A DNA stretch of 64,000 nucleotides, from the NCBI GenBank assembly GCA_905178155.1, contig CAJINV010000005.1:860564-924563 (forward strand), given 5' to 3'. The translations under genes and the position numbers were made by a program. The number at the start of each line of letters is the position of its first letter. Positions within the stretch are counted from its first letter, which is position 1. The notes beneath the pieces were generated by a model that saw only the letters and a program-made list of their open reading frames with translations, did not search any database and was not told where the DNA came from. Shown piece after piece: positions 1 to 64,000 of this stretch. Origin of the DNA: Amoebophrya sp. A120 (taxonomy: Eukaryota > Protista > Dinoflagellata).

Positions 1-3000
1 ATCTTGGTGAACAGGCGGCACAGAACCAAAAACGCGCTCCTGTAGCTTCGGGAGGGGTGGCGTTCCAGAAGACGAAGAGGACTTTTCGCGGCCCAGCGGA
101 GCTTCGCCGGCTAAGTGATCCAGCTCGGGAATAGAGCTATCGGAAGCTGCGATCGACGGGGAGCGATCGCGAATCGGATAATGTTGACCTGGGTTCATTT
201 TACCTATGTTGCCCACGACCTCTGGTCGTGGCAACAATAAAGCGTGCTGCTTCTGGTGATGTTGCGGAGCTTGCATGTGCTGCAGCTGCTGCGCTTGTCG
301 TATCTGCGCTATCCTAGGATCCTCATTTTCTTGGTTATTCTGCTCCAGCATCGCATTCTGCAGATTGTGCGCACCGGCCCAAGAAAACCGACTTCTCTTC
401 TGCTCAACAACTTGCGGTGAATTCGGCTTTGCTTTGGCTTTCTCCTTCGATGCGCCTCCCGCTGCGGAAAGAGCACCTCCGCGTTTCTTGTCTTTCTTCA
501 CCGGCGCAGCGACTCCACCTGTTTCTCCTTGTTCTTTTGGCAAGAACCTTCCGCCCGGGCCACGCTTCGGCAAAGCATTTTGCCGACCGGGCTGCGCTTT
601 CGGTTTCGCTCGCGCCCGAAATGCCGCAGCTATTGCCTCATTAGCCCTTGTCTTCGCTGCTCGGGTCCTTCTTCTTTTCACGGGCGGCTCGTCGCTTTGT
701 GATTTTTCCCGGGAAGAACTACGATTTCTTTGACGGAGCAATTGATTCTGTAGCTGTGCACTGTGCTGTTCGTCCTCCGGAGGGTTCTGCGGAGATGACG
801 ACGAGGAAGTAGAGTTTTCGCTTTCATCGTCGTTTTCCTCTCGGATATTCCTGTTGTTCATTCCCCCGCGGCCCGGAGCTTCCTCGTCGCTGCTCGAATC
901 TTCTGCCGATTCCCCTCTGTTGTGTGATGCGCCCGGAGCAGCTCCATTTCTATCGTCGCTGCTCGAGCTCGCCTCTTCTGCCGATTCCTCTTGTTCAACT
1001 GGAGCCGAACCGCTCGAATTCCGCTGTAGTTGCTGCGGGCGACCTGGCGCACCATCATCTTCACTGTCCTCACTTGAAGACACAGCGGCATCTTGTTCCT
1101 GCTTCCGCGCCAAAAACTTCTCTTCCGGCAAATTCATCTCTGCCGGTGATTTTTGCTGTGGTTCTACTTCGGGCACCGCGGGTTGCTGCTGCTCCTGCTG
1201 CAGTTCCTGTTGCTGCAACTGCAACTCCTTGTCCTCTACTGCTTCCATAATCAAGTCTTGACTCTGATTCCTCTTCCGAGGTCGCCCGGGGCCGCGCTTC
1301 ACTTGGTGCTCATCGTGCTGGTGCATGCGTGGCCGGCCACGGCCACGTTTTGCCTGCGGCTCTTGAAACAGCTGCTCTTCCCCCTGCTGCATGCGCGGGC
1401 GGCCACGGCCGCGCTTCGATGCACCATCACCACGCGCAGGCGGCAGCACAGGGACTTGTCCGGCCTGACCCCCTTTGCTTGTAGTTGGTGCAGCCTCTAG
1501 TAGATTTTTGGTCGGCTGGTGACTGTGCTGGCTCTGACGAGGCTCGTCTCCTACTGCTGCAGCGAAAAAGTCGGGCGATCCAACGACGTTAGACCGATTC
1601 TGAGGCTGAAATTGTGGTTGAGGTTGAAACTGTTGTGAGGACTCAAGCTGCTGCTGAGGCTGCTGTTCTTGTTCTTTCCCCTGCATTTTCCGTACCGCCT
1701 GCTGGTCTCGCCCCTGCCGCCCTAATGTTTGCATTTCATTTCCAGGATGGTGCGGCCGCTGTTGCAGAGGTACTACATCACGGGGATCAACATTCATCTG
1801 GGCAGCACGCCGTCGTGCTTGATGATGCTCAAGCTCCATATCCATTTGCGAGTGCTGCTGCATATGCTGTAACTGCCCCATCTGAACAGGTACCCCAGCA
1901 GCACCTGCGTGCCGCGAAGACGACGACGAGGAAGAGCCGCCGCGGCGCTGGACCACGTTCATACTCTCGTCCTGATGAAACATCAACACGCCATCCGCAG
2001 CGCGCTGCTGCTCGCCGAAGCCGCTGTGATTTTTTCCAAACGCCGCCGCAAAATGATCTTGTGGCGGTACGTGATGCCCGCCCACGGCCTGCGCGTTGAA
2101 CATCGCTCCTTCGAAGTTGTTCTGCGGTACTCCCGGCGCCTGGTGTACAACTAGATTCGGCATCCCCAACATCTCCGGTGGACGAGGAAGAACATATTGC
2201 CTCGTGTTCCGCCGAAATTTTGCCGGCAGAACCGGAGGCGCCTCCGCTGACGAGTCTGAAGATTCGCCATTTACTGCGTTCAACATCTTCCTGTCCCTGT
2301 TCTTTGGTTTCTTTTCCCCGTGCTGGTGGTAAAACGCAGAACTTCTGCTTTCCTCCAGCTCGTCCTCCTCCGCCTGCTCTTTCTTCGCTCTTCTGGCCGC
2401 CGCGCGACTCCCCCGCGCGCTGCCAGGCTGGTGCGGGCTAGGGTAGTTCTTATGGAGCTTCAGCTTGCTACTGGACGAAGGAGCAAAATAAATGTCGCTA
2501 TCGCTGTTTACCTGACTGGGCTTTTCATTCTCTCGCGAAATTCCAAGACCTTTCTCACAGCGCCAATCTCTGCTCCTACTCCGGGCGATCTTCGACTGTG
2601 GAGGCGTTTCTTGTATCCTATTTTGTGCCCCCTCCTGCTTTGGTGTTCTACTCTTTGCGGGTTTCTTTCTCCTGTTCTTCCCCGGCACCCACTCCTCGTC
2701 GAAGTCTTCATCTTCCGAAGAAGAAGTTTCTCCCTCTGCCGCGTCCATCTTCGCGATCTGGTGCCGCCACCCAAGCTTGTTGGTCTTTGTGTTTGTCTTC
2801 TTCGTCTTGTTCTTAGGAGCTGCACCAGCCCCCTGAAGATGTTGTTTGCTCCTCGACTTCGACGCTCTTGCTGCATTATGAATGACACCCCCCGGGGAAG
2901 ATGATGAAATTTTCACCTTGTTTCCTTCCCCGCTGACGCTGCCGTAGCCGCTCGAACTTGAAGATGCACCGGAACCACCTGCGATGAGGACATCGTTTTT

Positions 3001-3549
3001 TGTCGATTCTGCATAATTGCGCTGTAGTACTGAAGAAGGGGCTGCGGATGAGGAAAAAAATCCACCGCCGGGTCGGACAGCCCCGTCTCTTCTCGGTTCG
3101 AGCTCGTTCTGATGAAGCACGTCAGCGAATTGAAAGTCCTCCAAGTCAGCATCCGGCTGATGTGGAAGGACATCGTGCCGCGCGACTCCTTCGAAAAACA
3201 GGTTAAACCGTTCTTGTTTCTGCTGCACGTTATTATCTTCGAAGTGCTGTGATGGCGACGAAATGATTTGGTGACGCTGCAGCTCCTGCTGCTGCTGCCG
3301 CTGCTGCTCCCGCTGACGATTATACTCATCGAACTCATCTCTGTACCTTTCCGAAGTACGCGAAAGTGCCTGTCGCTGCTGTGGCATTACCTGCTGGTGG
3401 TGGCGCAGCGTTTCGTGGACTGCTGGAAAGCTGCTGTCCTGGTGATACAAAAAGGCGTCGCCCGGATAGTGCCCTTGCGACTGCGGCCCGCGCCGCTGGT
3501 GCTCTCGATGAGACACCTGTTCCATTGCTTCCGGCGGAAAGGCATCCAT
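1..3549 (-). CDS. Large low-complexity (Q-rich, acidic/basic) hypothetical protein, C-terminus runs off the window
   Basis: ATG at 3549 (MDAFPPEAMEQVSH...) follows an in-frame TAG. Stretches translated by hand are open. No minus ORF starting here is in the track, consistent with no stop before base 1. The plus-strand ORFs here look like antisense shadows. Confidence 0.65.
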   Translation of the reverse strand, partial: MDAFPPEAMEQVSHREHQRRGPQSQGHYPGDAFLYHQDSSFPAVHETLRHHQQVMPQQRQALSRTSERYRDEFDEYNRQREQQRQQQQELQRHQIISSPSQHFEDNNVQQKQERFNLFFEGVARHDVLPHQPDADLEDFQFADVLHQNELEPRRDGAVRPGGGFFSSSAAPSSVLQRNYAESTKNDVLIAGGSGASSSSSGYGSVSGEGNKVKISSSSPGGVIHNAARASKSRSKQHLQGAGAAPKNKTKKTNTKTNKLGWRHQIAKMDAAEGETSSSEDEDFDEEWVPGKNRRKKPAKSRTPKQEGAQNRIQETPPQSKIARSRSRDWRCEKGLGISRENEKPSQVNSDSDIYFAPSSSSKLKLHKNYPSPHQPGSARGSRAAARRAKKEQAEEDELEESRSSAFYHQHGEKKPKNRDRKMLNAVNGESSDSSAEAPPVLPAKFRRNTRQYVLPRPPEMLGMPNLVVHQAPGVPQNNFEGAMFNAQAVGGHHVPPQDHFAAAFGKNHSGFGEQQRAADGVLMFHQDESMNVVQRRGGSSSSSSSRHAGAAGVPVQMGQLQHMQQHSQMDMELEHHQARRRAAQMNVDPRDVVPLQQRPHHPGNEMQTLGRQGRDQQAVRKMQGKEQEQQPQQQLESSQQFQPQPQFQPQNRSNVVGSPDFFAAAVGDEPRQSQHSHQPTKNLLEAAPTTSKGGQAGQVPVLPPARGDGASKRGRGRPRMQQGEEQLFQEPQAKRGRGRPRMHQHDEHQVKRGPGRPRKRNQSQDLIMEAVEDKELQLQQQELQQEQQQPAVPEVEPQQKSPAEMNLPEEKFLARKQEQDAAVSSSEDSEDDGAPGRPQQLQRNSSGSAPVEQEESAEEASSSSDDRNGAAPGASHNRGESAEDSSSDEEAPGRGGMNNRNIREENDDESENSTSSSSSPQNPPEDEQHSAQLQNQLLRQRNRSSSREKSQSDEPPVKRRRTRAAKTRANEAIAAAFRARAKPKAQPGRQNALPKRGPGGRFLPKEQGETGGVAAPVKKDKKRGGALSAAGGASKEKAKAKPNSPQVVEQKRSRFSWAGAHNLQNAMLEQNNQENEDPRIAQIRQAQQLQHMQAPQHHQKQHALLLPRPEVVGNIGKMNPGQHYPIRDRSPSIAASDSSIPELDHLAGEAPLGREKSSSSSGTPPLPKLQERVFGSVPPVHQD

Positions 3550-4178
3550 TTTCTGTACCTAAACTTCTCAAAGAGACCTGGAACAAGTCCGTCTTCTACT
3601 CGTACTAGATACAACAAGGAATCATGACCACCTGGGAGGCTGATTATGGTTGCAGCGTGACCGTGAGCAGTACAGGAGTGCATCAATCGAAGCTGGCAAA
3701 GTACGCAACGACCGGACAAACGAATGCAAACGACGATGAGATTTTTTCAGTTGAGATGAGACAATATCGACGAGCCTGAAGATTTTTTCACAGATGATCA
3801 GTCACAGTCTCCGTGATTTACATCAGCACATGTCATTTCGAAGCATGCTCAGTATGGTCATACGATTTATCAAATTGAATATCGATGGCTGCAAACAAAA
3901 AGACTAGCACCACTCAACATCAGCTCTTTCCTAACACCGCAAACAAAAAGCCGGAACATCGTTCGCATCAGCAATACAACAAAACAGCGCATGCCCCATT
4001 TTGCATCCTCGGGCTGCAAACCACAACATTCACGTGCATCGTACCGCCCTGTGCGCAAGCAGGACGGTGATTTGAATTTTACTGCTAAAACCATCCATCA
4101 CCATCACTTGGAGGTCGCGCGCCAAAAGAACAAGCTCGGAGATGAGAAGTTCTCATAGAAGTCAAGCAAATCACAGCA

Positions 4179-7100
4179 CTACGTGACCACTTTCCCATTG
4201 AACTTCTTTTTTCTGAGCGCTTTGCTGACCGCCGCGGGCATCACCACGGGCGGCGCCATCCCCTGGAACGCGTTTCCGGGGATCACATCGCCTTCCCTGA
4301 CATTGTCGTCCCCCGGCACGCGCACCTGGGTGTCGTCTTCGTCGAGCAGCCCGGTGCGCTTCCTCTGCATCTTCTTCCCACCCCCCGGGGATTGTCGGTC
4401 TTCCAGCTGCATGAGCGACCGGTCGTGCGACTGCTGACTGGCGTCCAGCAACCCTAACAGTCCACCTCCGCCAGTCCCTGGCTGCATCATCCGCGACCCG
4501 CCGCGACTGGCCGCGCGCTCGTGCTTGGGGGAATGCGCCTCGTTCCAAATGTCGTGCAGCGCCGCCTTCTCGTCCTCGGTGAGAATTCCCCCGCGCTGCC
4601 GGATGCCCTCTTCGTTCCGCGCCCGCCAACTTGTCCTCTCCAGTTCGTTGTGCTCGTCGCCCTTGTAGGGCACGTACTGGACAAACTTGTTGCGGTCGAA
4701 GTTCATACTGCGTTCCTCCGCTGCGGCCAGCAGTCTCTCCTTCTCCTCTTCCGATATGACCGGTCCACCCTTCATGTGCGGAAAGCGCTGGGATAAAACG
4801 TTATCTGGTAGCAAACCCGGAATTATGTTGCCATCTGAATTATCGGGTTGTAGTTGCTGTGGTCCACCTCTCGGCTGCGCCTCCCCCTCCGTCATCGTGG
4901 GCACCGCGGTCGTGACTGCGGCTGGGTCTGTCTCGGAGACAACGGTGCCTGGGACGGGCGGCTGTTGGGGTTGATGCTGTTCTCCTACTTCCGGCGCAAC
5001 TTGTGTTGCCGAAGCTGCAGTACTACCTCCCGCAAGAGGTGGTCCTTCCTGGACTTGCACGTCGCCCGGGCTGTAGACCGCCCCACCAGGAACACCGGAA
5101 TCTGTGGACATGAAGGTGTCCGACGGACCGGTCTCCAGCATGCCCATGCCGCCCCGCATCTGCGAGAAGCCGTCGGAATTTTGGAGAGAAGCAACGGAGG
5201 AGGCGTTCTTTATCCTTTCCAGCTGATTCTGCAACGCTAGAGGAACGGTCCCGGTTCGTTGACTGAACTCTGTCAGCGTCTCGTGGTACGCGGGCCTAGC
5301 GCGGCTGAAAGCGTTGGCGGGGTCTTTGGCAACGCGCTCGCGCTCGGCGACCTACAGAGTTATTATTCCATACTTCGACGCAGCATCGAGTATGTTGATG
5401 GCCTCACATTAATGTAAGGAAAAAAATAAACACAACAAAAAAAAACGGATCGTAATAAACAGTGGTGACAGACTTGGATTTCGACATCCAAAAGCGCATG
5501 AACAACCTACCTCCAGCTCCACCCGTTGCTGTGCTTGCGCTTCTTCGTCTTTCCTCGCGATTTCATCCAAAATCGCCTGGGTGTATTCGTCCACTATTGG
5601 CTCCCCGGACTTCTTCGCCTGCTTCGACTGCGAAATCGCCCGGCTGTATTTCGTGACGTACGGCTGGATCTCCTGCGCCGCTTCCTCTCGTTCCTGGATC
5701 GCTCGCCGCTGCTCGTCGGTCAGCTCCTTTGGCCTGTATTTCTCGATCATGGTCTTGAAAAACCCCGCGCCCGGGCGGATCTTGTTGAAGACGTTGTTCC
5801 GCAGAATCCCCTCGCCAAACTTATCAAATGCAAAAATGTCTGGGTCTGGAAGAGTGCGAGTTTGTGATGCTGCAGCTGGATTCTACAAAAATCTGTATTG
5901 CATACACAGCAAAAGAGGTCCAGTTTTTTCCATTGCGAGTATAGGCATTTCTCATGCGGTATAGGCATCAGAAAGCCCTCACAAAATCTGTGACGCTAGG
6001 GCATGCATCACAGACATCAGGACTCATGCAAAATGTGCATGACAAACCTTGTATCCTTCCAGACCCAGACATTTTTGCATTTCATAAAACTCCGGCTCCA
6101 CGTACAAGTCTTGCACAAACTCCGGCTCGTACACCTTCAAATACTTCTTCCGCAAGTAGTGCACCGTGATCGGCATCACGACGCAAAACAGCAGCCCGGC
6201 GATAATCATGATCTGCGCGACGGGGGAAAAATCCTCCTCCCCATACACCGGCGGCAGGGGCGGCACGTAGGGGTTCGCCTTCGCGTTGGCCGCGGCTTCG
6301 GCGTTTTGATCATACACCACCGGGCAGTTGTACAGCTCCGGTTCGTTGCACAAATCCCCCGCGCCGCACTGCGACCACACCCGCGGATTTAGTGCTTGCG
6401 GGCGCAGGGCGTTCAGTACGGAGATGTGCCGGTTGAGAAAGGAATTGCACCTACCGGGATAGTTCAACGGAAGACCGGTAAGCTTACACACAAAGCGGTT
6501 GGTGTCCGCTTCCACGTAGGTCGTCACGCAACAGTGCGCGTACCTCCTCCCCTCCCGGGTCCGGTCGTTCTGGCAGAAGTTGTAGCTGGTGAACTCCCGG
6601 TTCTGGCAGATCAGGGGCGGAAAAATGTCCCGCTCCCGCGTCTCGTAGCAAAAGATCGACTTCTGCTTCTGTTGCGTCTGAAACAAGTCTGCAATGTCGT
6701 CCGGGTCCTTCTGCCAGGGGCACTTGTAAATTCTTTCCCCCCTCCTGTCGACCGTGAAGTCCCCGGGGAGCGAGTTGCACTTCGGCGTGGTGCACTGGAC
6801 GAGCTCGGTCACGTTTAAATCCCCGTTCTGCGCGAAGTACGTGTTCAATTGCTTCTCGCTGTATTCCGGACTGTCCCGGAGCCACTTGAGCCGCCGCTGT
6901 TTGATCTCCTGCATGGTCTGGAAGCAACCGACGGGGGCGCCGTAAGCCAGGCAGTAGCTACCATGCTCGGGGTCGTTTTGGACCTGCGCGACGCAGCACT
7001 TCGTAAACTTGGGATTCGGGTCCACGAAGGCTGTATATGGAAGTAGAATAGGGATTAGTATGCTTTTATTGCTGTACAGTCGTTGAAGACACCATACTAT

Positions 7101-10100
7101 CATACATAAACTATCAAAAACGACCGTCTGACAAGGAACACGAAACATCACAGATCTGAACGTTTTATGAAAAGTACGGTTGTTAGGATTGTAGGTCGTC
7201 GTCGTGGTCGTGGTGGTCGCAGGCCAGTGAGCGAGCGAGTACGTTGGCATTTCGGGGAAAAAATCGTAATCCGAAACGCAGAAGATTTCCTCCGTTTCCC
7301 GCGGATTGGGGATGTCCGGTAGCGTATCCTGAGCAAAAACGTCCCCACACCAGAGTCAAGTTGGCAACTTAGCAACACAAATGTAGAAGCTTTGGGAGCC
7401 ACGCATGACAAGTTGCAGTCCGTAGTGTAGTGCAGGTTCGTAAGGACACCCGCAACACAAATCCACCTGCTCATCCTGTTTTCAGCATTACAAATTCCAC
7501 AACACCACTAGAAATGCCTCTCACGGGGACCCGCATTACAAATGTTTCTGTAGATGCAAATCTGCATTGCAACTATGGGGTGGGGACGTTTTTACACAGG
7601 ATATAGCGGGCTTGGAATCACGCGGTTGTCGCTGGCGTCGTATGGATTGCAAAAATGTCTGGGTCTGGATGATTGCAACTTGTCATGCTCGACCTGAATC
7701 AGGCAAAAAACTGTGTTGCATGATTGCCAAAGGTTGCGCACTTTTGACCTAATCGAGATGAGGCAGTTTCTCATGCAGGATAGGCATTAGAAAGGCCCCG
7801 CAGAGTCTGTCGTGCTATGTCCTACATACCGGACCTCATGGGCCATGGAAAACCTGCATGACAAATCTGGCAATCTTCCAGACCCAGACATTTTTGCAAT
7901 CCATACGTCGTAGAAGTAGTTGAAGCCCCTGGTTTCCGTCCTGTCGCACTGCGTGTAGCCGTACCGGCGGTAGTGGCCCGCGGGCGGAGTCACCAGGCAC
8001 TCGATGGGCGGGTCCTTCTCGTCGCTCGGCAACGGCGGGTCGCAGTCGCCGCCGTCGTACGTCCACTCCGGGCAGAACAGGTTGAAGCCATTTGACACGG
8101 TTCCGTCGTCGCAGGTTCCATCCCGCATCATGCCACTGCTCATGCCATCGAGCAATCCCTGGTCTGTGCAACGGTTCGCGCAGTCGCGCGGAAGCTGGAC
8201 ACCGCCCTCCTTGGAAGCGATAAGCCGACACTCGAGGGAAGAGGATCTGAGATGCGATACGAATTAGTTTTGCATGTGGGCGGTGAATTCGAATCTTATT
8301 GCATGATTCGTCGCCCTCATTCGACAATAAAACTTGCAAGTCCAAAACTCTTCCAAGTAGTACCTTCAAATAAACACAAACAACCATGCATAGTGATCAT
8401 CAGCAACATCACCGTACTGGTACTTACCTGAGCCCGTCGACATACGGGTGCGTAATTCCGATCTCGTGGTCGTGGATGTTGCCGCGGTAGATACTCTATG
8501 AAATGCAAAAATGTCTGGGTCTGGAAGATTTTAAACTTGTGATGCTGTCTCTGGATCCAAAAAAAATTTGTATTGCGTGACCAGCAAGACGACTCCATTT
8601 TGGGCTAAACGGAGAGGGCATTTCTCATGCGGTAGAGGCATCACAAAGTCCTGTATAAATCTGTGATGCTCGTGCATGCATTACAGACTTCACGGGTCAT
8701 GCAAAATATGCATGACAAATCTCGCAATCTTCCAGTCCCAGACATTTTTGCAATGCATATACTCGGCCGCGCGTACCCGATGATCCGGTTTGGTTCCGCT
8801 GTATGGAACTGTCAGGTTTGAAATCGTCAAAGTTGAAATAGTTTGTCATGCATAAAACGGATACCAGTTAGACCTACGGTTTGTAGTCGGTGCATGACAC
8901 CATTTTCCCGGTCCTGGAAGCGAGTCTGTCATGCGGTTTAGGGCAAAAGAGCTGCCTTCTGTCATGCTAGTCAGCAGTCCAACTTTTGACCCTTACCAGG
9001 ACTATAATCTGCCTCCCGTGGGTCCTCTGCAATAGAGTCACTTTTTGTGTCGCATTTTATGCATTACAAATTATTTCAACTTTGACGATTTCAAACCTGA
9101 CGCTTCCATACGCTGCGGACTCGTAGTACACCGTGTCCGGCCCTTCGTACGTGACCCAGAGCATCTTGTCCCGGTTCCGGGTGAGCATCTCTAACCTGAT
9201 GTAGTGATTCCCCGCTAAGTACACCTGTTTTCGCGTCTCCAGTCTCTTCTGCAGCGGCTCGTTCGTCAACTTTTGCAGGACGACTTCCGAGGAGAGTCCC
9301 CGGCCGCCGAAGAACATCTGGAACATGGCGTCCGTCTCGACCCGGATCGTGTAGTTCCCCGGCCGCTCGAAATTCACCACGCCCGTGAACCGGGCGGCGT
9401 ACGGCTTGGTGTAGTCGAAATCGGGGATCGGGATGGGGTCCGACACGTCCGTCCCGGTGTCCCGGCTCCACGGGTGCTGGTTCGGCCAGTTCGCGAGGCG
9501 GACCATCGGTTTCCCGTCGAGTTGCACTTCGGGGTGGAACGGGGTCACGAAGAACAGAATCTCGTGGAACGTCCGGCCGTAGTACTTCGGTTCGTCCGCG
9601 TTGAGAGGCGGTGGCGTTGTGGTGGGAGCTTTGGTAGAGGTCGAGGTGATAACCAGGGGCGTGGTGGTAGTCGTGGTCGTGGGAGCGAGAGTTTTCCAGT
9701 TCGGCGGGTCGGTCACCACGATCGCAACCTGGTCCGGCTCGGCTTGCAGGCCACGGGTGGAAGTTTCTTGATCTGTCTTGGTCTTTTCCTTGTTCTCGTT
9801 GTTCAGGATCTTGTTTTTCGCATTTATTTGTGGAAGAGATGAAGCTTTTTCAGCATGAGGCGCAGGTGCTGGATCGCCAGCTTTATCATTTTTCGAATCG
9901 TCAGAACCAGTCTTCTTCGCCGGCCCAAATGTCCCGGTATACGTGTTCCGCATCACCGGAGTGCGCTTCAGGAAAGTTGACGGGTTGCGCAAATACCCCC
10001 ACCAGGGGTCGTCGGCTTCGAACAGAGTGCGGTCATCCGGATGGTCCGAAATTTCCTTGAATTCCTTCTTTTGCATCTTCCGCACCTCTTCGGCCGCCAG

Positions 10101-13100
10101 GTCTTCGGGCGTCTTTGTTCTTTCAGCTTCGCCGTTTTCATTTCTTTTTTCCTGTCGCTGCCCTCTCGCCATCTCCTTTCGCTGCTTCTCGGCCAGTTCG
10201 CGATCTTTCCGCTTCATCTCTGCAAACTCCTTTTCGGTGTATCGTGGCAAGTTGAAAACGTCAAGCTTCTCCTTGCCGGCAAGTTGGCGGTCAAAAAAAT
10301 CGCGAAACTGCTCTTCGGTCAGCTGCCAGTGCTTGTTTTCGCCGGTCATCTCACCTTCGCCTTGCTCGCGAGCTGCAGCTGCTGCGCTTTTTGTCGAGGC
10401 TAAATTGTCTTGCTCTTTCGGCTTCAGCGCTCTATCCACATAATTCCCCTCCACCTCTTCGTCCTTCACAATTCTCGCGTCGTAATCCAGAACCACAGAT
10501 CTTCCCCGCATTCTGTCCTTATTTTTCTCTGACAAACCCAGCAGTTTCCAGAAGTACTCTCGCGCCAGCTGCCGCTTTTCCTGCTCGTCATCCAGTTTCC
10601 CGGCGGCGGAGGCCCGCGGGATCTTCAGCATCTTCTTGTTGGCTAGTGGTACTCGACGCGTCTGTAGTTTTATGTGGTCTCCCTTGTCATCTTTCTCTTC
10701 CAATCCCAGCTCCCGCCGTAGCTGCCTCGAGCTCCCGATCTGGTCCACCCGCTGCACGGTGACATGCTGATTGAAGAACTTCTCGCCGAAAGTCTGCGTC
10801 CTCCGCTCCTGCGCGCGGGTGGTGTAAATGTAGTCGGGGAACATGAAGTCATACGACCGCTCAATCGGCCCCCACCAGTCGGCCTGCCACTTCGGTTCGT
10901 TAAGCGGAACGTAGGCGTTGCCGGGAACGGTGGTCCACTGGTACCCATGAAAGATTTGCAGCTCCGGAAGGTTCGGGTCCGCGATCAGCTGGTGGGCATT
11001 TTTATGGCGAAGGGAATCAACTGTCAAAAATGCAACGCAGTTCAAAGAAATGCTCCTGCTTGTGCAAAAACATCCGTACGAAGACAAATACTGCGCCTCT
11101 TGGTCTATCGAAAAGCAGACAAATTTATATCGCTATTAAAATTTCATACATAAAAAAATACCTCTGGCGTGTTCACCAGCTGCACCCCGATTCCGAATTC
11201 GATGTCCCGTGTGACCAAATTTCCGTCCACGTCGCGAATGTCTTGGCGCCACGGGAAGTCGTACAGCTCCGCGCCGGGCGAGTACCCCGCCCACCGGTAT
11301 TTGAAGAGCATGTGCGAGTCGTCGTCCGTGGTGATCCCCAGCTGGCGCAACGGCGTGCCCCGCACCTTGCACTTGTTCCGGTCCACCAAGTTCGTGTTGA
11401 TCAGCATCCAGTGACCGTCGTTGGTGAACTCGTACTTGAAATCTCCCCGAGCGGTGGCAAAGCGGGTTGTGGAAGATTGGACAGAGAAGTAGTCCTGATC
11501 CGCGCCGGTGCAGTTGTGGAAAACCGCCCCGATGACGGTCTTGACTGGGGTCGTGTCTGGGCCTTTGTATTGCAGCGCGAAATCCACGTTTTCGAAGCTG
11601 TACACCTTAAACCGCCGCGCAATCGTGATCCGGAGGGGGTGGAAGCCTGCGCGCATCCAGCGGAACCGCTCGATGGTCCGTGGGTGTGGCGTGGCGCCCT
11701 GGTTGGTCACTTTGTCGGAGTCGCACTTGATGTCCGGGATGTGCATGGCGTAGATCGAGAACGGCTCGCAACCGTTTTCCGTGTTGAAGCAGATGTCGCC
11801 TGGTTTTTTGATATGGTGTGGTTATTTCACATCATGCAAAAGCAAAACACGAACAAACTATTGCAAGCTGCAAGTTTCATCTCATGCTTTCATCAGCATG
11901 TTGAAGAACCTCATCATACTTTTACACGTACTAATTTGTACCTGCGGGAATCCGACTCGGGTACAAGGGGTCTTGGCACACCGTCGTGTCCGCCCCCTGT
12001 ACCCGACACTCGGTCCCGATCGCCCCGCTCATGTGCTGCTGGAGCGAGGACATCTTCAGATTCTGGATGCGCGACCGCGGTCCGCACGCGCCGTCGTTGT
12101 AGCCGAATCGGTCCCCGCCCTTGCAGTGGTCGTGGCCCATCATGAAATTGACCTGTGCCGCGGTGGACGTGAGGCGGAAGTCGTAGCGGCCCGGGTTCCG
12201 GATTTGCAGGTCCCCGGACAGTATGAACTGCAAAAATGTCTGGGTCTAGAAACTTGTAATGCTGCGCGGGGAGTGGTGATTGCTCTGTAATGCACAGCCA
12301 AGCATGAGAAGACAGCGCTTCTTTGTGTTGCGTTTTTCGCATGACAAACTGCGTTTTTGCATGACAGGCAAAAGGGTCTCTTCTTGGACACGCGTCACAA
12401 ACTTTTTGGCCATGCCTGACAAGCATGACAAGTCTCGCAATCTTCCAGACCCAGACACTTTTACATTTGATAGACAGGACGCCGAAAAAGTTCGCTTGAA
12501 AGGTGATGGTGCCGGAACAGAAGTATTCCAGCCGGAAAGCCTGGAACTTCATGTGCTGTGGTTTTAAAAGTAAAAATCGACGAGTAAAAAGCTACAGACT
12601 CGAATCTGGACATCATCATCATGTTCAAAAGTAAAAAAGTACGATCGGATCCGTATCCCCGAACACGTTCCTTGACAAGATCTCGGTCCGCAGCTCGAAT
12701 TCTTGCTCATCGCCATTCACAGCCAATAGTCGATACCCCAAACGGAGGTAGGCCGCCGATGCGAACCCCTCGCGATCTCGCAAGGGTGATCCGGGTGGCT
12801 GCTGCTTGGGGTACAGAATGTAGTCGATGTAATACTTTTGGTCTCGATGATCACGCCTGAACCCCAAGTCGACCCGCGCCTCCTCGACCGTCGGGTAGAA
12901 AACCTCCGGGTACCGGTCCGTGCGTTCGATCAGGTTCCATTTACAGTTCTCGGGCGTCAGTTTCTGGATCTCCATGCCGTCAACCTCCGTTGTTTGCACC
13001 GTCGGGACTTGCCCGAGGAAGGCGTCTTCGAGAGATTCGAGGTTGCAGGGCAAGTCGTCGTTCTCATAGTCGAGTTCATAATACTCCCCCAGCAACCCCC

Positions 13101-14103
13101 GGACGCCGAGACCCAGCTGGGCTTGGACCGGTTTCAGGCAGAACCAGAACAGGGCGGTCAAATAGACGAGGGGAACAAATTGTGGTGCGTAGATAATCAC
13201 GCTATTTTTCCGATTGTGCTTCAGCATTCTGGGTAGGCTTGTTTGATGAGTCGTCGTGGTTCTACCTTTACTTGCGAGGTTGAAGAGAGAAGCAGTTCTC
13301 TTGATGCGGTGAGAAGCTCCTGCCGCCAGGGGGGACAAGACCAGATTCAGGAGCAAGGACAGCATGCAGCAAAGAAGTCGCTTAGCGAGTTGTACTAGCA
13401 GCTTCTCCGTGCTGTCGTTCCGTAATGTAGTAGATTGTGGCTCTGCTGGAAGTTCTTCAAAAAATCTCGTTTCATTTTTATTACTGTAAAATAAACTTTT
13501 TTTCTTGTTCGCGAAGGAGCTCGACGTTTCATCGCAATCGTCAAACGTACTGTAGTTCCGCCTCCTCGGCCGATGGTACAAGCTGCGCCTTAACCGCGAG
13601 CTGTCGCAGAAGTCCGCTCGACCCCCCTTCCCTCGGTCTTTTGGCAAGCTGGATCCACTTGGCATTTTCATTCGGCTGTGGTTGTGGTCTGATTTTTCAC
13701 GACAATTTCCGTCGTCTGCCGCGCTGTTTGATGTGTAGTCTGTGACGAGATCATCATGATCCTTGCTGTTCCGCCCGCTGTAGCAATTGTCGGCTTCGGC
13801 GTCTTTGTCGGTATGCGACACGGCATCTGCTTTTGCTTCATCTGCTACAACTGGCGAATCTTTAACAGAATCAGCGTCTACTTCAGCCGCACGACTGTGC
13901 GCGGCTTGCGCTTCAGGATAAAAGCACCAGGGTCCGGACAATTTCCGGCATTTTGCTCGCCGACCGTAGACCGACGGGCTCCTGCTCCTTCTCTGGGACG
14001 AATCGCGACTGCGGTGTTGGTCTTCAAAAGCATCGCAAAAATGCTGCGAGCGTTCCAGCTCCTCGTACTCCTCTTCCTCGACTGTGTACAGTAACCAAGC
14101 CAT
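4179..14103 (-). CDS. Multi-exon type-I membrane protein with PA14-like domains, an LNR/Notch-like repeat, Thr-rich linkers, two Cys-rich modules, one TM helix and a long cytoplasmic tail
   Basis: ORFs 12625-14103, 11931-12233, 11144-11746, 9057-11087, 7787-8155, 6024-7250, 5409-5750 and 4179-5234 join in frame through GT-AG introns (e.g. 12541-12642, 11800-11941, 10989-11161, 7031-7177) and six introners. Motifs: RGLLGEYY; YAARFTGVVNFERPGNYTIRVETD...NHYIRLEM...VTYEGPD (PA14-like); DGTCDDG...FCPEWTYDGGDC (LNR-like); TM IMIIAGLLFCVVMPITVHYL. The start could instead be the ATG at 13227, ahead of a signal-like segment. Confidence 0.8.
5822..6086. mobile_element. Introner family A (non-canonical intron), 265 bp
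   Basis: TIR TATCAAATGCAAAAATGTCTGGGTCTGGAAG / CTTCCAGACCCAGACATTTTTGCATTTCATA; TSD AAACT. Removal gives ...VEPEF-GEGILRNN... in frame. Confidence 0.92.
7325..7603. mobile_element. Introner family B, 279 bp
   Basis: TIR TATCCTGAGCAAAAACGTCCCCAC / GTGGGGACGTTTTTACACAGGATA; TSD TAGCG. Join IPSPL-PDIPNP is in frame. Confidence 0.92.
7641..7905. mobile_element. Introner family A, 265 bp
   Basis: TATGGATTGCAAAAATGTCTGGGTCTGGA...TCCAGACCCAGACATTTTTGCAATCCATA; TSD CGTCG. Join NYFYD-ASDNRV. Confidence 0.92.
8497..8759. mobile_element. Introner family A, 263 bp
   Basis: Family A TIRs; TSD TACTC. Join YARPS-IYRGNI. Confidence 0.9.
8802..9110. mobile_element. Introner family C, 309 bp
   Basis: TIR TATGGAACTGTCAGGTTTGAAATCGTCAAAGTTGAAATA / TATTTCAACTTTGACGATTTCAAACCTGACGCTTCCATA; TSD CGCTG. 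Join YYESAA-EPNRII. Confidence 0.92.
12222..12472. mobile_element. Introner family A, 251 bp
   Basis: Family A TIRs; TSD GACAG. Join NFFGVLS-GDLQIRNPG. Confidence 0.9.
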
Positions 14104-14758
14104 CTTGCAACCATACCGGTCTCAAGCAAAATAATAACTCAAGAAACAAGAGGTTCAACTTTTGTTGTGCTGAGATAAGAATCATTGTAGATCGAAAAGG
14201 CAATTATATGCAGGGAGGGTAGGGTAGATAGATATATTAGAAGCAGCATGCAAAAAAGAACTTGTGAGGCGACGAGATTTATTGGAGTCCTGCGCGCCAC
14301 GAAGCAAAGCGACAAATTTTCAAAGGCGCACTCGCTCACTTCGTCAATTATTCTTGCCGAGTATCTTCTCTCTTTGTGATTCATCTTGAGACACTCGATA
14401 TCACGCAGCTCTGCTCGAAGATATACCGACTTTCGACACAACCACTCACTCTCACAGTCAAAAGCAGCTTCTCAACTGCCACGCGAATGATACAAACCAC
14501 TGACAGCTTCTGCAATAAAAAGTGCGAAAAATGTGTGTTGCTGCAGCTGCTATTCTCCCTTCTGCATTTTTCCTGGACTATTTCGCACTACAATCATGGT
14601 TTCTTTTTATTTGCGGACGACCGCTGTCGAGTCAGTACCTTAGTGCACCAAGCAAGGGCGCGAAGTGCCCTTCTTGCAAAACGACTGTATTCTCAAAATT
14701 TAAATTTCAACTGTAGTCTCTGTTCGATATAAGTAAAGTATTTCTTTACTTCCATATT

Positions 14759-15100
14759 CTACTTGGTGTAAGTAACCACATCGGAAATAGTTCCCGCATC
14801 GGATCCTTGAGCAGCGGCAGTACCAATGGAAAATTCGCGTGGTAATCTGGGCGGGTCCTCCAAGTAGTTCTCCACCGCGGAAGCAAAAACTACGTCTGCA
14901 CTGGTTCTTACACCCAAGACACCGTAATCGATAGACTGTACTCCAGTAATGTCACCGGCAGAAAGGGGAGCCACAGGAGGAACGGCACACTGAAGCCCAT
15001 CCACATCTGAAACCTGTATTTTTATATACGTTTTTGTTCCCATCATGGTCCTCGTCGACGTGTCCAGCAACTCCAAAACGTCGAACTCCTTAAAGTTCAC
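14759..15100 (-). CDS. Possible short ORF or exon of unknown function
   Basis: 113-aa ORF with protein-like composition, on the same strand as its neighbours. No motif recognised; its connection to adjacent genes is unresolved. Confidence 0.3.
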   Translation of the reverse strand: MNFKEFDVLELLDTSTRTMMGTKTYIKIQVSDVDGLQCAVPPVAPLSAGDITGVQSIDYGVLGVRTSADVVFASAVENYLEDPPRLPREFSIGTAAAQGSDAGTISDVVTYTK

Positions 15101-15119
15101 TTCGCAAAAACGAAATCAT

Positions 15120-16805
15120 TCAAAATGTTATGTACATGAATCCCAATCCCGCTGCGCCGTATCCGACCATCTCATCCAAGAGTGATTCGTCCTCGTTGAA
15201 ATCGATTTTCCCCAAACGGTTCAGGTACCGCACGATGTTGACGCCCAACATCTGCCCCCCGCGGACGGCGGAGTGGAAGGCGGAGATGATCGTCTGCAGC
15301 ATAAACGCGATCCACACCGCGATAATCTTCGTCACCCACACGCTGCAGACCGGCAGCCATTTGTGAAATTCTTCCGGTGTGGCAGACTTCACTGTCGGAA
15401 GGATGTGGTGGTCCGCTTGCTTCTGCAGAACTTGACCCAGGGTAGCGCCGAGAGTGATAGCGCGAGCGAAGGTGAGCTTCAAGCTCGCGAGGACGGCGAG
15501 AATACTGTGTTTGTGGTTTGATGGGCCCTTAAATCCTTTCATCGTCACTCATTGGAATGATGTATGCAAGCATTATAATTTTGACGTCCACCACGACCAC
15601 CGTGATGAAAAACGAGATAAAAGACCGCAGAAATTATTAATAGATTCGGTATTCTCAATACCCGGCACTGATGCTCGCCGCCGCGGTGGAGAACTTTTCC
15701 GGATTGACGACCCGCAAGAAGAGCAAAACCTTCCGGGTTCCAAGCTCCTGCGGGGTGATTTGCTGGACGTCTGGGATACCGTCGCCGTCCAGGTCTTCCT
15801 GTTCATCCTTCTTGTGGGCATCCATCGCAACCGTCATTTCGCCGTAGAGAACGGTGATGGCGTTGCGCATACCTGCAACGCTATAGTGGTGTAAACATGT
15901 TCGGTGAAAAAAGCAAAACACGAATACATAGATCAGATAGATGAAGATTCACTTGCGATGCAAGGGATGACTTCTACGCATGCAGCAAGAGCAACTATCT
16001 CATACTCGTATACCATCCCACCCCGCGAGCTTGAACGCTTCCACGGCGGCGATCAGCAGCGGAAAGGTTCCTCCGAAAAAGCACAAGCAGAAACCGAAGA
16101 CAATCGGGACCAGCTCGTTCCCAGCCTCACCCGAAAAGTGCGGCTCCACCTTTTCCCACAGGAGCTTCGCATACCTTTTTTGGATGTGTCAGCATATTGT
16201 TGCGAAAATGATTTACTGGAAAAATCCGCGGAGATCTAGTGTGCCGTGGAGAAGGTTCCGCTTCTTAATAAGTAGAGCTGTACTTGCATGGCAAACATTT
16301 CCAATGATGAAATGAAACAAATCTTCACAGATGAAGATGAAGCATTCAATACTCAAACGCCGCCAGCGCGGCTGGCACCGCCTTGGTCTCGATAAAGACC
16401 ACTCCCGTGGCAACCTGCTCAGAGTACTGCAGCACATGCGGCTTCACTTTCGAAAGCACTGGAAGTGAGGCGAAGGCTTCGACTTGTTCCTGATGAGCAA
16501 ATTTTTGAATTTCATCAATTTCGTGAATTCAAACCTCCACTGCCAAGGATTTATTTTTCCGTGTCCATCGTTAGTTCTGATGCGAAGCGGCGTGGTCCAC
16601 CATGTGAGCTGCAACAGAAAGTCAACAAACAAACCTTTCTCTTGGTCAGCAACGCACCATCTCCCGCGACGGAAACTTTTGCTTTCTCTCCGGTCACGCT
16701 GGTTTTCTTTTTTCCCGCCGCTGTCTTTTCGACTGCCTTCTGCTCTTTCGGCTCGAGCTTTACGTCGTCCGTGGAGGCTGCCATGGGGGAGATAGCTTCT
16801 GGCAT
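15120..16805 (-). CDS. Multi-exon hypothetical membrane protein with a DxDGDG calcium-loop-like motif
   Basis: Exon-like ORF segments MPEAISPM..., DLDGDGIPDVQQITPQELGTRKVLLFL and LAVLASLKLTFARAITLG...AFHSAVRGG, separated by AT-richer introns. The 3' end is uncertain. Confidence 0.65.
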
Positions 16806-17946
16806 AGTTGTTGCGATCTTCTTTCGGGCTATAGAAAATTATCGGTTTCTTGCACGACCTGTGCGGATACGTCAAAACAAGAGAGCCTGCGACTTGGCTC
16901 ACTAAGAGGGCAAAGAAAAGCGTATCAAGCACATGAAATAAACGAAGAAATGCTGTAATGGACTGCACGCGGTGCCCGGAGAAACGGAATATTGCTTGCA
17001 AAAATAGCCTCGTCACGAGCGAAACGGAAAGCGCCAGCAGAGCGCCGTCCGTTCATCCAAGTCAACCAAAACACCAAAGGCACAAGTATCAAACAACGAT
17101 CTTTATACACATAACATAAACCAATGGCTTTTTTTTCCGTAACTTCATTTTGTTGCCCTCTCACTCTCTCTCGATGTTTGTTCCGTGAGAGGTTTCTGAC
17201 AGTCACTGGCCCAAAAAGCACAATCAATCGAACTCCCTTTCATCTCAGCAGTGCACGTATGCAAAATCTGCGAGGTCCCGCGTCCGAACCAGAAATCATT
17301 TATGTTCCAAACACATTTCAACCGCTTATCATTAACAGGGGTTCATGCTATACTGACTGTAATATCCTCTTGATGTTGTCTCTTTCTGATTTACTACGCT
17401 TCGTACTGTAGATCTTCTCTTCAAATCGAGTTTTCTGAATATCCAGCTTGTGTACAAGACTCGATACTAAAATACGTTCATGATGTAATTGAGTCCGTAT
17501 CCGTTAAAAATCCGACGCAAGAAGACCGCCGCGTCACTTCTATCTGAGCCGTGAGCCTGGTCAGAGGTAACCGTTCTGTCCATGTGTTGCAGGAAATTCG
17601 CTTTCTCGTAATAAGTACAGGACAAAAAATTCATGGTTTATTCGATATTGTGTCTTCAGGATACACTTCTGCAGCTGCGGCAGCCATTCCGTCGCCCTTA
17701 AAAAATGTCAAATCACAACAGTGCGCACGAAAACAACACTTAGCACAATGACCTGTGCCTGCATCACAAAGCAAAAACTCACCTGCTCGATATTATCTGT
17801 ACAGTTTCTTCATCTGTCCATAATGCTATATCAAAGTGCAAGCATTTTACTGCTTGGATCACGTTGCTTTCCATTTTTATCTAGATTTCACTTTTCCACG
17901 TCCTTGTCGGATCACATCACACAGATTCGTTTTTCCATGTCTTCGT

Positions 17947-20900
17947 CTAATATCGAAACCCTTGCTTTCTCCTCTGGTAGTAGGGCTTGAGCTGGAAAAA
18001 CTCCTCCTTACTAATGGTTCCATTGTGGTCTTTGTCTAGCAGCGCGAAAATCGCACCGAGGTTCCCCGTATCGTACGAAAAAAGTGTTTCACTGTAAGGA
18101 TTTTCCAAGTTTTGCATTACAAGTTCGTTACACATGACCAAGAAAACTTGCCATGCGTGGTTCCTAAGGGAAAACACATTGAAAAACCCAATGTCTTGTA
18201 TGTGTAGCAAGACAAATAGTTGTATGCTCCATTCTATGCATCACAAGTTCACAGTGAAACAGTTTTTTCTTGCGATACCCCGTCCCCCCGGTGTAGTGCA
18301 GATGGGTCATGGCGTCGCAGAACTCGTACCGACTCAAGTCGCCCGAGTCATTTTCGTCCGCAATGCAGTACGCTTGCTCCACCGTGAGGTTGCGGGAAAT
18401 GAGGAAGTCGAGAAAAGTGGTTAACGATTTCGCAGTGATGCTATCATCCTCTTCGTCCTCGCTTTCGCCCCAGTACTCGTGCTCAAATTTGTTGCAGCTC
18501 TCGCCTGTATCAGCGACAATTCGGCCACCTGTAGTCTTTTTTTTCTTGATAGTCAGTGAAAAACCTTCCTGCCAACTATGTTGCACTGTTAGCATGAACA
18601 AGATCATGCTCTACTTCACTGTAACTGAAATATCCAGCTAGTCACAACATCCATACCCGCTGGCATCTTCTTCTTCCTGTACGCCCGGTCGCCAACGAAT
18701 TTGGATGTTGAAAACACACCACCCCCCGTAGCAGCAGTCCCCTCGCCCGTGTGGTCGACAGCGTTTCTGCGCCCGAGCCGCATTTTCGTTGGTAGAAAAG
18801 AGGAAAAGGACAACGTCCTTGCCAGTTCTTCGTTAAACTTCGACGCGTTCACCAAGGTCTGCTCGGCCGTGAAGTGGTGCTTTTTTTGCATCTTCTTCTT
18901 CTCCTCCATCCTCCGCAGCAATTCCGCGGCTAAAGCCCCCGCAGAGCCCTCGTTACCATGGTCCACAGCGTCCCTTCTCCGAAAGGCAAACGGCGGTGGC
19001 TTCGCCATCGTTTCAACCGTGATGTCTACTGCATCTGCTTGTTCTGTTACTTCCTCCAGTTCGGCTACTATTTTTGCTTTCGATCCATCCGAAGTATGGT
19101 CCACCGCATTTCTTCGGCGCGTTGCGAACGCGGGTAGTCGTGCTGGTAAAGAATCATCTGCTTGTTCAACATCTTCTGCGTCTTCCGGAGAAGATGATAT
19201 CTCCAGCTCTTCCAAGACTTTCCCCCTTGACCCATCACCGGTGTGATCCACCGCATTCCTACGGCGCTGGGCAAAAGCAGGTGGTTTTGGCAAGTGTTCT
19301 ACGGTATCCTCCTCCTTCAGCTCCGCTTCGATTTCTCTCTGCGACCCATCGCCGGTATGGTCAACCGCGTTTCTCCTTCGGGTGGCGTAGACTGGAAGTC
19401 GCTCTTTGGGAAAATTATCGGCTTCTGCTACGTCACCTGCTTGTTCCCCTATTTCATCTTCCACAGCTGCTTCCAACTCCTCGACCAGGTTTGCTTTCGA
19501 CCCGTCCGCCGAATGGTCGATCGCGTTTCTCCTTCTGGTCGCGTAGGCCGCGGGGGGACCCGCGAAAATGTCATCGTCCACAGCCTCCTCGTCCGATTCT
19601 TCCTCACTTTCAACGCTGGATTTGTTCAGCAGATCAACGACCGCCTGGACCGATCCGTCACCCGTGTGGTCGACCGCCCTTCTCCGTCTTAACGCATACG
19701 CCGGCGGCTTTGGCAAATTTTCCACAGTATCGTCGTCCTCGCCGTCTTTTGAATACGCTAGGGCAGCTGCTTGTTCCGCGACCTCTTCTGCTGTGCCGTC
19801 TCCCGTATGGTCGATTGCACCTCGCCTCTTCAACACGAAGGGTGGCGGGGGAATTGTAGCACTTTCGGCAGCAGAAGAAGTTGCTATCGCTGCTTCCAAT
19901 TCGTCCACGATCTTCTCCTTCGTCTTATCTGCTGTGTGGTCCACCGCATTCCTGCGTCTTTTCGCAAAGTCCGGAACTGGGCCTGGAAAACCGGTCTCGA
20001 TGGCGGACTCCAATGACGTCGAAACCTTCAACTGCGATCCGTCCGCCGTGTGATCAATGGCTTTTCGTCGCTGTAGTGCGGAAGCAGGTGGCTGATGTTC
20101 TGAATCTTCTTCTTCCTCTTCCTCAGACGATGATGTTGTGGCCTCTTCCTCCGAGATGAAATCTTGTCCCGAAGTAGTATTAACCGGTGCTTCCTGTTTT
20201 GCAAGGATCGTGTCAATTTGCTTTCTGTCAATCAACAAATTGTTTTTCTCCCCGAGAAGAGCTCCTACATCCGAAGGACCTGCACTACTTGATGTTCCAT
20301 CGACAGCGTTTCTCCGTTTCTGCAAATACCCGCTGGGCACCGACGCCAAAAACTCCACCTCCTGCGCCTCGTTTTTCCCGGTGTAATCAACCGCGTTCCG
20401 TCGCCGCATGGCAAACTTCGGGACCGGGGGCAGTTCGTCCACCTCGACGTCCTCCTCCACCACGACAGACAATTTGTTCGGCGGGCCGGTTGGGCGCGGT
20501 ATCGTCTGCTGCGTCAGTATCAACTGCCCCAAAGGACCAAACGCTTCCGCGGGCGACGGCGTCGCGGTGCTGCTGATTTCGGTGGGAGAGGAGAGAGAAC
20601 TGCTGTCAACAGGCGACCCAGTTTGGGTACTCGCAGAGGACGAGTACTCGCCGGGGGACCCTTTGGAGGTGGTTGTATGTCTACTCAAAGAACCGGGGAA
20701 GGAGCTGCTGTTGCTGCTGATAACGTTCATCTGCGGTTTGTTACCGTTGGTCGCCGCTTTCGACGATGTCAGCAAGTGCGCGAATACCCCCTCGCCACTG
20801 GACTTCGCAGCGCTGTTACTCTTCTCCGTGATCTTCAGCTCCTGCATCTGCGCATCCAACGCGTAAATCCCCGCACGGTACTCCTCGTTGCTCAGGTTTT

Positions 20901-22164
20901 GCAGCGATCGCAATGTTCGTGTGAACTCCCGCGCGCGGTCTTCTTCCGTGGCGCCGACGAAGGCTGAGGACAGGGAAGAAGATGAAAGAGCACCCTTTTT
21001 TACATTTGGGGCTTCTTCTAGCCCAATCGCAACATCCTCGGCCTCCTGCTCGGAACTGTAGATTTCGCTTTCCAGAATCGCCTTCACCGGGTCCGTCAGC
21101 CGTGGCTCCGACTGGCAGCGACGGTAGCTGGACTTGCCAAGCAGCTTGCTCGGTTGCCCGAACGTGGTGTTGCCGTATCCACCGGTTAGGTAGGGAGAGC
21201 GGAGGGTGGTCTGAAGGTGAGATGATTTGAGCAGAAGTGGTGGACACGCGTCACACATTTTGAGCATACGTAGTAGACATGACACCGCGCGTCACACATT
21301 TTGATTTCGTGATTTTTTGAAGTGCATAGTGTGACAAGCACTGCATAACAACAAGCATCTTGTCTCCCAAATTCAGGCTACCAGCGGCCCAAGTTCTGAT
21401 GACGAAATCGACATGCTCTCCCACGGCGCGACAATCTTTTGCAAGGCCTTCTTGCTCCGGAGTCGTGTTCGCGTGTACTCGTTGTGGTAGGTAGTGAGTC
21501 GATACATCTCCGTGTTGCCACCCCACCCGTCGTATTTGTAGCGCGCGAACATCGAGTGCTGAAATTTCGAAAGAACGACATGTGACGCTAACGTTTTCAA
21601 TGCACAGGCAGCATTATTTCACCAAGGATGAGTGCAATTGCTGTTGCATTTGCAACCAATCTTCCGCATGAGAAAGTAACTTACTATACTAACCTTGTCC
21701 GCCACCAGCCGCTTGCTTTCATGCTTCACTCGATCGAGGTTGAGTTGGAAGTCCAGATCTTTCGTTTGCAGACGCATCCGATTATCCAACGAAGCCCGAC
21801 CGAGAGTTTGCAACTGTATCAAATGAAAGTTCTCAAATTTTCACTCTGTCTCATGCAAGTGATGCTATGGAAATCGCCTCTGTGAAGACTCTACACGAAG
21901 TTTGAGTTCCAAAAGCGGTCTAGCAGCTCCAAAACACGACAAAAACAAACAAAATCCCACTCGGTTTCGCTTCTGCGCCAAGTCGCTCTTCTCCCGCAGA
22001 TAGGTTGTAAATTGGTCCACCCCATACCGGTGCTCCTCGTCGTGCTTCACTACCCTCGACAGCGCCGCCTGCAGGTCCCGCTCCGCGATTCTCTTGTCGC
22101 GCTTCCGCTTCCGCCACTGGGAAACCAGGTTTAACGGATCGTGCGTTGAAGGGTCACTGCGCAT
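17947..22164 (-). CDS. Protein with 12 RRx(A)(V/I)D repeats and C-terminal EF-hands
   Basis: The 889-aa exon ORF (18616-21285) repeats the unit (P/A)(F/Y)AxRRRNAVDHTGDG. Downstream ORFs carry EF-hand loops DENDSGDLSRYE and DKDHNGTISKEE. Upstream exons are inferred from ORFs 21373-22224. Exon linkage is inferred. Confidence 0.7.
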
Positions 22165-22260
22165 CTGGGCCCTGGGGGAGGTTGTGTTTGTTATTGTAGC
22201 TTTCTGTGAAAATGCATCGTCCAATGTTAGGTAGATGCCAGATCAACGAAATGATCTCTG

Positions 22261-22518
22261 AATCAGACCCGTCTTGAAACAAAAATTCTCCGCTTTCATC
22301 AACACAACAAAGTGTATCAGAAACACGGACCAAAGAGATGTGTCATCATGGAACAGCGGCACTGCTTTCACAGGCCGAGGGTGCAATATTTACTGCAGCG
22401 ATGCTAGATGAGAATCGGAAATTACAAAAATCAGACCCGTCTTGAAACAAAAATTCTCCGATTTCATCAACACAGCAAAGTGTATCAGAAACACGGACCA
22501 AAGAGATGTGTCATCATG
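22261..22518. repeat. Direct repeat pair, about 90 bp (22261-22350 and 22429-22518)
   Basis: AATCAGACCCGTCTTGAAACAAAAATTCTCCG...GATGTGTCATCATG occurs twice with about 2 mismatches. Confidence 0.9.
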
Positions 22519-22591
22519 TAGGATAAAAACCAGGACGGTCCCTGATTTCGAGCCGAGAGCCTGTGTTTTCCTTGCAAACTTTCTTCAAATG

Positions 22592-22976
22592 TGTCGCTGA
22601 GTCATGAAACAGAAGACACGACATAAAACGCACTTCTGGGATTAATCTCAGCTGATGCTTTGGGTTGCGTTGATTAAAAAAGCACGCTATGAAAATAAAG
22701 CGAGTTTTTGCCCAACGAACCGGAAAAAATTAGAACGCCAAAGCCAATGCGACTGAGGCCGCCGAGGTGGGACATAAGTTCGACCCGAAACAGAGGAGGG
22801 GCAAGCGGAATGTGGATTCTGTATGCGGGGAAACTTGAAGCATTTGTCGTTGAGTCATGAAACAGAAGACACGATGAGATGCGCGCTTCTGGGATTAATC
22901 TCAACAGTTCAATCTAGGTTGCGTTGATTAAAAAAGCACGCTATTTGAGAAAAAGCGAGTCTTTGCCCAACGAACC
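22592..22976. repeat. Diverged direct repeat pair, about 130 bp (22592-22721 and 22844-22976)
   Basis: TGAGTCATGAAACAGAAGACACGA...TTCTGGGATTAATCTCA...GGTTGCGTTGATTAAAAAAGCACGCTAT...TTGCCCAACGAACC occurs twice. Confidence 0.85.
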
Positions 22977-23922
22977 AAAATTTCTGGAGGAACGGATCAT
23001 CAGAGTCGATTTCAATAGAAAAGGGAGAACGGCGAATCACTGCCAATTTTCCTTGATCATTCAGTTTATTTTTCGAGGGCCCATTTCATACGTAATTGAA
23101 ATATATCAAAATTATCAAACTTAGCAAAAAGACGGTACTCTATCAGCTTCCATGCTTCCTTTCGGTGAATCTTGGCCTTTTGATGAAACGACTCGGCTAT
23201 CTCACCCCGCCGCTCGCCGGCAAGAGGACTCGTCATTTTGTGCGATTTTCACCACCTCTGTTGGTCCGATGACTAAAACTATCTCAGCATACCCTGGCGC
23301 AGTCACTGGTTGCTATGTTTGAATTGCCCTTTCTAGATCTACAGGTAAGATTCACTTACAAGTAAAAAACTACTGCATTGCCAGTGGGCGCTAGCACAAG
23401 CGGCGCAAAGCAAACATCTCCACTGCTCCCTTCGTTAAGAATGTAACTTATTCCCCACAAAAAACCCACTCAGTTTGCAGGCACATCCCTCTACCGCACT
23501 GCTTGTGCTTGCAAGAACCGCTTGGAAAAAATAAAAGAGAAAGACAAACGAGCTGCAACGTAATAAATAGCTGCACACTACTGGAAGAACAAAAAAAGCG
23601 AGGACTGCGTCTGACACTGACAGTCAATGTGATACAATTCGAGCCACAGAGATTTGCTTTGCGCTGGAAACGTCCCTTGTAGTGCCTGTGCCACTCAGCA
23701 CCTATACTTTCCAAATTGTTCATTCCTCGGTCTACAAAGACCTCCTGTTCCACCGCCCTTGAACTACCACCTATCCCGTTCAAACTACCGCGTCAACACT
23801 TTCGTCGCAGCAGTTGGCGATAAGCCCGCCCGTTTCGCTCTACCTTGCGTGGCACGATCCGCTCCTACGGCCGGCCATGGGGAAAAAAACCGGCGCCCAA
23901 CTGGAGAAGGCCCGCACGATAC

Positions 23923-24930
23923 TCACTCCATCCTCTCCGTTGCGGAATCCGGTGGTGAGTACTTCTTAGGCATCCTAGCCGCCAAGCTCGTCGCGAAGGC
24001 AGCGAGTACCGCAATACCGTGACCCGCCGGTATCCAGCCGTTCATCACCGCCTTGTTGTCCGCCATATAGAGTATCCAGAGGAAGAGCGCCGCCACGAAC
24101 GCGAAAAACATGTTTCCGAACGCGGGGATGGCAAAAGTTCCTTGCATGAGGAGAAAGATCGAAACCGCTACTGGGTAGATTATCCCGCCGCATAATGGGA
24201 ACCAGAAGTACGCCCATCGAGCGGCCGAGCCGATGAAGCAAGCTGTCAAGGTGGAGATAGTGTTTTCATCGCAGTACGGTCTACTTGATGGTGCAAGCAT
24301 CTGAAATAATAATGCATGTGCACGACCATGGATGCAAACGCCAGAAAAAAAAAGCAGAACATCGGACTACCTAGCAGCACTGCTGATATGACCCTTGCTA
24401 TCAACAAAATTCCGTTCAGTCGCGCGGCTTGGCTGCCGGCGTGCAATGGTGAAAGCAGTGCCTCCACGCCGGCAAGGACGAACGCGGCGATCAGCAAGCT
24501 CTCAAAGGTGCTGAGCCCATCGTCGTATTCCGTTACGCACCTGTGTAATGAATCGAATTTCGACTCAATCCGACACCCGGATAACAAAAATTGAAATCCA
24601 CAAGAGCGGTCAAGCTATAGCGATTCCCACTAAAAAATACTAGTCGTACGAAGATGGACGTCAAAATCAATTCAACTTCCTCCACCATCCGACTGTAAGT
24701 ATGATATCTCAGTACGCTGTCGTCATGTTCTTGGGATCCCAGTAGCACCCCTGTGCCGTCTCCACGTTGCAGGGGCTGGCGATGCATTTCCCCGGCAGGC
24801 TGCTCTTCACGTGTATCTCCTTCTGCCACCAGGCAATCGCGACGAAGCCGACAAAGACCCAGCAGAGAATCATTCGCCACACAAACAGCGTCGCCGCTGC
24901 GCTCTCGCAAATCGCCGCACTTCCCGTCAT
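23923..24930 (-). CDS. Multi-exon hypothetical polytopic membrane protein
   Basis: Hydrophobic exon-like ORFs 24709-24930, 24246-24587 and 23923-24300. Exact ends are uncertain. Confidence 0.6.
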
Positions 24931-25425
24931 TTCACGCTATGGTGCTCGGGCGGTTTTTCTTTCCGGTTTTGGTGGCGTGGTTGCACTCCGCGAATGGTGC
25001 GTAAGAAGATTTAGAGCAGAAAAAAGTGCCCCTGGCTCGAAACACTTGTCCCCATTTTCAGATAAAGCTGCCCTGCACGACTCGTTGCTGCCTGTTTGGC
25101 GCTGCCTTACAGATTGGACGATTGCATCGAATTCTTACAACGCTAGCAGTAAGTCCGCATGCTGAACTCCATGACTGCACTCTTTTTCGTAGCCCTCAAA
25201 TCAAGAACACCCTCCTCGAAGAACACCCATGCGACACTGACATGGACCGTGGCACAAAGCCACGAAGAGAAACTCATCGATCCGCAAAAATCATTTGAAC
25301 GGCCCGCAGAATATACTTGCCAAACGGAGGTACAACGAGCAGAAAACGTCAGTGCCAACCTTTCGTGCCTGATGTTGTTCCAGCCATCATGTCTAGAAGA
25401 ACAAGAAAAAGAGCATTACTGCACA

Positions 25426-27862
25426 CTATCTTAAGCAGCACCGCCATCTTCCGCCTCCGCATCGATTAACCTCCTCCGGCGACGCTACCCTGGCAAGCCG
25501 CTCCTCCGCAGTTTGTCTTGCTTCGCGCTCCTGCTATCATCTGTAAAAACGTCCCCACACCAGAGTCAAGATGGGAAATCTGCTAGACAAATCAGCCAGC
25601 TTTGGTCATTTGGCATGACAAGTTTCTCCTCGTAGTGTAATCCTGTTTAGGTAGTTCAGCAGCATTACAGATCTAGCACATCATGCAGATTATAGCATCA
25701 CAAATTCCAAAACACGACTAGAAAATGTCTCTCATTGCGCTCCGCATGACAAACTTTTTTGGCATGCAGATTTGCATGACAACTCTGGTGTGGGGACGTT
25801 TTTACTCAGGATACCTGCTGCACCGTGTGCATCAAGTTCTGCATTTCCGCATCCCGCGACTGCATATGGATTGTAAAAATGTCTGGGTCTGGAAGGTTGG
25901 AACTTGTCATGCTCAGTCTGGATAGTACAGAAATTTGTGTTGCATGATTACCAAAAGGCGTCCGCGTTTGAACAAGTGTAGCGGCAGTTTGTCATGCGGG
26001 ATAGACATGATAGAGACGTCACAGCAGCTGTCATGCTAAGTCCTGCATTGCAGACCTCTTGGGGCATGCAAAATATGCATGACAAATTCGCATTCTTCCA
26101 GACTCAGACATTTTTACATTTGATACTGCAGCACGTAACACAACTCCGCGTGGGTGTACTGCTGTATAGTTGCGACCTGCTGCTGCTGCATGACTCCTCC
26201 ACCTCCACCGTTAGGATACAACACTCTCCGTCCGTTCTCCCAGTGCGAACGGGCGGAAACCGACCCGTCGGTGGTTCCGTTGCTTCCACAGCTGGTGGAA
26301 TCATCTTCGTGGATGGTATGTGATGAGGAACTGGTTGCGGCTTTCGACGTTCGAGGCTTCTGCTGGCTATTCCAACTGTCATTTTTGTTCCGTGGAGAGT
26401 CTTGGTTTTGTCTCGTCCTGGCAAGAGTCGGCTCTTCTTTTTGGTGTTCTTGGCGGGGGGCCCCGGCGCCCGCAGTAGAGCTCCTCCGCCTACTCAACCT
26501 CCTTCGCGCTGCGGCGGCCTCGTGGTCTTGCTTTGTCGTTCTGTTTTCAGCTTTTTTCAACACAAACTCGTGGTCCAGAATTCCGTCCGCGTGGAGTCGT
26601 TGCTTCGGGTCGAGCGTCAGCAACGCGTCGAGCAGGGGAATGGCGTCTTCGGGGAGCAACGTCTTACCCCAACTGACCTCCCGGTTCAAAATCTTCCGGC
26701 AGAGGCTCGTCTGACTCCGGGCCTTGAAGGGCACGCGCCCCGTGAGCATCTCGTGCAGCAGGATGCCGAGACTCCAAGTATCCACCATCATGTCGTAGCC
26801 CTTTGGAGTGGATGGAGAGGACGATGAAGATGCTCGCGAAGGACCATTACTTGTTGCGTCAAGAGTGTCCTTATCTGTGGGGATTTCTTCGCCTTCGCTG
26901 CAGCTACTGCTACCGGTATTAACAGTGTGGCTTTGTTCGTCCTCTTCGGCCTGGTGTGCACAACCTCCTGGAGCAACAGCTACGTCGACCAAGCTTTGTT
27001 CCTCGCCAACCACACTAAGCGCAGCACTCGGTGTTCTTTCCACTTGTGAAGATGTAGGCGAGGCTGCAGCTCCTCCGCCTACCATGGTAAGTTTCAAAAT
27101 TTCCGGCGCTAAATAGTCCAAGGTCCCACAAAACGTCGTTCTGTCGGAGCCCTCGGCGGACCAGCCAAAGTCAGCCAATTTTGCGACTTTTTCGTCTTCC
27201 GTGACCAGAATGTTTTCTGGTTTCAAATCCCGGTGAACAACCTGCTGCTGGTGCAGAAACCCGACCGCCTGCGCTACGCCGGTGAACAACGGTAAGGCTT
27301 CGGCCTCCGCTAGGTACTTCTGTTTCCGCAGCAGTTCGTACAGATTGGTGGGCAGGAACTCCATCAAGATGCACTGAAACGCGGCTGCGGACAGGGGAAC
27401 GTCTTCGTTGAAGTTGCTTCGTTGATGTTCCGACTGGTCGTCGTGGTCCACTTCACCATCCTCCTGCTCTTCTGGCCTGTGGTCATCCCCTCTCGTCCTC
27501 CACGCGTTCAGAAATTTGACGATGTTGGGGTGGTCGGCGGCACAGAGGATGTCAATTTCCCGCTGTAACTGCTTCTCCAGCTCGTGCTCGCGTACGGTGG
27601 CCAGCGGAATCTTTTTCAGCGCAGCGACTTGGAGATGCGAAGTTTTTGTGGAGTCGCGCGGCTTCTCGGTCGATGTTGCAGCGGCGGAATCTACTGCGCC
27701 ATCTTCACTCGTCTTCAAGCTCGGTTGTAGCTCCTCGTCCTGTACTAGCAAGACCTTGTACACCTCCCCGAAAAAACCCCTTCCGACCAGCTGTTGCACC
27801 TGCAGCTTTGGTGCTGAGAATTGCGTGCGTCGGGATCGTTTTTCTTCTGTTGCGGTCGCCAT
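25426..27862 (-). CDS. Aurora-like Ser/Thr protein kinase
   Basis: GRGFFGEV, ALKK, QLQREIDIL..HPNIV, HRDLKPENIL, KLADFGWS...RTTFCGTLDYLAPE (Aurora signature), DTWSLG. The C-terminus is restored by removing two introners, ending at TAG 25428-25426. Confidence 0.9.
25535..25813. mobile_element. Introner family B, 279 bp
   Basis: Family B TIRs; TSD CCTGC. Join TVQQ-EREARQ. The sense-strand TSD GCAGG allows a GT-AG reading. Confidence 0.9.
25865..26125. mobile_element. Introner family A, 261 bp
   Basis: Family A TIRs; TSD CTGCA. Join CYVLQ-SRDAEM. Confidence 0.9.
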
Positions 27863-28288
27863 GGTTTTTGTGGTATGGAGCGGCCCAAATTATTCTTGAT
27901 TTCACTTTCCACGTAAGTAGCGAACATTTTTGAAGAGTGTCGCCATGAAAACAGGAGCTCTGTAAAATTTTTCGTGTGCCGCACTTACAATCCTTCCTGC
28001 TCTCAGACTTAGATTGCTGTGCGTGTTCTGATCTTGTTCTCACCTATCACTCTAACTGATTGGAAACTCGTCTCACCGTTCGCTTACCAGATGAACAAGC
28101 CACCCTTCCAACTTGCACATCGAAAACGAGCAGCACTGGCACAGCGTAGGCTGACATGCGGGCAACAAGCGCAGAGTGTATGACTCACACAGGTGATCGA
28201 CGGACCATGTGCCTGCAATAAAAAATCTTCTTTTACACTTCCGGATCTTGTTGTCTTAGACACGTCATCAACCCCCGTCTTCATCTCA

Positions 28289-28861
28289 TCATCGCAACGC
28301 CGCCAGATCCGCGGCGATTGCAAGCTCCATCTCGCGCTCCAGATCCGCAGCAAACGGGTCCTCCTCGACGTACGCTTTACTTTGCCCCTCCTGCTGCCGC
28401 CCCGCTCCTTCGCTAGCTTTTGTACTACTTCCCGTATTTCCCGCAGTCTTCGTCCCGGTGGCACTACTTCCGTCGCCGCCGCTAGCAGGTTCACGACTTG
28501 TATTCGTTGCTGAAGACGAAGCTCCTCGACGACCAGGTTCCTGCCCGAGGACTGCCCCTGCTTCAGTCGCAGTCGGTTTTTCTTTTGATGCTTTTACTTT
28601 AATTGTTGACGAGGAAGATTTGGATTCCTCGGATTCCAGCTCTCCCATCTCCCGTACCAGCATGGCGTCAAATGCGTCCTCCTCGCTCTTTTCGGCGGCG
28701 AGATTCCGCTCCGGCTCCTTACTCTTCGACGCAATCAGCTCCAGCAGAGACTGGCAATCTGACTCAGCGAGCTTCAACCCACTGAGTGCTTGTTCCAGTG
28801 CAGCCGTGTCCTTCGCCAGGGCATCGGCGGGAGGGTCGGAGCCTGGTGTGGCTTCGGGCAT
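28289..28861 (-). CDS. Hypothetical acidic, coiled-coil-like protein, 190 aa
   Basis: Single ATG-initiated ORF with protein-like composition and AT-richer flanks. Confidence 0.6.
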   Translation of the reverse strand: MPEATPGSDPPADALAKDTAALEQALSGLKLAESDCQSLLELIASKSKEPERNLAAEKSEEDAFDAMLVREMGELESEESKSSSSTIKVKASKEKPTATEAGAVLGQEPGRRGASSSATNTSREPASGGDGSSATGTKTAGNTGSSTKASEGAGRQQEGQSKAYVEEDPFAADLEREMELAIAADLAALR

Positions 28862-29553
28862 GGTTGTAGGACAACAAGAATTCTATTTCTAGTTTTGCCT
28901 TGTAGTTTGCGCTTTCATAAAATTTGAAACCAACGGCTCTTCATCGAATCAATAATGCGTCAAGAGTCGATGCGGGTCCCGCATGATGCCGCGCACTTTG
29001 CGTGCCTCTTTGTAGCCAAGTACCCCGGTCCCACACTCAGCCAGAGCTCTGTCTAATTTGCAGATTTTCATTTTTCCCTCATACCATTTATACTGTCGTC
29101 CCACGCAGGCACAGCTGGCTGTACTTTGAAGATTGATTCTCTCATGCCAGGTTTCTCTTTCTCTCCTCCATCCACCGCAACAAGACGAACAGGCAGACCT
29201 CCTGCGCGGTCAACAATCAGACAACCGCGCTATTAATTCGTGTGACTAGTACACACTTCTCTCGCCTCAGAGGTTGAGGTTCCCAAGTGATAAGTGCCTT
29301 CAAGTCCAGATTTCGCGTTTGATGCTTTCTTGAATCTTACAATAATACCGGGATGCTCAATAACTGCTGGGATACTCAACAAGTTACAAACTGTCTTTTG
29401 AAGAAGTCACCAAGAAGACCATGAATTGAAACTGACGACGAGACCGAGACCCCTGTGATGAGCCCTTTTTTCTGTGGTCCTTAAACTTCTTGATCAACAT
29501 CCTGCAGATTGCTACACATTTTTTCATCTACTTGCACCGTTTCCTACTACCGT

Positions 29554-32500
29554 TCAACGCGAACCCCGCAACGACGCAGGCGTGTCCGCAGACACTTTTT
29601 CCGCATGTGCTTCGCCGTCATCCACGAGCAGAAAAGCGTTAGGCGCGACAACGTTTGATGTCGCTTGTGGTTTACCGTCCACCGGTGCCAGCACGAGCAG
29701 CAATTTCTTCAAGTAATTGCTCGCTTTGTGCGCTGTTAGCATGGTCGCAGAAAACTCCAACTCGTCAAACGCTTCCGGCGAGGTGAGGATGTAGATCTGT
29801 CGGGGAGGTCGGGTACTACTATTACCACCTCCTTCTTGCACGCATTCCGGCTTGTCTTCCGCTTCGTTCGGCAAATACAGCACGCTTTCTCCGGCCGGGC
29901 GCCAGGTTTTTTTGTGAAAAAACTTTTTCTGCGCTTTCTGGATATCGAGCCACAATGATTTCTTCTGCGCTGTCTCCTGGATGTCATCGTCCCCGCGCTC
30001 CCTCTTGATGCGCAACAGCACTGCCAGCTCCTTTGCCATCACGTAGGCGACGCGTTGCGGGGAGTTCAGCCGCGGCACGGCGTCGTCGCCCGCCACCGTG
30101 CCGAGAAAAGTGTCAAAGGGGAAGTGTGTGTTTCCGTCCACGACGCCGGGAATCGCGTGTGCATACCCCAGCACGGTGATATTTGGACCAAATTCCACAC
30201 TATCACTCCACAGCTTGTACACCCACGTCGCTGTCGCGGCCCCGAGCGAGTGGCCCGTGACGATGACGGTGTTGAAAGTCTCGGCGTTGTCCCCTTCTTG
30301 TAAAAACTTGCGCACCGGCTCGGACGCTTTGTCCGCCAGGGTCTTATGGGAGTGTCAGGATTGAAATCGTCAAAGTTGAAATGATTTGCCATGCATAAAA
30401 TGCGACACAGAAATTGACTCTATTGCAGAGGACGCACGGGAGGCAGAGTATAGTCCTGGCAAGGGTCAAAAGTTGGACTGCTGACTAGGATGACAGAAGG
30501 CAGCTCTTTTGCCCTAAACCGCATGACAGACTCGCTTCCAGGACCGGGAAAATTTGTCACGCACCGACTACAAACTGTAGGTCTAACTGGTATCCGTTTT
30601 ATGCATCACAAATCATTTCAACTTTGACGATTTCAATCCTGAAGCTTCCATAGGTCTTTGCGGCGACGTAAATCGCGGGATGCGCGTTCTTATGGAGTGC
30701 AAATATGTCTGGGCCTCGAAGATTGCAACCTGCCATGCTAAATCCGAATCATGCAGAAATCTGTGCTGCATGAGTACCAAAAGCTGTCCAATTTCGACCA
30801 AGTGAAGTAGTAGTAGTAGTACCATTTAACTCCTGGCGGGTCGGCGTTAGAACAGATTTAGCCTCTGCCAATACCTGGGCGTTAGAACAGATTTAGCCTC
30901 TGCCGATACCCCTAGGTGGAGACTCGGCCCACTTCCTAACTACCACCCGGCTGCACCTGCTAAACCGCTATCGATTGCTTACGCATGACTACAACCAGTG
31001 GGCGCTATGTGTGGCTGACCTGCCTTACCATCCAAGCCCGCGAGCAAGGTGGAGTTCCAGTATTGCCTTGATGGGTTAGTCTTACAAACTTGCTCGAAGA
31101 ACTACGTGCGTGGCCGGTTGCGCGCTAAAAAGTATACTGGGGGTCTAATGATCAGACACGGTGATCCTATCACGATGGCGGGCAACCCAACGGCGTGTCC
31201 CTTTCAGACACGTTTTGCCGATCTTTTTCCCAAGTGTGGAGGGGGTTTCTCATGCAGGATAGGCATGGCGATGGCAGAGACCTCACAGACTCTGTCATGC
31301 TAGGTCCCGCATTTCAGACCTCATGGGTCATGGGAAACCTGCATGACAAGTTTACACTCTTCCAGACCCAGACATATTTGCATTTGACCAAGCAACAGAT
31401 AGACCATCTATGGATGATCGTCTTTGGGTGATCTCCTCTACCGAATCGGAGGTGTGCAAGAGCCCTAACCAAGCGTGGTGGACTCACCCCAAACGGAGTC
31501 GAAACGCAACGACGCACCCAAAGAACCCTACATAAGCTACGCGCAATGGAGATGAATTTGGGAAACCTAGCCCACCCCACGCACAGGGCGAGGCGACGAC
31601 ACCTACCGATTGCAGCCTCAAACGCACCTGGCAAAGAACATCGTAATAAAAGTGCGTCCATATGAATGAAGACATAAGAAGCGGCAATATTACAGTCTAC
31701 TCAAAAGGGAAGAGCTAAAGTAGCATCATCTTCACGCTGCACATACGATGATCATAGTAAAGAGCGAAGCCCTACTTGGGTCGTCCGGAGAGGAAGACAT
31801 AGGACGGCTACACACCCGGAACCGCGCCCCCCGACCATGTGGCTCACTACTTCTTGCTGGCGTTGTGTATTTTCCAAGTGGCAGCGACGTTAATATTCGC
31901 CCACGGCATTTTTTCGCTGTACTTGCGAACCTCTTCTTCGGATTGCGGCGATGTAAATCGCAGGGTCTTTGCGGCGACGTAAATCGCGGGATGCGCGTTC
32001 TCGCCATCCAGAGAATCAATGCAAACATAAGACATATGACAGCTTTCACTTGTCTTTCTTCCGCAGGGCCATTTGTCTTAGGGGAAAACTTTAAATCTTG
32101 AAGTTCACCTTCCTTCTAAAATGTACTTATAAATATACTTCTTCTGTTTTTTTTTACCTTACTTTCACCTTACGCGCAAGCCTCCACTTCTATCTTTTTC
32201 TTTTTTGGAAAGATTTGAGGTCCTCAGGGGCATCCGGGGTGGTGTTTTCATGATGTATTTCGAAGCTACTATACCACGTCCCTTCATTTGCCCCTGTCGT
32301 TGACGTATGTGTTTCAGATCCCCAGAAGATCTTCTCCAATTAGAGACCCTGCAAGCAGATTAAGAACGGGAGATCAAGAAGCTTGCACCTGCGATCCATC
32401 GGGATCGCGCATCATCTTCTACCCAAGCCAATTCACCAAAGACAAGCAAAAATGTGCTTACTCGATTTTTACAAGCAGAAAGAGAAACAGTCATACGTGA

Positions 32501-35500
32501 CCGGTATGGCGAGGTTGATCCAGCTCAACTTCTTGTAGGAGCTTCTGCTGCAGCCTAAGCTCTGGCTGCAACTTGTGCTGCGTCTTCCGGAGTTGCGTGC
32601 AGCTACCGCTGCAGCAACATCTGCCGACTGCAACACTCTGGAGGTCGCTGCTGCGCCACCATGGTTGTGTTGCTTCTTTTACTTCTACTTTCACGTCTCG
32701 CACTCGCTACAACATGCGTCGTCGACGGATGTTGAGCAAGGAGACTTTTGCCCTTTCTAGCGCCTTGCGCTACTCTGGCACTCCAAGTGCGGCATAGCCA
32801 CACAGGGAGGCGACTACAGCCCTGAGCATGGGTGGCTCGTCCGCTGCTCTAGTGCAGGGACATATACGGGGGAAGGGGGCTAGTAGTTCTTACCTTTCCC
32901 ACTGGGGGAATGGTTGGGCTCATAACTCTGTGGACGTCTCAAGCGTCAGGGACTAGGCATGCTCACTAGCATGCTGTCCGAAGATAGAGAACAGAGTTAC
33001 TATCTAAGCACCTACCTAGTAGGTACTACGGAGAGAAAGGGCTTTTTATTCTTCCAGCTACTGGCCCGTAAACCAGAAGCCATTCTGGCACTGTGTGTGT
33101 ACGTTGTTACCATTGGCACGATTATCATCATCACCATTCTAGTGGTGTGCTGTCCTGTGTGACCCATGTGACCCATGTGGTCCTAGTGATCCTAGTACTT
33201 TGATCCTACTCGTGTGACCCCTCTAGGCTAGTACTTTGATCCTACATCTCTGATCTCATTGATCTCAGGAGCATGCTAGCAACTGCTCTAGTCCGAGACA
33301 GGTTGCTGCGCAATAAGGGTCTTTGCGGCGACGTAAATCGCGGGATGCGCGTTCTTATAAAATGCAAAAATATCTGGGTCTGGAAGGATGCAACTTCTGA
33401 TGCTGTCTTCGGATTCGAAAAAAATCTGTGTTGCATGACCAGCAAGAGGAGTCGATTTTGTGCTACGCGGAGAGGGCATTTGTCATGCTTAACAGACTGC
33501 GCGACTAAAGCCCGGGGGGGTGCGGGGTCCGAGGGGTGCACATTGCACGGCCCGGAACACCCGAACATGCCCCGCGACTGGCACAGGACCAGCAACACAA
33601 CTATTATCGCCGATCTCAGTTTGTCGATCACGACGTAGCTGCGAAGCCGTCCATACGCCTGGCGCCCCAAGCCCAAATCAACCCCCGAGGAAAGGCCTCG
33701 ACCCAAGAGGAACCGATTATGAGCTTACGGAACGACGAGCTAGAGCGCCTGTTTCTGGGAAGGAAGATACTTGATGCTTCTCCCCACTGCAAAACTGGGA
33801 CTGGCTGGTGGGCGCTGGAATGCAGGGAACTGACGGGTTGTTACACAGCAGGACGCCAGTCTTCGAGACGAGGGCATGGTGGTCCCGTAGCACGCGAGAT
33901 GCGGGTGAAGGCGCGGCTCAGTCAGAGGGACGGGTGGCCCTGCTGAAGCGACGTGAGGTTATCGGCGGGCGGAGGGGAATCGAGCTGTCGGATTTGCCAT
34001 AGAACCGCTGAGATGAAAAACAGGCGCCGATTACCGGTTGTAGGCTGGAGAGGCGGGGTTGGTGGTGTGGACAGTCCTTCACCATCTACAGATCGGGCAG
34101 CTACCATGAGTGTCCACGTACACCTTAGAGACGTGGGCCACAGCGGTAGGTCAGGATGATCGGACTAAGACGTATACGACCCTGGGCACCACTCCGCGAT
34201 CTGCTTCGCCAGGGCACGACGGCGAGATTCCGGGTCGTCGGGAGGAGGGGAGGAGCTGCGTTTTGCTACGTGAGACAACGTGGTCTGGGGAGGTGTCGGA
34301 GGACGAAGTCTCGCACGAGGACTTCTACTGCGGTTGATGGCATTTGTCATGCAGTATACGCATCAGAAAGCCCTCAAAAAGTCTGTGATGCTAGGGCATG
34401 CATCACAGACATCTGCGGCGACGTAAATCGCATGCATCACAGCCAGGGTCTTTGCGGCGACGTAAATCGCGGGATGCGCGTTCTTATGGAGTGCAAATAT
34501 GTCTGGGTCTGGAAGGATGCAACTTCTGATGCTGTCTTCGGATTCGAAAAAAATCTGTGTTGCATGACCAGCAAGAGGAGTCGATTTTGTGCTACGCGGA
34601 GAGGGCATTTGTCATGCAGTATACGCATCAGAAAGCCCTCAAAAAGTCTGTGATGCTAGGGCATGCATCACAGACATCATGGGTCATGCAAAATGTGCAT
34701 GGCAAGTCTTGCACTATTCCAGACCCAGACATATTTGCAATCCATAGTTCTCGCCATCCAGATCCTGCTTCGTCAACAGGTTCGCACCAAACCAGGATTC
34801 GAAGGTGTCCGCAAATTTCTCCGACACCGTGGCAAACCGCAAGTCCGTCGCGGCGTCGTCGAGATCTTGGGTCCCGCGAATTGCGAGGATGAGCGCTTTC
34901 CGGTCTTTGTCAGCGACGACGATGTACGCCGGTTCCTTCATTTCCGACTGGTAGTCGGCGGCGAGAATCGTGACCGAATTTTTGGAAGTAGCGTCAAACC
35001 CGGAGCCGAATGCGAAGTGCGGCCCGCTCCCGCGACTTTGCTCCGCGTTGTCCTGCAGTCGCGTCCGGAACGCTTCTTCACTCGCCTTGTAGACCGCATC
35101 GGAGTAGGCAATCGTCCGGTACAGATCCTGCTTCCGCTGCCGCCAGCTGACAACCTTTTCCCCGTTCGCGGACTTCGGGGGTGGCAGCGTCTTTTCGAAA
35201 AACCGGCACTGCAAGTCCAAATACTCGAAGAAAGCGGACGGCAGTTTGGCCAAATTCATGCCGAGTTCCTGCACAGCAAACCACCCGGCCTCGGCTAAGC
35301 GACCGAATTTCAGGGCGACTTGGAACAACTGCTTCATCTGTGCGGAGTACTCGGCACTCTTCTCTACCAGCGGGAGCAGTTTCTCGGAGGCAAACTTGGC
35401 CGCATGTTCTTTCACGTCCGCCCACTTCGCTTGGATGGTGTGCTGCAGAGTTTTCAACTTCTCAGCAAAAACCTCCTCTGCGTCCGAGAGCGCGTCGACC

Positions 35501-35778
35501 GCTTCATCGTACAAGTGTCCCAGCGCCTGTTCGAAGCTCCAAAAGGACGAGGCTCTTCCGGCCAGAGCGGATTGGGATTGATCCTGTGCTGTGGCATGCT
35601 TATCGAAATCAACCTCCGCTTCTGAAGTGACGTCCGCCACTACTATGGCCGAAGATCCAAAGTTGTGCCGCTCGGCAGATGTAAACAAGAGTGCGCAAGT
35701 TAGATCAATCGGTAGTCGGGCGACACTGCAGAACAACAGCGCAGCCAAGGCCGTGTGGCTTGATCTGGTCCGCGACAT
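29554..35778 (-). CDS. Class-3 lipase family protein, interrupted by a complex 4.4-kb introner locus (functional status uncertain)
   Basis: N-terminal exon: signal-like start and AYIVVADKDRKALILAIRGTQDLDDAATDL. Micro-exon: AHPAIYVAAK. C-terminal exon: VIVTGHSLGAATA (GxSxG), DDAVPRL and a distal His. Confidence 0.85.
30345..30652. mobile_element. Introner family C, 308 bp, opposite orientation to 8802-9110
   Basis: Family C TIRs; TSD GGTCT. The internal sequence matches the reverse complement of the 8802 copy. Join YVAAKT-LADK. Confidence 0.92.
30691..31387. mobile_element. Family A introner split by a 425-bp insertion, right end damaged
   Basis: Left TIR follows GTTCT. Element sequence resumes at about 31230. 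The right TIR ends CATTTGA with no terminal TA and no TSD. Confidence 0.8.
30805..31229 (-). mobile_element. 425-bp insertion with a (TAG)n end and 7-bp flanking duplication; possible non-LTR retroelement fragment
   Basis: CCAAGTG on both sides (30798-30804 and 31230-31236). Begins AAGTAGTAGTAGTAGTACC. Contains an internal 33-bp direct repeat GGCGTTAGAACAGATTTAGCCTCTGCC(A/G)ATACC x2. Retroelement identity and strand are inference. Confidence 0.5.
33356..34413. mobile_element. Truncated family A introner split by an 850-bp insertion (33489-34338)
   Basis: Nearly identical to 34485-34746. The insertion is flanked by the 14-bp duplication GGCATTTGTCATGC (33475-33488 and 34339-34352). No right TIR. 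Confidence 0.8.
34485..34746. mobile_element. Introner family A, 262 bp
   Basis: Family A TIRs; TSD GTTCT. Join DLDGEN-AHPAIY. Confidence 0.92.
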
Positions 35779-36411
35779 CTCGAATGCTGGCTCCGCTTAC
35801 TTAGTGTTAGTTACTAGAAAAAAGGAAACCCTAAAAAATCTTGAGTCTTTACTTTCTTTTGCTAAAACAAGCACCACGTCAGTATTCTACATACAAATAC
35901 GGCATTGTGTGCGATGATGTTCAGAAAACACTACTTGTTCGATACGTCGACGACTTGGACTTCATGGACACACATTAATTTTTATCCCCGCAGAATTCAA
36001 ATACCCAATCAAGACGACCGGTTGCGACCGTCGAACGACGTGAATGAATGACGATCTGCTTTTTTGTTTTAGGGATACCAGACGAACGACCACGACCCTT
36101 GGCTCCCTATATATTCACACAGGCACGCAGCTTTGAATAAATCACTATTTGCGAGCTCCAGAAGCACCAGCAACCAATTACCAAAGAGGTGTCCAATGGC
36201 ACACAATGCGGAGCCAGAAAAAACTGAAACAAATCGTAGAACACCGTATGCAACAACAAGCAGCGCGCAAGTATAATTATTGCTACACTTCTCAAAAACT
36301 GCACCACACAAAGCTGTCTTCGCACGATCATGCTTGATGCTTAGCTTTATTCTCGCAAAAATCAAAACACATTCTAAACACGCCAGCACTGTGCTGCACA
36401 CTATTCTTGCC

Positions 36412-37586
36412 TTACACGACGAGAAAATAGCTACACACGACAACAAAAGCGATAAACAGGTTGTCATAGTCTTTGCTCAATCCTTCCGCGATCGCAATGG
36501 CGGCGGCGATTAGTATTCTCTGTATCGTGTTCCCGAAAGTGAGACTGAAAAACCCCGCGACAAAAACCGCGAGAGTGCCGCCCACCGTCTTGTTGCCGAT
36601 CCAGCTCGGATTCTGCTTCGGAAAGTTCCTCGAAAGCCACTTCCCGACCACGGCGCCGCAGGGATCGGCGAAAAAAACGGGGCGGATGATGGCTAGGGGG
36701 GTCTGCGTGTAGAAGAAAAGCCCGACAATTATCTGTTTTGAACAATTGAAAGAGTCGGTTCTTTTTTAGGAAATAAAGCTTTTTCACGTTGGGCCAACAT
36801 GCGCAAAATTGTATACAATGCCTCCACTCCAGCACGTTTTAAAAGCTGAAGATCATTTTAGTTGTACCAGGTACACCGTTATCCCCACGTCCTTGTCTCT
36901 TGAGTAGCGGAACTTTATTGGCGCGACTGGCGACCAGACCATAAACAATGAGGACACCACGACGGAGTACACGAAGTATCGGGCGAGCCAGTCGGAGGGA
37001 TCGAGGAATAGCATCATAAAGCCGGATGCTGTTTTGGATTTTTGGATTCGCATTCGAAAAACAAAAAGGTAAACTTACATCGACGGAAATTTCCGTGTAA
37101 TTAGTAAGTACAACGCACGCGTCTACTTCTCCCTCCTACAATGCAGCTTGTTTTTCATCTACAACGGCGTTCCGTCAGTAGTAAAATCGCAGAAGACCTG
37201 CATGCACGAACTTCCGTGATAGGAAGATCGATAGCGAACTAAATTCGCCAACCAAGAGCACACCAAGCTCAAACACAATCCACCCAACGGTGTTAGGGGA
37301 GGCCATTTTTTTCGTTTGTCTGTGTTTCCTCGAAAACTATCTTATAGACACACAAGAATCCTATTGCTCTCGACAATGCGCTAACTAAGTACATCAACCA
37401 AATTTACACAATATTAACAAGCTGGATTGCGAAGTAGTACCTGAATGCATGAGTTTCCTTGCCGCGAAGGGGCTAAGGAAGGTCGCGAACTCACACACAG
37501 CCAGCAGCACGCACTCCACGAGAATCAAGGTTTTGGTGTCCAGATACACCGCGTCCAAACCCATTTTTGCTGCGCTCGACGTCATT
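36412..37586 (-). CDS. Phytol/dolichol kinase-like (CTP-dependent polyprenol kinase family) membrane protein
   Basis: RKLMH...G; FFADPCGAVVGK; NKTVGGTLAVF; AEGLSKDYDNL, the motif order typical of the SEC59/VTE5/DGK1 family. GT-AG intron 37029-37440. Confidence 0.75.
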
Positions 37587-38850
37587 TTTGCGATACTTAA
37601 TCGGAATATTTGTTCACAGTAGCTTTTATTTCCCCAGTGGAATGGAACCAGCACGAAAGGACTCGCGGACAAAACAAAGACGCGCACGAAGAGCAAGAGA
37701 AGCGACTCGGCGACCAAAATCAAAGTATTGTTCGACCTTCAAGTTACACCGAAAGTATTGCTTTTCCTTGTAGTGCTTCCCGCCGGCGGCATGGCAGTTG
37801 ATCGGGGCAAAAATTCTCCGAATGCTGAGTAGTTGCAGAAGGTTTATTTTGTAGCCGACACGCTAGAATCAGGAGGTAGCCCGATTGTTGGGCGCGACGA
37901 TCATAACCCGAGGCTGGAAGTACGGACTGCGAGCTGTACCGACATTTTTATTTGTCATTGATGTAGATTTTGCATTTTGAAGGATATGATCGACAATTCC
38001 AGGTACTGCGATAACCAATTCAACAAGTCAATGCCAAAAAACTTGAATAAAGAAAACCGAAAAATTACTTACTCGTTATGTGTCGAAAACGTGATACTTA
38101 TCATACAAAGCCACTCACTACCAGTTGCATATAATACGGAAATGCTCCACTACAGATGCTACTTCTGAATTGTCAACGGTGCTGGGGGATGTGGAAACTT
38201 TTCATCAAGAAGCTAAGTAGTAGGTCGTAGGGAGTGCAATGCAAAGAACGAGACTGGACGTGAAAGAAAGACATGTTGCGGCCGTCAGAATGATAGATTG
38301 AAAAGAAACGACACGAAAGATGAACTCATCCCAAAAAAACCGGCGTACCCGAGAAAACAGAAGCACTTCAAGCTCCCTCGCTCGTCGGAGGGAAAGCAGC
38401 ATCAGAAGTTCCACACTTCTTGTGCGACGTCCAGTGCAACAACGTCGCATTGAAGAGTTCCGCATTTGGTAAGTGATGAATATGTCGTTGCACCATGTGA
38501 TAACATTTTGCGTTCTTGCTCATCATGTGTAATAAAACACAGTCTTTCGATGTACTTCCAGTCGCCCAAAAACAGTGTCAACAGATGATTTTCGGAGGTT
38601 TTCTTATGTCTCTTGTGCTTGCCCGCACTCCTCGTCGCATGGGAGTGGAGATTTATTTCTGACGCTTTTTCTGTTTCATTTGATTTACAGTGCTTTGTGT
38701 GGCGCTATGGTAGAAGTAGGTGGTCTTTCTACCTCGTCAACATTGAATTTGAATAAATGTGTACAAATTAAAACTTTATGGGAAATGATAGGCATCTCAT
38801 GTAGTGTGCTCGTAGCTTCTGCGTTTCTCTTCCCATGTAAAGATACTGCA

Positions 38851-39699
38851 TCAGTCCTCGAAGTCCTGTAGCAGCTGCACCAGGTCGAGCTTGCTATCCT
38901 TCACGCCCTGTGCCTCCAAAGCCTGCTCGAAAAGCTCCTGGCTTGTGTGTCCAAATTCACTTGCCGGGTCAATCGCGAATCTGAGTCAATTTCGATCTTC
39001 ATGCGTTTCAACTAAATAGAGATTTTTCATCAATCTGGCACCATACGCGAACAAGATCATCTTCCCTATGCGTACTATTCTAAAAAATTGTACTGGCACA
39101 TTTGAAAAAATACGACTGCAGCACTACGTAAAGAAATCCTACATTTCTTCCACAAGAAAAGCGAAGGAGTCTTGGTTCATCACGGTTCCGTCTAGGAATT
39201 TGGACAGTGAAAACCCCGGCTGCTTTTTCTCGATGACCCTCTGCAGCCGGTCGATGAACTTCTGAAACACCTTGCTGCCCCGAGAAGCGGTACTGCTACT
39301 GCTTCCAGAGATCATTTTTGCCGATGACAAATTCTTGCTGTCGAGAAGGATCTTCATCTTGTCGCCCGCATTTATTGATGGTGAGATGTCTGTAGTCGAT
39401 GTGGGTGCAGCCCCTGTGACAGCAGGTGTAGCTGTCCCCGTATTTGCTAGTACTGTTTCCGCCTCTTTTAATATCGATGACTCTGGGTCGGACGACGAGG
39501 CTGCGGTGGATTGCCCGCTTGAAACGGAATTGCTGGCGGATATTCCTGGGGCAGGTAGTTGTCCAACTGTACTGCTAGAAGCCATCTTGCCGCGTGAATG
39601 ATCAGCACTGCTGTTCTGCGCTTCGTCTCGGGTGCGGTCCAGCGTCTCGTCTAGTTTAGCGAGGAACTCCTCCTCCTGCCGCTCCCAGTAGGTAGCCAT
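38851..39699 (-). CDS. Two-exon hypothetical protein
   Basis: MATYWERQEEEFLAKL...FAFLVEE, followed by an inferred terminal exon FAIDPASEFGH...LLQDFED*. Confidence 0.55.
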
Positions 39700-40210
39700 G
39701 ATGGAGGACTGTCTTTTTGTTTTCCGTGCTCTGTCTGAAAAATTCTTTAAGACCACCTTTTTCCAAAACAGTACTATTCCTAGTCTCAGGCCAAGCACCG
39801 TATAATGCAGTGTTTATTCATGGATAGTTTGCATTAAATTCTGTGTGTGCCATCTCAATAAAATCGCGTCATTCATCTTCACGCTTTGCGAAAAAGTAGG
39901 ACGTTGCTCTTCGTGCCTCTATGACTCGCAGTGAGTTGTATCCTCTACCGTTATTTGCAGCATACTATCCGCAGCTTCCAAACAAGTGGCTGGAAAACAT
40001 GAAGCGAACACATTATCGCATTTCTGTTCGCGATAAACAAAGACCCTTGTTTTTCCGTGTGTACTATCTGCGTCTGCAATTTGTTTCACCGACAATGGCA
40101 GTCTAAGCCTGCAACCATCAATGACAACTGATGCGCAACCAGTGCCACCTTCTACTTCTAGAAGTATATTCACATCTTCGGAATAAATTCATCGACCACG
40201 ATGAAATCCT

Positions 40211-43200
40211 TCATCCTTTTATCAAATTCTTGACGACCCCAAACCTGTCCCAGAGCTCGGACAGCAGCGCCTCCCGCTCCGCGTCTGCGTCGTCCAGAAT
40301 GGCGCTCAAGTCGCGCATAAAGCGCTGCTTCTGGTCCTCAAGCTCGCTGATCTCGTCCCACAAAGGCTGCGCTTTCGACAACTGTTGGTCGTACTTTTCC
40401 TTCGTGACCCGTTCCCGCTGGGTCGCGAGCGTAACCGACTCCTGCAACACCTGATGCCGCTCGAGCAGCGGAGAGACGGCGGGTATCTTATTTGGAACTG
40501 CGGGTCTGCTGTTCGGCGTTTGCTGTGAAGAAGTTGAGGTGGAAGTGGGTTCTTCTTTTGGAGGGTTGCTATTTCTTTGTGAAGAGGAACCTTCGGAGGT
40601 CGAGGACAGAACCTTGCAGATATCCAGCAGCTCGTCCACCTCCCGCTCGCGTTGCTTTTGCGCCGAATCCTTTTCCGTCTGGTAAAACTCAACCCGCAAG
40701 TCCCTGACCTGTTTCTGCCGGGTCGCCAGTTCGTGCGAGATACTGGTCAACCGGGTCTGCAGCACGATCGCGTCCTGCTCCACCTGCTGCTGCAGTTTCT
40801 GCAGGTACTGCTTACAGGAGAGCAAGTCGGCGACCCGGAAGAGCACGTAGCGGTTGGTCAGGAGGTTGTGCAACGACGTGAATCCGCCACACCCGCTGGC
40901 CGTCGCGTTCATGTCCGCGTCGTCCGGTTCTATTTTTTCGAAAAAGTCTTTCCCCGGGATCAGCTTCAGCGCGGCGACCTCCTCCGGGGTTTTGTTGGCA
41001 ACGTTCTTGCTCTGCCGCTGCACGTCCTCCAGCTTCACAGGCGGCCTCCGCAGCCGTCGCGCTTTGAACACCGGCGAGCCGGGCGCGCCGGCCTGGTCCG
41101 AGCACTCAAAATGCCGCATGTCCACCCGCAGCATCTTGTCAGTGTAGTCGAAGCCCTCGGGGAGAACCTCAAATCGCGGCTCCCATTTCGAGGATATCGT
41201 AAATTGCGGGGTCGCTGGCGGCTGCTCAGAAGGTGTGCTATAATTTTCCTTCGCTGTAGTTGCATTTGCGGACGGTGGGGTGCTCGGCGCTGATTCATCT
41301 CTACTATATCCGGCGCTGTTCTTACTGATCGTTTTTTTACTGGTCTGACTTTCATGATCTGCTGTTGTAACTGTGGCTTCTGCATTCTTCGTCTCTACTG
41401 CTTTCGGTAGTGAAGCTTCCTTCTCCAGGGATGCAGCGATTTTTCCGGTGCTTTCCTGCGACGAAAACGAGTTCCCATCTGTTGATTTGCTCTTCTCCTC
41501 CTTCTCGTGCACGCCCTTAGCGCCACTGCTTTGAGGTGTTCCACTCCTTCTCGGTGCGACAGGCACTCGTATTTTGTGTTCCACCATCGAAAAGCCGTTC
41601 AGCACGGCGTAGAATCTTTGCACGAGAAATTTCCTCGCGACTAGCCGCAACTTTGGGAGGTCCACTTCCAACCCGTGATCGTACAGGTGCTGCGCCACGA
41701 CCATCTGCACCCGCCTCACCATCGTTTCGTCTTGCAAAAAATCCAGCGTGGTGATCTGCACGGCGCTGCTGTCCTCTGGCGCGGACTATCCTGTGCAAAA
41801 GTATCGTATTCGTAGTAATGGCATTCATGCATTTACAGATCTCTTTCTCAAGGTGAATCAGCATTACAAATTCAATAATGTAATGCTGGGCTACTTTGTC
41901 ATGCAATTTAGACTAGTACGATGCTTTTGCATTGCATACGGACGAGGAGTTGACAAAAACCACATGCTATCAAATGCAAAAATGTCTGGGTCTGGAAGAT
42001 TCATCCTGTTTTTGTATGACACAGAAGGTCTGGCATGGAAGATCTAGCATCACAGGTTTCGAGAACCTTCCGCGGTGCCGAATTCGCATGACAAATCCCC
42101 CATTTTGCTGGCAGAAAGTGGGCAGCTTTTGCTACCTATGCATAAGAGATTTTTCTGTCTTCTGAAATGCGCATCACAAGTTTGTATTCTTCCAGACCCA
42201 GACATATTTGCAATCCATACCTGCTCCGGCGTCACTTCCACCCGCTCGACCTCGCGAGCCAAGTTCGAACTTCGCTCGTTGCTATGGCTACTGCTGCTTG
42301 TCCCGCTGGCAAAGGTAGTAACTACAGTGGCACTTCTATCACTTTTCGTGCCGTTCATGCTGGAGCTCGCGGTCAAAAACGGGTTTTCCAGTCTCGGTTG
42401 TCGCCCGTTCCTGCTGCTGGCAGGGGAGGAAAATCGGTCGTCGTTTTCCCGACGTTTCTCTTGCTTTTCATGCGTTTCCTCCTCCTCTTCGCTTCCCTCC
42501 AGTCCAGAAAACGCGCCGCCAGTAGCGAGGTCGTCGCCCGTTTTCGAGGTCGATACGGAAAGTTCCTCGACTAGCTTGGAATATTCTATGCTGTTCGTCG
42601 TGTGGTCTTTACCAGTGGCACCACCAGCGGTACTTCTAGAGGAAAGGTTCTTGTTAGTCTCGTCTTTTATTGTGTCGTGTTGTGCTTTTTTTCTACTGCC
42701 CCCGCCACTCGTCCCCTCCAGCCACTGCTGCTGCGACAGCAGCATGTCCCTGCGAACGCACTTCGCCAGAAAGTCCCGTATAACCCGCCCAGGTGTTACA
42801 ATCTCAAACGTTACAATAGAATATGGAAATCTGTGATGCAAGAGTGCATGATCTAGCCAACTCTCATAGGATTGCGCTTTACAAGTTCCGGAGCCCCAAA
42901 CCCCAATATAATCTGGCGGAAGTTGTATTGCAAAAGGTAGAACGCTGTGCGAGTCTGTCATGCTCATCATGCAACACAACTTCCAGATTTTATTGTAACG
43001 TTTGAGATTGTAACGTTTGAGCAAGTCATATCCCGGACCCTCGATTTCTGCGAGTGCATCACCCGCGACAGCTCCTCCAAACTGGTGACCTGTTCGACGG
43101 GCTTCTTGAGCAACCGGAGCAGCCCGGACCCGATCGCAAACAGCGCCGCCCAGCCGCGCAGAAGAAAGGCGTCCCAGAAGAAACCGCAGACCAGCGGATC

Positions 43201-45051
43201 GACGACGTAGGAGAACAAGGTCATGATCCACTGATGCGAGAAGAGGTCCAAACTGAAACCGTACTTGTTCAACTGCCGCTGCAACCGCGCGTGCCGCTGC
43301 TCCCCGACAATTTGCGTGAACTGGTAGGATTTGTAGGCGAGCAGGGGGACGTTGGGGCTGAACAAATTGTAGTAGTCGTAGTGGTCGATGAGCGCGAGGA
43401 GGACCCAGAAACAAGCCGAGGGGTCGAACTGCAGGTGGATGAGCAAAACCCCCCCGACAAAGTTCATGCCCTGGCAGTACCCGATTTCCGGATGCGCGGT
43501 GGAGGTATCCCCAGTAAATTTCCCGCACACGAAGTACAGATTTGCGGTCTCTGCATGACAAAACTTGGCTTCGACCCTAACTTAGCATGATAAGTGTCAC
43601 ACTCCAAATTGGTGAAGTTTGTGATGCATTTTGTACATGTACGGGAATATTACTTAAATTTATATTGCATAGGAGGCGGCGCGGAGCACTTTGTGCAGCA
43701 AGACGCGGCCTTTTCTCTCCGGCGCGCTGAAATCCTCCAAATAGGGAAAGGTCCTGCACACGTCCCGGGCGATCTCGGTTTCCTTGTGCTCGGGAAGTTC
43801 TTGCTGCTGGAGGATCTCGAAAATCTGAGTGCGCGTGAGGGCAGACAGCGGAGAAGCTGCTTTTCTAACCGATATCGGCGAGAGTGCGGCGGTTAATCTA
43901 GACGGAGTCCGCGCCGCGGGCGAGAAACACACAGTCGCAGACGCGTCTTGTTCCGCAGCACTACTAGTAGTAGACGTGGCTGCTGTTTTCATAACACTAG
44001 TAGAATTCGCGGGCGTCTTGTTTCCGCTGCTGCTCTTGCTCATCTTCGGGGTCAGGACCCCGTAGTCCGCGGCGTTGAAGGAGGCTTTTCTCTTCGTCTC
44101 TGCTGGTACTACTTCTATGCCACTCGTGCTAGTACCATCTGGTTGATCTTCCCCGCTTTTCGCGTCTTCCAACACCAGCCGGGAGCGCATTTGCTCGACC
44201 AGTCTGCCGGTGCGCGCGGCGCGGAGCCACAGCCGCGGTCGGTCCCGGGGTAGCACGAGGCCCCGCAGAACGATGATTCCCAGCCATTTCTGCTTCTTGC
44301 TTTTCTGCACGAACTCGTGGTTGAGGAGGGACATTTGCTCCCAGTCGAGCAACGAAAGAAGCGCCACATGCTTCGCGAAGAGCACGTCAATCACCGCGCT
44401 GAACCGTTGCGGCGCGGCGGCGGAAGTTCTCCCGGAACTCGCAGACAGGGTGGCTCTTGCGGTTGCCGTCGTCGGGGGTTTTTCACTCGTGGAAGCTGCT
44501 GAATCGACAAGAACTCGATCGCCGCTTAAGGCAGCTGAAGACAGTTCTTGTGTGGTAGGAGGGTGGTGCTTCGCCGATACGCTTTCTAGAGTGCCTGTTG
44601 TAATTGTCGGGAAAGCCGGCGTCTGTTGACCAGCCCCCGCTAGTGGATTCCTTGTCAGCTTGCTTGTTGTCATCTCCGAGCTCGGTACAACTACCGTGGT
44701 TGGCAGGAGTGCGCCTGTACTGGTTCTGGTACTGGCAGTGCGACTCACATTACTTTCTGCAGCTGCGATCGCGCTCACACTATGATCCAAAGGACCTGCA
44801 CCTGCAGATTGAATCATCGCTGGACTCGGATCACCTACAGCAGTCGATGGTGAAAGTTGTCTTCTCTGCGGCGAGGACCCGGGTGAAGCAGTCCCTTGTG
44901 GAGGCCCACTCCGAGACGTCGACGAACGGAGAGTTGGCGATTTGCTGGAGGCGCTGGCGCTGTCTGTCGTGAAAACAGCCCCGCCTCCTGTCGGGCTGGA
45001 CGGTAAGGGGATCCCATCGGTCGAAAGGAAATTCTGCACCATTTTTGACAT
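40211..45051 (-). CDS. TBC-domain Rab GTPase-activating protein with a C-terminal coiled coil
   Basis: IARDVCRTF (IxxDxxR) and GYCQGMNF (YxQ), plus QWIMTLF...FWDAFL. Four introners removed in frame link ORFs 43660-45117, 42967-43530, 42050-43561 and 40211-41761. Confidence 0.9.
41787..41938. mobile_element. Introner family F, 152 bp
   Basis: TATCCTGTGCAAAAGTATCGTA / TACGATGCTTTTGCATTGCATA; TSD CGGAC. Join NSSS-APEDSS. Confidence 0.88.
41968..42219. mobile_element. Introner family A, 252 bp
   Basis: Family A TIRs; TSD CATGC/CCTGC (4/5 match). Join TPEQ-VVFVN. Confidence 0.88.
42779..43030. mobile_element. Introner family E, 252 bp
   Basis: TAT...ATA ends, subterminal inverted repeat GTTACAATCTCAAACGTTACAATA / TATTGTAACGTTTGAGATTGTAAC; TSD TCCCG. 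Join SRVRD-FLAK. Confidence 0.88.
43506..43671. mobile_element. Introner family D, 166 bp
   Basis: TAT...ATA ends, imperfect IR AGTAAATTTCCCGCACA / TGTACGGGAATATTACT; TSD GGAGG. Join LRAAS-TAHPEIGYCQG inside the TBC domain. Confidence 0.85.
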
Positions 45052-45597
45052 ACGTTTTTCCGCTATTGCCGTTGCGACAGCGACGAGCAGGAGTGACTTA
45101 AAAATAATAATAAACACGAGGAGTAATATTTAGTCGTCGTGTATCTTACTTCTACACGACACGGAGAAAGTACTATACCTCCACACACTACTTGAAGATA
45201 GAGTCGAAGCTAACTAGCATCATGAGTCCGCCATGTCATATCTTCAATGATGAAGAGATCTTCGCTACTCTCGGTGCACTTTTTCTCGGCTGGTCTGCTT
45301 GTAGTGAGTACGACAATTCTAAAGGTGATCTGATAGCAATCACGTGCAGGGCGAACGAACAAAAAAGAATCGGCCGAGATAAGAAGCTACGACACTGGTC
45401 ATGCTTTTCGTGTAAACAAGTATCTTTGTGCTGTTGTTTCAGTTTTGTTATTCGTAAGTTTAACCTTTCGAAGATGAAGTCGCTTCGTGTAGTTCTTCAA
45501 GTCGCCTGAAATAGTACCTTGTAGCCAAGAATCAAACTTTCACCATTGAGGAAGACCTGCTCCTGCCGTTGACATTAAGTTCAGATAAATTTCATCA

Positions 45598-48500
45598 TCA
45601 GTCCTCGTCATCCTCCTCATCGTCATCGTCATCAGCAAACAACCAGTCGTCGTTTGTTTCCACGTGCTCAAAAATCTGCCCGCCCGGCGCGAGGTCCTCC
45701 AGTCCTGCGGGAGCGGCAGAAGTAGTAGCTGTGGTATTGCTTGCTGCGCCTCCTGACGGATCCAGTTTCCTTCTTTTGGCATTATCGGAGGGAAAATTTT
45801 CGTCGTCGATTTCGTCGTCGTCTTCCATCAGAACGTCGTCCTCGTCTAGAAGACCACTGCGGAGTGTGCCGTGATTCGAAGCGCTGCCTTCTCCCGTGGC
45901 TGTCATCAACACGTCGTCTTCCAGAATAGCCGGCAAGGCGGCCCCGGCGTTGGCTGCAGAAGCCCCAGCTGGAGTAGTTTGTGGCTTCAGCATAGCTGCG
46001 CTGGAAGTAGATGCCGCTTGGTTCGGAGCTGCTGTTTTGAAGGGGAAATTATTTTTTCCTGCCCCTTTATTGATGATCCCGGCGCCCTTTTTCAAATCTA
46101 CACCGTCGTGGAAATCTGCGGAAACGATCCGCCCGTCAAATTTCCGCCCGTTGTAGTGCGACTTGTACATCTCAGCCTCATCCGGATCCTCAAACTGGAC
46201 CGTGACAAACCCTCGGTCCGCCGCGCCCAGGAAGGCCATAATGCGGACGGGAGGCTTCACCTGATTTTTGATTTTTCCTTTGCATTGAATTTCTTCGAAA
46301 CAAACAATTGGCTTCAACAAGAAACGCACTAATTGCCGTCAAAATCTTACTGTCACCAAAAATTTTTGCCATAGGTACGCCTAACGAGCACTGCTGAGTG
46401 AGGAGGAACAAGAACTGATAAACTGCAATTTTTTTGTACAAAGAAATACAAATACTAGCCATACAACATAGTCAGTGAATATAAAGTAAGTACTTTGTCC
46501 TGCTTCCCCGCCCGGCCCGGCAGCACGGCATCCCGGGCAAACGCGGCCTGCTGCGATTCCAACTTGGTCCGCGCCTGCGGGTTCCAGTCCAGGTAGTCTT
46601 CCAGAATGTCTTCGTATCAAATGTAAAAGTGTCTGGGTCTGGAAGGATCCGAACTTGTGATGCGCATTTTAGAACACAGAAAAATCTCTCATGCATAGGT
46701 AGCAAAAGCTGCCCACTTTCTGTCACCAAAATGGGGGACTTCTCATGCGGGTTCGGCATTGCGGAAGCTGCCTTCTCGAAACCTGTGATGCTAGAGCTTC
46801 CATGCCAGAACTTCTTTGTCATGCAAAAACAGCATGACTCTTCCAGACCCAGACATTTTTACATTTCGTACTTCGCGCAGTTCGTCGATGTAGCTCTGCT
46901 CCGTCCGGCCGGATTGGAGAATGGACTGCTTGTCGAACACGTTCCGCAACACGATCTGACACCGCAACTTCATCGCCCGTGCGCTGTCGTCCTCGTCCAT
47001 CCAGCTGTTCTGCATCTGCTTCTTCCGCGACCACTGGTTTTTGTTCTTCTGCGCCCCCGCGCCCTTCCCGGTCCAGTCCGCAGTGCCCCCGGTCTGCGCA
47101 ATCCGCTCCTTCAGGGCCGCCGTGGACAGTTGCTCCTTTTTGTACTCCGCGACCTGCACACTGATGAAGGACTTCTCGCCCGAATGCTCCGCGACGATCT
47201 CCTGCCCGTGGAACCGGTCAATGGCCTGCTGCACGGACTCCTTCCGGACAAATTTCACCAACCCGTCGCCCCGCGGCTCGTCCGTGCCGTCCTTCTTGTA
47301 CAGCTTGATGCTCGGTTCCTTCGTGGCGGGGTCGACCACGATGACGCCGCACTTCTTGAAAATCTCGTACAGCTCTCCGACCGTGATGGAGAGCGGTAAC
47401 TGGGACAGGTAAATGTCTGACACGTTCTTGCTCGCATTGTACACCCCCGCGAGCTTCTCGATTTTTTTCTTCTCCCGCCATCGCTTCCTTTTCAGTGCGT
47501 TTTTGGACAGCGGTTTGTTGTTCTCGTCGGTGTCGTCAACTAGAGATTCAGGATTTATTATTTTTCCACCCGATGTTGAATTGTTGTCCTGCTGTTGCTG
47601 CAGCGCGGATGCGGAACTAGCACTACCCGCTTGGGGTAATCTACTAGCACTGGAAGATGACGACGTCGCAGCCCCGTTTCCGACGAGGAGCGCAGAAGAA
47701 CTGCTGCTCGGTAGTACACCGTTACCACTAATATTCCCGTTTTTCGGTAGGGCAGCCGACTTTGAAGAGGTCGTCGCCACCATGGGTTCATCTCCGTCCG
47801 CAAATATTTCCTGCAGCACGGAAGTCCCTGGGACGCCGTCCCGATCCTCCGGGGAGCTGGACTATCCTGTGCAAAACAAGTATCGTACTCGTATAAATGC
47901 AAGTCTTGCATATTTTTCTTAAGGTAATTCAGCATGACAAATTTTATTTCTCATGCTGAAAAAATTTGCAATGCATTTATACGAGTGCGATACTTCTTTT
48001 GCAATGCATATGGACTGAATCTGGTTGATTTCTTGCTCAAGCTCCCTCCTTTCCTGTTCGGCCTTGACAAGGAGCTCATAATCCTCCACCGGACGCCAAC
48101 ACTCATCCACAATATCCCAGATCAACCTGATGTGGTGAGAAAAAATAATTTTGACTTCTTTTTGTTTGCTTCGTTTCCAGCAAGAGTGTATCGGAATTAT
48201 ATCGAATATAATCGAACCAACAGTTTCTTCGCAACTTTCCAACAAGGGGGGCCAGCGCGCTGTGAAGCGGTGGAGGCAAAAAAAAAAACGAGCGTAGGAG
48301 GAGGAGACGAGATCAACCTACTAGCCGATCTGTATCAGAGAGCAGAGGAGGTGCAGGATGAAAATAGCCCTCACAACATCTACTCCGAGGCGGAGAGCAA
48401 GCGGGCCAACGTCCCAGCAGGCGCGCATGAAAGATGATGAAAGAGCAAAGAATGAATTCATGTTTCATCAGAATTCGATTATCATTGTCAAGAATCGGTT

Positions 48501-49771
48501 GCCATTGCGACCATCTGAACAGTCTCGATAGATGAGCGTCAGCACAGCTGTAGTCTTACTTTGGCGGGAAAGGTCAGACCAGAAGCCACCGCCAAAACGC
48601 ATTGTCGGACTCGTATTGACGGGAAGAAGATGATGAATCAGCCTCGTCAGCGCATGAGTATGTCTGAGCGTGAGCATGCTGGTCTGATACAAGAACGCAT
48701 CCATAACCATGCGGGCGCGGAGAGACCTACATTACAAAAAAAGCACTTTTGATATATTGTCCTGTCGCGCACCGGAAGTTCAAGGAGGCGGACCATGTAG
48801 CAGAACTGCAACAGCCCCATGCGCTGAGACACGATTCATGACTGTGGCTCCATTTTCTTAGGGTAGAACTTCTGGACGAGATGGAAGCAACGCCAGACCG
48901 GATCGCTGCGAGGCGGCTTTTTGCTCATCTGTCTATTGCATCTCACGCGCCGTAGCTTTCACTTGTTCTTTCCGCTTGTAGTTTCCAACAAGCTCGCTGA
49001 AGGAAGCCAACACAAGCCGCATGACTTCTGCAGCCGCAGCTTCAGTCTCGGTGGTCCCCAGCTTTGTGGAAGTGCTTGGGTCAATTTGGCCTGTGAATCA
49101 AGCATTCTTGTTGGAAAATTACACTGTTATTTGCCGTACTGTCCACGAAGATTATCGCATATTCACATCCTCGAAGTCGGTACTTGCTGTTCTTACCGAG
49201 AGCCAACAAGAAGTCTGCGCGCTTGCAAACCCTACCTTTGAAAAAAGTTCTCGTCCTCCGCATGATGAAACGAAAACTCAATATATAACTCTGTTGCAAG
49301 CACGGCAGCGAACAATATGTCAGCGACTTCTCGGTAAAGACCACAACAACACCGTCATAGTACATTCGTCTGTTGTAAGAAAGTGATCATGATAGGACAA
49401 AGTTAAGATGAGAAATACAGATCGCAGGCGTCCGTGGTATGTTGGTGGTCGAAGGGCACTTGTTCGTGGTCCGGTCTCGCGGGGATTCCCGCCACCAAGT
49501 CCTGCATCTCCTTGCTGTCGTTCACTTTTTCCTCCAGGGCCCGCAGTCCCTCCCGCAGCTCCGTGACCTCGCCGATCGGGAGCCAGTTCGGCGTCACGCC
49601 CTGCTTGTAGCACAGCGTGTTGCCGTCAATGTGGCAGGACAGGTGCTTCAGAAGCAGTTGGTGGGGGAAGGGCGGGTCCTGCTTCCCCGTCGCGGGGTCC
49701 TGGATCCACCAGTTCTGCAAAACCGTGTCGTCGCCACAAAACGCGGCATACTTCTGCTTGAAGGCGTCCAT
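45598..49771 (-). CDS. HTATSF1: HIV Tat-specific factor 1 / Cus2-like U2 snRNP-associated splicing factor (GYF_2-like + RRM + UHM)
   Basis: RRM IYLSQLPLSIT..ELYEIFKKCGVI..DPATKEPSIKLY...RGDGLVKF..KESV..A; UHM IVLRNVF...ELREDI...GFVTVQF...NGRKFDGRIV; N-terminal W...IDGNTLCYKQGVTPNWLPIGEV. Introns include two introners and GT-AG 48127-49418. Confidence 0.88.
46615..46870. mobile_element. Introner family A, 256 bp, opposite orientation to 41968-42219
   Basis: Family A TIRs (right end GTA); TSD CTTCG. Join IDELRE-DILED. Confidence 0.9.
47863..48010. mobile_element. Introner family F, 148 bp
   Basis: Family F TIRs; TSD TGGAC. Join NQIQS-SSPEDR. Confidence 0.88.
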
Positions 49772-50419
49772 TGGATTTTTTTCTGGGGTCGTCGTGTGTG
49801 TTGAAGATATTAGGCCTATAGTGGGGCAAAACCAATCTGATGCTCGGGTTCTAGTTCTCGCAACCAGTGTTGCCAAAGTGTTTTCTTTGAAAGTACTCGC
49901 GGCTGCGCCTGCTAGTACGATGATGAAGTACTTGTTATTCTCTACATGCGCGTTCGCGTAGATACTAGCATACGAAAATCAAAAAGGCAACGCGGTTAAA
50001 GATGAAAGTACTTCTAAACATCTTTTCAATTTTTCGTGAAGCGATTTACAGTGTGTGTCGTGTAGAAGAATACTTGCTTCTTGTTCAGTCGTCCCTGTTA
50101 ATGCAGATTTTATTAAGCCATTGCAGAATCAAAAATTTCGATTTCTGGAGGAGGGAGTTGCGCAGTTCATACTCGTCGAACATTTTCAGCATACGTGCAT
50201 TTCTTGTGCACGCAACGAAACGCATAATTTTTGGCATACCTAGTCCTGTCCGGTACTGGCTCTCACTCAATTGCATTTCTGATCTGCAAGTCGTAGCCTC
50301 CTTGCTTCTGGTGCAGGTGGCCAATTCAAATAGCCGCCCATACCGTATCTTCTTGATATCTAGATCAATCTTATCGCAGCTGGGAGCAGCAGAACAGCAA
50401 GAAGATTTTCGCGTATGAA

Positions 50420-52330
50420 GGTCCCAGATTCGATCGTCTCAGTGTCCATCGGGCCGGAGCGGTATGTAAATACTTGCGAAAGCCTGCTAGCGGGGGCTGC
50501 GAGCCCGGCAAAAAGAGGCAGGCGCGGCGTGTGCAATGCCGGGTGCCAGCGTCGAAAAACAGCGAGACCGCAGGCGCGCGCCATATTAAAGAAAAATGGC
50601 TCTGCGGGGTGCCGGCCGTCGCCAGCGAGAGCAATGCTGCACGCAGCGGCGGGCGCGGCACGGGGGGCGCACACCAATCCGGCGCCGCGGCCACACGAGG
50701 GCCGGGCCGCCACTTAACAAACCAACCCGCCGGCGGACGCCTTGCATTCGCCGCGCCTGGCCGGGCAAGACTGCCGCAACACAGAGGGGGCCGCTGGGCC
50801 TCTGTTTCGGCGCGATAAGTGGGCCGCCCCGCGGCTTGTGCAGTTGTCTTCCTGGGCCTGTACTTAACGAGAGGCCCCGGGAAAACGCCGCGCGGCGTGC
50901 CATTCTCCGGCCCCCCGGCCCAGTTGTCTCGGCTGATGTATACGACGGCGTCCTTCGAAAAGGGCCCGAAGGCCCTTCGTTTTGGCAATATACAGGGCCG
51001 CGGCCGCCAAATGCCGTCGGCGCCGCGCCGCCTGCACGCTTCTGGTCGCCATCACGCGGGGCGCAGCTTTGCCCAGGCCCGGCCGCGCACATCGGCCACA
51101 AGTGACGCCGCGCCGGGTGCTTGCTAGGAGCGCTACTACTCCCGCCGCCGCTGCTCTGTAAGCTCCCGGGTTGCGCTCACTCTTCTCGGGCATCGGCGTC
51201 GCACCAAGCTGCAGCGTCGCCCTCCTGCTAAAAGCGAGCAGAGGCGCCGGGGAGTAGAGCCGCGAGAAGCCGAACCCCTCGCCCTTCATTTCTTCGTAGC
51301 GCCGGATAGCATCGAGCGCGACTTCGCCCCTGGAGGTATCGTCCTCCAGGAGCGACTTGTCCGGCTTCACCATTTCCGGCCTTCGCGTCAGGGCCGCAGG
51401 GAGGTCCGAAAGCCCCCAGCCCCCCATTGCTGGGGACGGCCTCCCATTTCCCCCGGCTCGCGCCTGCTTGCCGCGAAGCGCCCGGGGCCGAAGCCAAGCC
51501 CGTAGCGGCGTGCGAACCGACAAACCGAGGCCGTGCCCCGTTGCGAAATTGGCGATCCGAGGCAGCCCCGCGGGGCTTTTTCTTATTTTACGAGAAGAAA
51601 GCGCCCGGCTACACCGCCATCGGTTGAGAGAGTCGCGGCATGGACGCCGCCGATGCCGGGGCCCCCAGGCAGGAAAGGCAAGACGCGGAGCGGTGCCCCC
51701 CTCAAGCCCCTCCCGGAAGGGGCCGCGGGCGCGCCCCCGGAGCAAAGTCCTCCGGGGTCAGCGACGGGGTGCGTCCCGGGCTGTCCAGCGGCGGCCCGCG
51801 GAACAGCTTCGGAACCTCGGAGGGCTCGCGTTTCTCGGCCCCCGCCCCTTTGTACCGGGGCGGGCTAGGCCAAGGCGGTAGCCCTTGGACGGGGTGTAAG
51901 GGTGGCCATCCCGCCCCCAGGTCTCCAGCAAGCGGCTAGGTTCTTCAGCATCTTCGGGGCCCGTGGCCCCCTCTTCCGCCTCCCTTTCCCCGGCCTGCTT
52001 CTTGAGTTTTCCGATTTCCACAGCGGCCTCCTCCATGTGCTTGCGGGCCCGCTTCCCCTCGCGGCCTTCCTGGCGAAGAGCCAGGCGAAAGCGGGCCCGT
52101 TGCTCGATGTGTCCGCGGATGTTCTCAGCGCGACGCTGCCGGCGCTGGGCGCGCGCCCGCTCCCGCGAGCATCGTCGCAGGCCTGTCCCGACCGCTCTGC
52201 GCTGGAACACCGCGCGGGCGCGCTCGTCGTTCCGCTCTTCGCGGGCGTCGGCGCGGGTTGCCACGCTTTGCCTTTTTCGGTTTTGCGCTAAAGCTCGAAA
52301 AACCTAAAAAACTAAGGCGCTACAGCTCTA
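50420..52330 (-). mobile_element. GC-rich intergenic island with broken reading frames; probable degenerate transposable element
   Basis: Abrupt GC enrichment relative to the flanks. Minus-strand ORF fragments (51758-52264, 50864-51745, 50371-50988) lie in shifting frames. No introners and no clear domain. Boundaries are approximate. Confidence 0.4.
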
Positions 52331-52586
52331 AAACTCAGAAGCTCAAGGGGCTAAGATCTTGAGCAATGGCAGAAGTTTCGGCAGGGCCTGGCCTGCGACG
52401 ATGCAAAGCTGATAACTATCACACTCGCAGCCAGCACACCGTGTCGGCACAACTGAACATCACAGCTCAGCACCGGACTTCATCGAGGCGCGCAAGTGTG
52501 CACGCGCTACACGCATGATTTGCTGCATGTACATGCTGCATTTCAAAAAGTCTCTTGTCGCAAAATGGTTCAATATTTCATAAGCA

Positions 52587-54200
52587 TCATCTTATTCTCC
52601 AGATTCCAGTCAAGTAGCACATCCTGATTTTAAACATGTCTTTCAGCATGCTCAGCGTCGCAGACACTATGCTCAACTTCGACCCGGGGACTTCATGCCA
52701 CGTGACAGGCACTTCCGCGATGGAAAGACCGAACTGCTGTGCGAGAACCTGAAAGGTTAATAGTATTGCAAAATCCTTTTGAAACAACTACCGAGTATCA
52801 CAACCAAACCCCCGCCGAGATGCAAAATTTTTTAACTATCCAAAGCGACATCAAGTGCCTCAGCAGCATCTATACCACCAGCTCCAGGTCGAAGGCCCAC
52901 CGCTGTATGTGCAGGTTCCGAAACAGCTTCTCGGCCGCGTCCGCCGTGAACAGTTTAAAACCGCACTGCGTGTCGTGTATCGGCTGGCCGTTCGCCGTGA
53001 TGAGGAGCCGGACGAGAAAGTGCAGCCCCCACATCAACACGTTCCGGTACCAGGCTCGCTTCACCGTCGCCTCTTGCGACAGGTGGTGTCTGCTGCCGAA
53101 TGCGATTTGATGCTGCTGGTCCTCGTGTCGACGTTGTACACCTTCTACGTAGTTCTCCTGCACGCCTTCCGAGGTCTTTTTTGTCCCCTCTGCTGCGACT
53201 CCCGCCCCCAGCTGCTTCTCCAACTTCGCTAGGTCGGAAAATTTGGTGGCCCCGTCCGCGTCCACCATCAAGCGCCTCTCGCCGGTCGCGGACAGCATGC
53301 CGACTCGCACCGCGAAGCCCTTACCCCGGTTTTTCCGCAGCTTCACCACCTTCACGGTCTCCCGGTCGTACGTTTTCAGCACCATCAGTGCCCCGCTGTC
53401 CTCGCTGCCGTCGTCGACGACGATGATCTCGTACGACTTTTTACTGGTCGCGCCGGTCGGCTTCCCGTACGTCGTTTCGAGAAAGTCCAGCGTTTCCTTC
53501 ATCATGATCGGCAGACGCTCCTGTTCAGTTTTTATTTTGTCTTGTTCCAAGAAAAGGAATATCTCAAGTTCGTACTTCTGGTGTTCCACCTGCATGTGCT
53601 GGACGACAACTACTGGAAAGCGCTTTTAGGTGAGTGACAAATGGAAAAAATGCACCCAAGCTGCGTGTTACTTTCACCCAATAAAACACGATTCTTCACT
53701 ACCTCCTCGTTATACGCAGGTATTATCACGGACAGGCCGACCTTTGTCTCCGCCGCCGTCGCGTTTGCCTTTCCGAGCAAATGTGGCGCGATGTAATATT
53801 CGGGATCCAGTTGGTCAACGAGGGCTCCTTCCGGCACCGCTTCCTGGGACAAAAGCAGCCAGAAAACCATGCCGATCAGCACCGCTTATCCTGTGTAAAA
53901 ACATACCCGCCGACGTCCCAGAGTTAAGGTAGAAGAAGCATCAAGAACATTGCTATGTATAGACAAATTCAAACTAAGATAAGAAGCTCCCGGGGATCTT
54001 CTGCGTGTTGACAACTTTGGGCCCACAAGCACAACGTAGTCGCGCCCGGGCATGCAATAGATTTGCATGACAAATGAATGTGGGCTAAAAAGCAGGCGCG
54101 TTTTTACACAGGATACCGCAACGATCGCAACTACGATGGAGGAAACGACGCTAGACGTCGACATGGAGAGCGATGCGGAGGCTCCGGCGGTGGTCGACAT
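52587..54200 (-). CDS. ALG5: Dolichyl-phosphate beta-glucosyltransferase (GT2)
   Basis: N-terminal TM, LSVIIPAYNEE, YEIIVVDDGS, NRGKGFAVRVGML, DADGATKFSDL, AFGSRHHL, DTQCGFKLF, RWAFDLEL, EVPVTWHEVPGSKL, YLTGIW. Confidence 0.93.
53887..54115. mobile_element. Family B-like introner, 229 bp
   Basis: TATCCTGTGTAAAAAC / GTTTTTACACAGGATA; TSD CCGCT/CCGCA (4/5). Join VAIVA-VLIGMVFW. Confidence 0.88.
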
Positions 54201-54486
54201 TTTTCTTGTTGTCACTTCGGTGAAGCCGGAAATGAGCTTGATGGTTGTTCAACTGCGATGCTTTAAGCCTGGCAAGCGTTCAACACGACAAGTGCAACTA
54301 TGTGCGTCTTGCACCACAAGCCACCCATCTACCGTGGCGCTTTGCGACACTGCGGCCCTCTTCTCCGCGACCGCGACATTCTACACGATTATATTCGACC
54401 GTCGTTGCTAGTAGTTGTACTTGCAGCCTACCGGATTCTTTCTACTTATTTCCGCACAGCAGCTTGTTCATCTATATAGACTTAAA

Positions 54487-57400
54487 TCAGTCCACCTTTT
54501 TGTTGCTCGAATAAGTAGTGGCGTCACCTTCATCTTTCCCAGCCTCTTGATCCGGCTTCTGCTCCGCAATGCTCGTGTGCTTCAAGTTGGGGAATTTGTT
54601 GCCATTGCAATGCTATCCTGTGCAAAAGTATCGTACTCGTATAAATGCAAGGCTTGCATTACAAATCTTTCCATCAAGGTAAAACCGCATTACAAATTCC
54701 ATTTCTAATGCTGAGGAAATTTGTATTGCAATTCATACTAGTACGATGCTTTTGCAGTTCATAAATGCTGGAAGTAGGTGAGAAGCAAATACTCGCAGTA
54801 ATCCAGGCCCAATTGCGTGAGAAAGAAGAAGATCGGGAGGGTGAACAGTAGCTGTCTTTTTGTCGGCAAGAACAGGGACGCAAACGACAATCCGAGCATA
54901 CTTAATTACCACGTCACGTACGGATCAATTGCGCAGAGTAGCTTTTTTTTTCGGAATCCAGATGTTGACCAGCGCACGCAGATAGCATCGCATCGATCCA
55001 AAAAGTCAGCACTTACAAGCTGACGGAAGATCGTGTTCACATTTCGCACAATTCTTTCGAAGGACTCTTTGAAAACATGGGGGAACAAAGTACTCAGTTA
55101 GAAAAAACCGCCTCCGCGTTTTTGTACTATCGCCTGCATCTTCATGAGTTCACAGGGATCGATTGGATGCGCCACGGGATGCATGTTTTTTGTTTCGCAG
55201 AAAAAGTTCACTGAGTTTCTTTCTCTTTTGCTCCTTCGCTGTTTTTCGCAGAAGATCGCTGACTCCAAAAACATCACCATCAGTAGTGTTCGCTCTTCTT
55301 CTCACTCTTGTTACAAGCCTGCTGGTTGTAATGTGGTTGATTGTGTTTCTCCATTTGCATCTGGTGCAGCAGTAAAATCCACCATCCCCTGCAGAAAAAA
55401 ATAGGCCGTGTGGTTCTGTCGGAACGGAAGTACAACCAGAATGTCGTCCCCCTCCCCCGGTGTCGACGTCGCGGACCGATAGTTCGGCTGTCTACTCCGA
55501 TTGGTCCTCGAGCTTCTTCGCTTGAAAATCGTAATCGATATCCAAATGCCAGTACCACGATACCCAGTTCTCCAAATAGGCCGCATAGTTCTCAAACGGC
55601 GGTGTAGCTGGTCTTCTTGCATCCACGATGGCAACGTCGCCGCTCGCTTCCGCATCCCACCACATCCATTTCGCGACATCCACGTCGTCGTACATCAACG
55701 CGACTCGTTGCGCCGGGTTGCTGCACGCATTTGGAGCAGCAAGGTCGAAATACGTTCCGCACTGCGGGAGCGCTGCCGAATGGAAGTAGTATACATCCCT
55801 AACCTGCGACTTCATGTCGTGGTTTATTGCACGAAGATCGCCCAAGGGGCGGTGCCAAGCGAGCATCGCAGGAAAGAAGGGGAGGCTCCACACGAGCAGC
55901 ATCACAACCACCTCGAAGGAGTACAAAAGGCGTGGCAGCAGGAGACTCGTGTCTGTAGGTACCAGCGTCCCTCCCGCAACCCGCACAATCCTCGCCGAAG
56001 ACTCGCGGCCGTCACCTCTTCTTGTTTTCTTCGATACCGTTAGCAAAAGAGAAAAAAAGGCGCAGCCGAAGCCGCTGACGAATGCGAGCAGAACGGTCCC
56101 CACCCTGAAACGATAAATGCTGGGATGTGATGTCTCCTGCGGGTACACGCCGTGACATTCCGAAAATGGAGTTGCGAACAGTTTCGTCGAGAGCCGTCGG
56201 TCAAGCCGACGGTTCGAAAAATAGTCGTCTACCGCGCCGCCCGGTTTCCTGAATAAATTGCCGGCGTTATCAAAATCAAAAATCTCCCCTCCCCATATCT
56301 TTATCAAAGTGGAAACCTGTGCTGCGGCACTTGTGTGCATGTCTTGCGGTAGAGGACTGCACGCAGATCCTAAGCCTAGGCGGGGGCCTCTTGGTGTAGG
56401 CACCTAGCATGGCAGCCGTCTGTCCTGCAGGACGACTTGCAGCGTTACAAACCGCCTGCATGACGCGGCGAACTCTCTGCCTTTGCCTTCTTGCATGACA
56501 AAGCGGATTTGTGGTCACGAATCTGCATCACAAATTTTCGGAAGGATGCGCTTTCAACATGGGAGGGGCGGATTTTTCATCACAATAGATGTTGACGCCC
56601 TCGCCGACGAAAAGTTGCAGAGTCTCAGAGACTATCAACTGCAAACATGTCTGGGTCTGGAAGATTTCTCGATTTGGTTGGTTGATTGGGTAGCGCCTGT
56701 CGCCGGTGCACGTCCCGCCCTCTATCGATTGCGATCCGGAGTAGCCGGAGCACAAGGCCCCGGGACACAATTCGTCATGCAGCTTTTCGTCCAAGCTCCC
56801 CCAAGTCGGAAAGCATCACAGGTTCTGCAGCCCCTTGGTGATGCCTATTATGCATGAAGAAGGCCCTCTCAGCATGGCCCGAAGTAGGGGTAGGCACCTT
56901 TTGAGAGTCATGCATCAACGATCTTTGTGTGATCCGCAACAACAGGCATCACAAGTTCGGATCCTTCCAGACCCAGACATATTTGCAGTTAATAGAGAAA
57001 AGAAGCACACCGATTGATATTCCCGCCAATCCGCCGTGGATGGACTTTAGCCACCATTGATTTCGCACCCAGAAGGCTTCTTGGGCACTGGTAATGGGGG
57101 CGCTGCGCGTACTGGTGGCGCTTTGGTGCGGATCGCGATCGCCCTGCGACGTGTGGGAGTGTGTGACGTCCTGCTGTTGTCCGGACCCGACCGTAGGAAT
57201 CGCCGCGACCAAGATGAAGAGGATGTTCGGAACCAGTAACCAAACCATCCGGGCCGCCACCTCCTCCAGAGAACCGGCCTCAATCAAACCGGTCTGGGAA
57301 TTGGCAAGATCGTTCGTGTCGGCTCCGTTCCCCGGACACCACAGCGGGTACAGGTTGAAGGTGTAGCGACTGAGTATCGTGGAGAACGCATAGCAGACGA

Positions 57401-59201
57401 GACAGGAAGCCCATATCTTTCCCTGGGCCGAGCTGTGACTACAGCACACGTTTGACAGGGTACCCTGGTCGACGAAATCTTCCGGGAGGAAGTAGTAGGT
57501 CTCGGTTTCGACGTCGGCCCCGGCTTGTCCTCCGGGCTCCAGCTGCTGCTGCTCCCGTGATGTTTTATCTATCATCGTCCTCGCCCGCCGCGCCGTCGTG
57601 GGGAGAACCTCTAGTGTGTTCTTCATCGACCTGCTGGCTAGGGAAGTCCACCGTGGTCGGAAAGAAAACCTGGACCGACGGGAGAATCGTTCCGGCTACC
57701 ACGGCAATGAACCCAACGACCAGCAAAATGATGGAAGTAAGACTCCTCGCGCGAATCCGTGCGATGGTAAGGGCGAGCAAACGCTGCAAAATGATTTCGT
57801 TAAGCGAGCCCGCGTTGCGAACGTGAACAAAGCGGCTCTCCGTCGCGTTCCGTTCCTCCACGAACCGCTTCGCCGTATCCTGTGTAATGACGTCCCCACG
57901 CCTGAGTTGTCGCGCAAATCTGCATGCATAAAATAATGTTTCCCATGCGCAGCCACATGAAAGGCATTTGCTGATAAATGCTATCTGGGTGGAACTTGTC
58001 AAGCTAGAATCAGGATAAGCTATATCGATTTCTCACGCGGCTGCACCAGCTCAAGAGGATTACACTACGAACCCAAACTTGTCATTCTAAACAGAAGTGC
58101 GGCACACTTTGCCTCCCCCTGTGCAAACGGCCGCAGATGGCTGTCACGCAGGGAAGGTAGGTCAGGCGCAACAGCCAAAACTTGTTGGTTTGTGTAGCGA
58201 AGTCCCCATGATCTTGCGTCTAGGGAGGTGGGGACGTTTTTACTAAGCAGGATACGCCGTAGCGCTTTGATCTGCCTCCTGCTTTGCGCGCATCGCCCGC
58301 AGCTCCTGCTCCACATGTATCCTACAGAAAAGCCCTCCAACGGTACCAGAAAAAAAATGAATCTGTGTTAGTGCCGTTTGCTGCTTGAACTTGCTTCGAG
58401 ATAATTGTTCGCCGCCTTGTATGTAATTTAGAGACCTCCACAAGAAAGGCAAATAACTGTCCGTCGTCCAGAGTGCACTTTGTGGCGCAGTTTAGCTAAT
58501 AGACGGGTACTTCTACTTACCGAAAAAGTTCGCCATGCCGAACGGCCAGCTCTTTTGTGGTGCACCACGAACGAGTAGTTCTAGTTTTTTCTTTTTAATG
58601 ATAAAGGAGTTCTTTTCTGTGGCATACTTTGCTGCAGCTGCAGTGCGAGAGCTTGCACTGCCGGATCATCAGTCCTGGAAGCAGTGGTGGTCGTCGCGGC
58701 ATCTATTTTCGACGGGTCTCGGATTCCTTCCTGTTCTCGGTCTGCTTGAGGAGAGGCAGCGTCGCCAGCTTCCGCCAAGTCGGCGTGCAAAAATTCTAGC
58801 ATCTCGCTTGTCCCAGGTTGCACGGTACTACCGCTAGCCGTCTCGTCTTCCTGGTCCGCCGTAAACCTCGACGAGTCCTCGCTGCCGATTGCGGGCAGCA
58901 CACTTTCTGTGCTAGGGTCCTGTGGTGCGTCGTCGGTCCGAATAAACCCATATGTCGGTGACGTTCTTTTGACTGTTTTTGGTTCGCTTTCGCCACCTGG
59001 CTGCAGCACAAATGGCGTTTCAGCTTCGTGCCGGCGCGCGTGCTCATCGTGATTCGGTCTCGACCGGGGGACAGTCGGACGACTCAGCCGGGACGCCAGC
59101 AAGTGTTCCTCTTTCATCTCCTCACCCGCCTCTATTGCGCCATTACACGGGACCAAGAGAAGCAGAAACAGAAGTGCTCCACCAGTGGGGAATCTTCTCA
59201 T
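54487..59201 (-). CDS. Multi-exon hypothetical membrane protein with signal peptide
   Basis: Signal-like MRRFPTGGALLFLLLLVPCNG; several hydrophobic exon ORFs joined in frame across four introners; terminal exon ...SSNKKVD*. Joins near 57570 and 54900-55490 are unresolved, so this may be more than one gene. Confidence 0.55.
54614..54763. mobile_element. Introner family F, 150 bp
   Basis: Family F TIRs; TSD AATGC. Join LTYFQH-CNGNKF. Confidence 0.88.
56268..56587. mobile_element. Diverged (B-like) introner, 320 bp
   Basis: TATCAAAATCAAAAATCTCCCCTCCCCA / TGGGAGGGGCGGATTTTTCATCACAATA; degenerate TSD GGCGT/GATGT. In-frame join GEGVNI-GNLFRK. Confidence 0.7.
56633..56994. mobile_element. Introner family A, long variant, 362 bp
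   Basis: Family A TIRs; TSD GAGAC/GAGAA (4/5). Join GVLLFS-ETLQLF. Confidence 0.87.
57876..58254. mobile_element. Introner family B, long variant, 379 bp
   Basis: Family B TIRs; TSD CGCCG. Join DQSATA-KRFVEE. Confidence 0.88.
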
Positions 59202-60265
59202 CCAGCCCTCCGACGGGAGAGACTTGTGGCGACGCAACCGCACTGGTGGACGACCCCGGTCCTGTGCAACGCGCGTCGGCTTGCACTGCATCTTGATCAT
59301 CCTCGTCAAGACTTGATACCAAGTTCTTGAAAGTCGATGAATCTCAAGGGCAGAAAAGGAAAACAAACTCACTGGCGCAGAGAAAATATCCGCCGAAGGC
59401 TGCAAGATCTCTGTAACTTTGGAGTCACCTGGCAACACGTCAGAAGCACGTACAATAGACAGATGAAATACACTCCGGTCAAGTAGTGGACCGACACGGG
59501 GAGGAGTGCCATTTCCAACAAATCAAAGTCGCGCCTGAAATAACCAACCGACTCTACTGAGACAAACTACGCGCTGGAGTCCCTCAGAAGATAATCGTAA
59601 AACTCACCGCAACGGCAGGACAAGAACACGTCAGAAACGCCCACAGCAGACCACAGAAGAGCGACACAGAAGTTTGTCATTGCATACGACATACTTGTTG
59701 AAAAGTTCATGGCGACTCAGAAGTTCTTGTGACGTAATTGATACATGATACAGTTGACTTCTGTCACGGTTGTAGTAGATTCGTTTATTCATTCCTCACC
59801 CACTTTTATTTGACACGATTAGCATCGACGGGTGGTTCAAGTAGAATAAGCAAAGAGTTGAATACTGATTGACAATCTGAAACTACACTCTACATGTATA
59901 TCGGTGTTCATGTTCCGCCCCTGTAGAAGATAATATCGGTGTTGATGCAGTCTGCTTGTTGTACAAGGGTTATTATAGAAGTTTTGTGTCGTGTAAGTGA
60001 AATTCAGGCAAGCCCGAACCGTCGGCGACGTCGAGTCCCCCCGATAATGCGTGCGGGCCGGCTGCTCTTTTTTCCCATCCCAAGTAGTCGGACTGCGTCG
60101 ACCGCCTTGAGAAGTTCCTACTTACTTCTTCTATTTCGCTGCTCTAAAAGTTCTTGTCTTAGTATTAAGTCTGTTCATTCTTACATTACAAAGTGTACAA
60201 CCCTTATCGAGCCAAAACTCGCAAGGAATCTCGAATCCTTCGGAGCAGCACCAACCCGATCGCAC

Positions 60266-60402
60266 TTACTGGAACATGTTCGGGTTGCCGCCATTGGCCT
60301 TGGCCACCGCGTACCGATTGTCCCAATCCTTACAGTTGTCCGGATTCACGCACGGGCTGCCGTACAAGCAGCTGCAGCCCTCCTTCATGGTCGGCAGCTC
60401 AC
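60266..60402 (-). CDS. Small terminal exon or ORF with a Cys-rich motif (not in the ORF track)
   Basis: After a GCAG acceptor: ELPTMKEGCSCLYGSPCVNPDNCKDWDNRYAVAKANGGNPNMFQ*, with coding-like third-position G/C. Upstream exons are unresolved. Confidence 0.55.
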
Positions 60403-61799
60403 CTGCGTCACGAAAAATTGGGTGTCGTTTTCCTATTTCATCTTGAGGGGACAGGGTTTGGATTGGACCTCTTAATAAACCGCTATTTTTGCGTTTTCTT
60501 CTTCATGAAAATCTGCAAGAAACATCAAATCAAAATGAACAAAGAGCCCTGGTATGTGCGGAGCAGCGCGGCGCGTGTTCTTGGAACCGCGAAAAAACCT
60601 TCAGGGTCATCTGGCGCACGCAGCATCGGGTAGCCGCAATCTATCATGTCTACTTCGACGGCTCATTATTCTTGTGTGGCGCGGCGCGAGTGGGAGTGCG
60701 GCGGCTGGCGCGTTCGTGTTCGTTGTCCTGCAGCGGTAAGCGCGTTCAAGTTTCGCGTAGGACGCGCGGCGCAGTGAATTCAATCATTCGGTCGTGGTTC
60801 ATCTGGTTACTTATCCTGCGGCGGTAAGCCTCTTGACATTTCGTGAGGGACGCGCTGCGCGATGCGGGGCAGCAATTCATCGTCTGTCGGTACAGACAAG
60901 GGCGGTACTCTGTTTCTCTTCTCCTGCTTAGCGCAAATCGGGGCGGCGCAAATCGGGCCGGCGCACACGCCGCGAGGCAAAAAGAACAGCATGTATCACT
61001 ATTGCAACTTATAGGCAACTTATGTTTTACGCTGCTACAGATTGTATCCAAATTTGAATTCCATTTCGCAGCCTCAACATGTTGAGGAAGCGCGCGGGCA
61101 AGTGTCATGGCAGGACTGCAAACGTCTCCGAGAGCACCGACACAATTGTATTTTTTGTAGCACACAGAACAGCGAGGCGCAGCGGGCGGAAGCAGAGCTG
61201 GACAGCAGGGCATCGACGACAATTATTTCGGTATTAAACTTCTTTCCTGCGCAGTTCTCTAACCGGACATTTTTTTCTGCTTTCCCAGATGGGGCTACAT
61301 TAACTCGATAGCTCGCTCAACTTCAGCTTTTACAAGAATTCGCATCGTGGCAAGAAGGCCTGGGCGCGATAAAATTAAACTGCCCCAGGACCACGCGATC
61401 TTCATTTACTAGAGTGAGAGTTTTGACAGATTGGAGAGACAACTGGATAATTCTGAAAGGGTTCATCATGTTCAGTTGCGGCACTGGCAGCATGTTGTAG
61501 TGTGGGCGCGCGAGACAGCGAACATGTAACGCTGGTTTAGAATGTGTTGTGTCAGATCATTTCAATTTGGGAATTCTAAAAATCTGTTGACGTAATCTTG
61601 CTGTATCGGGCGCGCGCATGGTAGGTAGGTACTGACGCCTGCGAGTGGCGTGTAATGGTCATTTTGTCTTGCGAAGGGCGGGCGAGCGGGCGCAGCGAGT
61701 TCTTCTGCGGTCGCGCGGCTATTATTCGTCTTGCCTTCCAAACGACAAGAGGTATTCTTCAGTACCTAAGATGAGCGACAAACCAGTCCTTTGTATGGT

Positions 61800-64000
61800 T
61801 CAAATACTTAAACAAAGAGTCATCACTTCAATGCACGACGCAAGACCTTCCCAGTCATCTTGTTTGTGACGCAGAGTCGTCGTGTGACCCAAGAACTCTG
61901 CAAATGAATCATCATAGTCCCCTTCTGTATAAATCAAAAGCAACTGACTCTAGGTGTTATATGTAAGTACTTACCCTTCGCGGCGTTGGCCCAGACTTCC
62001 TTCATGCGCTTCATGTCTTCCTCGTATGTGGCCTGGTCTTGCTGAATGTAGAGGAAGTAGTTCATCTTCGGGGTCAGAGTGCCCCACACGCCCTGCGGCT
62101 CTTCCTGAATGTACAAATGCTCCTCGTCCCCAACAAATTCGCGGACCTTGATTTTTTTCAGAAGTAAAAACATTTTTTTCTTCATGGAACCCCCGCCCAT
62201 TACATGAGAACAATCTGGTGCGTCGTGGCAAATGACAAATTGCGGGAACACTTCTTTCATCTCATGGTGCGAATGAGAATTATTTTTCATTTTGAATGCA
62301 AGCGCGTGATAATAGAACACGACGAAAAAAATTGAAATTCACTGTTCTCTGTACCGACAAGTGCATGAAGGAGTTCGGCATGACGGCGGAGATGCAGTAC
62401 ACGTCGTCGATGTCCTTCTGGGTCAGTATCCTATGTAAAAACGTCCCCACCCCAGAGTCAAGATGGGGATTTTGCAACGCAAACCTTCAAGTTTTGGGAA
62501 CCACGCATGACAAATTGCAGGTTGTAGTGCAGTGCAGTTTAGCAAGGGAAGCCGCATAACAAATCGATCTCCTTATGCTGTTTACAGCATTACAAGTTCC
62601 AAAACACGACTGATAGTGATAATGCCCCTCATGGGATCGCGCATTACAAACGCTCTTGTGCTTGCAGATCTGCATCACAACTCTTGGGTGGGGACGTTTT
62701 TACTCAGGATAGTCAGCTTTCCGTCCTCTGACAGTGTAAAGGGCTCGGCGTAGTCGACATACCTGCCAGGTGGATGTTCAAAAAAGGATCGATCATCTTC
62801 CGTTGAGAAGGAGGATCCAGTTCTTGCGACGTACACTGCATGTCAAATGACAGCGTTCAAACGGGTTTATTAAAGGGAGCTATCTCATGAAAAAAGACGC
62901 AAAAGAACTCGCTAGTACTTGATGATGACATCGTTGTCTCCTGCCTCCTTCGGTCCATCGCGCTCCTTGACGGTTATCGTCACGCCCTCTAGTGTATCAA
63001 CTGCAAATACGTCTGTGTCTCCTGGAAAGTTCTACTATTTTGCGAGACTGTAAATGATAAGCGCACTGGAATTGCACGCAGCAAAGCATGACAAGTCTTT
63101 GAGCTGGTGTGTGTTGCGTATTCTCCATGCATGGTAAGACTAGTTTTGCAAGACAGGAAGAAGGACCTTGTTCTCGTGTCCATGCAACACAGCCTTCAGA
63201 ATTATGTCAGACAAGCATCGCAAATCTTGCTATTTTCCGGATCCAGACATATTTGCAGTTCATATGGTGGTTTTGTCGAGGCTGCCTTGCGCGCTGCCGC
63301 CTGGCCCTCGGCATACCTAGAGTGAGGTAGAGCATTTTCGGCATCCAAGTAGAAATTATACTTTCGTATCACGAATCGATTCGCTGGGTCGTGTCAACAT
63401 GCTCATCGACGGATCTGTTCCTAGCGCCAGCCGATTTTTATTATGATTATACATTCTTTCCGCTGTGCAAAGATCATAAGCTTCAAATACAGAATATCCT
63501 CTATTTCCGACATAGTAGAGTAAGTACGCTGCTTTCTTGGCATCCACTTCGGCCTTGTGCGCGCCTTCTTTTGCTGCTTTCTCCGCTTCTGCAGCTTTCC
63601 TGGCTCTCTCCTCTTCCATCATGCGCTCCCTTTTGGCTGCCTCTGCTGCCTCCTGGGCGGCAATGTCAGCGCGCTGTTTTGATAAAAATTACAACCAAAA
63701 ATCTGATTTATTCCTTTATTGTTGCTCCGGACTTATTTGTAGTTCACAGCTACTTACCGGCCCTGTATCGACACACGACGAAGACGATTCACAATATCGA
63801 ACATTTTTCAAGCATGTGATGAAGAGCGAGCGCAGAACAGAAGTCCTCCTCACTTTTAAATGACAAAAAAATCAGTACCATTTCCTCCGCCGTCTTGGAA
63901 AAGACGATGTCGTACTTTTTCCCGGACTTGGACTTTCTCAGGTGTGGGAGCGTCAGGTTGGAAAGCGACAAAAAGGAAAAAGTTTGTGATGCATTGGATC
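61800..64000 (-). CDS. Multi-exon hypothetical protein, 5' end beyond the window
   Basis: Exon-like segments (63356-63680 charged coiled-coil; EGVTITVKERDG; KLTQKDIDDVYC; VREFVGDEEHLYIQEEP) linked by GT-AG introns and two introners. Confidence 0.6.
62427..62711. mobile_element. Introner family B, 285 bp
   Basis: Family B TIRs; TSD GTCAG. Join EDGKLT-QKDIDD. Confidence 0.9.
62995..63264. mobile_element. Diverged family A introner, 270 bp
   Basis: TATCAACTGCAAATACGTCTG / CAGACATATTTGCAGTTCATA; TSD TAGTG/TGGTG (4/5). Join ASTKPP-EGVTIT. Confidence 0.85.

Follow-up and report, generated by a model that had tools for sequence, protein, structure and literature searches.

What does an exon do with an insertion that carries no recognizable splice sites? 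The window analysed here, a stretch of 64,000 nucleotides of Amoebophrya sp. A120 DNA, raises this question repeatedly. The first-pass annotation counted about 25 elements with TAT...ATA ends and a 5-bp target site duplication (TSD), and our search agrees: the whole window holds 25 intact elements of 148-379 bp with 5-bp TSDs, all within coding frames of minus-strand genes (Table 1). Proteins labelled Amoebophrya sp. A120 match those of the host genes: P0001 equals the gene model, and P0016 shows 100% identity across the query. The coding status at 54614 is putative, an 85-aa ORF of no known family. The window search yielded 23 elements that have terminal inverted repeats (TIRs) and whose TSD copies agree at 4-5 of their 5 bases. 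Nineteen of these TSDs are perfect and four (41968, 53887, 56633 and 62995) have one mismatch each, and RNA joints uncovered two further elements, 56268-56587 (TSD 3/5) and 58318-58626 (TSD 2/5). Remnants add to these: at 30691 and 33356 a damaged left end, and at 63943 one half of an element. Pairs with a TIR match of at least 17/25 and a TSD of at least 4/5 numbered 21 in the window and 0-1 per shuffle in 10 shuffles. TAT stands at 49 of the 50 element ends, the exception being a TAC at the sense 5' end of 46615, and A occupies TIR position 11 in 22/25 elements at each end, the A-run being absent from F3 and from 42779. A TAT..ATA pair at 11812-11918 was rejected as an element, being located within a GT-AG intron. 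Comparison of the window with Rfam gave zero matches, and the TIRs had no match in viral contigs.

Table 1. Elements and element remnants in the window (positions counted from its first base; F1 to F4, family labels; X1 and X3, sequencing runs)
Position	Strand	Family	TSD and ends	Host gene and evidence
5822..6086	-	F1	perfect TSD	large PA14-domain gene; element+5 aligns best to A25 orthologue P0015
7325..7603	-	F2	perfect TSD	checked against A25 orthologue
7641..7905	-	F1	perfect TSD; TIR match 25/25	checked against A25 orthologue
8497..8759	-	F1	perfect TSD	checked against A25 orthologue
8802..9110	-	F3	perfect TSD; orientation opposite to 30345	X3 contig piece starts 9111
12222..12472	-	F1-type ends	perfect TSD	checked against A25 orthologue
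18069..18277	-	single copy in window		exon presumably EF-hand-like (motif); 214-nt skip derived by hand from the X3 contig coordinates once a 128-nt GT-AG intron is deducted
25535..25813	-	F2	GT-AG reading only in the fixed register	kinase gene; X3 piece ends 25529
25865..26125	-	F1	perfect TSD	
30345..30652	-	F3		lipase gene
30691..31389	-	F1, damaged	internal insert; no ATA end	rearranged lipase locus
33356..33488	-		truncated duplicate of one end of 34485	
34485..34746	-	F1		lipase gene
41787..41938	-	F4		TBC-domain gene
41968..42219	-	F1 subgroup	TSD mismatch at position 4	P0001 match needs at least 4 upstream TSD bases kept (second-hand evidence)
42779..43030	-	single copy in window		
43506..43671	-		weak TIR, 13/25; no boundary G	inside TBC domain; outside the RNA coverage examined
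46615..46870	-		TAC at sense 5' end; orientation opposite to 41968	
47863..48010	-	F4		RRM gene
53887..54115	-		TSD mismatch at position 1	GT2 glycosyltransferase gene; RNA skip 234 nt
54614..54763	-	F4		RNA skip 155 nt
56268..56587	-		older, TSD 3/5	RNA skip 325 nt, 1 ambiguous base; two registers possible
56633..56994	-		TSD mismatch at position 1	RNA skip 367 nt
57876..58254	-	F2	orientation opposite to 62427	RNA skip 384 nt
58318..58626	-		older, TSD 2/5	RNA skip 314 nt, 0 ambiguous bases; intron 58314-58627 fixes register
62427..62711	-	F2		RNA skip 290 nt, both runs (X4 and X1)
62995..63264	-		TSD mismatch at position 4	RNA skip 275 nt, both runs; two registers possible
63943..64000	-	F3-like	sense 3' end, TGT terminus	remainder beyond window

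The elements are short, non-coding and present in many copies, with TIRs and a TSD of fixed length, as expected of MITEs. The six families proposed earlier are approximate: families exist, but similarity of the cores divides the window elements into four multi-copy groups and at least five single copies. A second assembly contains relatives of 23 of the 25. Among 448 element ends, 435 are TAT, 5 TAC and 1 TAG. The TSD is 5 bp with very few exceptions: of the exact repeats, 267 measure 5 bp, one measures 4 bp and one 6 bp. The 281 TSDs compared include 238 distinct ones and show no target motif. Related elements lie in both orientations at about 50:50 (for example 31:25), which places the signal for their removal in the symmetric ends. 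In a strict coding test after removal of element+5, 162/255 related elements passed (41 with +4 and 56 with +3; random sites, 123/419), so that an exclusively exonic location is shown for the window alone. No transposase domain was found in 20 window ORFs, nor in 30 of the 35 ORFs listed for the six longest related elements. Judged from the literature, the 5-nt stagger would have been made in trans by an integrase-type DDE transposase of the Ginger / IS3EU-GingerRoot group; a single enzyme might serve all families, as the first-pass annotation proposed.

Comparison with spliced-transcript contigs of run X4 showed that element+5 nt is skipped at all eight elements examined, two of them also in run X1, and the same comparison showed five GT-AG introns skipped. 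Runs X1-X4 are presumed to be RNA, with no listed run on record as such, and the contigs come from one study and are blind to minor isoforms. For the stretch covered by X3, 15 of 234 joints were listed, dominated by cross-element joints of X5, and the coordinates of the contig pieces alone were used; the raw RNA runs X8 and X9 mapped 7 and 2 reads and are uninformative. Alignment with the A25 orthologue gave element+5 the best score at 8/10 junctions, the exceptions (41787 and 41968) lying in a poorly conserved region. At 43506, removal of element+5 gives a gap-free alignment with six homologues. The earlier claim that the frame is restored only by removing the element plus one TSD needs correction, for frame alone cannot separate +5 from +2 or +8; removal of element+5 is shown by RNA (8/8) and favoured by A25 (8/10). 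The transcripts did use the predicted TSD-bounded junctions and not nearby GT-AG sites (8/8). Splicing is exact even where the TSD has decayed to 2/5, so the signal must be something other than the direct repeat.

A hairpin between direct repeats is a classic substrate for template switching, and the joints might be artefacts of reverse transcriptase jumping across such hairpins, or might reflect elements excised from DNA. The structure of the elements and the presumed RNA nature of X1-X4, together with the listing of 15 of 234 joints, speak for this reading. Against it, the joint at 58318 has no usable repeat, removal of the elements rebuilds a 1332-aa TBC protein that aligns without gaps to distant homologues, and X3, which carries a poly(T) loose end, lacks the GT-AG introns. 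In the DNA-like X5, by contrast, introns are covered evenly, contigs extend into the elements, and the joints listed include none of element+5 length. We regard an artefact as very improbable.

The joints also bear on where within the TSD the cuts fall. Let k be the number of upstream TSD bases kept in the exon. The joint at 58318 allows k=4 only, those at 56268 and 62995 allow k=4-5, k=1-6 is possible at 53887 and 56633, and a wider range, 4 included, at each of the remaining three. A single register is therefore common to all eight joints: the 5' cut precedes TAT by 1 nt, and the 3' cut follows ATA by 4 nt. Only one joint (58318) fixes k=4 exactly, k=5 being also allowed at the other seven, and since that joint starts with GT it is possibly a special case. 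The direction of TSD mismatches, considered as a guide to the register, proved uninformative in the larger set of related elements. Instead of ranging over the TSD, the cuts are likely fixed at these two positions. This register restores the pre-insertion exon exactly, and because the 5' cut precedes TAT by one base, the donors read N-U-A-U. Intron bases 2 and 3 are then U and A in 25/25 elements, partly by construction, as the elements were found through their TAT/TAC ends.

The absence of a dinucleotide consensus, reported in the first-pass annotation, accordingly holds for the first base and for the acceptor but not for bases 2 and 3. The sense-strand TSDs it quoted were correct, as were its observations that 43506 lacks G at both boundaries and that 25535 is the sole element readable as GT-AG (1/25). 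In 186 related elements G at +1 is not enriched (0.32 vs 0.30 background), nor is an acceptor AG (16 vs 14.6 expected), and 7/186 have GT-AG ends. The related elements gave no exon-start base preference and no branch-point signal. Two preferences suggested by the window were dropped: G at +1 (11/25, p=0.11) was lost in the 186 elements, and G at +5 (a TATG 5' end in 9/11 asymmetric window elements) was reversed in the larger set (39 vs 54). All 16 pairs of first and last base are present among the 186 elements, which is not predicted by the usual G-G second-step contact; like the missing branch-point signal, this counts against the spliceosomal mechanism proposed below. The table of these pairs departs from independence (p=0.014), with dinucleotide bias uncontrolled, and we draw no inference from it.

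The two ends seem to differ in how they tolerate change. Of nine changes at terminal positions 1-2 in oriented related elements, eight affect the 3' end and one the 5' end (p=0.04). Taken by itself, position 1 gives 0:5 (5':3'), position 3 gives 4:2, and every base of the 3' AUA is altered in at least one related element. The set comprises nine elements without RNA, oriented by a codon model; two of the nine are one duplicated site (L070), L004 disagrees with its neighbours, and L034 carries a 5' A+3 change. TAT is also required for transposition, a point against the splicing reading; in its favour, a transposase is blind to the direction of transcription. On these modest numbers, U+2 appears to be under strand-specific constraint. 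Ordinary donors in the window resemble this pattern, with GTA in 9/10 RNA-supported GT-AG introns.

A rival reading keeps the elements and the register but hands the cutting to a nuclease and ligase distinct from the spliceosome and guided by structure, in the way suggested for the euglenid nonconventional introns, which are released as circles. Such a pathway would suit the lack of constraint at +1, -1 and -2 and the absence of an orientation-specific branch signal, and the available text on Euglena describes introns that follow a similar rule of spacers and paired triplets through unknown machinery (PMC12501133, PMC11282704). It does not account for the match of U+2/A+3 to ordinary donors and to the TT(A) donors of A25, or for the loss of U1 that tracks introns of this kind; moreover, the non-canonical MITE introns of Fritillaria are described as spliceosomal (PMC11282704, PMC13326754, as far as their available text goes). 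We consider this pathway unlikely.

Folding predicts an inner TIR stem in register in 23/25 elements (the exceptions being 43506 and 57876) and pairing of the terminal 3 bp in 19/25; the two exceptions and the incomplete terminal pairing weigh against the hairpin reading proposed below. In 224 elements, TIR positions 1-3 and 8-11 are kept, whereas at positions 4, 5 and 7 roughly half of the elements or more have unlike bases at their two ends. This asymmetry, like the weak stem of 43506, would fit marking of the ends by a TIR-binding protein that reads TAT, the variable bases 4-8 and the A-run, RNA pairing being a by-product of DNA symmetry. Inner TIRs, however, differ between families yet are complementary within each element, and old elements keep this complementarity while the TSD decays, making recognition by such a protein improbable.

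The best explanation, to which we assign a probability of roughly 0.58, is that non-coding TAT-ended MITEs in exons are removed together with one 5-nt TSD, in a likely fixed register, likely by a U1-less spliceosome. The terminal hairpin would serve this spliceosome as a ruler: the inner TIR stem (positions 9-25) would join the two ends and take over from U1/U2AF the task of defining them. Donor U+2 and probably A+3 would still be read by the catalytic core, as is the GUA of ordinary introns, and the 3' cut would be measured from the hairpin with no need for sequence. The first-pass annotation had proposed that TIR pairing or a bound factor, and not U1/U2AF, defines the splice sites. The lack of selection for G+1 or AG and the presence of both orientations favour that proposal, although the cuts are likely fixed and U+2 is apparently constrained.

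A broader proposal, to which we would give slightly less than even odds, is that all A120 introners obey N-UAU...AUA-NNNN. The 1-nt and 4-nt hairpin spacers would sum to the 5-nt TSD, so that an insertion in either orientation at any exonic site would be spliced without a scar; a U1-less spliceosome dispensing with G+1, AG and the terminal base pair would keep only U+2/A+3, and the reported lack of consensus would be an effect of alignment on the TSD. If true, two spacers summing to the TSD length would explain cost-free invasion of exons. If the register holds genome-wide, 'no consensus' becomes a precise code, and annotated introns in the tens of thousands would have their boundaries corrected.

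The element class is already described in Amoebophrya, as the first-pass annotation had recognized, since earlier publications cover the TAT end, the 5-bp repeat, the loss of U1 and a Ginger-like candidate; the fixed register is a refinement. The available text of Farhat 2021 (PMC7789003) describes A120 introners of ~240 nt, non-GT-AG and in repeated families, with inverted repeats that start with TAT followed by 7 variable bases and an A-run, and with direct repeats that measure 3-5 nt (5 bp according to the legend of Fig. S19). The window elements are alike in the TAT inverted repeat, A-run, direct repeat, non-GT-AG borders and A120 hosts, but that text presents splice sites as variable or unknown relative to the hairpin, with no dinucleotide signature, whereas we find a strict 5-bp TSD and one register. 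Its Table S4 gives nine commonest A120 non-canonical types that all start NT, with any of the four bases at +1, and include no TA-NN or NN-TA, and nine A25 types that all start TT. The fixed register is not stated in the literature found, a search outside which lay the figures of Farhat 2021 (Fig. 3, S19-S25) and subscription papers; this offset may be what the legend to Fig. S23 describes with 'located at 1-5 nucleotides'. Published accounts, as available to us, report that A120 retains U2, U4, U5, U6 and 83/89 spliceosomal proteins without U1, and that the GT-AG-only strain Kv has U1.

As to transposon relatives, the available text of Farhat 2021 (PMC7789003) reports no transposase in A120, and that of Gozashti 2025 (PMC12130899) lists A120 fam38 as 'Ginger', '5-bp TSD, TA/TA Termini'. 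By description, fam38 measures ~810 bp and has LTR/integrase-like ORFs, which are absent from the window elements. IS3EU/GingerRoot elements, in the portion available of Kojima and Bao 2023 (PMC10045372), share TA..TA termini (occasionally TG..CA) with the window elements but usually have a 6-bp TSD; Ginger2 resembles them in its TSD of 4-5 bp.

Among introns, the U2-type spliceosomal class has GT-AG ends, found in one window element of 25. The MITE introns of Fritillaria borealis (PMC11282704, PMC13326754, available text) share a TIR/TSD transposon origin and non-GT-AG splicing, but prefer AG-AC/AG-AT ends, with U1 kept and modified and U2AF duplicated, whereas A120 is without U1 and has no end preference beyond U+2/A+3. 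The nonconventional introns of Euglena, in the available text of Nomura 2025 (PMC12501133), also lack GT-AG and have ends set by fixed spacers from a base-paired triplet. There the 5' spacer measures 3 nt, CDG pairs with CHG, the 3' spacer measures 5-6 nt and the exon starts with a purine, N3-CDG...CHG-N5-6; the A120 elements depart from that pattern and follow N1-UAU...AUA-N4, with any base after it.

The pattern of inverted ends with a 5-bp TSD, proposed in the first-pass annotation for about 25 introns, was borne out. A scan of the 64-kb window for inverted ends with flanking 5-bp repeats identified 23 elements, 148-379 bp long; the TSD is perfect in 19 of them and carries a single mismatch in the other 4. 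Strict pairs (TIR at least 17/25, TSD at least 4/5) numbered 21, compared with 0-1 in 10 shuffles. Two further elements, 56268-56587 and 58318-58626, are older, their TSDs having decayed, and came to light through RNA joints; with them the intact elements number 25. Element ends at 30691 and 33356 are damaged, and at 63943 there is half an element. Grouped by core similarity, several window elements are single copies and the rest fall into four multi-copy groups. Their host genes all lie on the minus strand, and three pairs are inserted in opposite orientations.

Pairs of elements in opposite orientation within same-strand genes (window start coordinates)
First element	Second element
8802	30345
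41968	46615
57876	62427

The RNA evidence comes from contigs of one study with two samples. Over 53300-63600, contigs of the RNA-like run X4 omit exactly the element length plus 5 nt at all eight elements, RNA-like run X1 agrees at two of the eight, and five GT-AG introns are also omitted in the same comparison. At 18069, piece coordinates give by hand calculation a skip of 214 nt, net of one GT-AG intron of 128 nt. Contigs of RNA-like run X3 omit GT-AG introns and include a poly(T) loose end; run X5, with even cover over introns and contigs entering elements, is DNA-like. The raw runs X8 and X9 gave no usable mapping. Neither retention of elements nor use of cryptic GT-AG sites, the outcomes named beforehand as contrary to the rule, was seen in the transcript contigs. 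Loose ends of RNA contigs hold element sequence from other loci, indicating that element RNA is to some extent present in unspliced or excised form. At 22200-22600 roughly 100 nt are duplicated locally, which accounts for a contig break in X5; this stretch was rejected as an element. A GT-AG intron of 1572 nt (60400-61973) encloses a separate unspliced 1393-nt X1 contig, and its ORFs gave no Pfam match.

Removal of each element plus one TSD opens a 1358-codon frame with a TBC domain spanning four elements, a 637-codon kinase frame spanning two, and further frames. Restoration of the frame held, but not its uniqueness, since frame alone cannot tell +5 from +2 or +8. Compared with orthologues from strain A25, +5 ranked top among +2/+5/+8/+11 in 8 of 10 junctions, the exceptions (41787 and 41968) both lying in a weakly conserved stretch. 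The TBC model is identical over 1332 residues to P0001, a protein named Amoebophrya sp. A120, which requires at least four upstream TSD bases to be retained at 41968; at the G-less element 43506 it is gap-free against six other homologues.

Other stretches were also noted. One X4 contig links a small ORF containing element 54614 to a downstream glycosyltransferase gene (54115-54947), X1 being confined to the small ORF region, which may be a gene of its own or else a long leader. Rearrangement is seen in the lipase gene (30653-34484), where a 38-nt exon is present in four fully identical copies (100%); one of them, at 31961-32012, matches over 52 nt the sequence as it would read with neither flanking element, and those at 33316 and 34442 are without the 30345 element. 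RNA-templated repair, precise element loss or assembly error could account for these copies. Paralogue P0017 is gap-free against a 616-aa lipase model that requires 30686-34746 to be out as a single 4-kb TIR- and TSD-bounded intron, and annotated P0016 has a 5-residue duplication at this site. The GC-rich stretch 50300-52300 (up to 70%) has long ORFs on both strands and gave no Pfam or Rfam match; an 891-codon ORF at 18616-21291, with about a dozen degenerate copies of a short arginine-rich motif, gave no Pfam match.

The cut position is masked by a perfect TSD and exposed by an imperfect one. If k counts the upstream TSD bases that stay exonic, the 58318 joint permits k=4 alone, 56268 and 62995 permit k=4-5, 53887 and 56633 permit k=1-6, and the remaining three are wider, so that k=4 is the sole value common to the eight RNA joints. 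The intron would then read one TSD base, TAT...ATA and four TSD bases, a register in which 25535 reads GT-AG. Because just one joint is exact, the data may also be compatible with k=4 at some elements and k=5 at others. In Table S4 of Farhat 2021 (PMC7789003), the nine commonest A120 types all start GT, CT, AT or TT, TA-NN and NN-TA are absent from these nine, and nine of nine A25 types start TT; these dinucleotides agree with k=4, although where an ambiguous junction is placed depends on the aligner.

A TIR pattern search of metagenome contigs gave 157 stretches, of which 152 loci were analysed, 610 kb in all and under a single assembly prefix. They share no overlap with the unique part of the window and may not be from the same strain. 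In 458 TIR pairs no longer than 700 bp, a count that includes nested and crossed pairs, exact direct repeats were of 5 bp in 267, 4 bp in one and 6 bp in one. The 281 TSDs compared comprise 238 different sequences and lack a target motif. Cross-validation of a codon model on the window gave 18 correct calls and 1 wrong at a margin over 5; the model oriented 228 of 355 elements, with intron phases of 74/74/80; both orientations were about equally common within families. The claimed absence of a splice-dinucleotide consensus was upheld for +1 and the acceptor in 186 oriented elements with perfect TSDs: G at +1 occurred at 0.32 against a background of 0.30, acceptor AG 16 times against 14.6 expected, and GT-AG readings in 7. 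All 16 combinations of first base and last base were present.

Detected without requiring it, TAT was found at 435 of 448 ends; positions 4, 5 and 7 frequently differ between an element's two ends. The terminal triplet was altered in 19 of 304 elements, four left unoriented. Of nine oriented cases changed at positions 1-2, eight had the change at the sense 3' end (p=0.04), which hints that U+2 may be needed at the donor only; position-3 changes were four at the 5' and two at the 3' end. The orientations behind this bias come from the codon model, two of the nine cases are a single duplicated site (L070), one conflicts with its neighbours (L004), one A+3 change lies at a 5' end (L034), and TAT is required for transposition as well. 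TGT termini, a type of end typical of Ginger and LTR integrases, are rare (window 63943 and metagenome loci L013, L057 and L070), every one at the sense 3' end. A few terminal 8-mers are shared among window and metagenome families differing in inner TIRs, suggesting a common ancestor or swapping of ends.

With 30 nt of flank, inner TIRs are predicted to pair in register in 23 of the 25 window elements (exceptions 43506 and 57876) and terminal triplets in 19, often with an internal loop at positions 4-8. In splicing, this hairpin would bring the ends together; a cut 1 nt upstream of the element and another 4 nt downstream would remove it with one TSD, restoring the exon exactly. Of 10 GT-AG introns with RNA support, nine have a GTA donor, with the same U+2/A+3 as the elements. 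The downstream exon starts GT in 7 of these 10 and GTATG in four (15011-16634, 53519-63525), so that the first intron bases recur after the acceptor. A separate nuclease-ligase cutting out the elements, which would fit the complete freedom at +1 and -1 and parallels Euglena introns in the texts searched, appears rather unlikely. Excision by a U1-less spliceosome is favoured (probability about 0.58) because U+2/A+3 match ordinary donors, U1 alone is missing in A120, where the text of Farhat 2021 (PMC7789003) has the other snRNAs retained, and a GT-AG-only strain keeps U1.

The rule of the first-pass annotation was already in print: the text of Farhat 2021 describes A120 elements that have TAT, 7 nt and an A-run, are flanked by direct repeats of 3-5 nt and resemble MITEs, with U1 missing from the strain and a transposase not found (PMC7789003), and Gozashti 2025 lists 58 A120 families (PMC12130899). 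Neither a fixed register nor a strand-specific U+2 came up in the literature texts searched; the legend of Fig. S23 places A120 repeats '1-5' nucleotides from splice sites, and the Farhat 2021 figures may hold the same offset. The class is real and already known, and the added rule is modest, new and testable.

Insertion would involve a putative TIR transposase acting in trans with a 5-nt stagger and without sequence preference; the 5-bp TSD length and motif-free targets are shown. A coding copy was not found among 20 window ORFs and 30 of the 35 ORFs listed for the six longest related elements. The TA..TA ends point to a possible enzyme of the integrase-type IS3EU/GingerRoot group, although in the parts of Kojima and Bao 2023 drawn on here (PMC10045372) the TSD of that group is usually 6 bp, not 5 bp as here, and that of Ginger2 is 4-5 bp. 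Gozashti 2025 (PMC12130899) lists the A120 introner family fam38 as Ginger, with a 5-bp TSD, TA/TA termini and LTR/integrase-like ORFs.

What the first reader, a model, noticed from the sequence alone, without database searches (positions are those of the whole stretch)
30340..34751. One lipase micro-exon preserved four times in different intron-occupancy states
Seen: GGTCTTTGCGGCGACGTAAATCGCGGGATGCGCGTTCT occurs at 30653-30690 (between a C and an A introner). At 31961-32012 it has NO introner at either site and reads through 11 nt into the next exon (GTTCT-CGCCATCCAGA). At 33316-33355 and 34442-34484 an A introner is present but the C site is empty (GCCAG-GGTCT-TTG at 34442; only 2 nt of support at 33316). 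Copies are 1.1-1.35 kb apart, separated by unrelated DNA. Inference: either reverse-transcribed fully and partly spliced mRNA was written back into the locus, or successive duplications froze the order empty -> A -> A+C, or repeated breakage at this site was repaired with captured DNA. Any of these would be a direct record of how these introns are gained or lost.
Basis: partly seen in the sequence, partly recalled or inferred. Interest (0 to 1): 0.85.

Follow-up and report, generated by a model that had tools for sequence, protein, structure and literature searches.

The report
Repair scar swelling a transposon intron
A 38-base exon of a lipase gene sits four times in a 4-kb stretch, one copy with its neighbouring transposon-intron cleanly missing, most likely because repeated DNA-break repair re-copied the exon while the introns were already there, so it likely records intron removal rather than the order of intron gain.

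Summary
Four identical 38-nt micro-exon copies lie in a minus-strand class-3 lipase gene. Copy 2 reads 11 nt into the next exon with no A introner. Contigs of two samples (two studies) bridge both junctions of copy 2, so it is not an assembly error. The GCCAG junction of copy 4 was not seen in listed contigs.

Corrections:
- The 1.1-1.35 kb spacing is accidental. An 850-nt insert with a 14-nt target duplication sits inside the third A element; without it copies 3 and 4 are 265 nt apart.
- The first A element is only 74% like the last.
- The spacer DNA is not wholly unrelated. Short patches of micro-exon and A-introner sequence flank copies 2 and 4.

A was therefore probably present when the A-empty copy was made, which argues against a frozen empty->A->A+C series. 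C may have arrived last.

Best reading (0.55): repeated break repair with template switching, which skipped the A hairpin through its 5-nt repeats. A spliced-mRNA template for copy 2 (0.25) gives the same letters and cannot be excluded. The whole 4,056-nt unit still has inverted-repeat ends; only splicing to copy 1 gives the 616-aa lipase.

The parts
34747..35778 (-). Lipase exon 1 (ATG at 35778; includes the right 5-nt target repeat of the A site)
   Evidence: Open frame; the RNA-type contig of X1 carries the last 14 nt of the micro-exon as its loose end, i.e. a spliced junction
34485..34746 (.). A4: intact 262-nt A-family introner, 38-nt arms 89% complementary, 5-nt target duplication
   Evidence: ssDNA fold z -10.3
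34442..34484 (-). Micro-exon copy 4 with 5 nt of exon-3 end (C site empty); joining exon 1 here gives a 382-aa product without the GHSLG motif
   Evidence: left junction not seen in listed contigs
34414..34442 (+). Templated junction patch: 18 nt of micro-exon, then 13 nt of A4 body (2-nt overlap)
34339..34413 (.). A3 second part (A4 positions 120-194, 0 mismatches), truncated
   Evidence: bridged to X4 by DNA and RNA contigs
33489..34338 (.). X4: 850-nt insert inside A3 with a 14-nt target duplication; left ~190 nt repeated elsewhere; retro-like (inferred)
   Evidence: no protein family found
33356..33488 (.). A3 first part: identical to A4 except 5 changes, all in the first 17 nt
   Evidence: copy 3-A3 junction in a DNA contig
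33316..33355 (-). Micro-exon copy 3 with 2 nt of exon-3 end
   Evidence: DNA contigs 33288-33345 in X2 and X4
32600..33315 (.). Right part of a repeated element ('D', left limit approximate) whose other copies diverge at 33315; it ends in ATA like the introner termini
   Evidence: Loose ends in X1-X4, depth and variants; no partner inverted end in the window
32058..32600 (.). Filler DNA, single contig without variants in the DNA run; source unknown
32013..32057 (.). Patchwork of 7-9-nt A-family pieces in both orientations, best matched by A1
31961..32012 (-). Micro-exon copy 2: 3 nt of exon 3 + micro-exon + 11 nt of exon 1; both introner sites empty (52 nt)
   Evidence: both junctions bridged in DNA (X2) and RNA-type (X1) contigs
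31935..31961 (+). Templated patch: 10 nt of A3/A4 body overlapping a 19-nt micro-exon piece (1 mismatch)
31388..31934 (.). X2: filler DNA of unknown source
31230..31387 (.). A1 right half, lacking the last 2 nt of its terminal repeat
30805..31229 (-). X1: 425-nt insert inside A1 with a 7-nt target duplication and a short triplet-repeat tail; repeated elsewhere; LINE-like (inferred)
30691..30804 (.). A1 left half: first 23 nt identical to A4, whole element 74% to A4; supplies the left arm of the 4,056-nt composite intron 30691-34746
30653..30690 (-). Micro-exon copy 1, the only copy joined to exon 3 through C (33 coding nt after splicing)
30345..30652 (.). C introner, 308 nt, 56-nt arms, 5-nt target duplication; spliced out in RNA-type contigs
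   Evidence: exon3-micro-exon joint in X1, absent in X2
29554..30344 (-). Lipase exon 3 (GHSLG motif; Pfam Lipase_3, 25.5 bits against a cut-off of 22)

Best explanation
The four micro-exon copies are likely the scar of repeated DNA-break repair at the edge of a hairpin-forming transposon-intron, in which a poorly processive polymerase re-copied the exon several times and once skipped the A element through its 5-nt end repeats. Shown: the structure, the templated patches, the two later-style inserts with target duplications, and splicing of both sites in RNA-type contigs. Inferred steps: (1) The gene carried an A element. The spot 33-38 nt from A's left end was cut, plausibly by the introner transposase, since C and the end of element D both land there and 5 of 21 neighbouring-element gaps in the window are 29-51 nt. 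(2) The broken end repeatedly invaded a template that lacked C (a sister or pre-insertion chromatid). It copied the micro-exon plus part of what followed, disengaged, added short local patches and foreign filler, and re-entered 2-5 nt left of the C site. This could be one event or up to three. (3) In one pass, synthesis stalled at the base of the A hairpin and re-primed on the second 5-nt repeat, giving the A-empty copy 2. (4) C was present or arrived only at copy 1; X1 and X4 inserted into A1 and A3. Consequence (predicted): the right arm of A4 can pair with three left arms, and only the farthest (A1) restores the 616-aa lipase, so the gene is likely leaky or partly disabled.
For: Templated patches: 18+13 nt left of copy 4 and 10+19 nt left of copy 2 (a 10-mer hit at that spot has background about 0.009). 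A-family patchwork in both orientations right of copy 2: 31 of 45 nt by 8-mers against 0.0003 of 3702 background windows. All three extra copies start 2-5 nt from the C site. The copy 3-copy 4 unit is a 265-nt tandem duplication with a templated junction. A4 folds into a strong hairpin that juxtaposes the only two copies of the 5-nt repeat within about 300 nt. Inverted patches cannot come from the sense mRNA, so DNA-templated synthesis acted at the copy-2 junction (inference). Matching repair products are described for transposon-excision breaks in Drosophila (PMC2895639, passages; PMC5728401, passages), and microhomology-mediated intron loss is described in PMC3698931 (abstract). RNA duplex energies of the A4 right arm: -57.1 with A4 left, -51.1 with A1 left, -47.0 with A3 left. 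RNA-type contigs cover much of the 4-kb intron.
Against: Copy 2 is empty at both sites at once, which is exactly what a spliced mRNA looks like. The right-hand patchwork is A-family-like but not specific to A1: other members of the window cover up to 29 of 45 nt against 33 for A1, and the template sets were chosen after looking (12 comparisons per word length). The model needs an extra exchange to explain why A1 shares A4's first 23 nt while A3 does not. No donor for the unique filler was found, and the DNA run shows it as single contigs without variants, whereas copying from elsewhere in the genome should leave a donor. Two retro-like inserts suggest that reverse transcriptase has acted here.
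Confidence: 0.55

Rival explanations
1. Same break-repair event, but copy 2 (and perhaps the C-empty starts of copies 3 and 4) was templated by spliced or partly spliced lipase RNA, through a repair polymerase or a LINE reverse transcriptase finishing the insertion of element D.
For: Copy 2 spans two exact splice junctions, and both junctions exist in RNA-type contigs. The extra copies and the micro-exon patches all lie in the orientation of cDNA of this gene. Retro-like inserts X1 and X4 are in the same intron. Consecutive precise intron deletions are taken as the signature of RNA-templated repair in human cells (PMC12065846, passages).
Against: Each site has a perfect 5-nt repeat, so DNA skipping gives identical letters. 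The C side has only 2-5 nt of support. Independent cDNA pieces should not all start within 5 nt of one junction. There is no poly(A) or 3'-exon sequence. Inverted A-family patches at the same junction need a DNA template. No RT domain was found in any insert (24 frames against Pfam).
Confidence: 0.25
2. Successive local duplications froze the history: copy 2 was made before A arrived, copies 3 and 4 after A but before C.
For: The states are nested (none, A, A+C). No C-specific patch appears at the junctions examined, so C arriving last is plausible.
Against: A-derived patches flank copy 2 on both sides. Before A existed, a kilobase insertion in this exon could not have been hidden in an inverted-repeat intron (inference). 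Two different A members (74% alike) would have had to hit the same 5-nt site in separate copies, although target repeats in the window show no shared sequence.
Confidence: 0.08
3. The array is a mosaic of different alleles or strains (C+A1; empty; A3/A4) brought together by unequal recombination at the micro-exon.
For: It explains two different A members at one site; parallel intron gains at one position are common in Daphnia (PMC4202315, abstract).
Against: It needs three or four alleles. Exons 1 and 3 show no second allele or close paralogue in the DNA run (no variant rows in the exons). It does not explain the templated patches.
Confidence: 0.07
4. Mis-assembly or collapse of loci.
For: No listed contig spans the array; three junctions and the block order are unconfirmed.
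Against: Most junctions are bridged, copy 2 in two samples of two studies; the window has no N. The 3x depth of the micro-exon-A contig in X4 fits several copies, though contig depth is a poor copy count.
Confidence: 0.05

Closest known systems
Introner elements of Amoebophrya (Farhat et al. 2021, PMC7789003; passages and section 11 read)
   Same: Non-canonical introns with terminal inverted repeats starting TAT, 3-5-nt direct repeats, repeated families. The A and C elements match this description, which is my only basis for placing the window in this lineage.
   Different: That study analysed introns of 40-1000 nt. In the passages read there is no multi-kilobase composite introner holding exon copies or emptied sites. 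Its supplement was not read.
Polymerase-theta / synthesis-dependent MMEJ after aborted gap repair at P-element breaks (PMC2895639 and PMC5728401, passages)
   Same: Short insertions templated from flanking DNA, occasional mismatch, several rounds of annealing and synthesis, at a transposon-made break.
   Different: Here the scar is kilobases long, contains three exon copies and foreign filler, and sits in a spliceable transposon. The enzyme is unknown in this lineage; the dinoflagellate repair review has 0 hits for POLQ or theta.
Pack-TIRs by gap filling / template switching (PMC8277862, passages) and repair-mediated duplications (PMC2671141, abstract)
   Same: An inverted-repeat element that has swallowed nearby and other DNA by template switching; single-copy product.
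   Different: The captured piece is the element's own flanking exon, repeatedly, and once without the element.
Microhomology-mediated intron loss (PMC3698931, abstract) and whole-intron deletion by RNA-templated repair (PMC12065846, passages)
   Same: A precise exon-exon junction in genomic DNA.
   Different: The native introns are kept; the emptied junction is an extra 52-nt copy inside the intron.
Composite insertions from reversed-end Ac/Ds transposition in maize (PMC4270019, abstract)
   Same: Two nearby transposon ends facing each other; duplications with transposon termini and aborted re-replication.
   Different: The duplicated unit here is the piece between the ends, with 2-5 nt of exon-3 sequence; there is no new target duplication at a distant site.

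Membership tests
Amoebophrya-type introner (A4, C) | Terminal inverted repeats beginning TAT | tested here: met
   description
Amoebophrya-type introner (A4, C) | 3-5-nt direct repeats at the borders | tested here: met
   5-nt repeats
Amoebophrya-type introner (A4, C) | Repeated family | tested here: met
   Other members in the window; thousands of family contigs laid in the DNA run
Amoebophrya-type introner (A4, C) | Removed from RNA | tested here: met
   Exon3-micro-exon joint and exon1-micro-exon loose end in X1; X1 being RNA is the tool's guess; which micro-exon copy is used cannot be told
Theta-type / SD-MMEJ templated insertion | Junction insertions copied from nearby DNA, direct and inverted | tested here: met
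Theta-type / SD-MMEJ templated insertion | Microhomology at patch joints | tested here: inconclusive
   Overlaps of 1-2 nt only; not tested against chance
Theta-type / SD-MMEJ templated insertion | Dependence on polymerase theta / presence of POLQ | not testable with these tools
   No whole genome held
RNA-templated whole-intron deletion | Precise exon-exon junction in genomic DNA | tested here: met
   Copy 2, 11 nt on the A side
RNA-templated whole-intron deletion | Consecutive junctions not explicable by microhomology | tested here: not met
   Both sites carry perfect 5-nt repeats; the C side has 3 nt of support
RNA-templated whole-intron deletion | Native intron replaced in place | tested here: not met
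   C and A4 are still present
Processed retrocopy | mRNA 3' end with poly(A) and flanking target duplication | tested here: not met
   Internal 52-nt piece only
Non-LTR retro-insertion (X1, X4) | Variable-length target duplication, one-sided repeat abundance | tested here: met
   7 and 14 nt; repeat cover
Non-LTR retro-insertion (X1, X4) | Homology to an RT/endonuclease element | tested here: inconclusive
   No Pfam family in 24 frames; the single phmmer hit is a spurious repeat match
Reversed-end composite insertion | Breakpoints exactly at element termini with a new target duplication | tested here: inconclusive
   Only D ends at a terminus; the extra copies start 2-5 nt outside C's end
Lipase class 3 (PF01764) | Profile score above cut-off; GHSLG motif | tested here: met
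   25.5 bits against 22 on exon 3; motif

The most novel reading that the evidence does not exclude
Spliced mRNA of this gene was written back into its own locus during repair of an introner-made break, and copy 2 is a trapped intermediate of RNA-templated intron loss in a lineage being flooded by new introns. Such trapped junctions could be counted genome-wide to measure the RNA and DNA routes of introner loss directly.
Probability: 0.25. Interest if true: 0.8.

Novelty: new variant of a known kind. Interest (0 to 1): 0.5.

Why it matters
How introners are lost is usually inferred from comparisons between species. Here a precisely emptied site exists in the same molecule as the filled sites and was probably made after the element arrived, so precise removal does happen in this genome. 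Similar scars elsewhere would let one test RNA versus DNA loss by asking whether repeat-less introns are also skipped. The locus also suggests a cost of hairpin-defined splicing: duplicating an arm creates competing partners, and the nearest, strongest one gives a truncated protein. As a single locus whose letters cannot separate the two routes, it is a lead rather than a result.

Tried and rejected
- No whole genome is held, so the genome-wide junction scan and the search for filler donors or POLQ could not be run.
- Metagenome scans for the gene found nothing: by protein, 479 pattern hits and 0 confirmed; by a micro-exon pattern, 0. No other strain's allele was seen.
- No holder on record as RNA was listed. 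The two raw RNA runs laid (X9, X10; 2 of 3 offered) gave 0 reads, which is no test.
- Parts without cover: X1 has no contig over 34412-34441, none joining A4 to exon 1 unspliced, and none beyond 35855; holes prove nothing.
- Contig depths in X1 (exon 3 243, intron pieces 23-104, exon 1 23) hint that the large intron is often retained, but the tool states that contig depth cannot rank parts of a gene, so I do not count it.
- Inserts: no Pfam family at E<0.05 in 24 read-through frames. X4's open frame gave one spurious repeat hit and no Atlas hit.
- A recalled resemblance of X2's end to nucleoredoxin motifs, and of X4 to a LINE zinc knuckle, found no support.
- No left inverted end for D in the window.
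- A close paralogue as donor of the empty copy was rejected: no variant rows in the exons.
- Dating A4 by private variants was dropped because the variants are shared with other family contigs.
- Patches left of copy 3 and right of A1 were not significant.
- Earlier scan notes: 3 look-ups, nothing returned.
- Ten literature searches listed no report of exon copies with emptied introner sites inside an introner. The library lacks most subscription papers, and no supplements were read.


Full report
Setting. Genes in this part of the window lie on the minus strand and are interrupted by 150-310-nt elements with inverted ends starting TAT and 5-nt target duplications. This matches the introner elements described for the parasitic dinoflagellate relative Amoebophrya (PMC7789003, passages and section 11); the lineage is inferred from that match only. 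The gene in question starts at 35778. Exon 1, the micro-exon and exon 3, spliced by removing each element with one target repeat, give an open 616-aa frame with a GHSLG motif. Exon 3 hits Pfam Lipase_3 just above the cut-off.

The observation. The 38-mer occurs exactly four times. Copy 1 follows C. Copies 2, 3 and 4 follow 3, 2 and 5 nt of the exon-3 end, and copy 2 runs 11 nt into exon 1. None of the other 16 elements tested has a duplicated flank or an emptied-site match beyond 3 nt on both sides. Contigs of public runs support the structure. A DNA-type run (X2) bridges both sides of copy 2, both sides of copy 3, exon 3-C, X4-A3 and A4-exon 1; X4 repeats part of this. These runs may be the source of the window. 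An RNA-type run of another sample and study (X1) bridges copy 1-A1-X1-A1-X2-copy 2-exon 1(11)-filler in overlapping pieces. Three junctions were not among the listed pieces (C-copy 1, A3-X4, the left of copy 4), and contigs cannot phase across the 38-nt repeat. The 5-nt C-empty evidence at copy 4 and the block order therefore rest on the assembly alone.

(1) 30691-34746 is itself an inverted-repeat unit with the A-site target repeat on both sides. (2) A1 is a different family member from A4 (74%) but shares its first 23 nt. It lacks its last 2 nt and carries a 425-nt insert with a 7-nt duplication and a triplet-repeat tail. (3) A3 is positions 1-194 of A4 with 5 changes confined to the first 17 nt, split by an 850-nt insert with a 14-nt duplication. 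Without that insert copies 3 and 4 are 265 nt apart, so the regular spacing is accidental. (4) Left of copy 4 lie 18 nt of micro-exon and 13 nt of A body. Left of copy 2 lie 10 nt of A3/A4 body and 19 nt of micro-exon (background for the 10-mer about 0.009). (5) The 45 nt right of copy 2 are covered for 31 nt by 8-mers of A1 in both orientations, against 0.0003 of 3702 background windows. Other A members cover 7-29 nt by 7-mers against 33 for A1, so the patchwork is A-family-derived but not provably from A1. (6) The DNA left of copy 3 is the end of another repeat whose other copies diverge at 33315 and which ends in ATA.

Mechanism. Short locally templated patches at duplication junctions are the mark of synthesis-dependent end joining after aborted gap repair, as described at P-element breaks (PMC2895639 and PMC5728401, passages). 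All extra copies begin within 5 nt of the C target, and D ends 2 nt from it, so this point was cut more than once or re-entered repeatedly. A transposase cut is plausible because elements in this window cluster at such distances: 5 of 21 gaps are 29-51 nt and the next is 283 (P 9e-5 for uniform placement, 0.03 if only a quarter of the window is usable). The C-empty starts are simplest if the template lacked C (C arriving last or during the event). The A-empty state was probably made with A at hand, given the patches on both sides. It is then a removal, not a relic. A4 folds into a hairpin (z -10.3) that brings together the only two copies of its 5-nt repeat nearby, so a polymerase stalling at the stem and re-priming gives exactly the spliced letters. 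A spliced-RNA template gives the same letters; it is documented in human cells (PMC12065846, passages), and retro-like inserts suggest RT activity here. The sequence cannot decide. I favour DNA (0.55 against 0.25) because inverted patches at the same junction need a DNA template, the starts cluster at one point, and microhomology favours intron loss elsewhere (PMC3698931, abstract). Unexplained: the exchanged left ends of A3 and A4 relative to A1, and the absence of visible donors for the unique filler.

Consequence. Both splice junctions exist in RNA-type contigs (exon3-micro-exon joint in X1 and not in X2; exon 1 contig ending in micro-exon sequence), and RNA-type contigs also cover much of the large intron. 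The right arm of A4 can pair with the left arms of A4, A1 or A3 (-57.1, -51.1, -47.0 kcal/mol). Joining to copy 4 or 3 gives 382- or 364-aa products without the catalytic motif. The gene is predicted to be partly mis-spliced; which copy is used could not be measured.

Comparison and novelty. The elements are ordinary members of a described introner class, which includes DNA- and retro-derived families (PMC12130899, passages; PMC9860276, passages). The scar works like Pack-TIR gap filling and repair-mediated duplication (PMC8277862, passages; PMC2671141, abstract) and resembles maize composite insertions (PMC4270019, abstract) and break-driven lengthening of new Daphnia introns (PMC4202315, abstract). 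LINE 5' ends can be finished by template jumping or end joining (PMC2912911, passages), which keeps the RT variant open. It is not a retrocopy or an in-place whole-intron deletion. Ten searches listed no report of emptied exon copies inside an introner; other papers in those listings were seen as listings only, and no supplements were read. Verdict: real, a new variant of a known kind of repair scar, interest 0.5. It is valuable mainly as the template for a genome-wide test of RNA versus DNA routes of introner loss.

Noticed in passing
window 7325-7905, 8497-9110, 25535-26125, 30345-30691, 41787-42219: Introners come in close pairs: 5 of 21 neighbour gaps are 29-51 nt (next 283 nt), each pair joining an A-family element to a different family and creating a micro-exon. 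P 9e-5 under uniform placement, 0.03 in the most cautious setting. Suggests insertion targeted next to a resident element; one literature search listed nothing on it.
   Followed up: partly
window 33489-34338 and loose ends at 33655 in runs X1, X3: X4 is inserted at a conserved A-family motif, and another copy of X4 in the RNA-type runs also runs into that motif after about 12 nt. This may be a retro-element that targets introners; the analogy to Xenopus Tx1L is recalled, not checked.
   Followed up: partly
window 30805-31229: X1, a repeated 425-nt insert with a triplet-repeat tail and an internal 35-nt tandem duplication, inside A1; two of the three A copies at this locus carry retro-like inserts.
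   Followed up: partly
window 56633-56994: An A-family element about 100 nt longer than its relatives because of an internal insert unrelated to X1 or X4.
   Followed up: no
window 41968-42219 and 46615-46870: A-family elements with one change in the target repeat (41968) or in the terminal triplet (46615); useful for testing whether splicing needs perfect ends.
   Followed up: no
window 31388-31934 and 32058-32600: Filler DNA that appears without variants or second copies in the DNA run where covered; a donor in the same genome was expected. Capture of host or other foreign DNA is an untested possibility.
   Followed up: partly
window 26117-27889: Protein kinase gene (Pfam Pkinase, E 2.5e-47) whose large exon ends at a B+A introner pair.
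   Followed up: no
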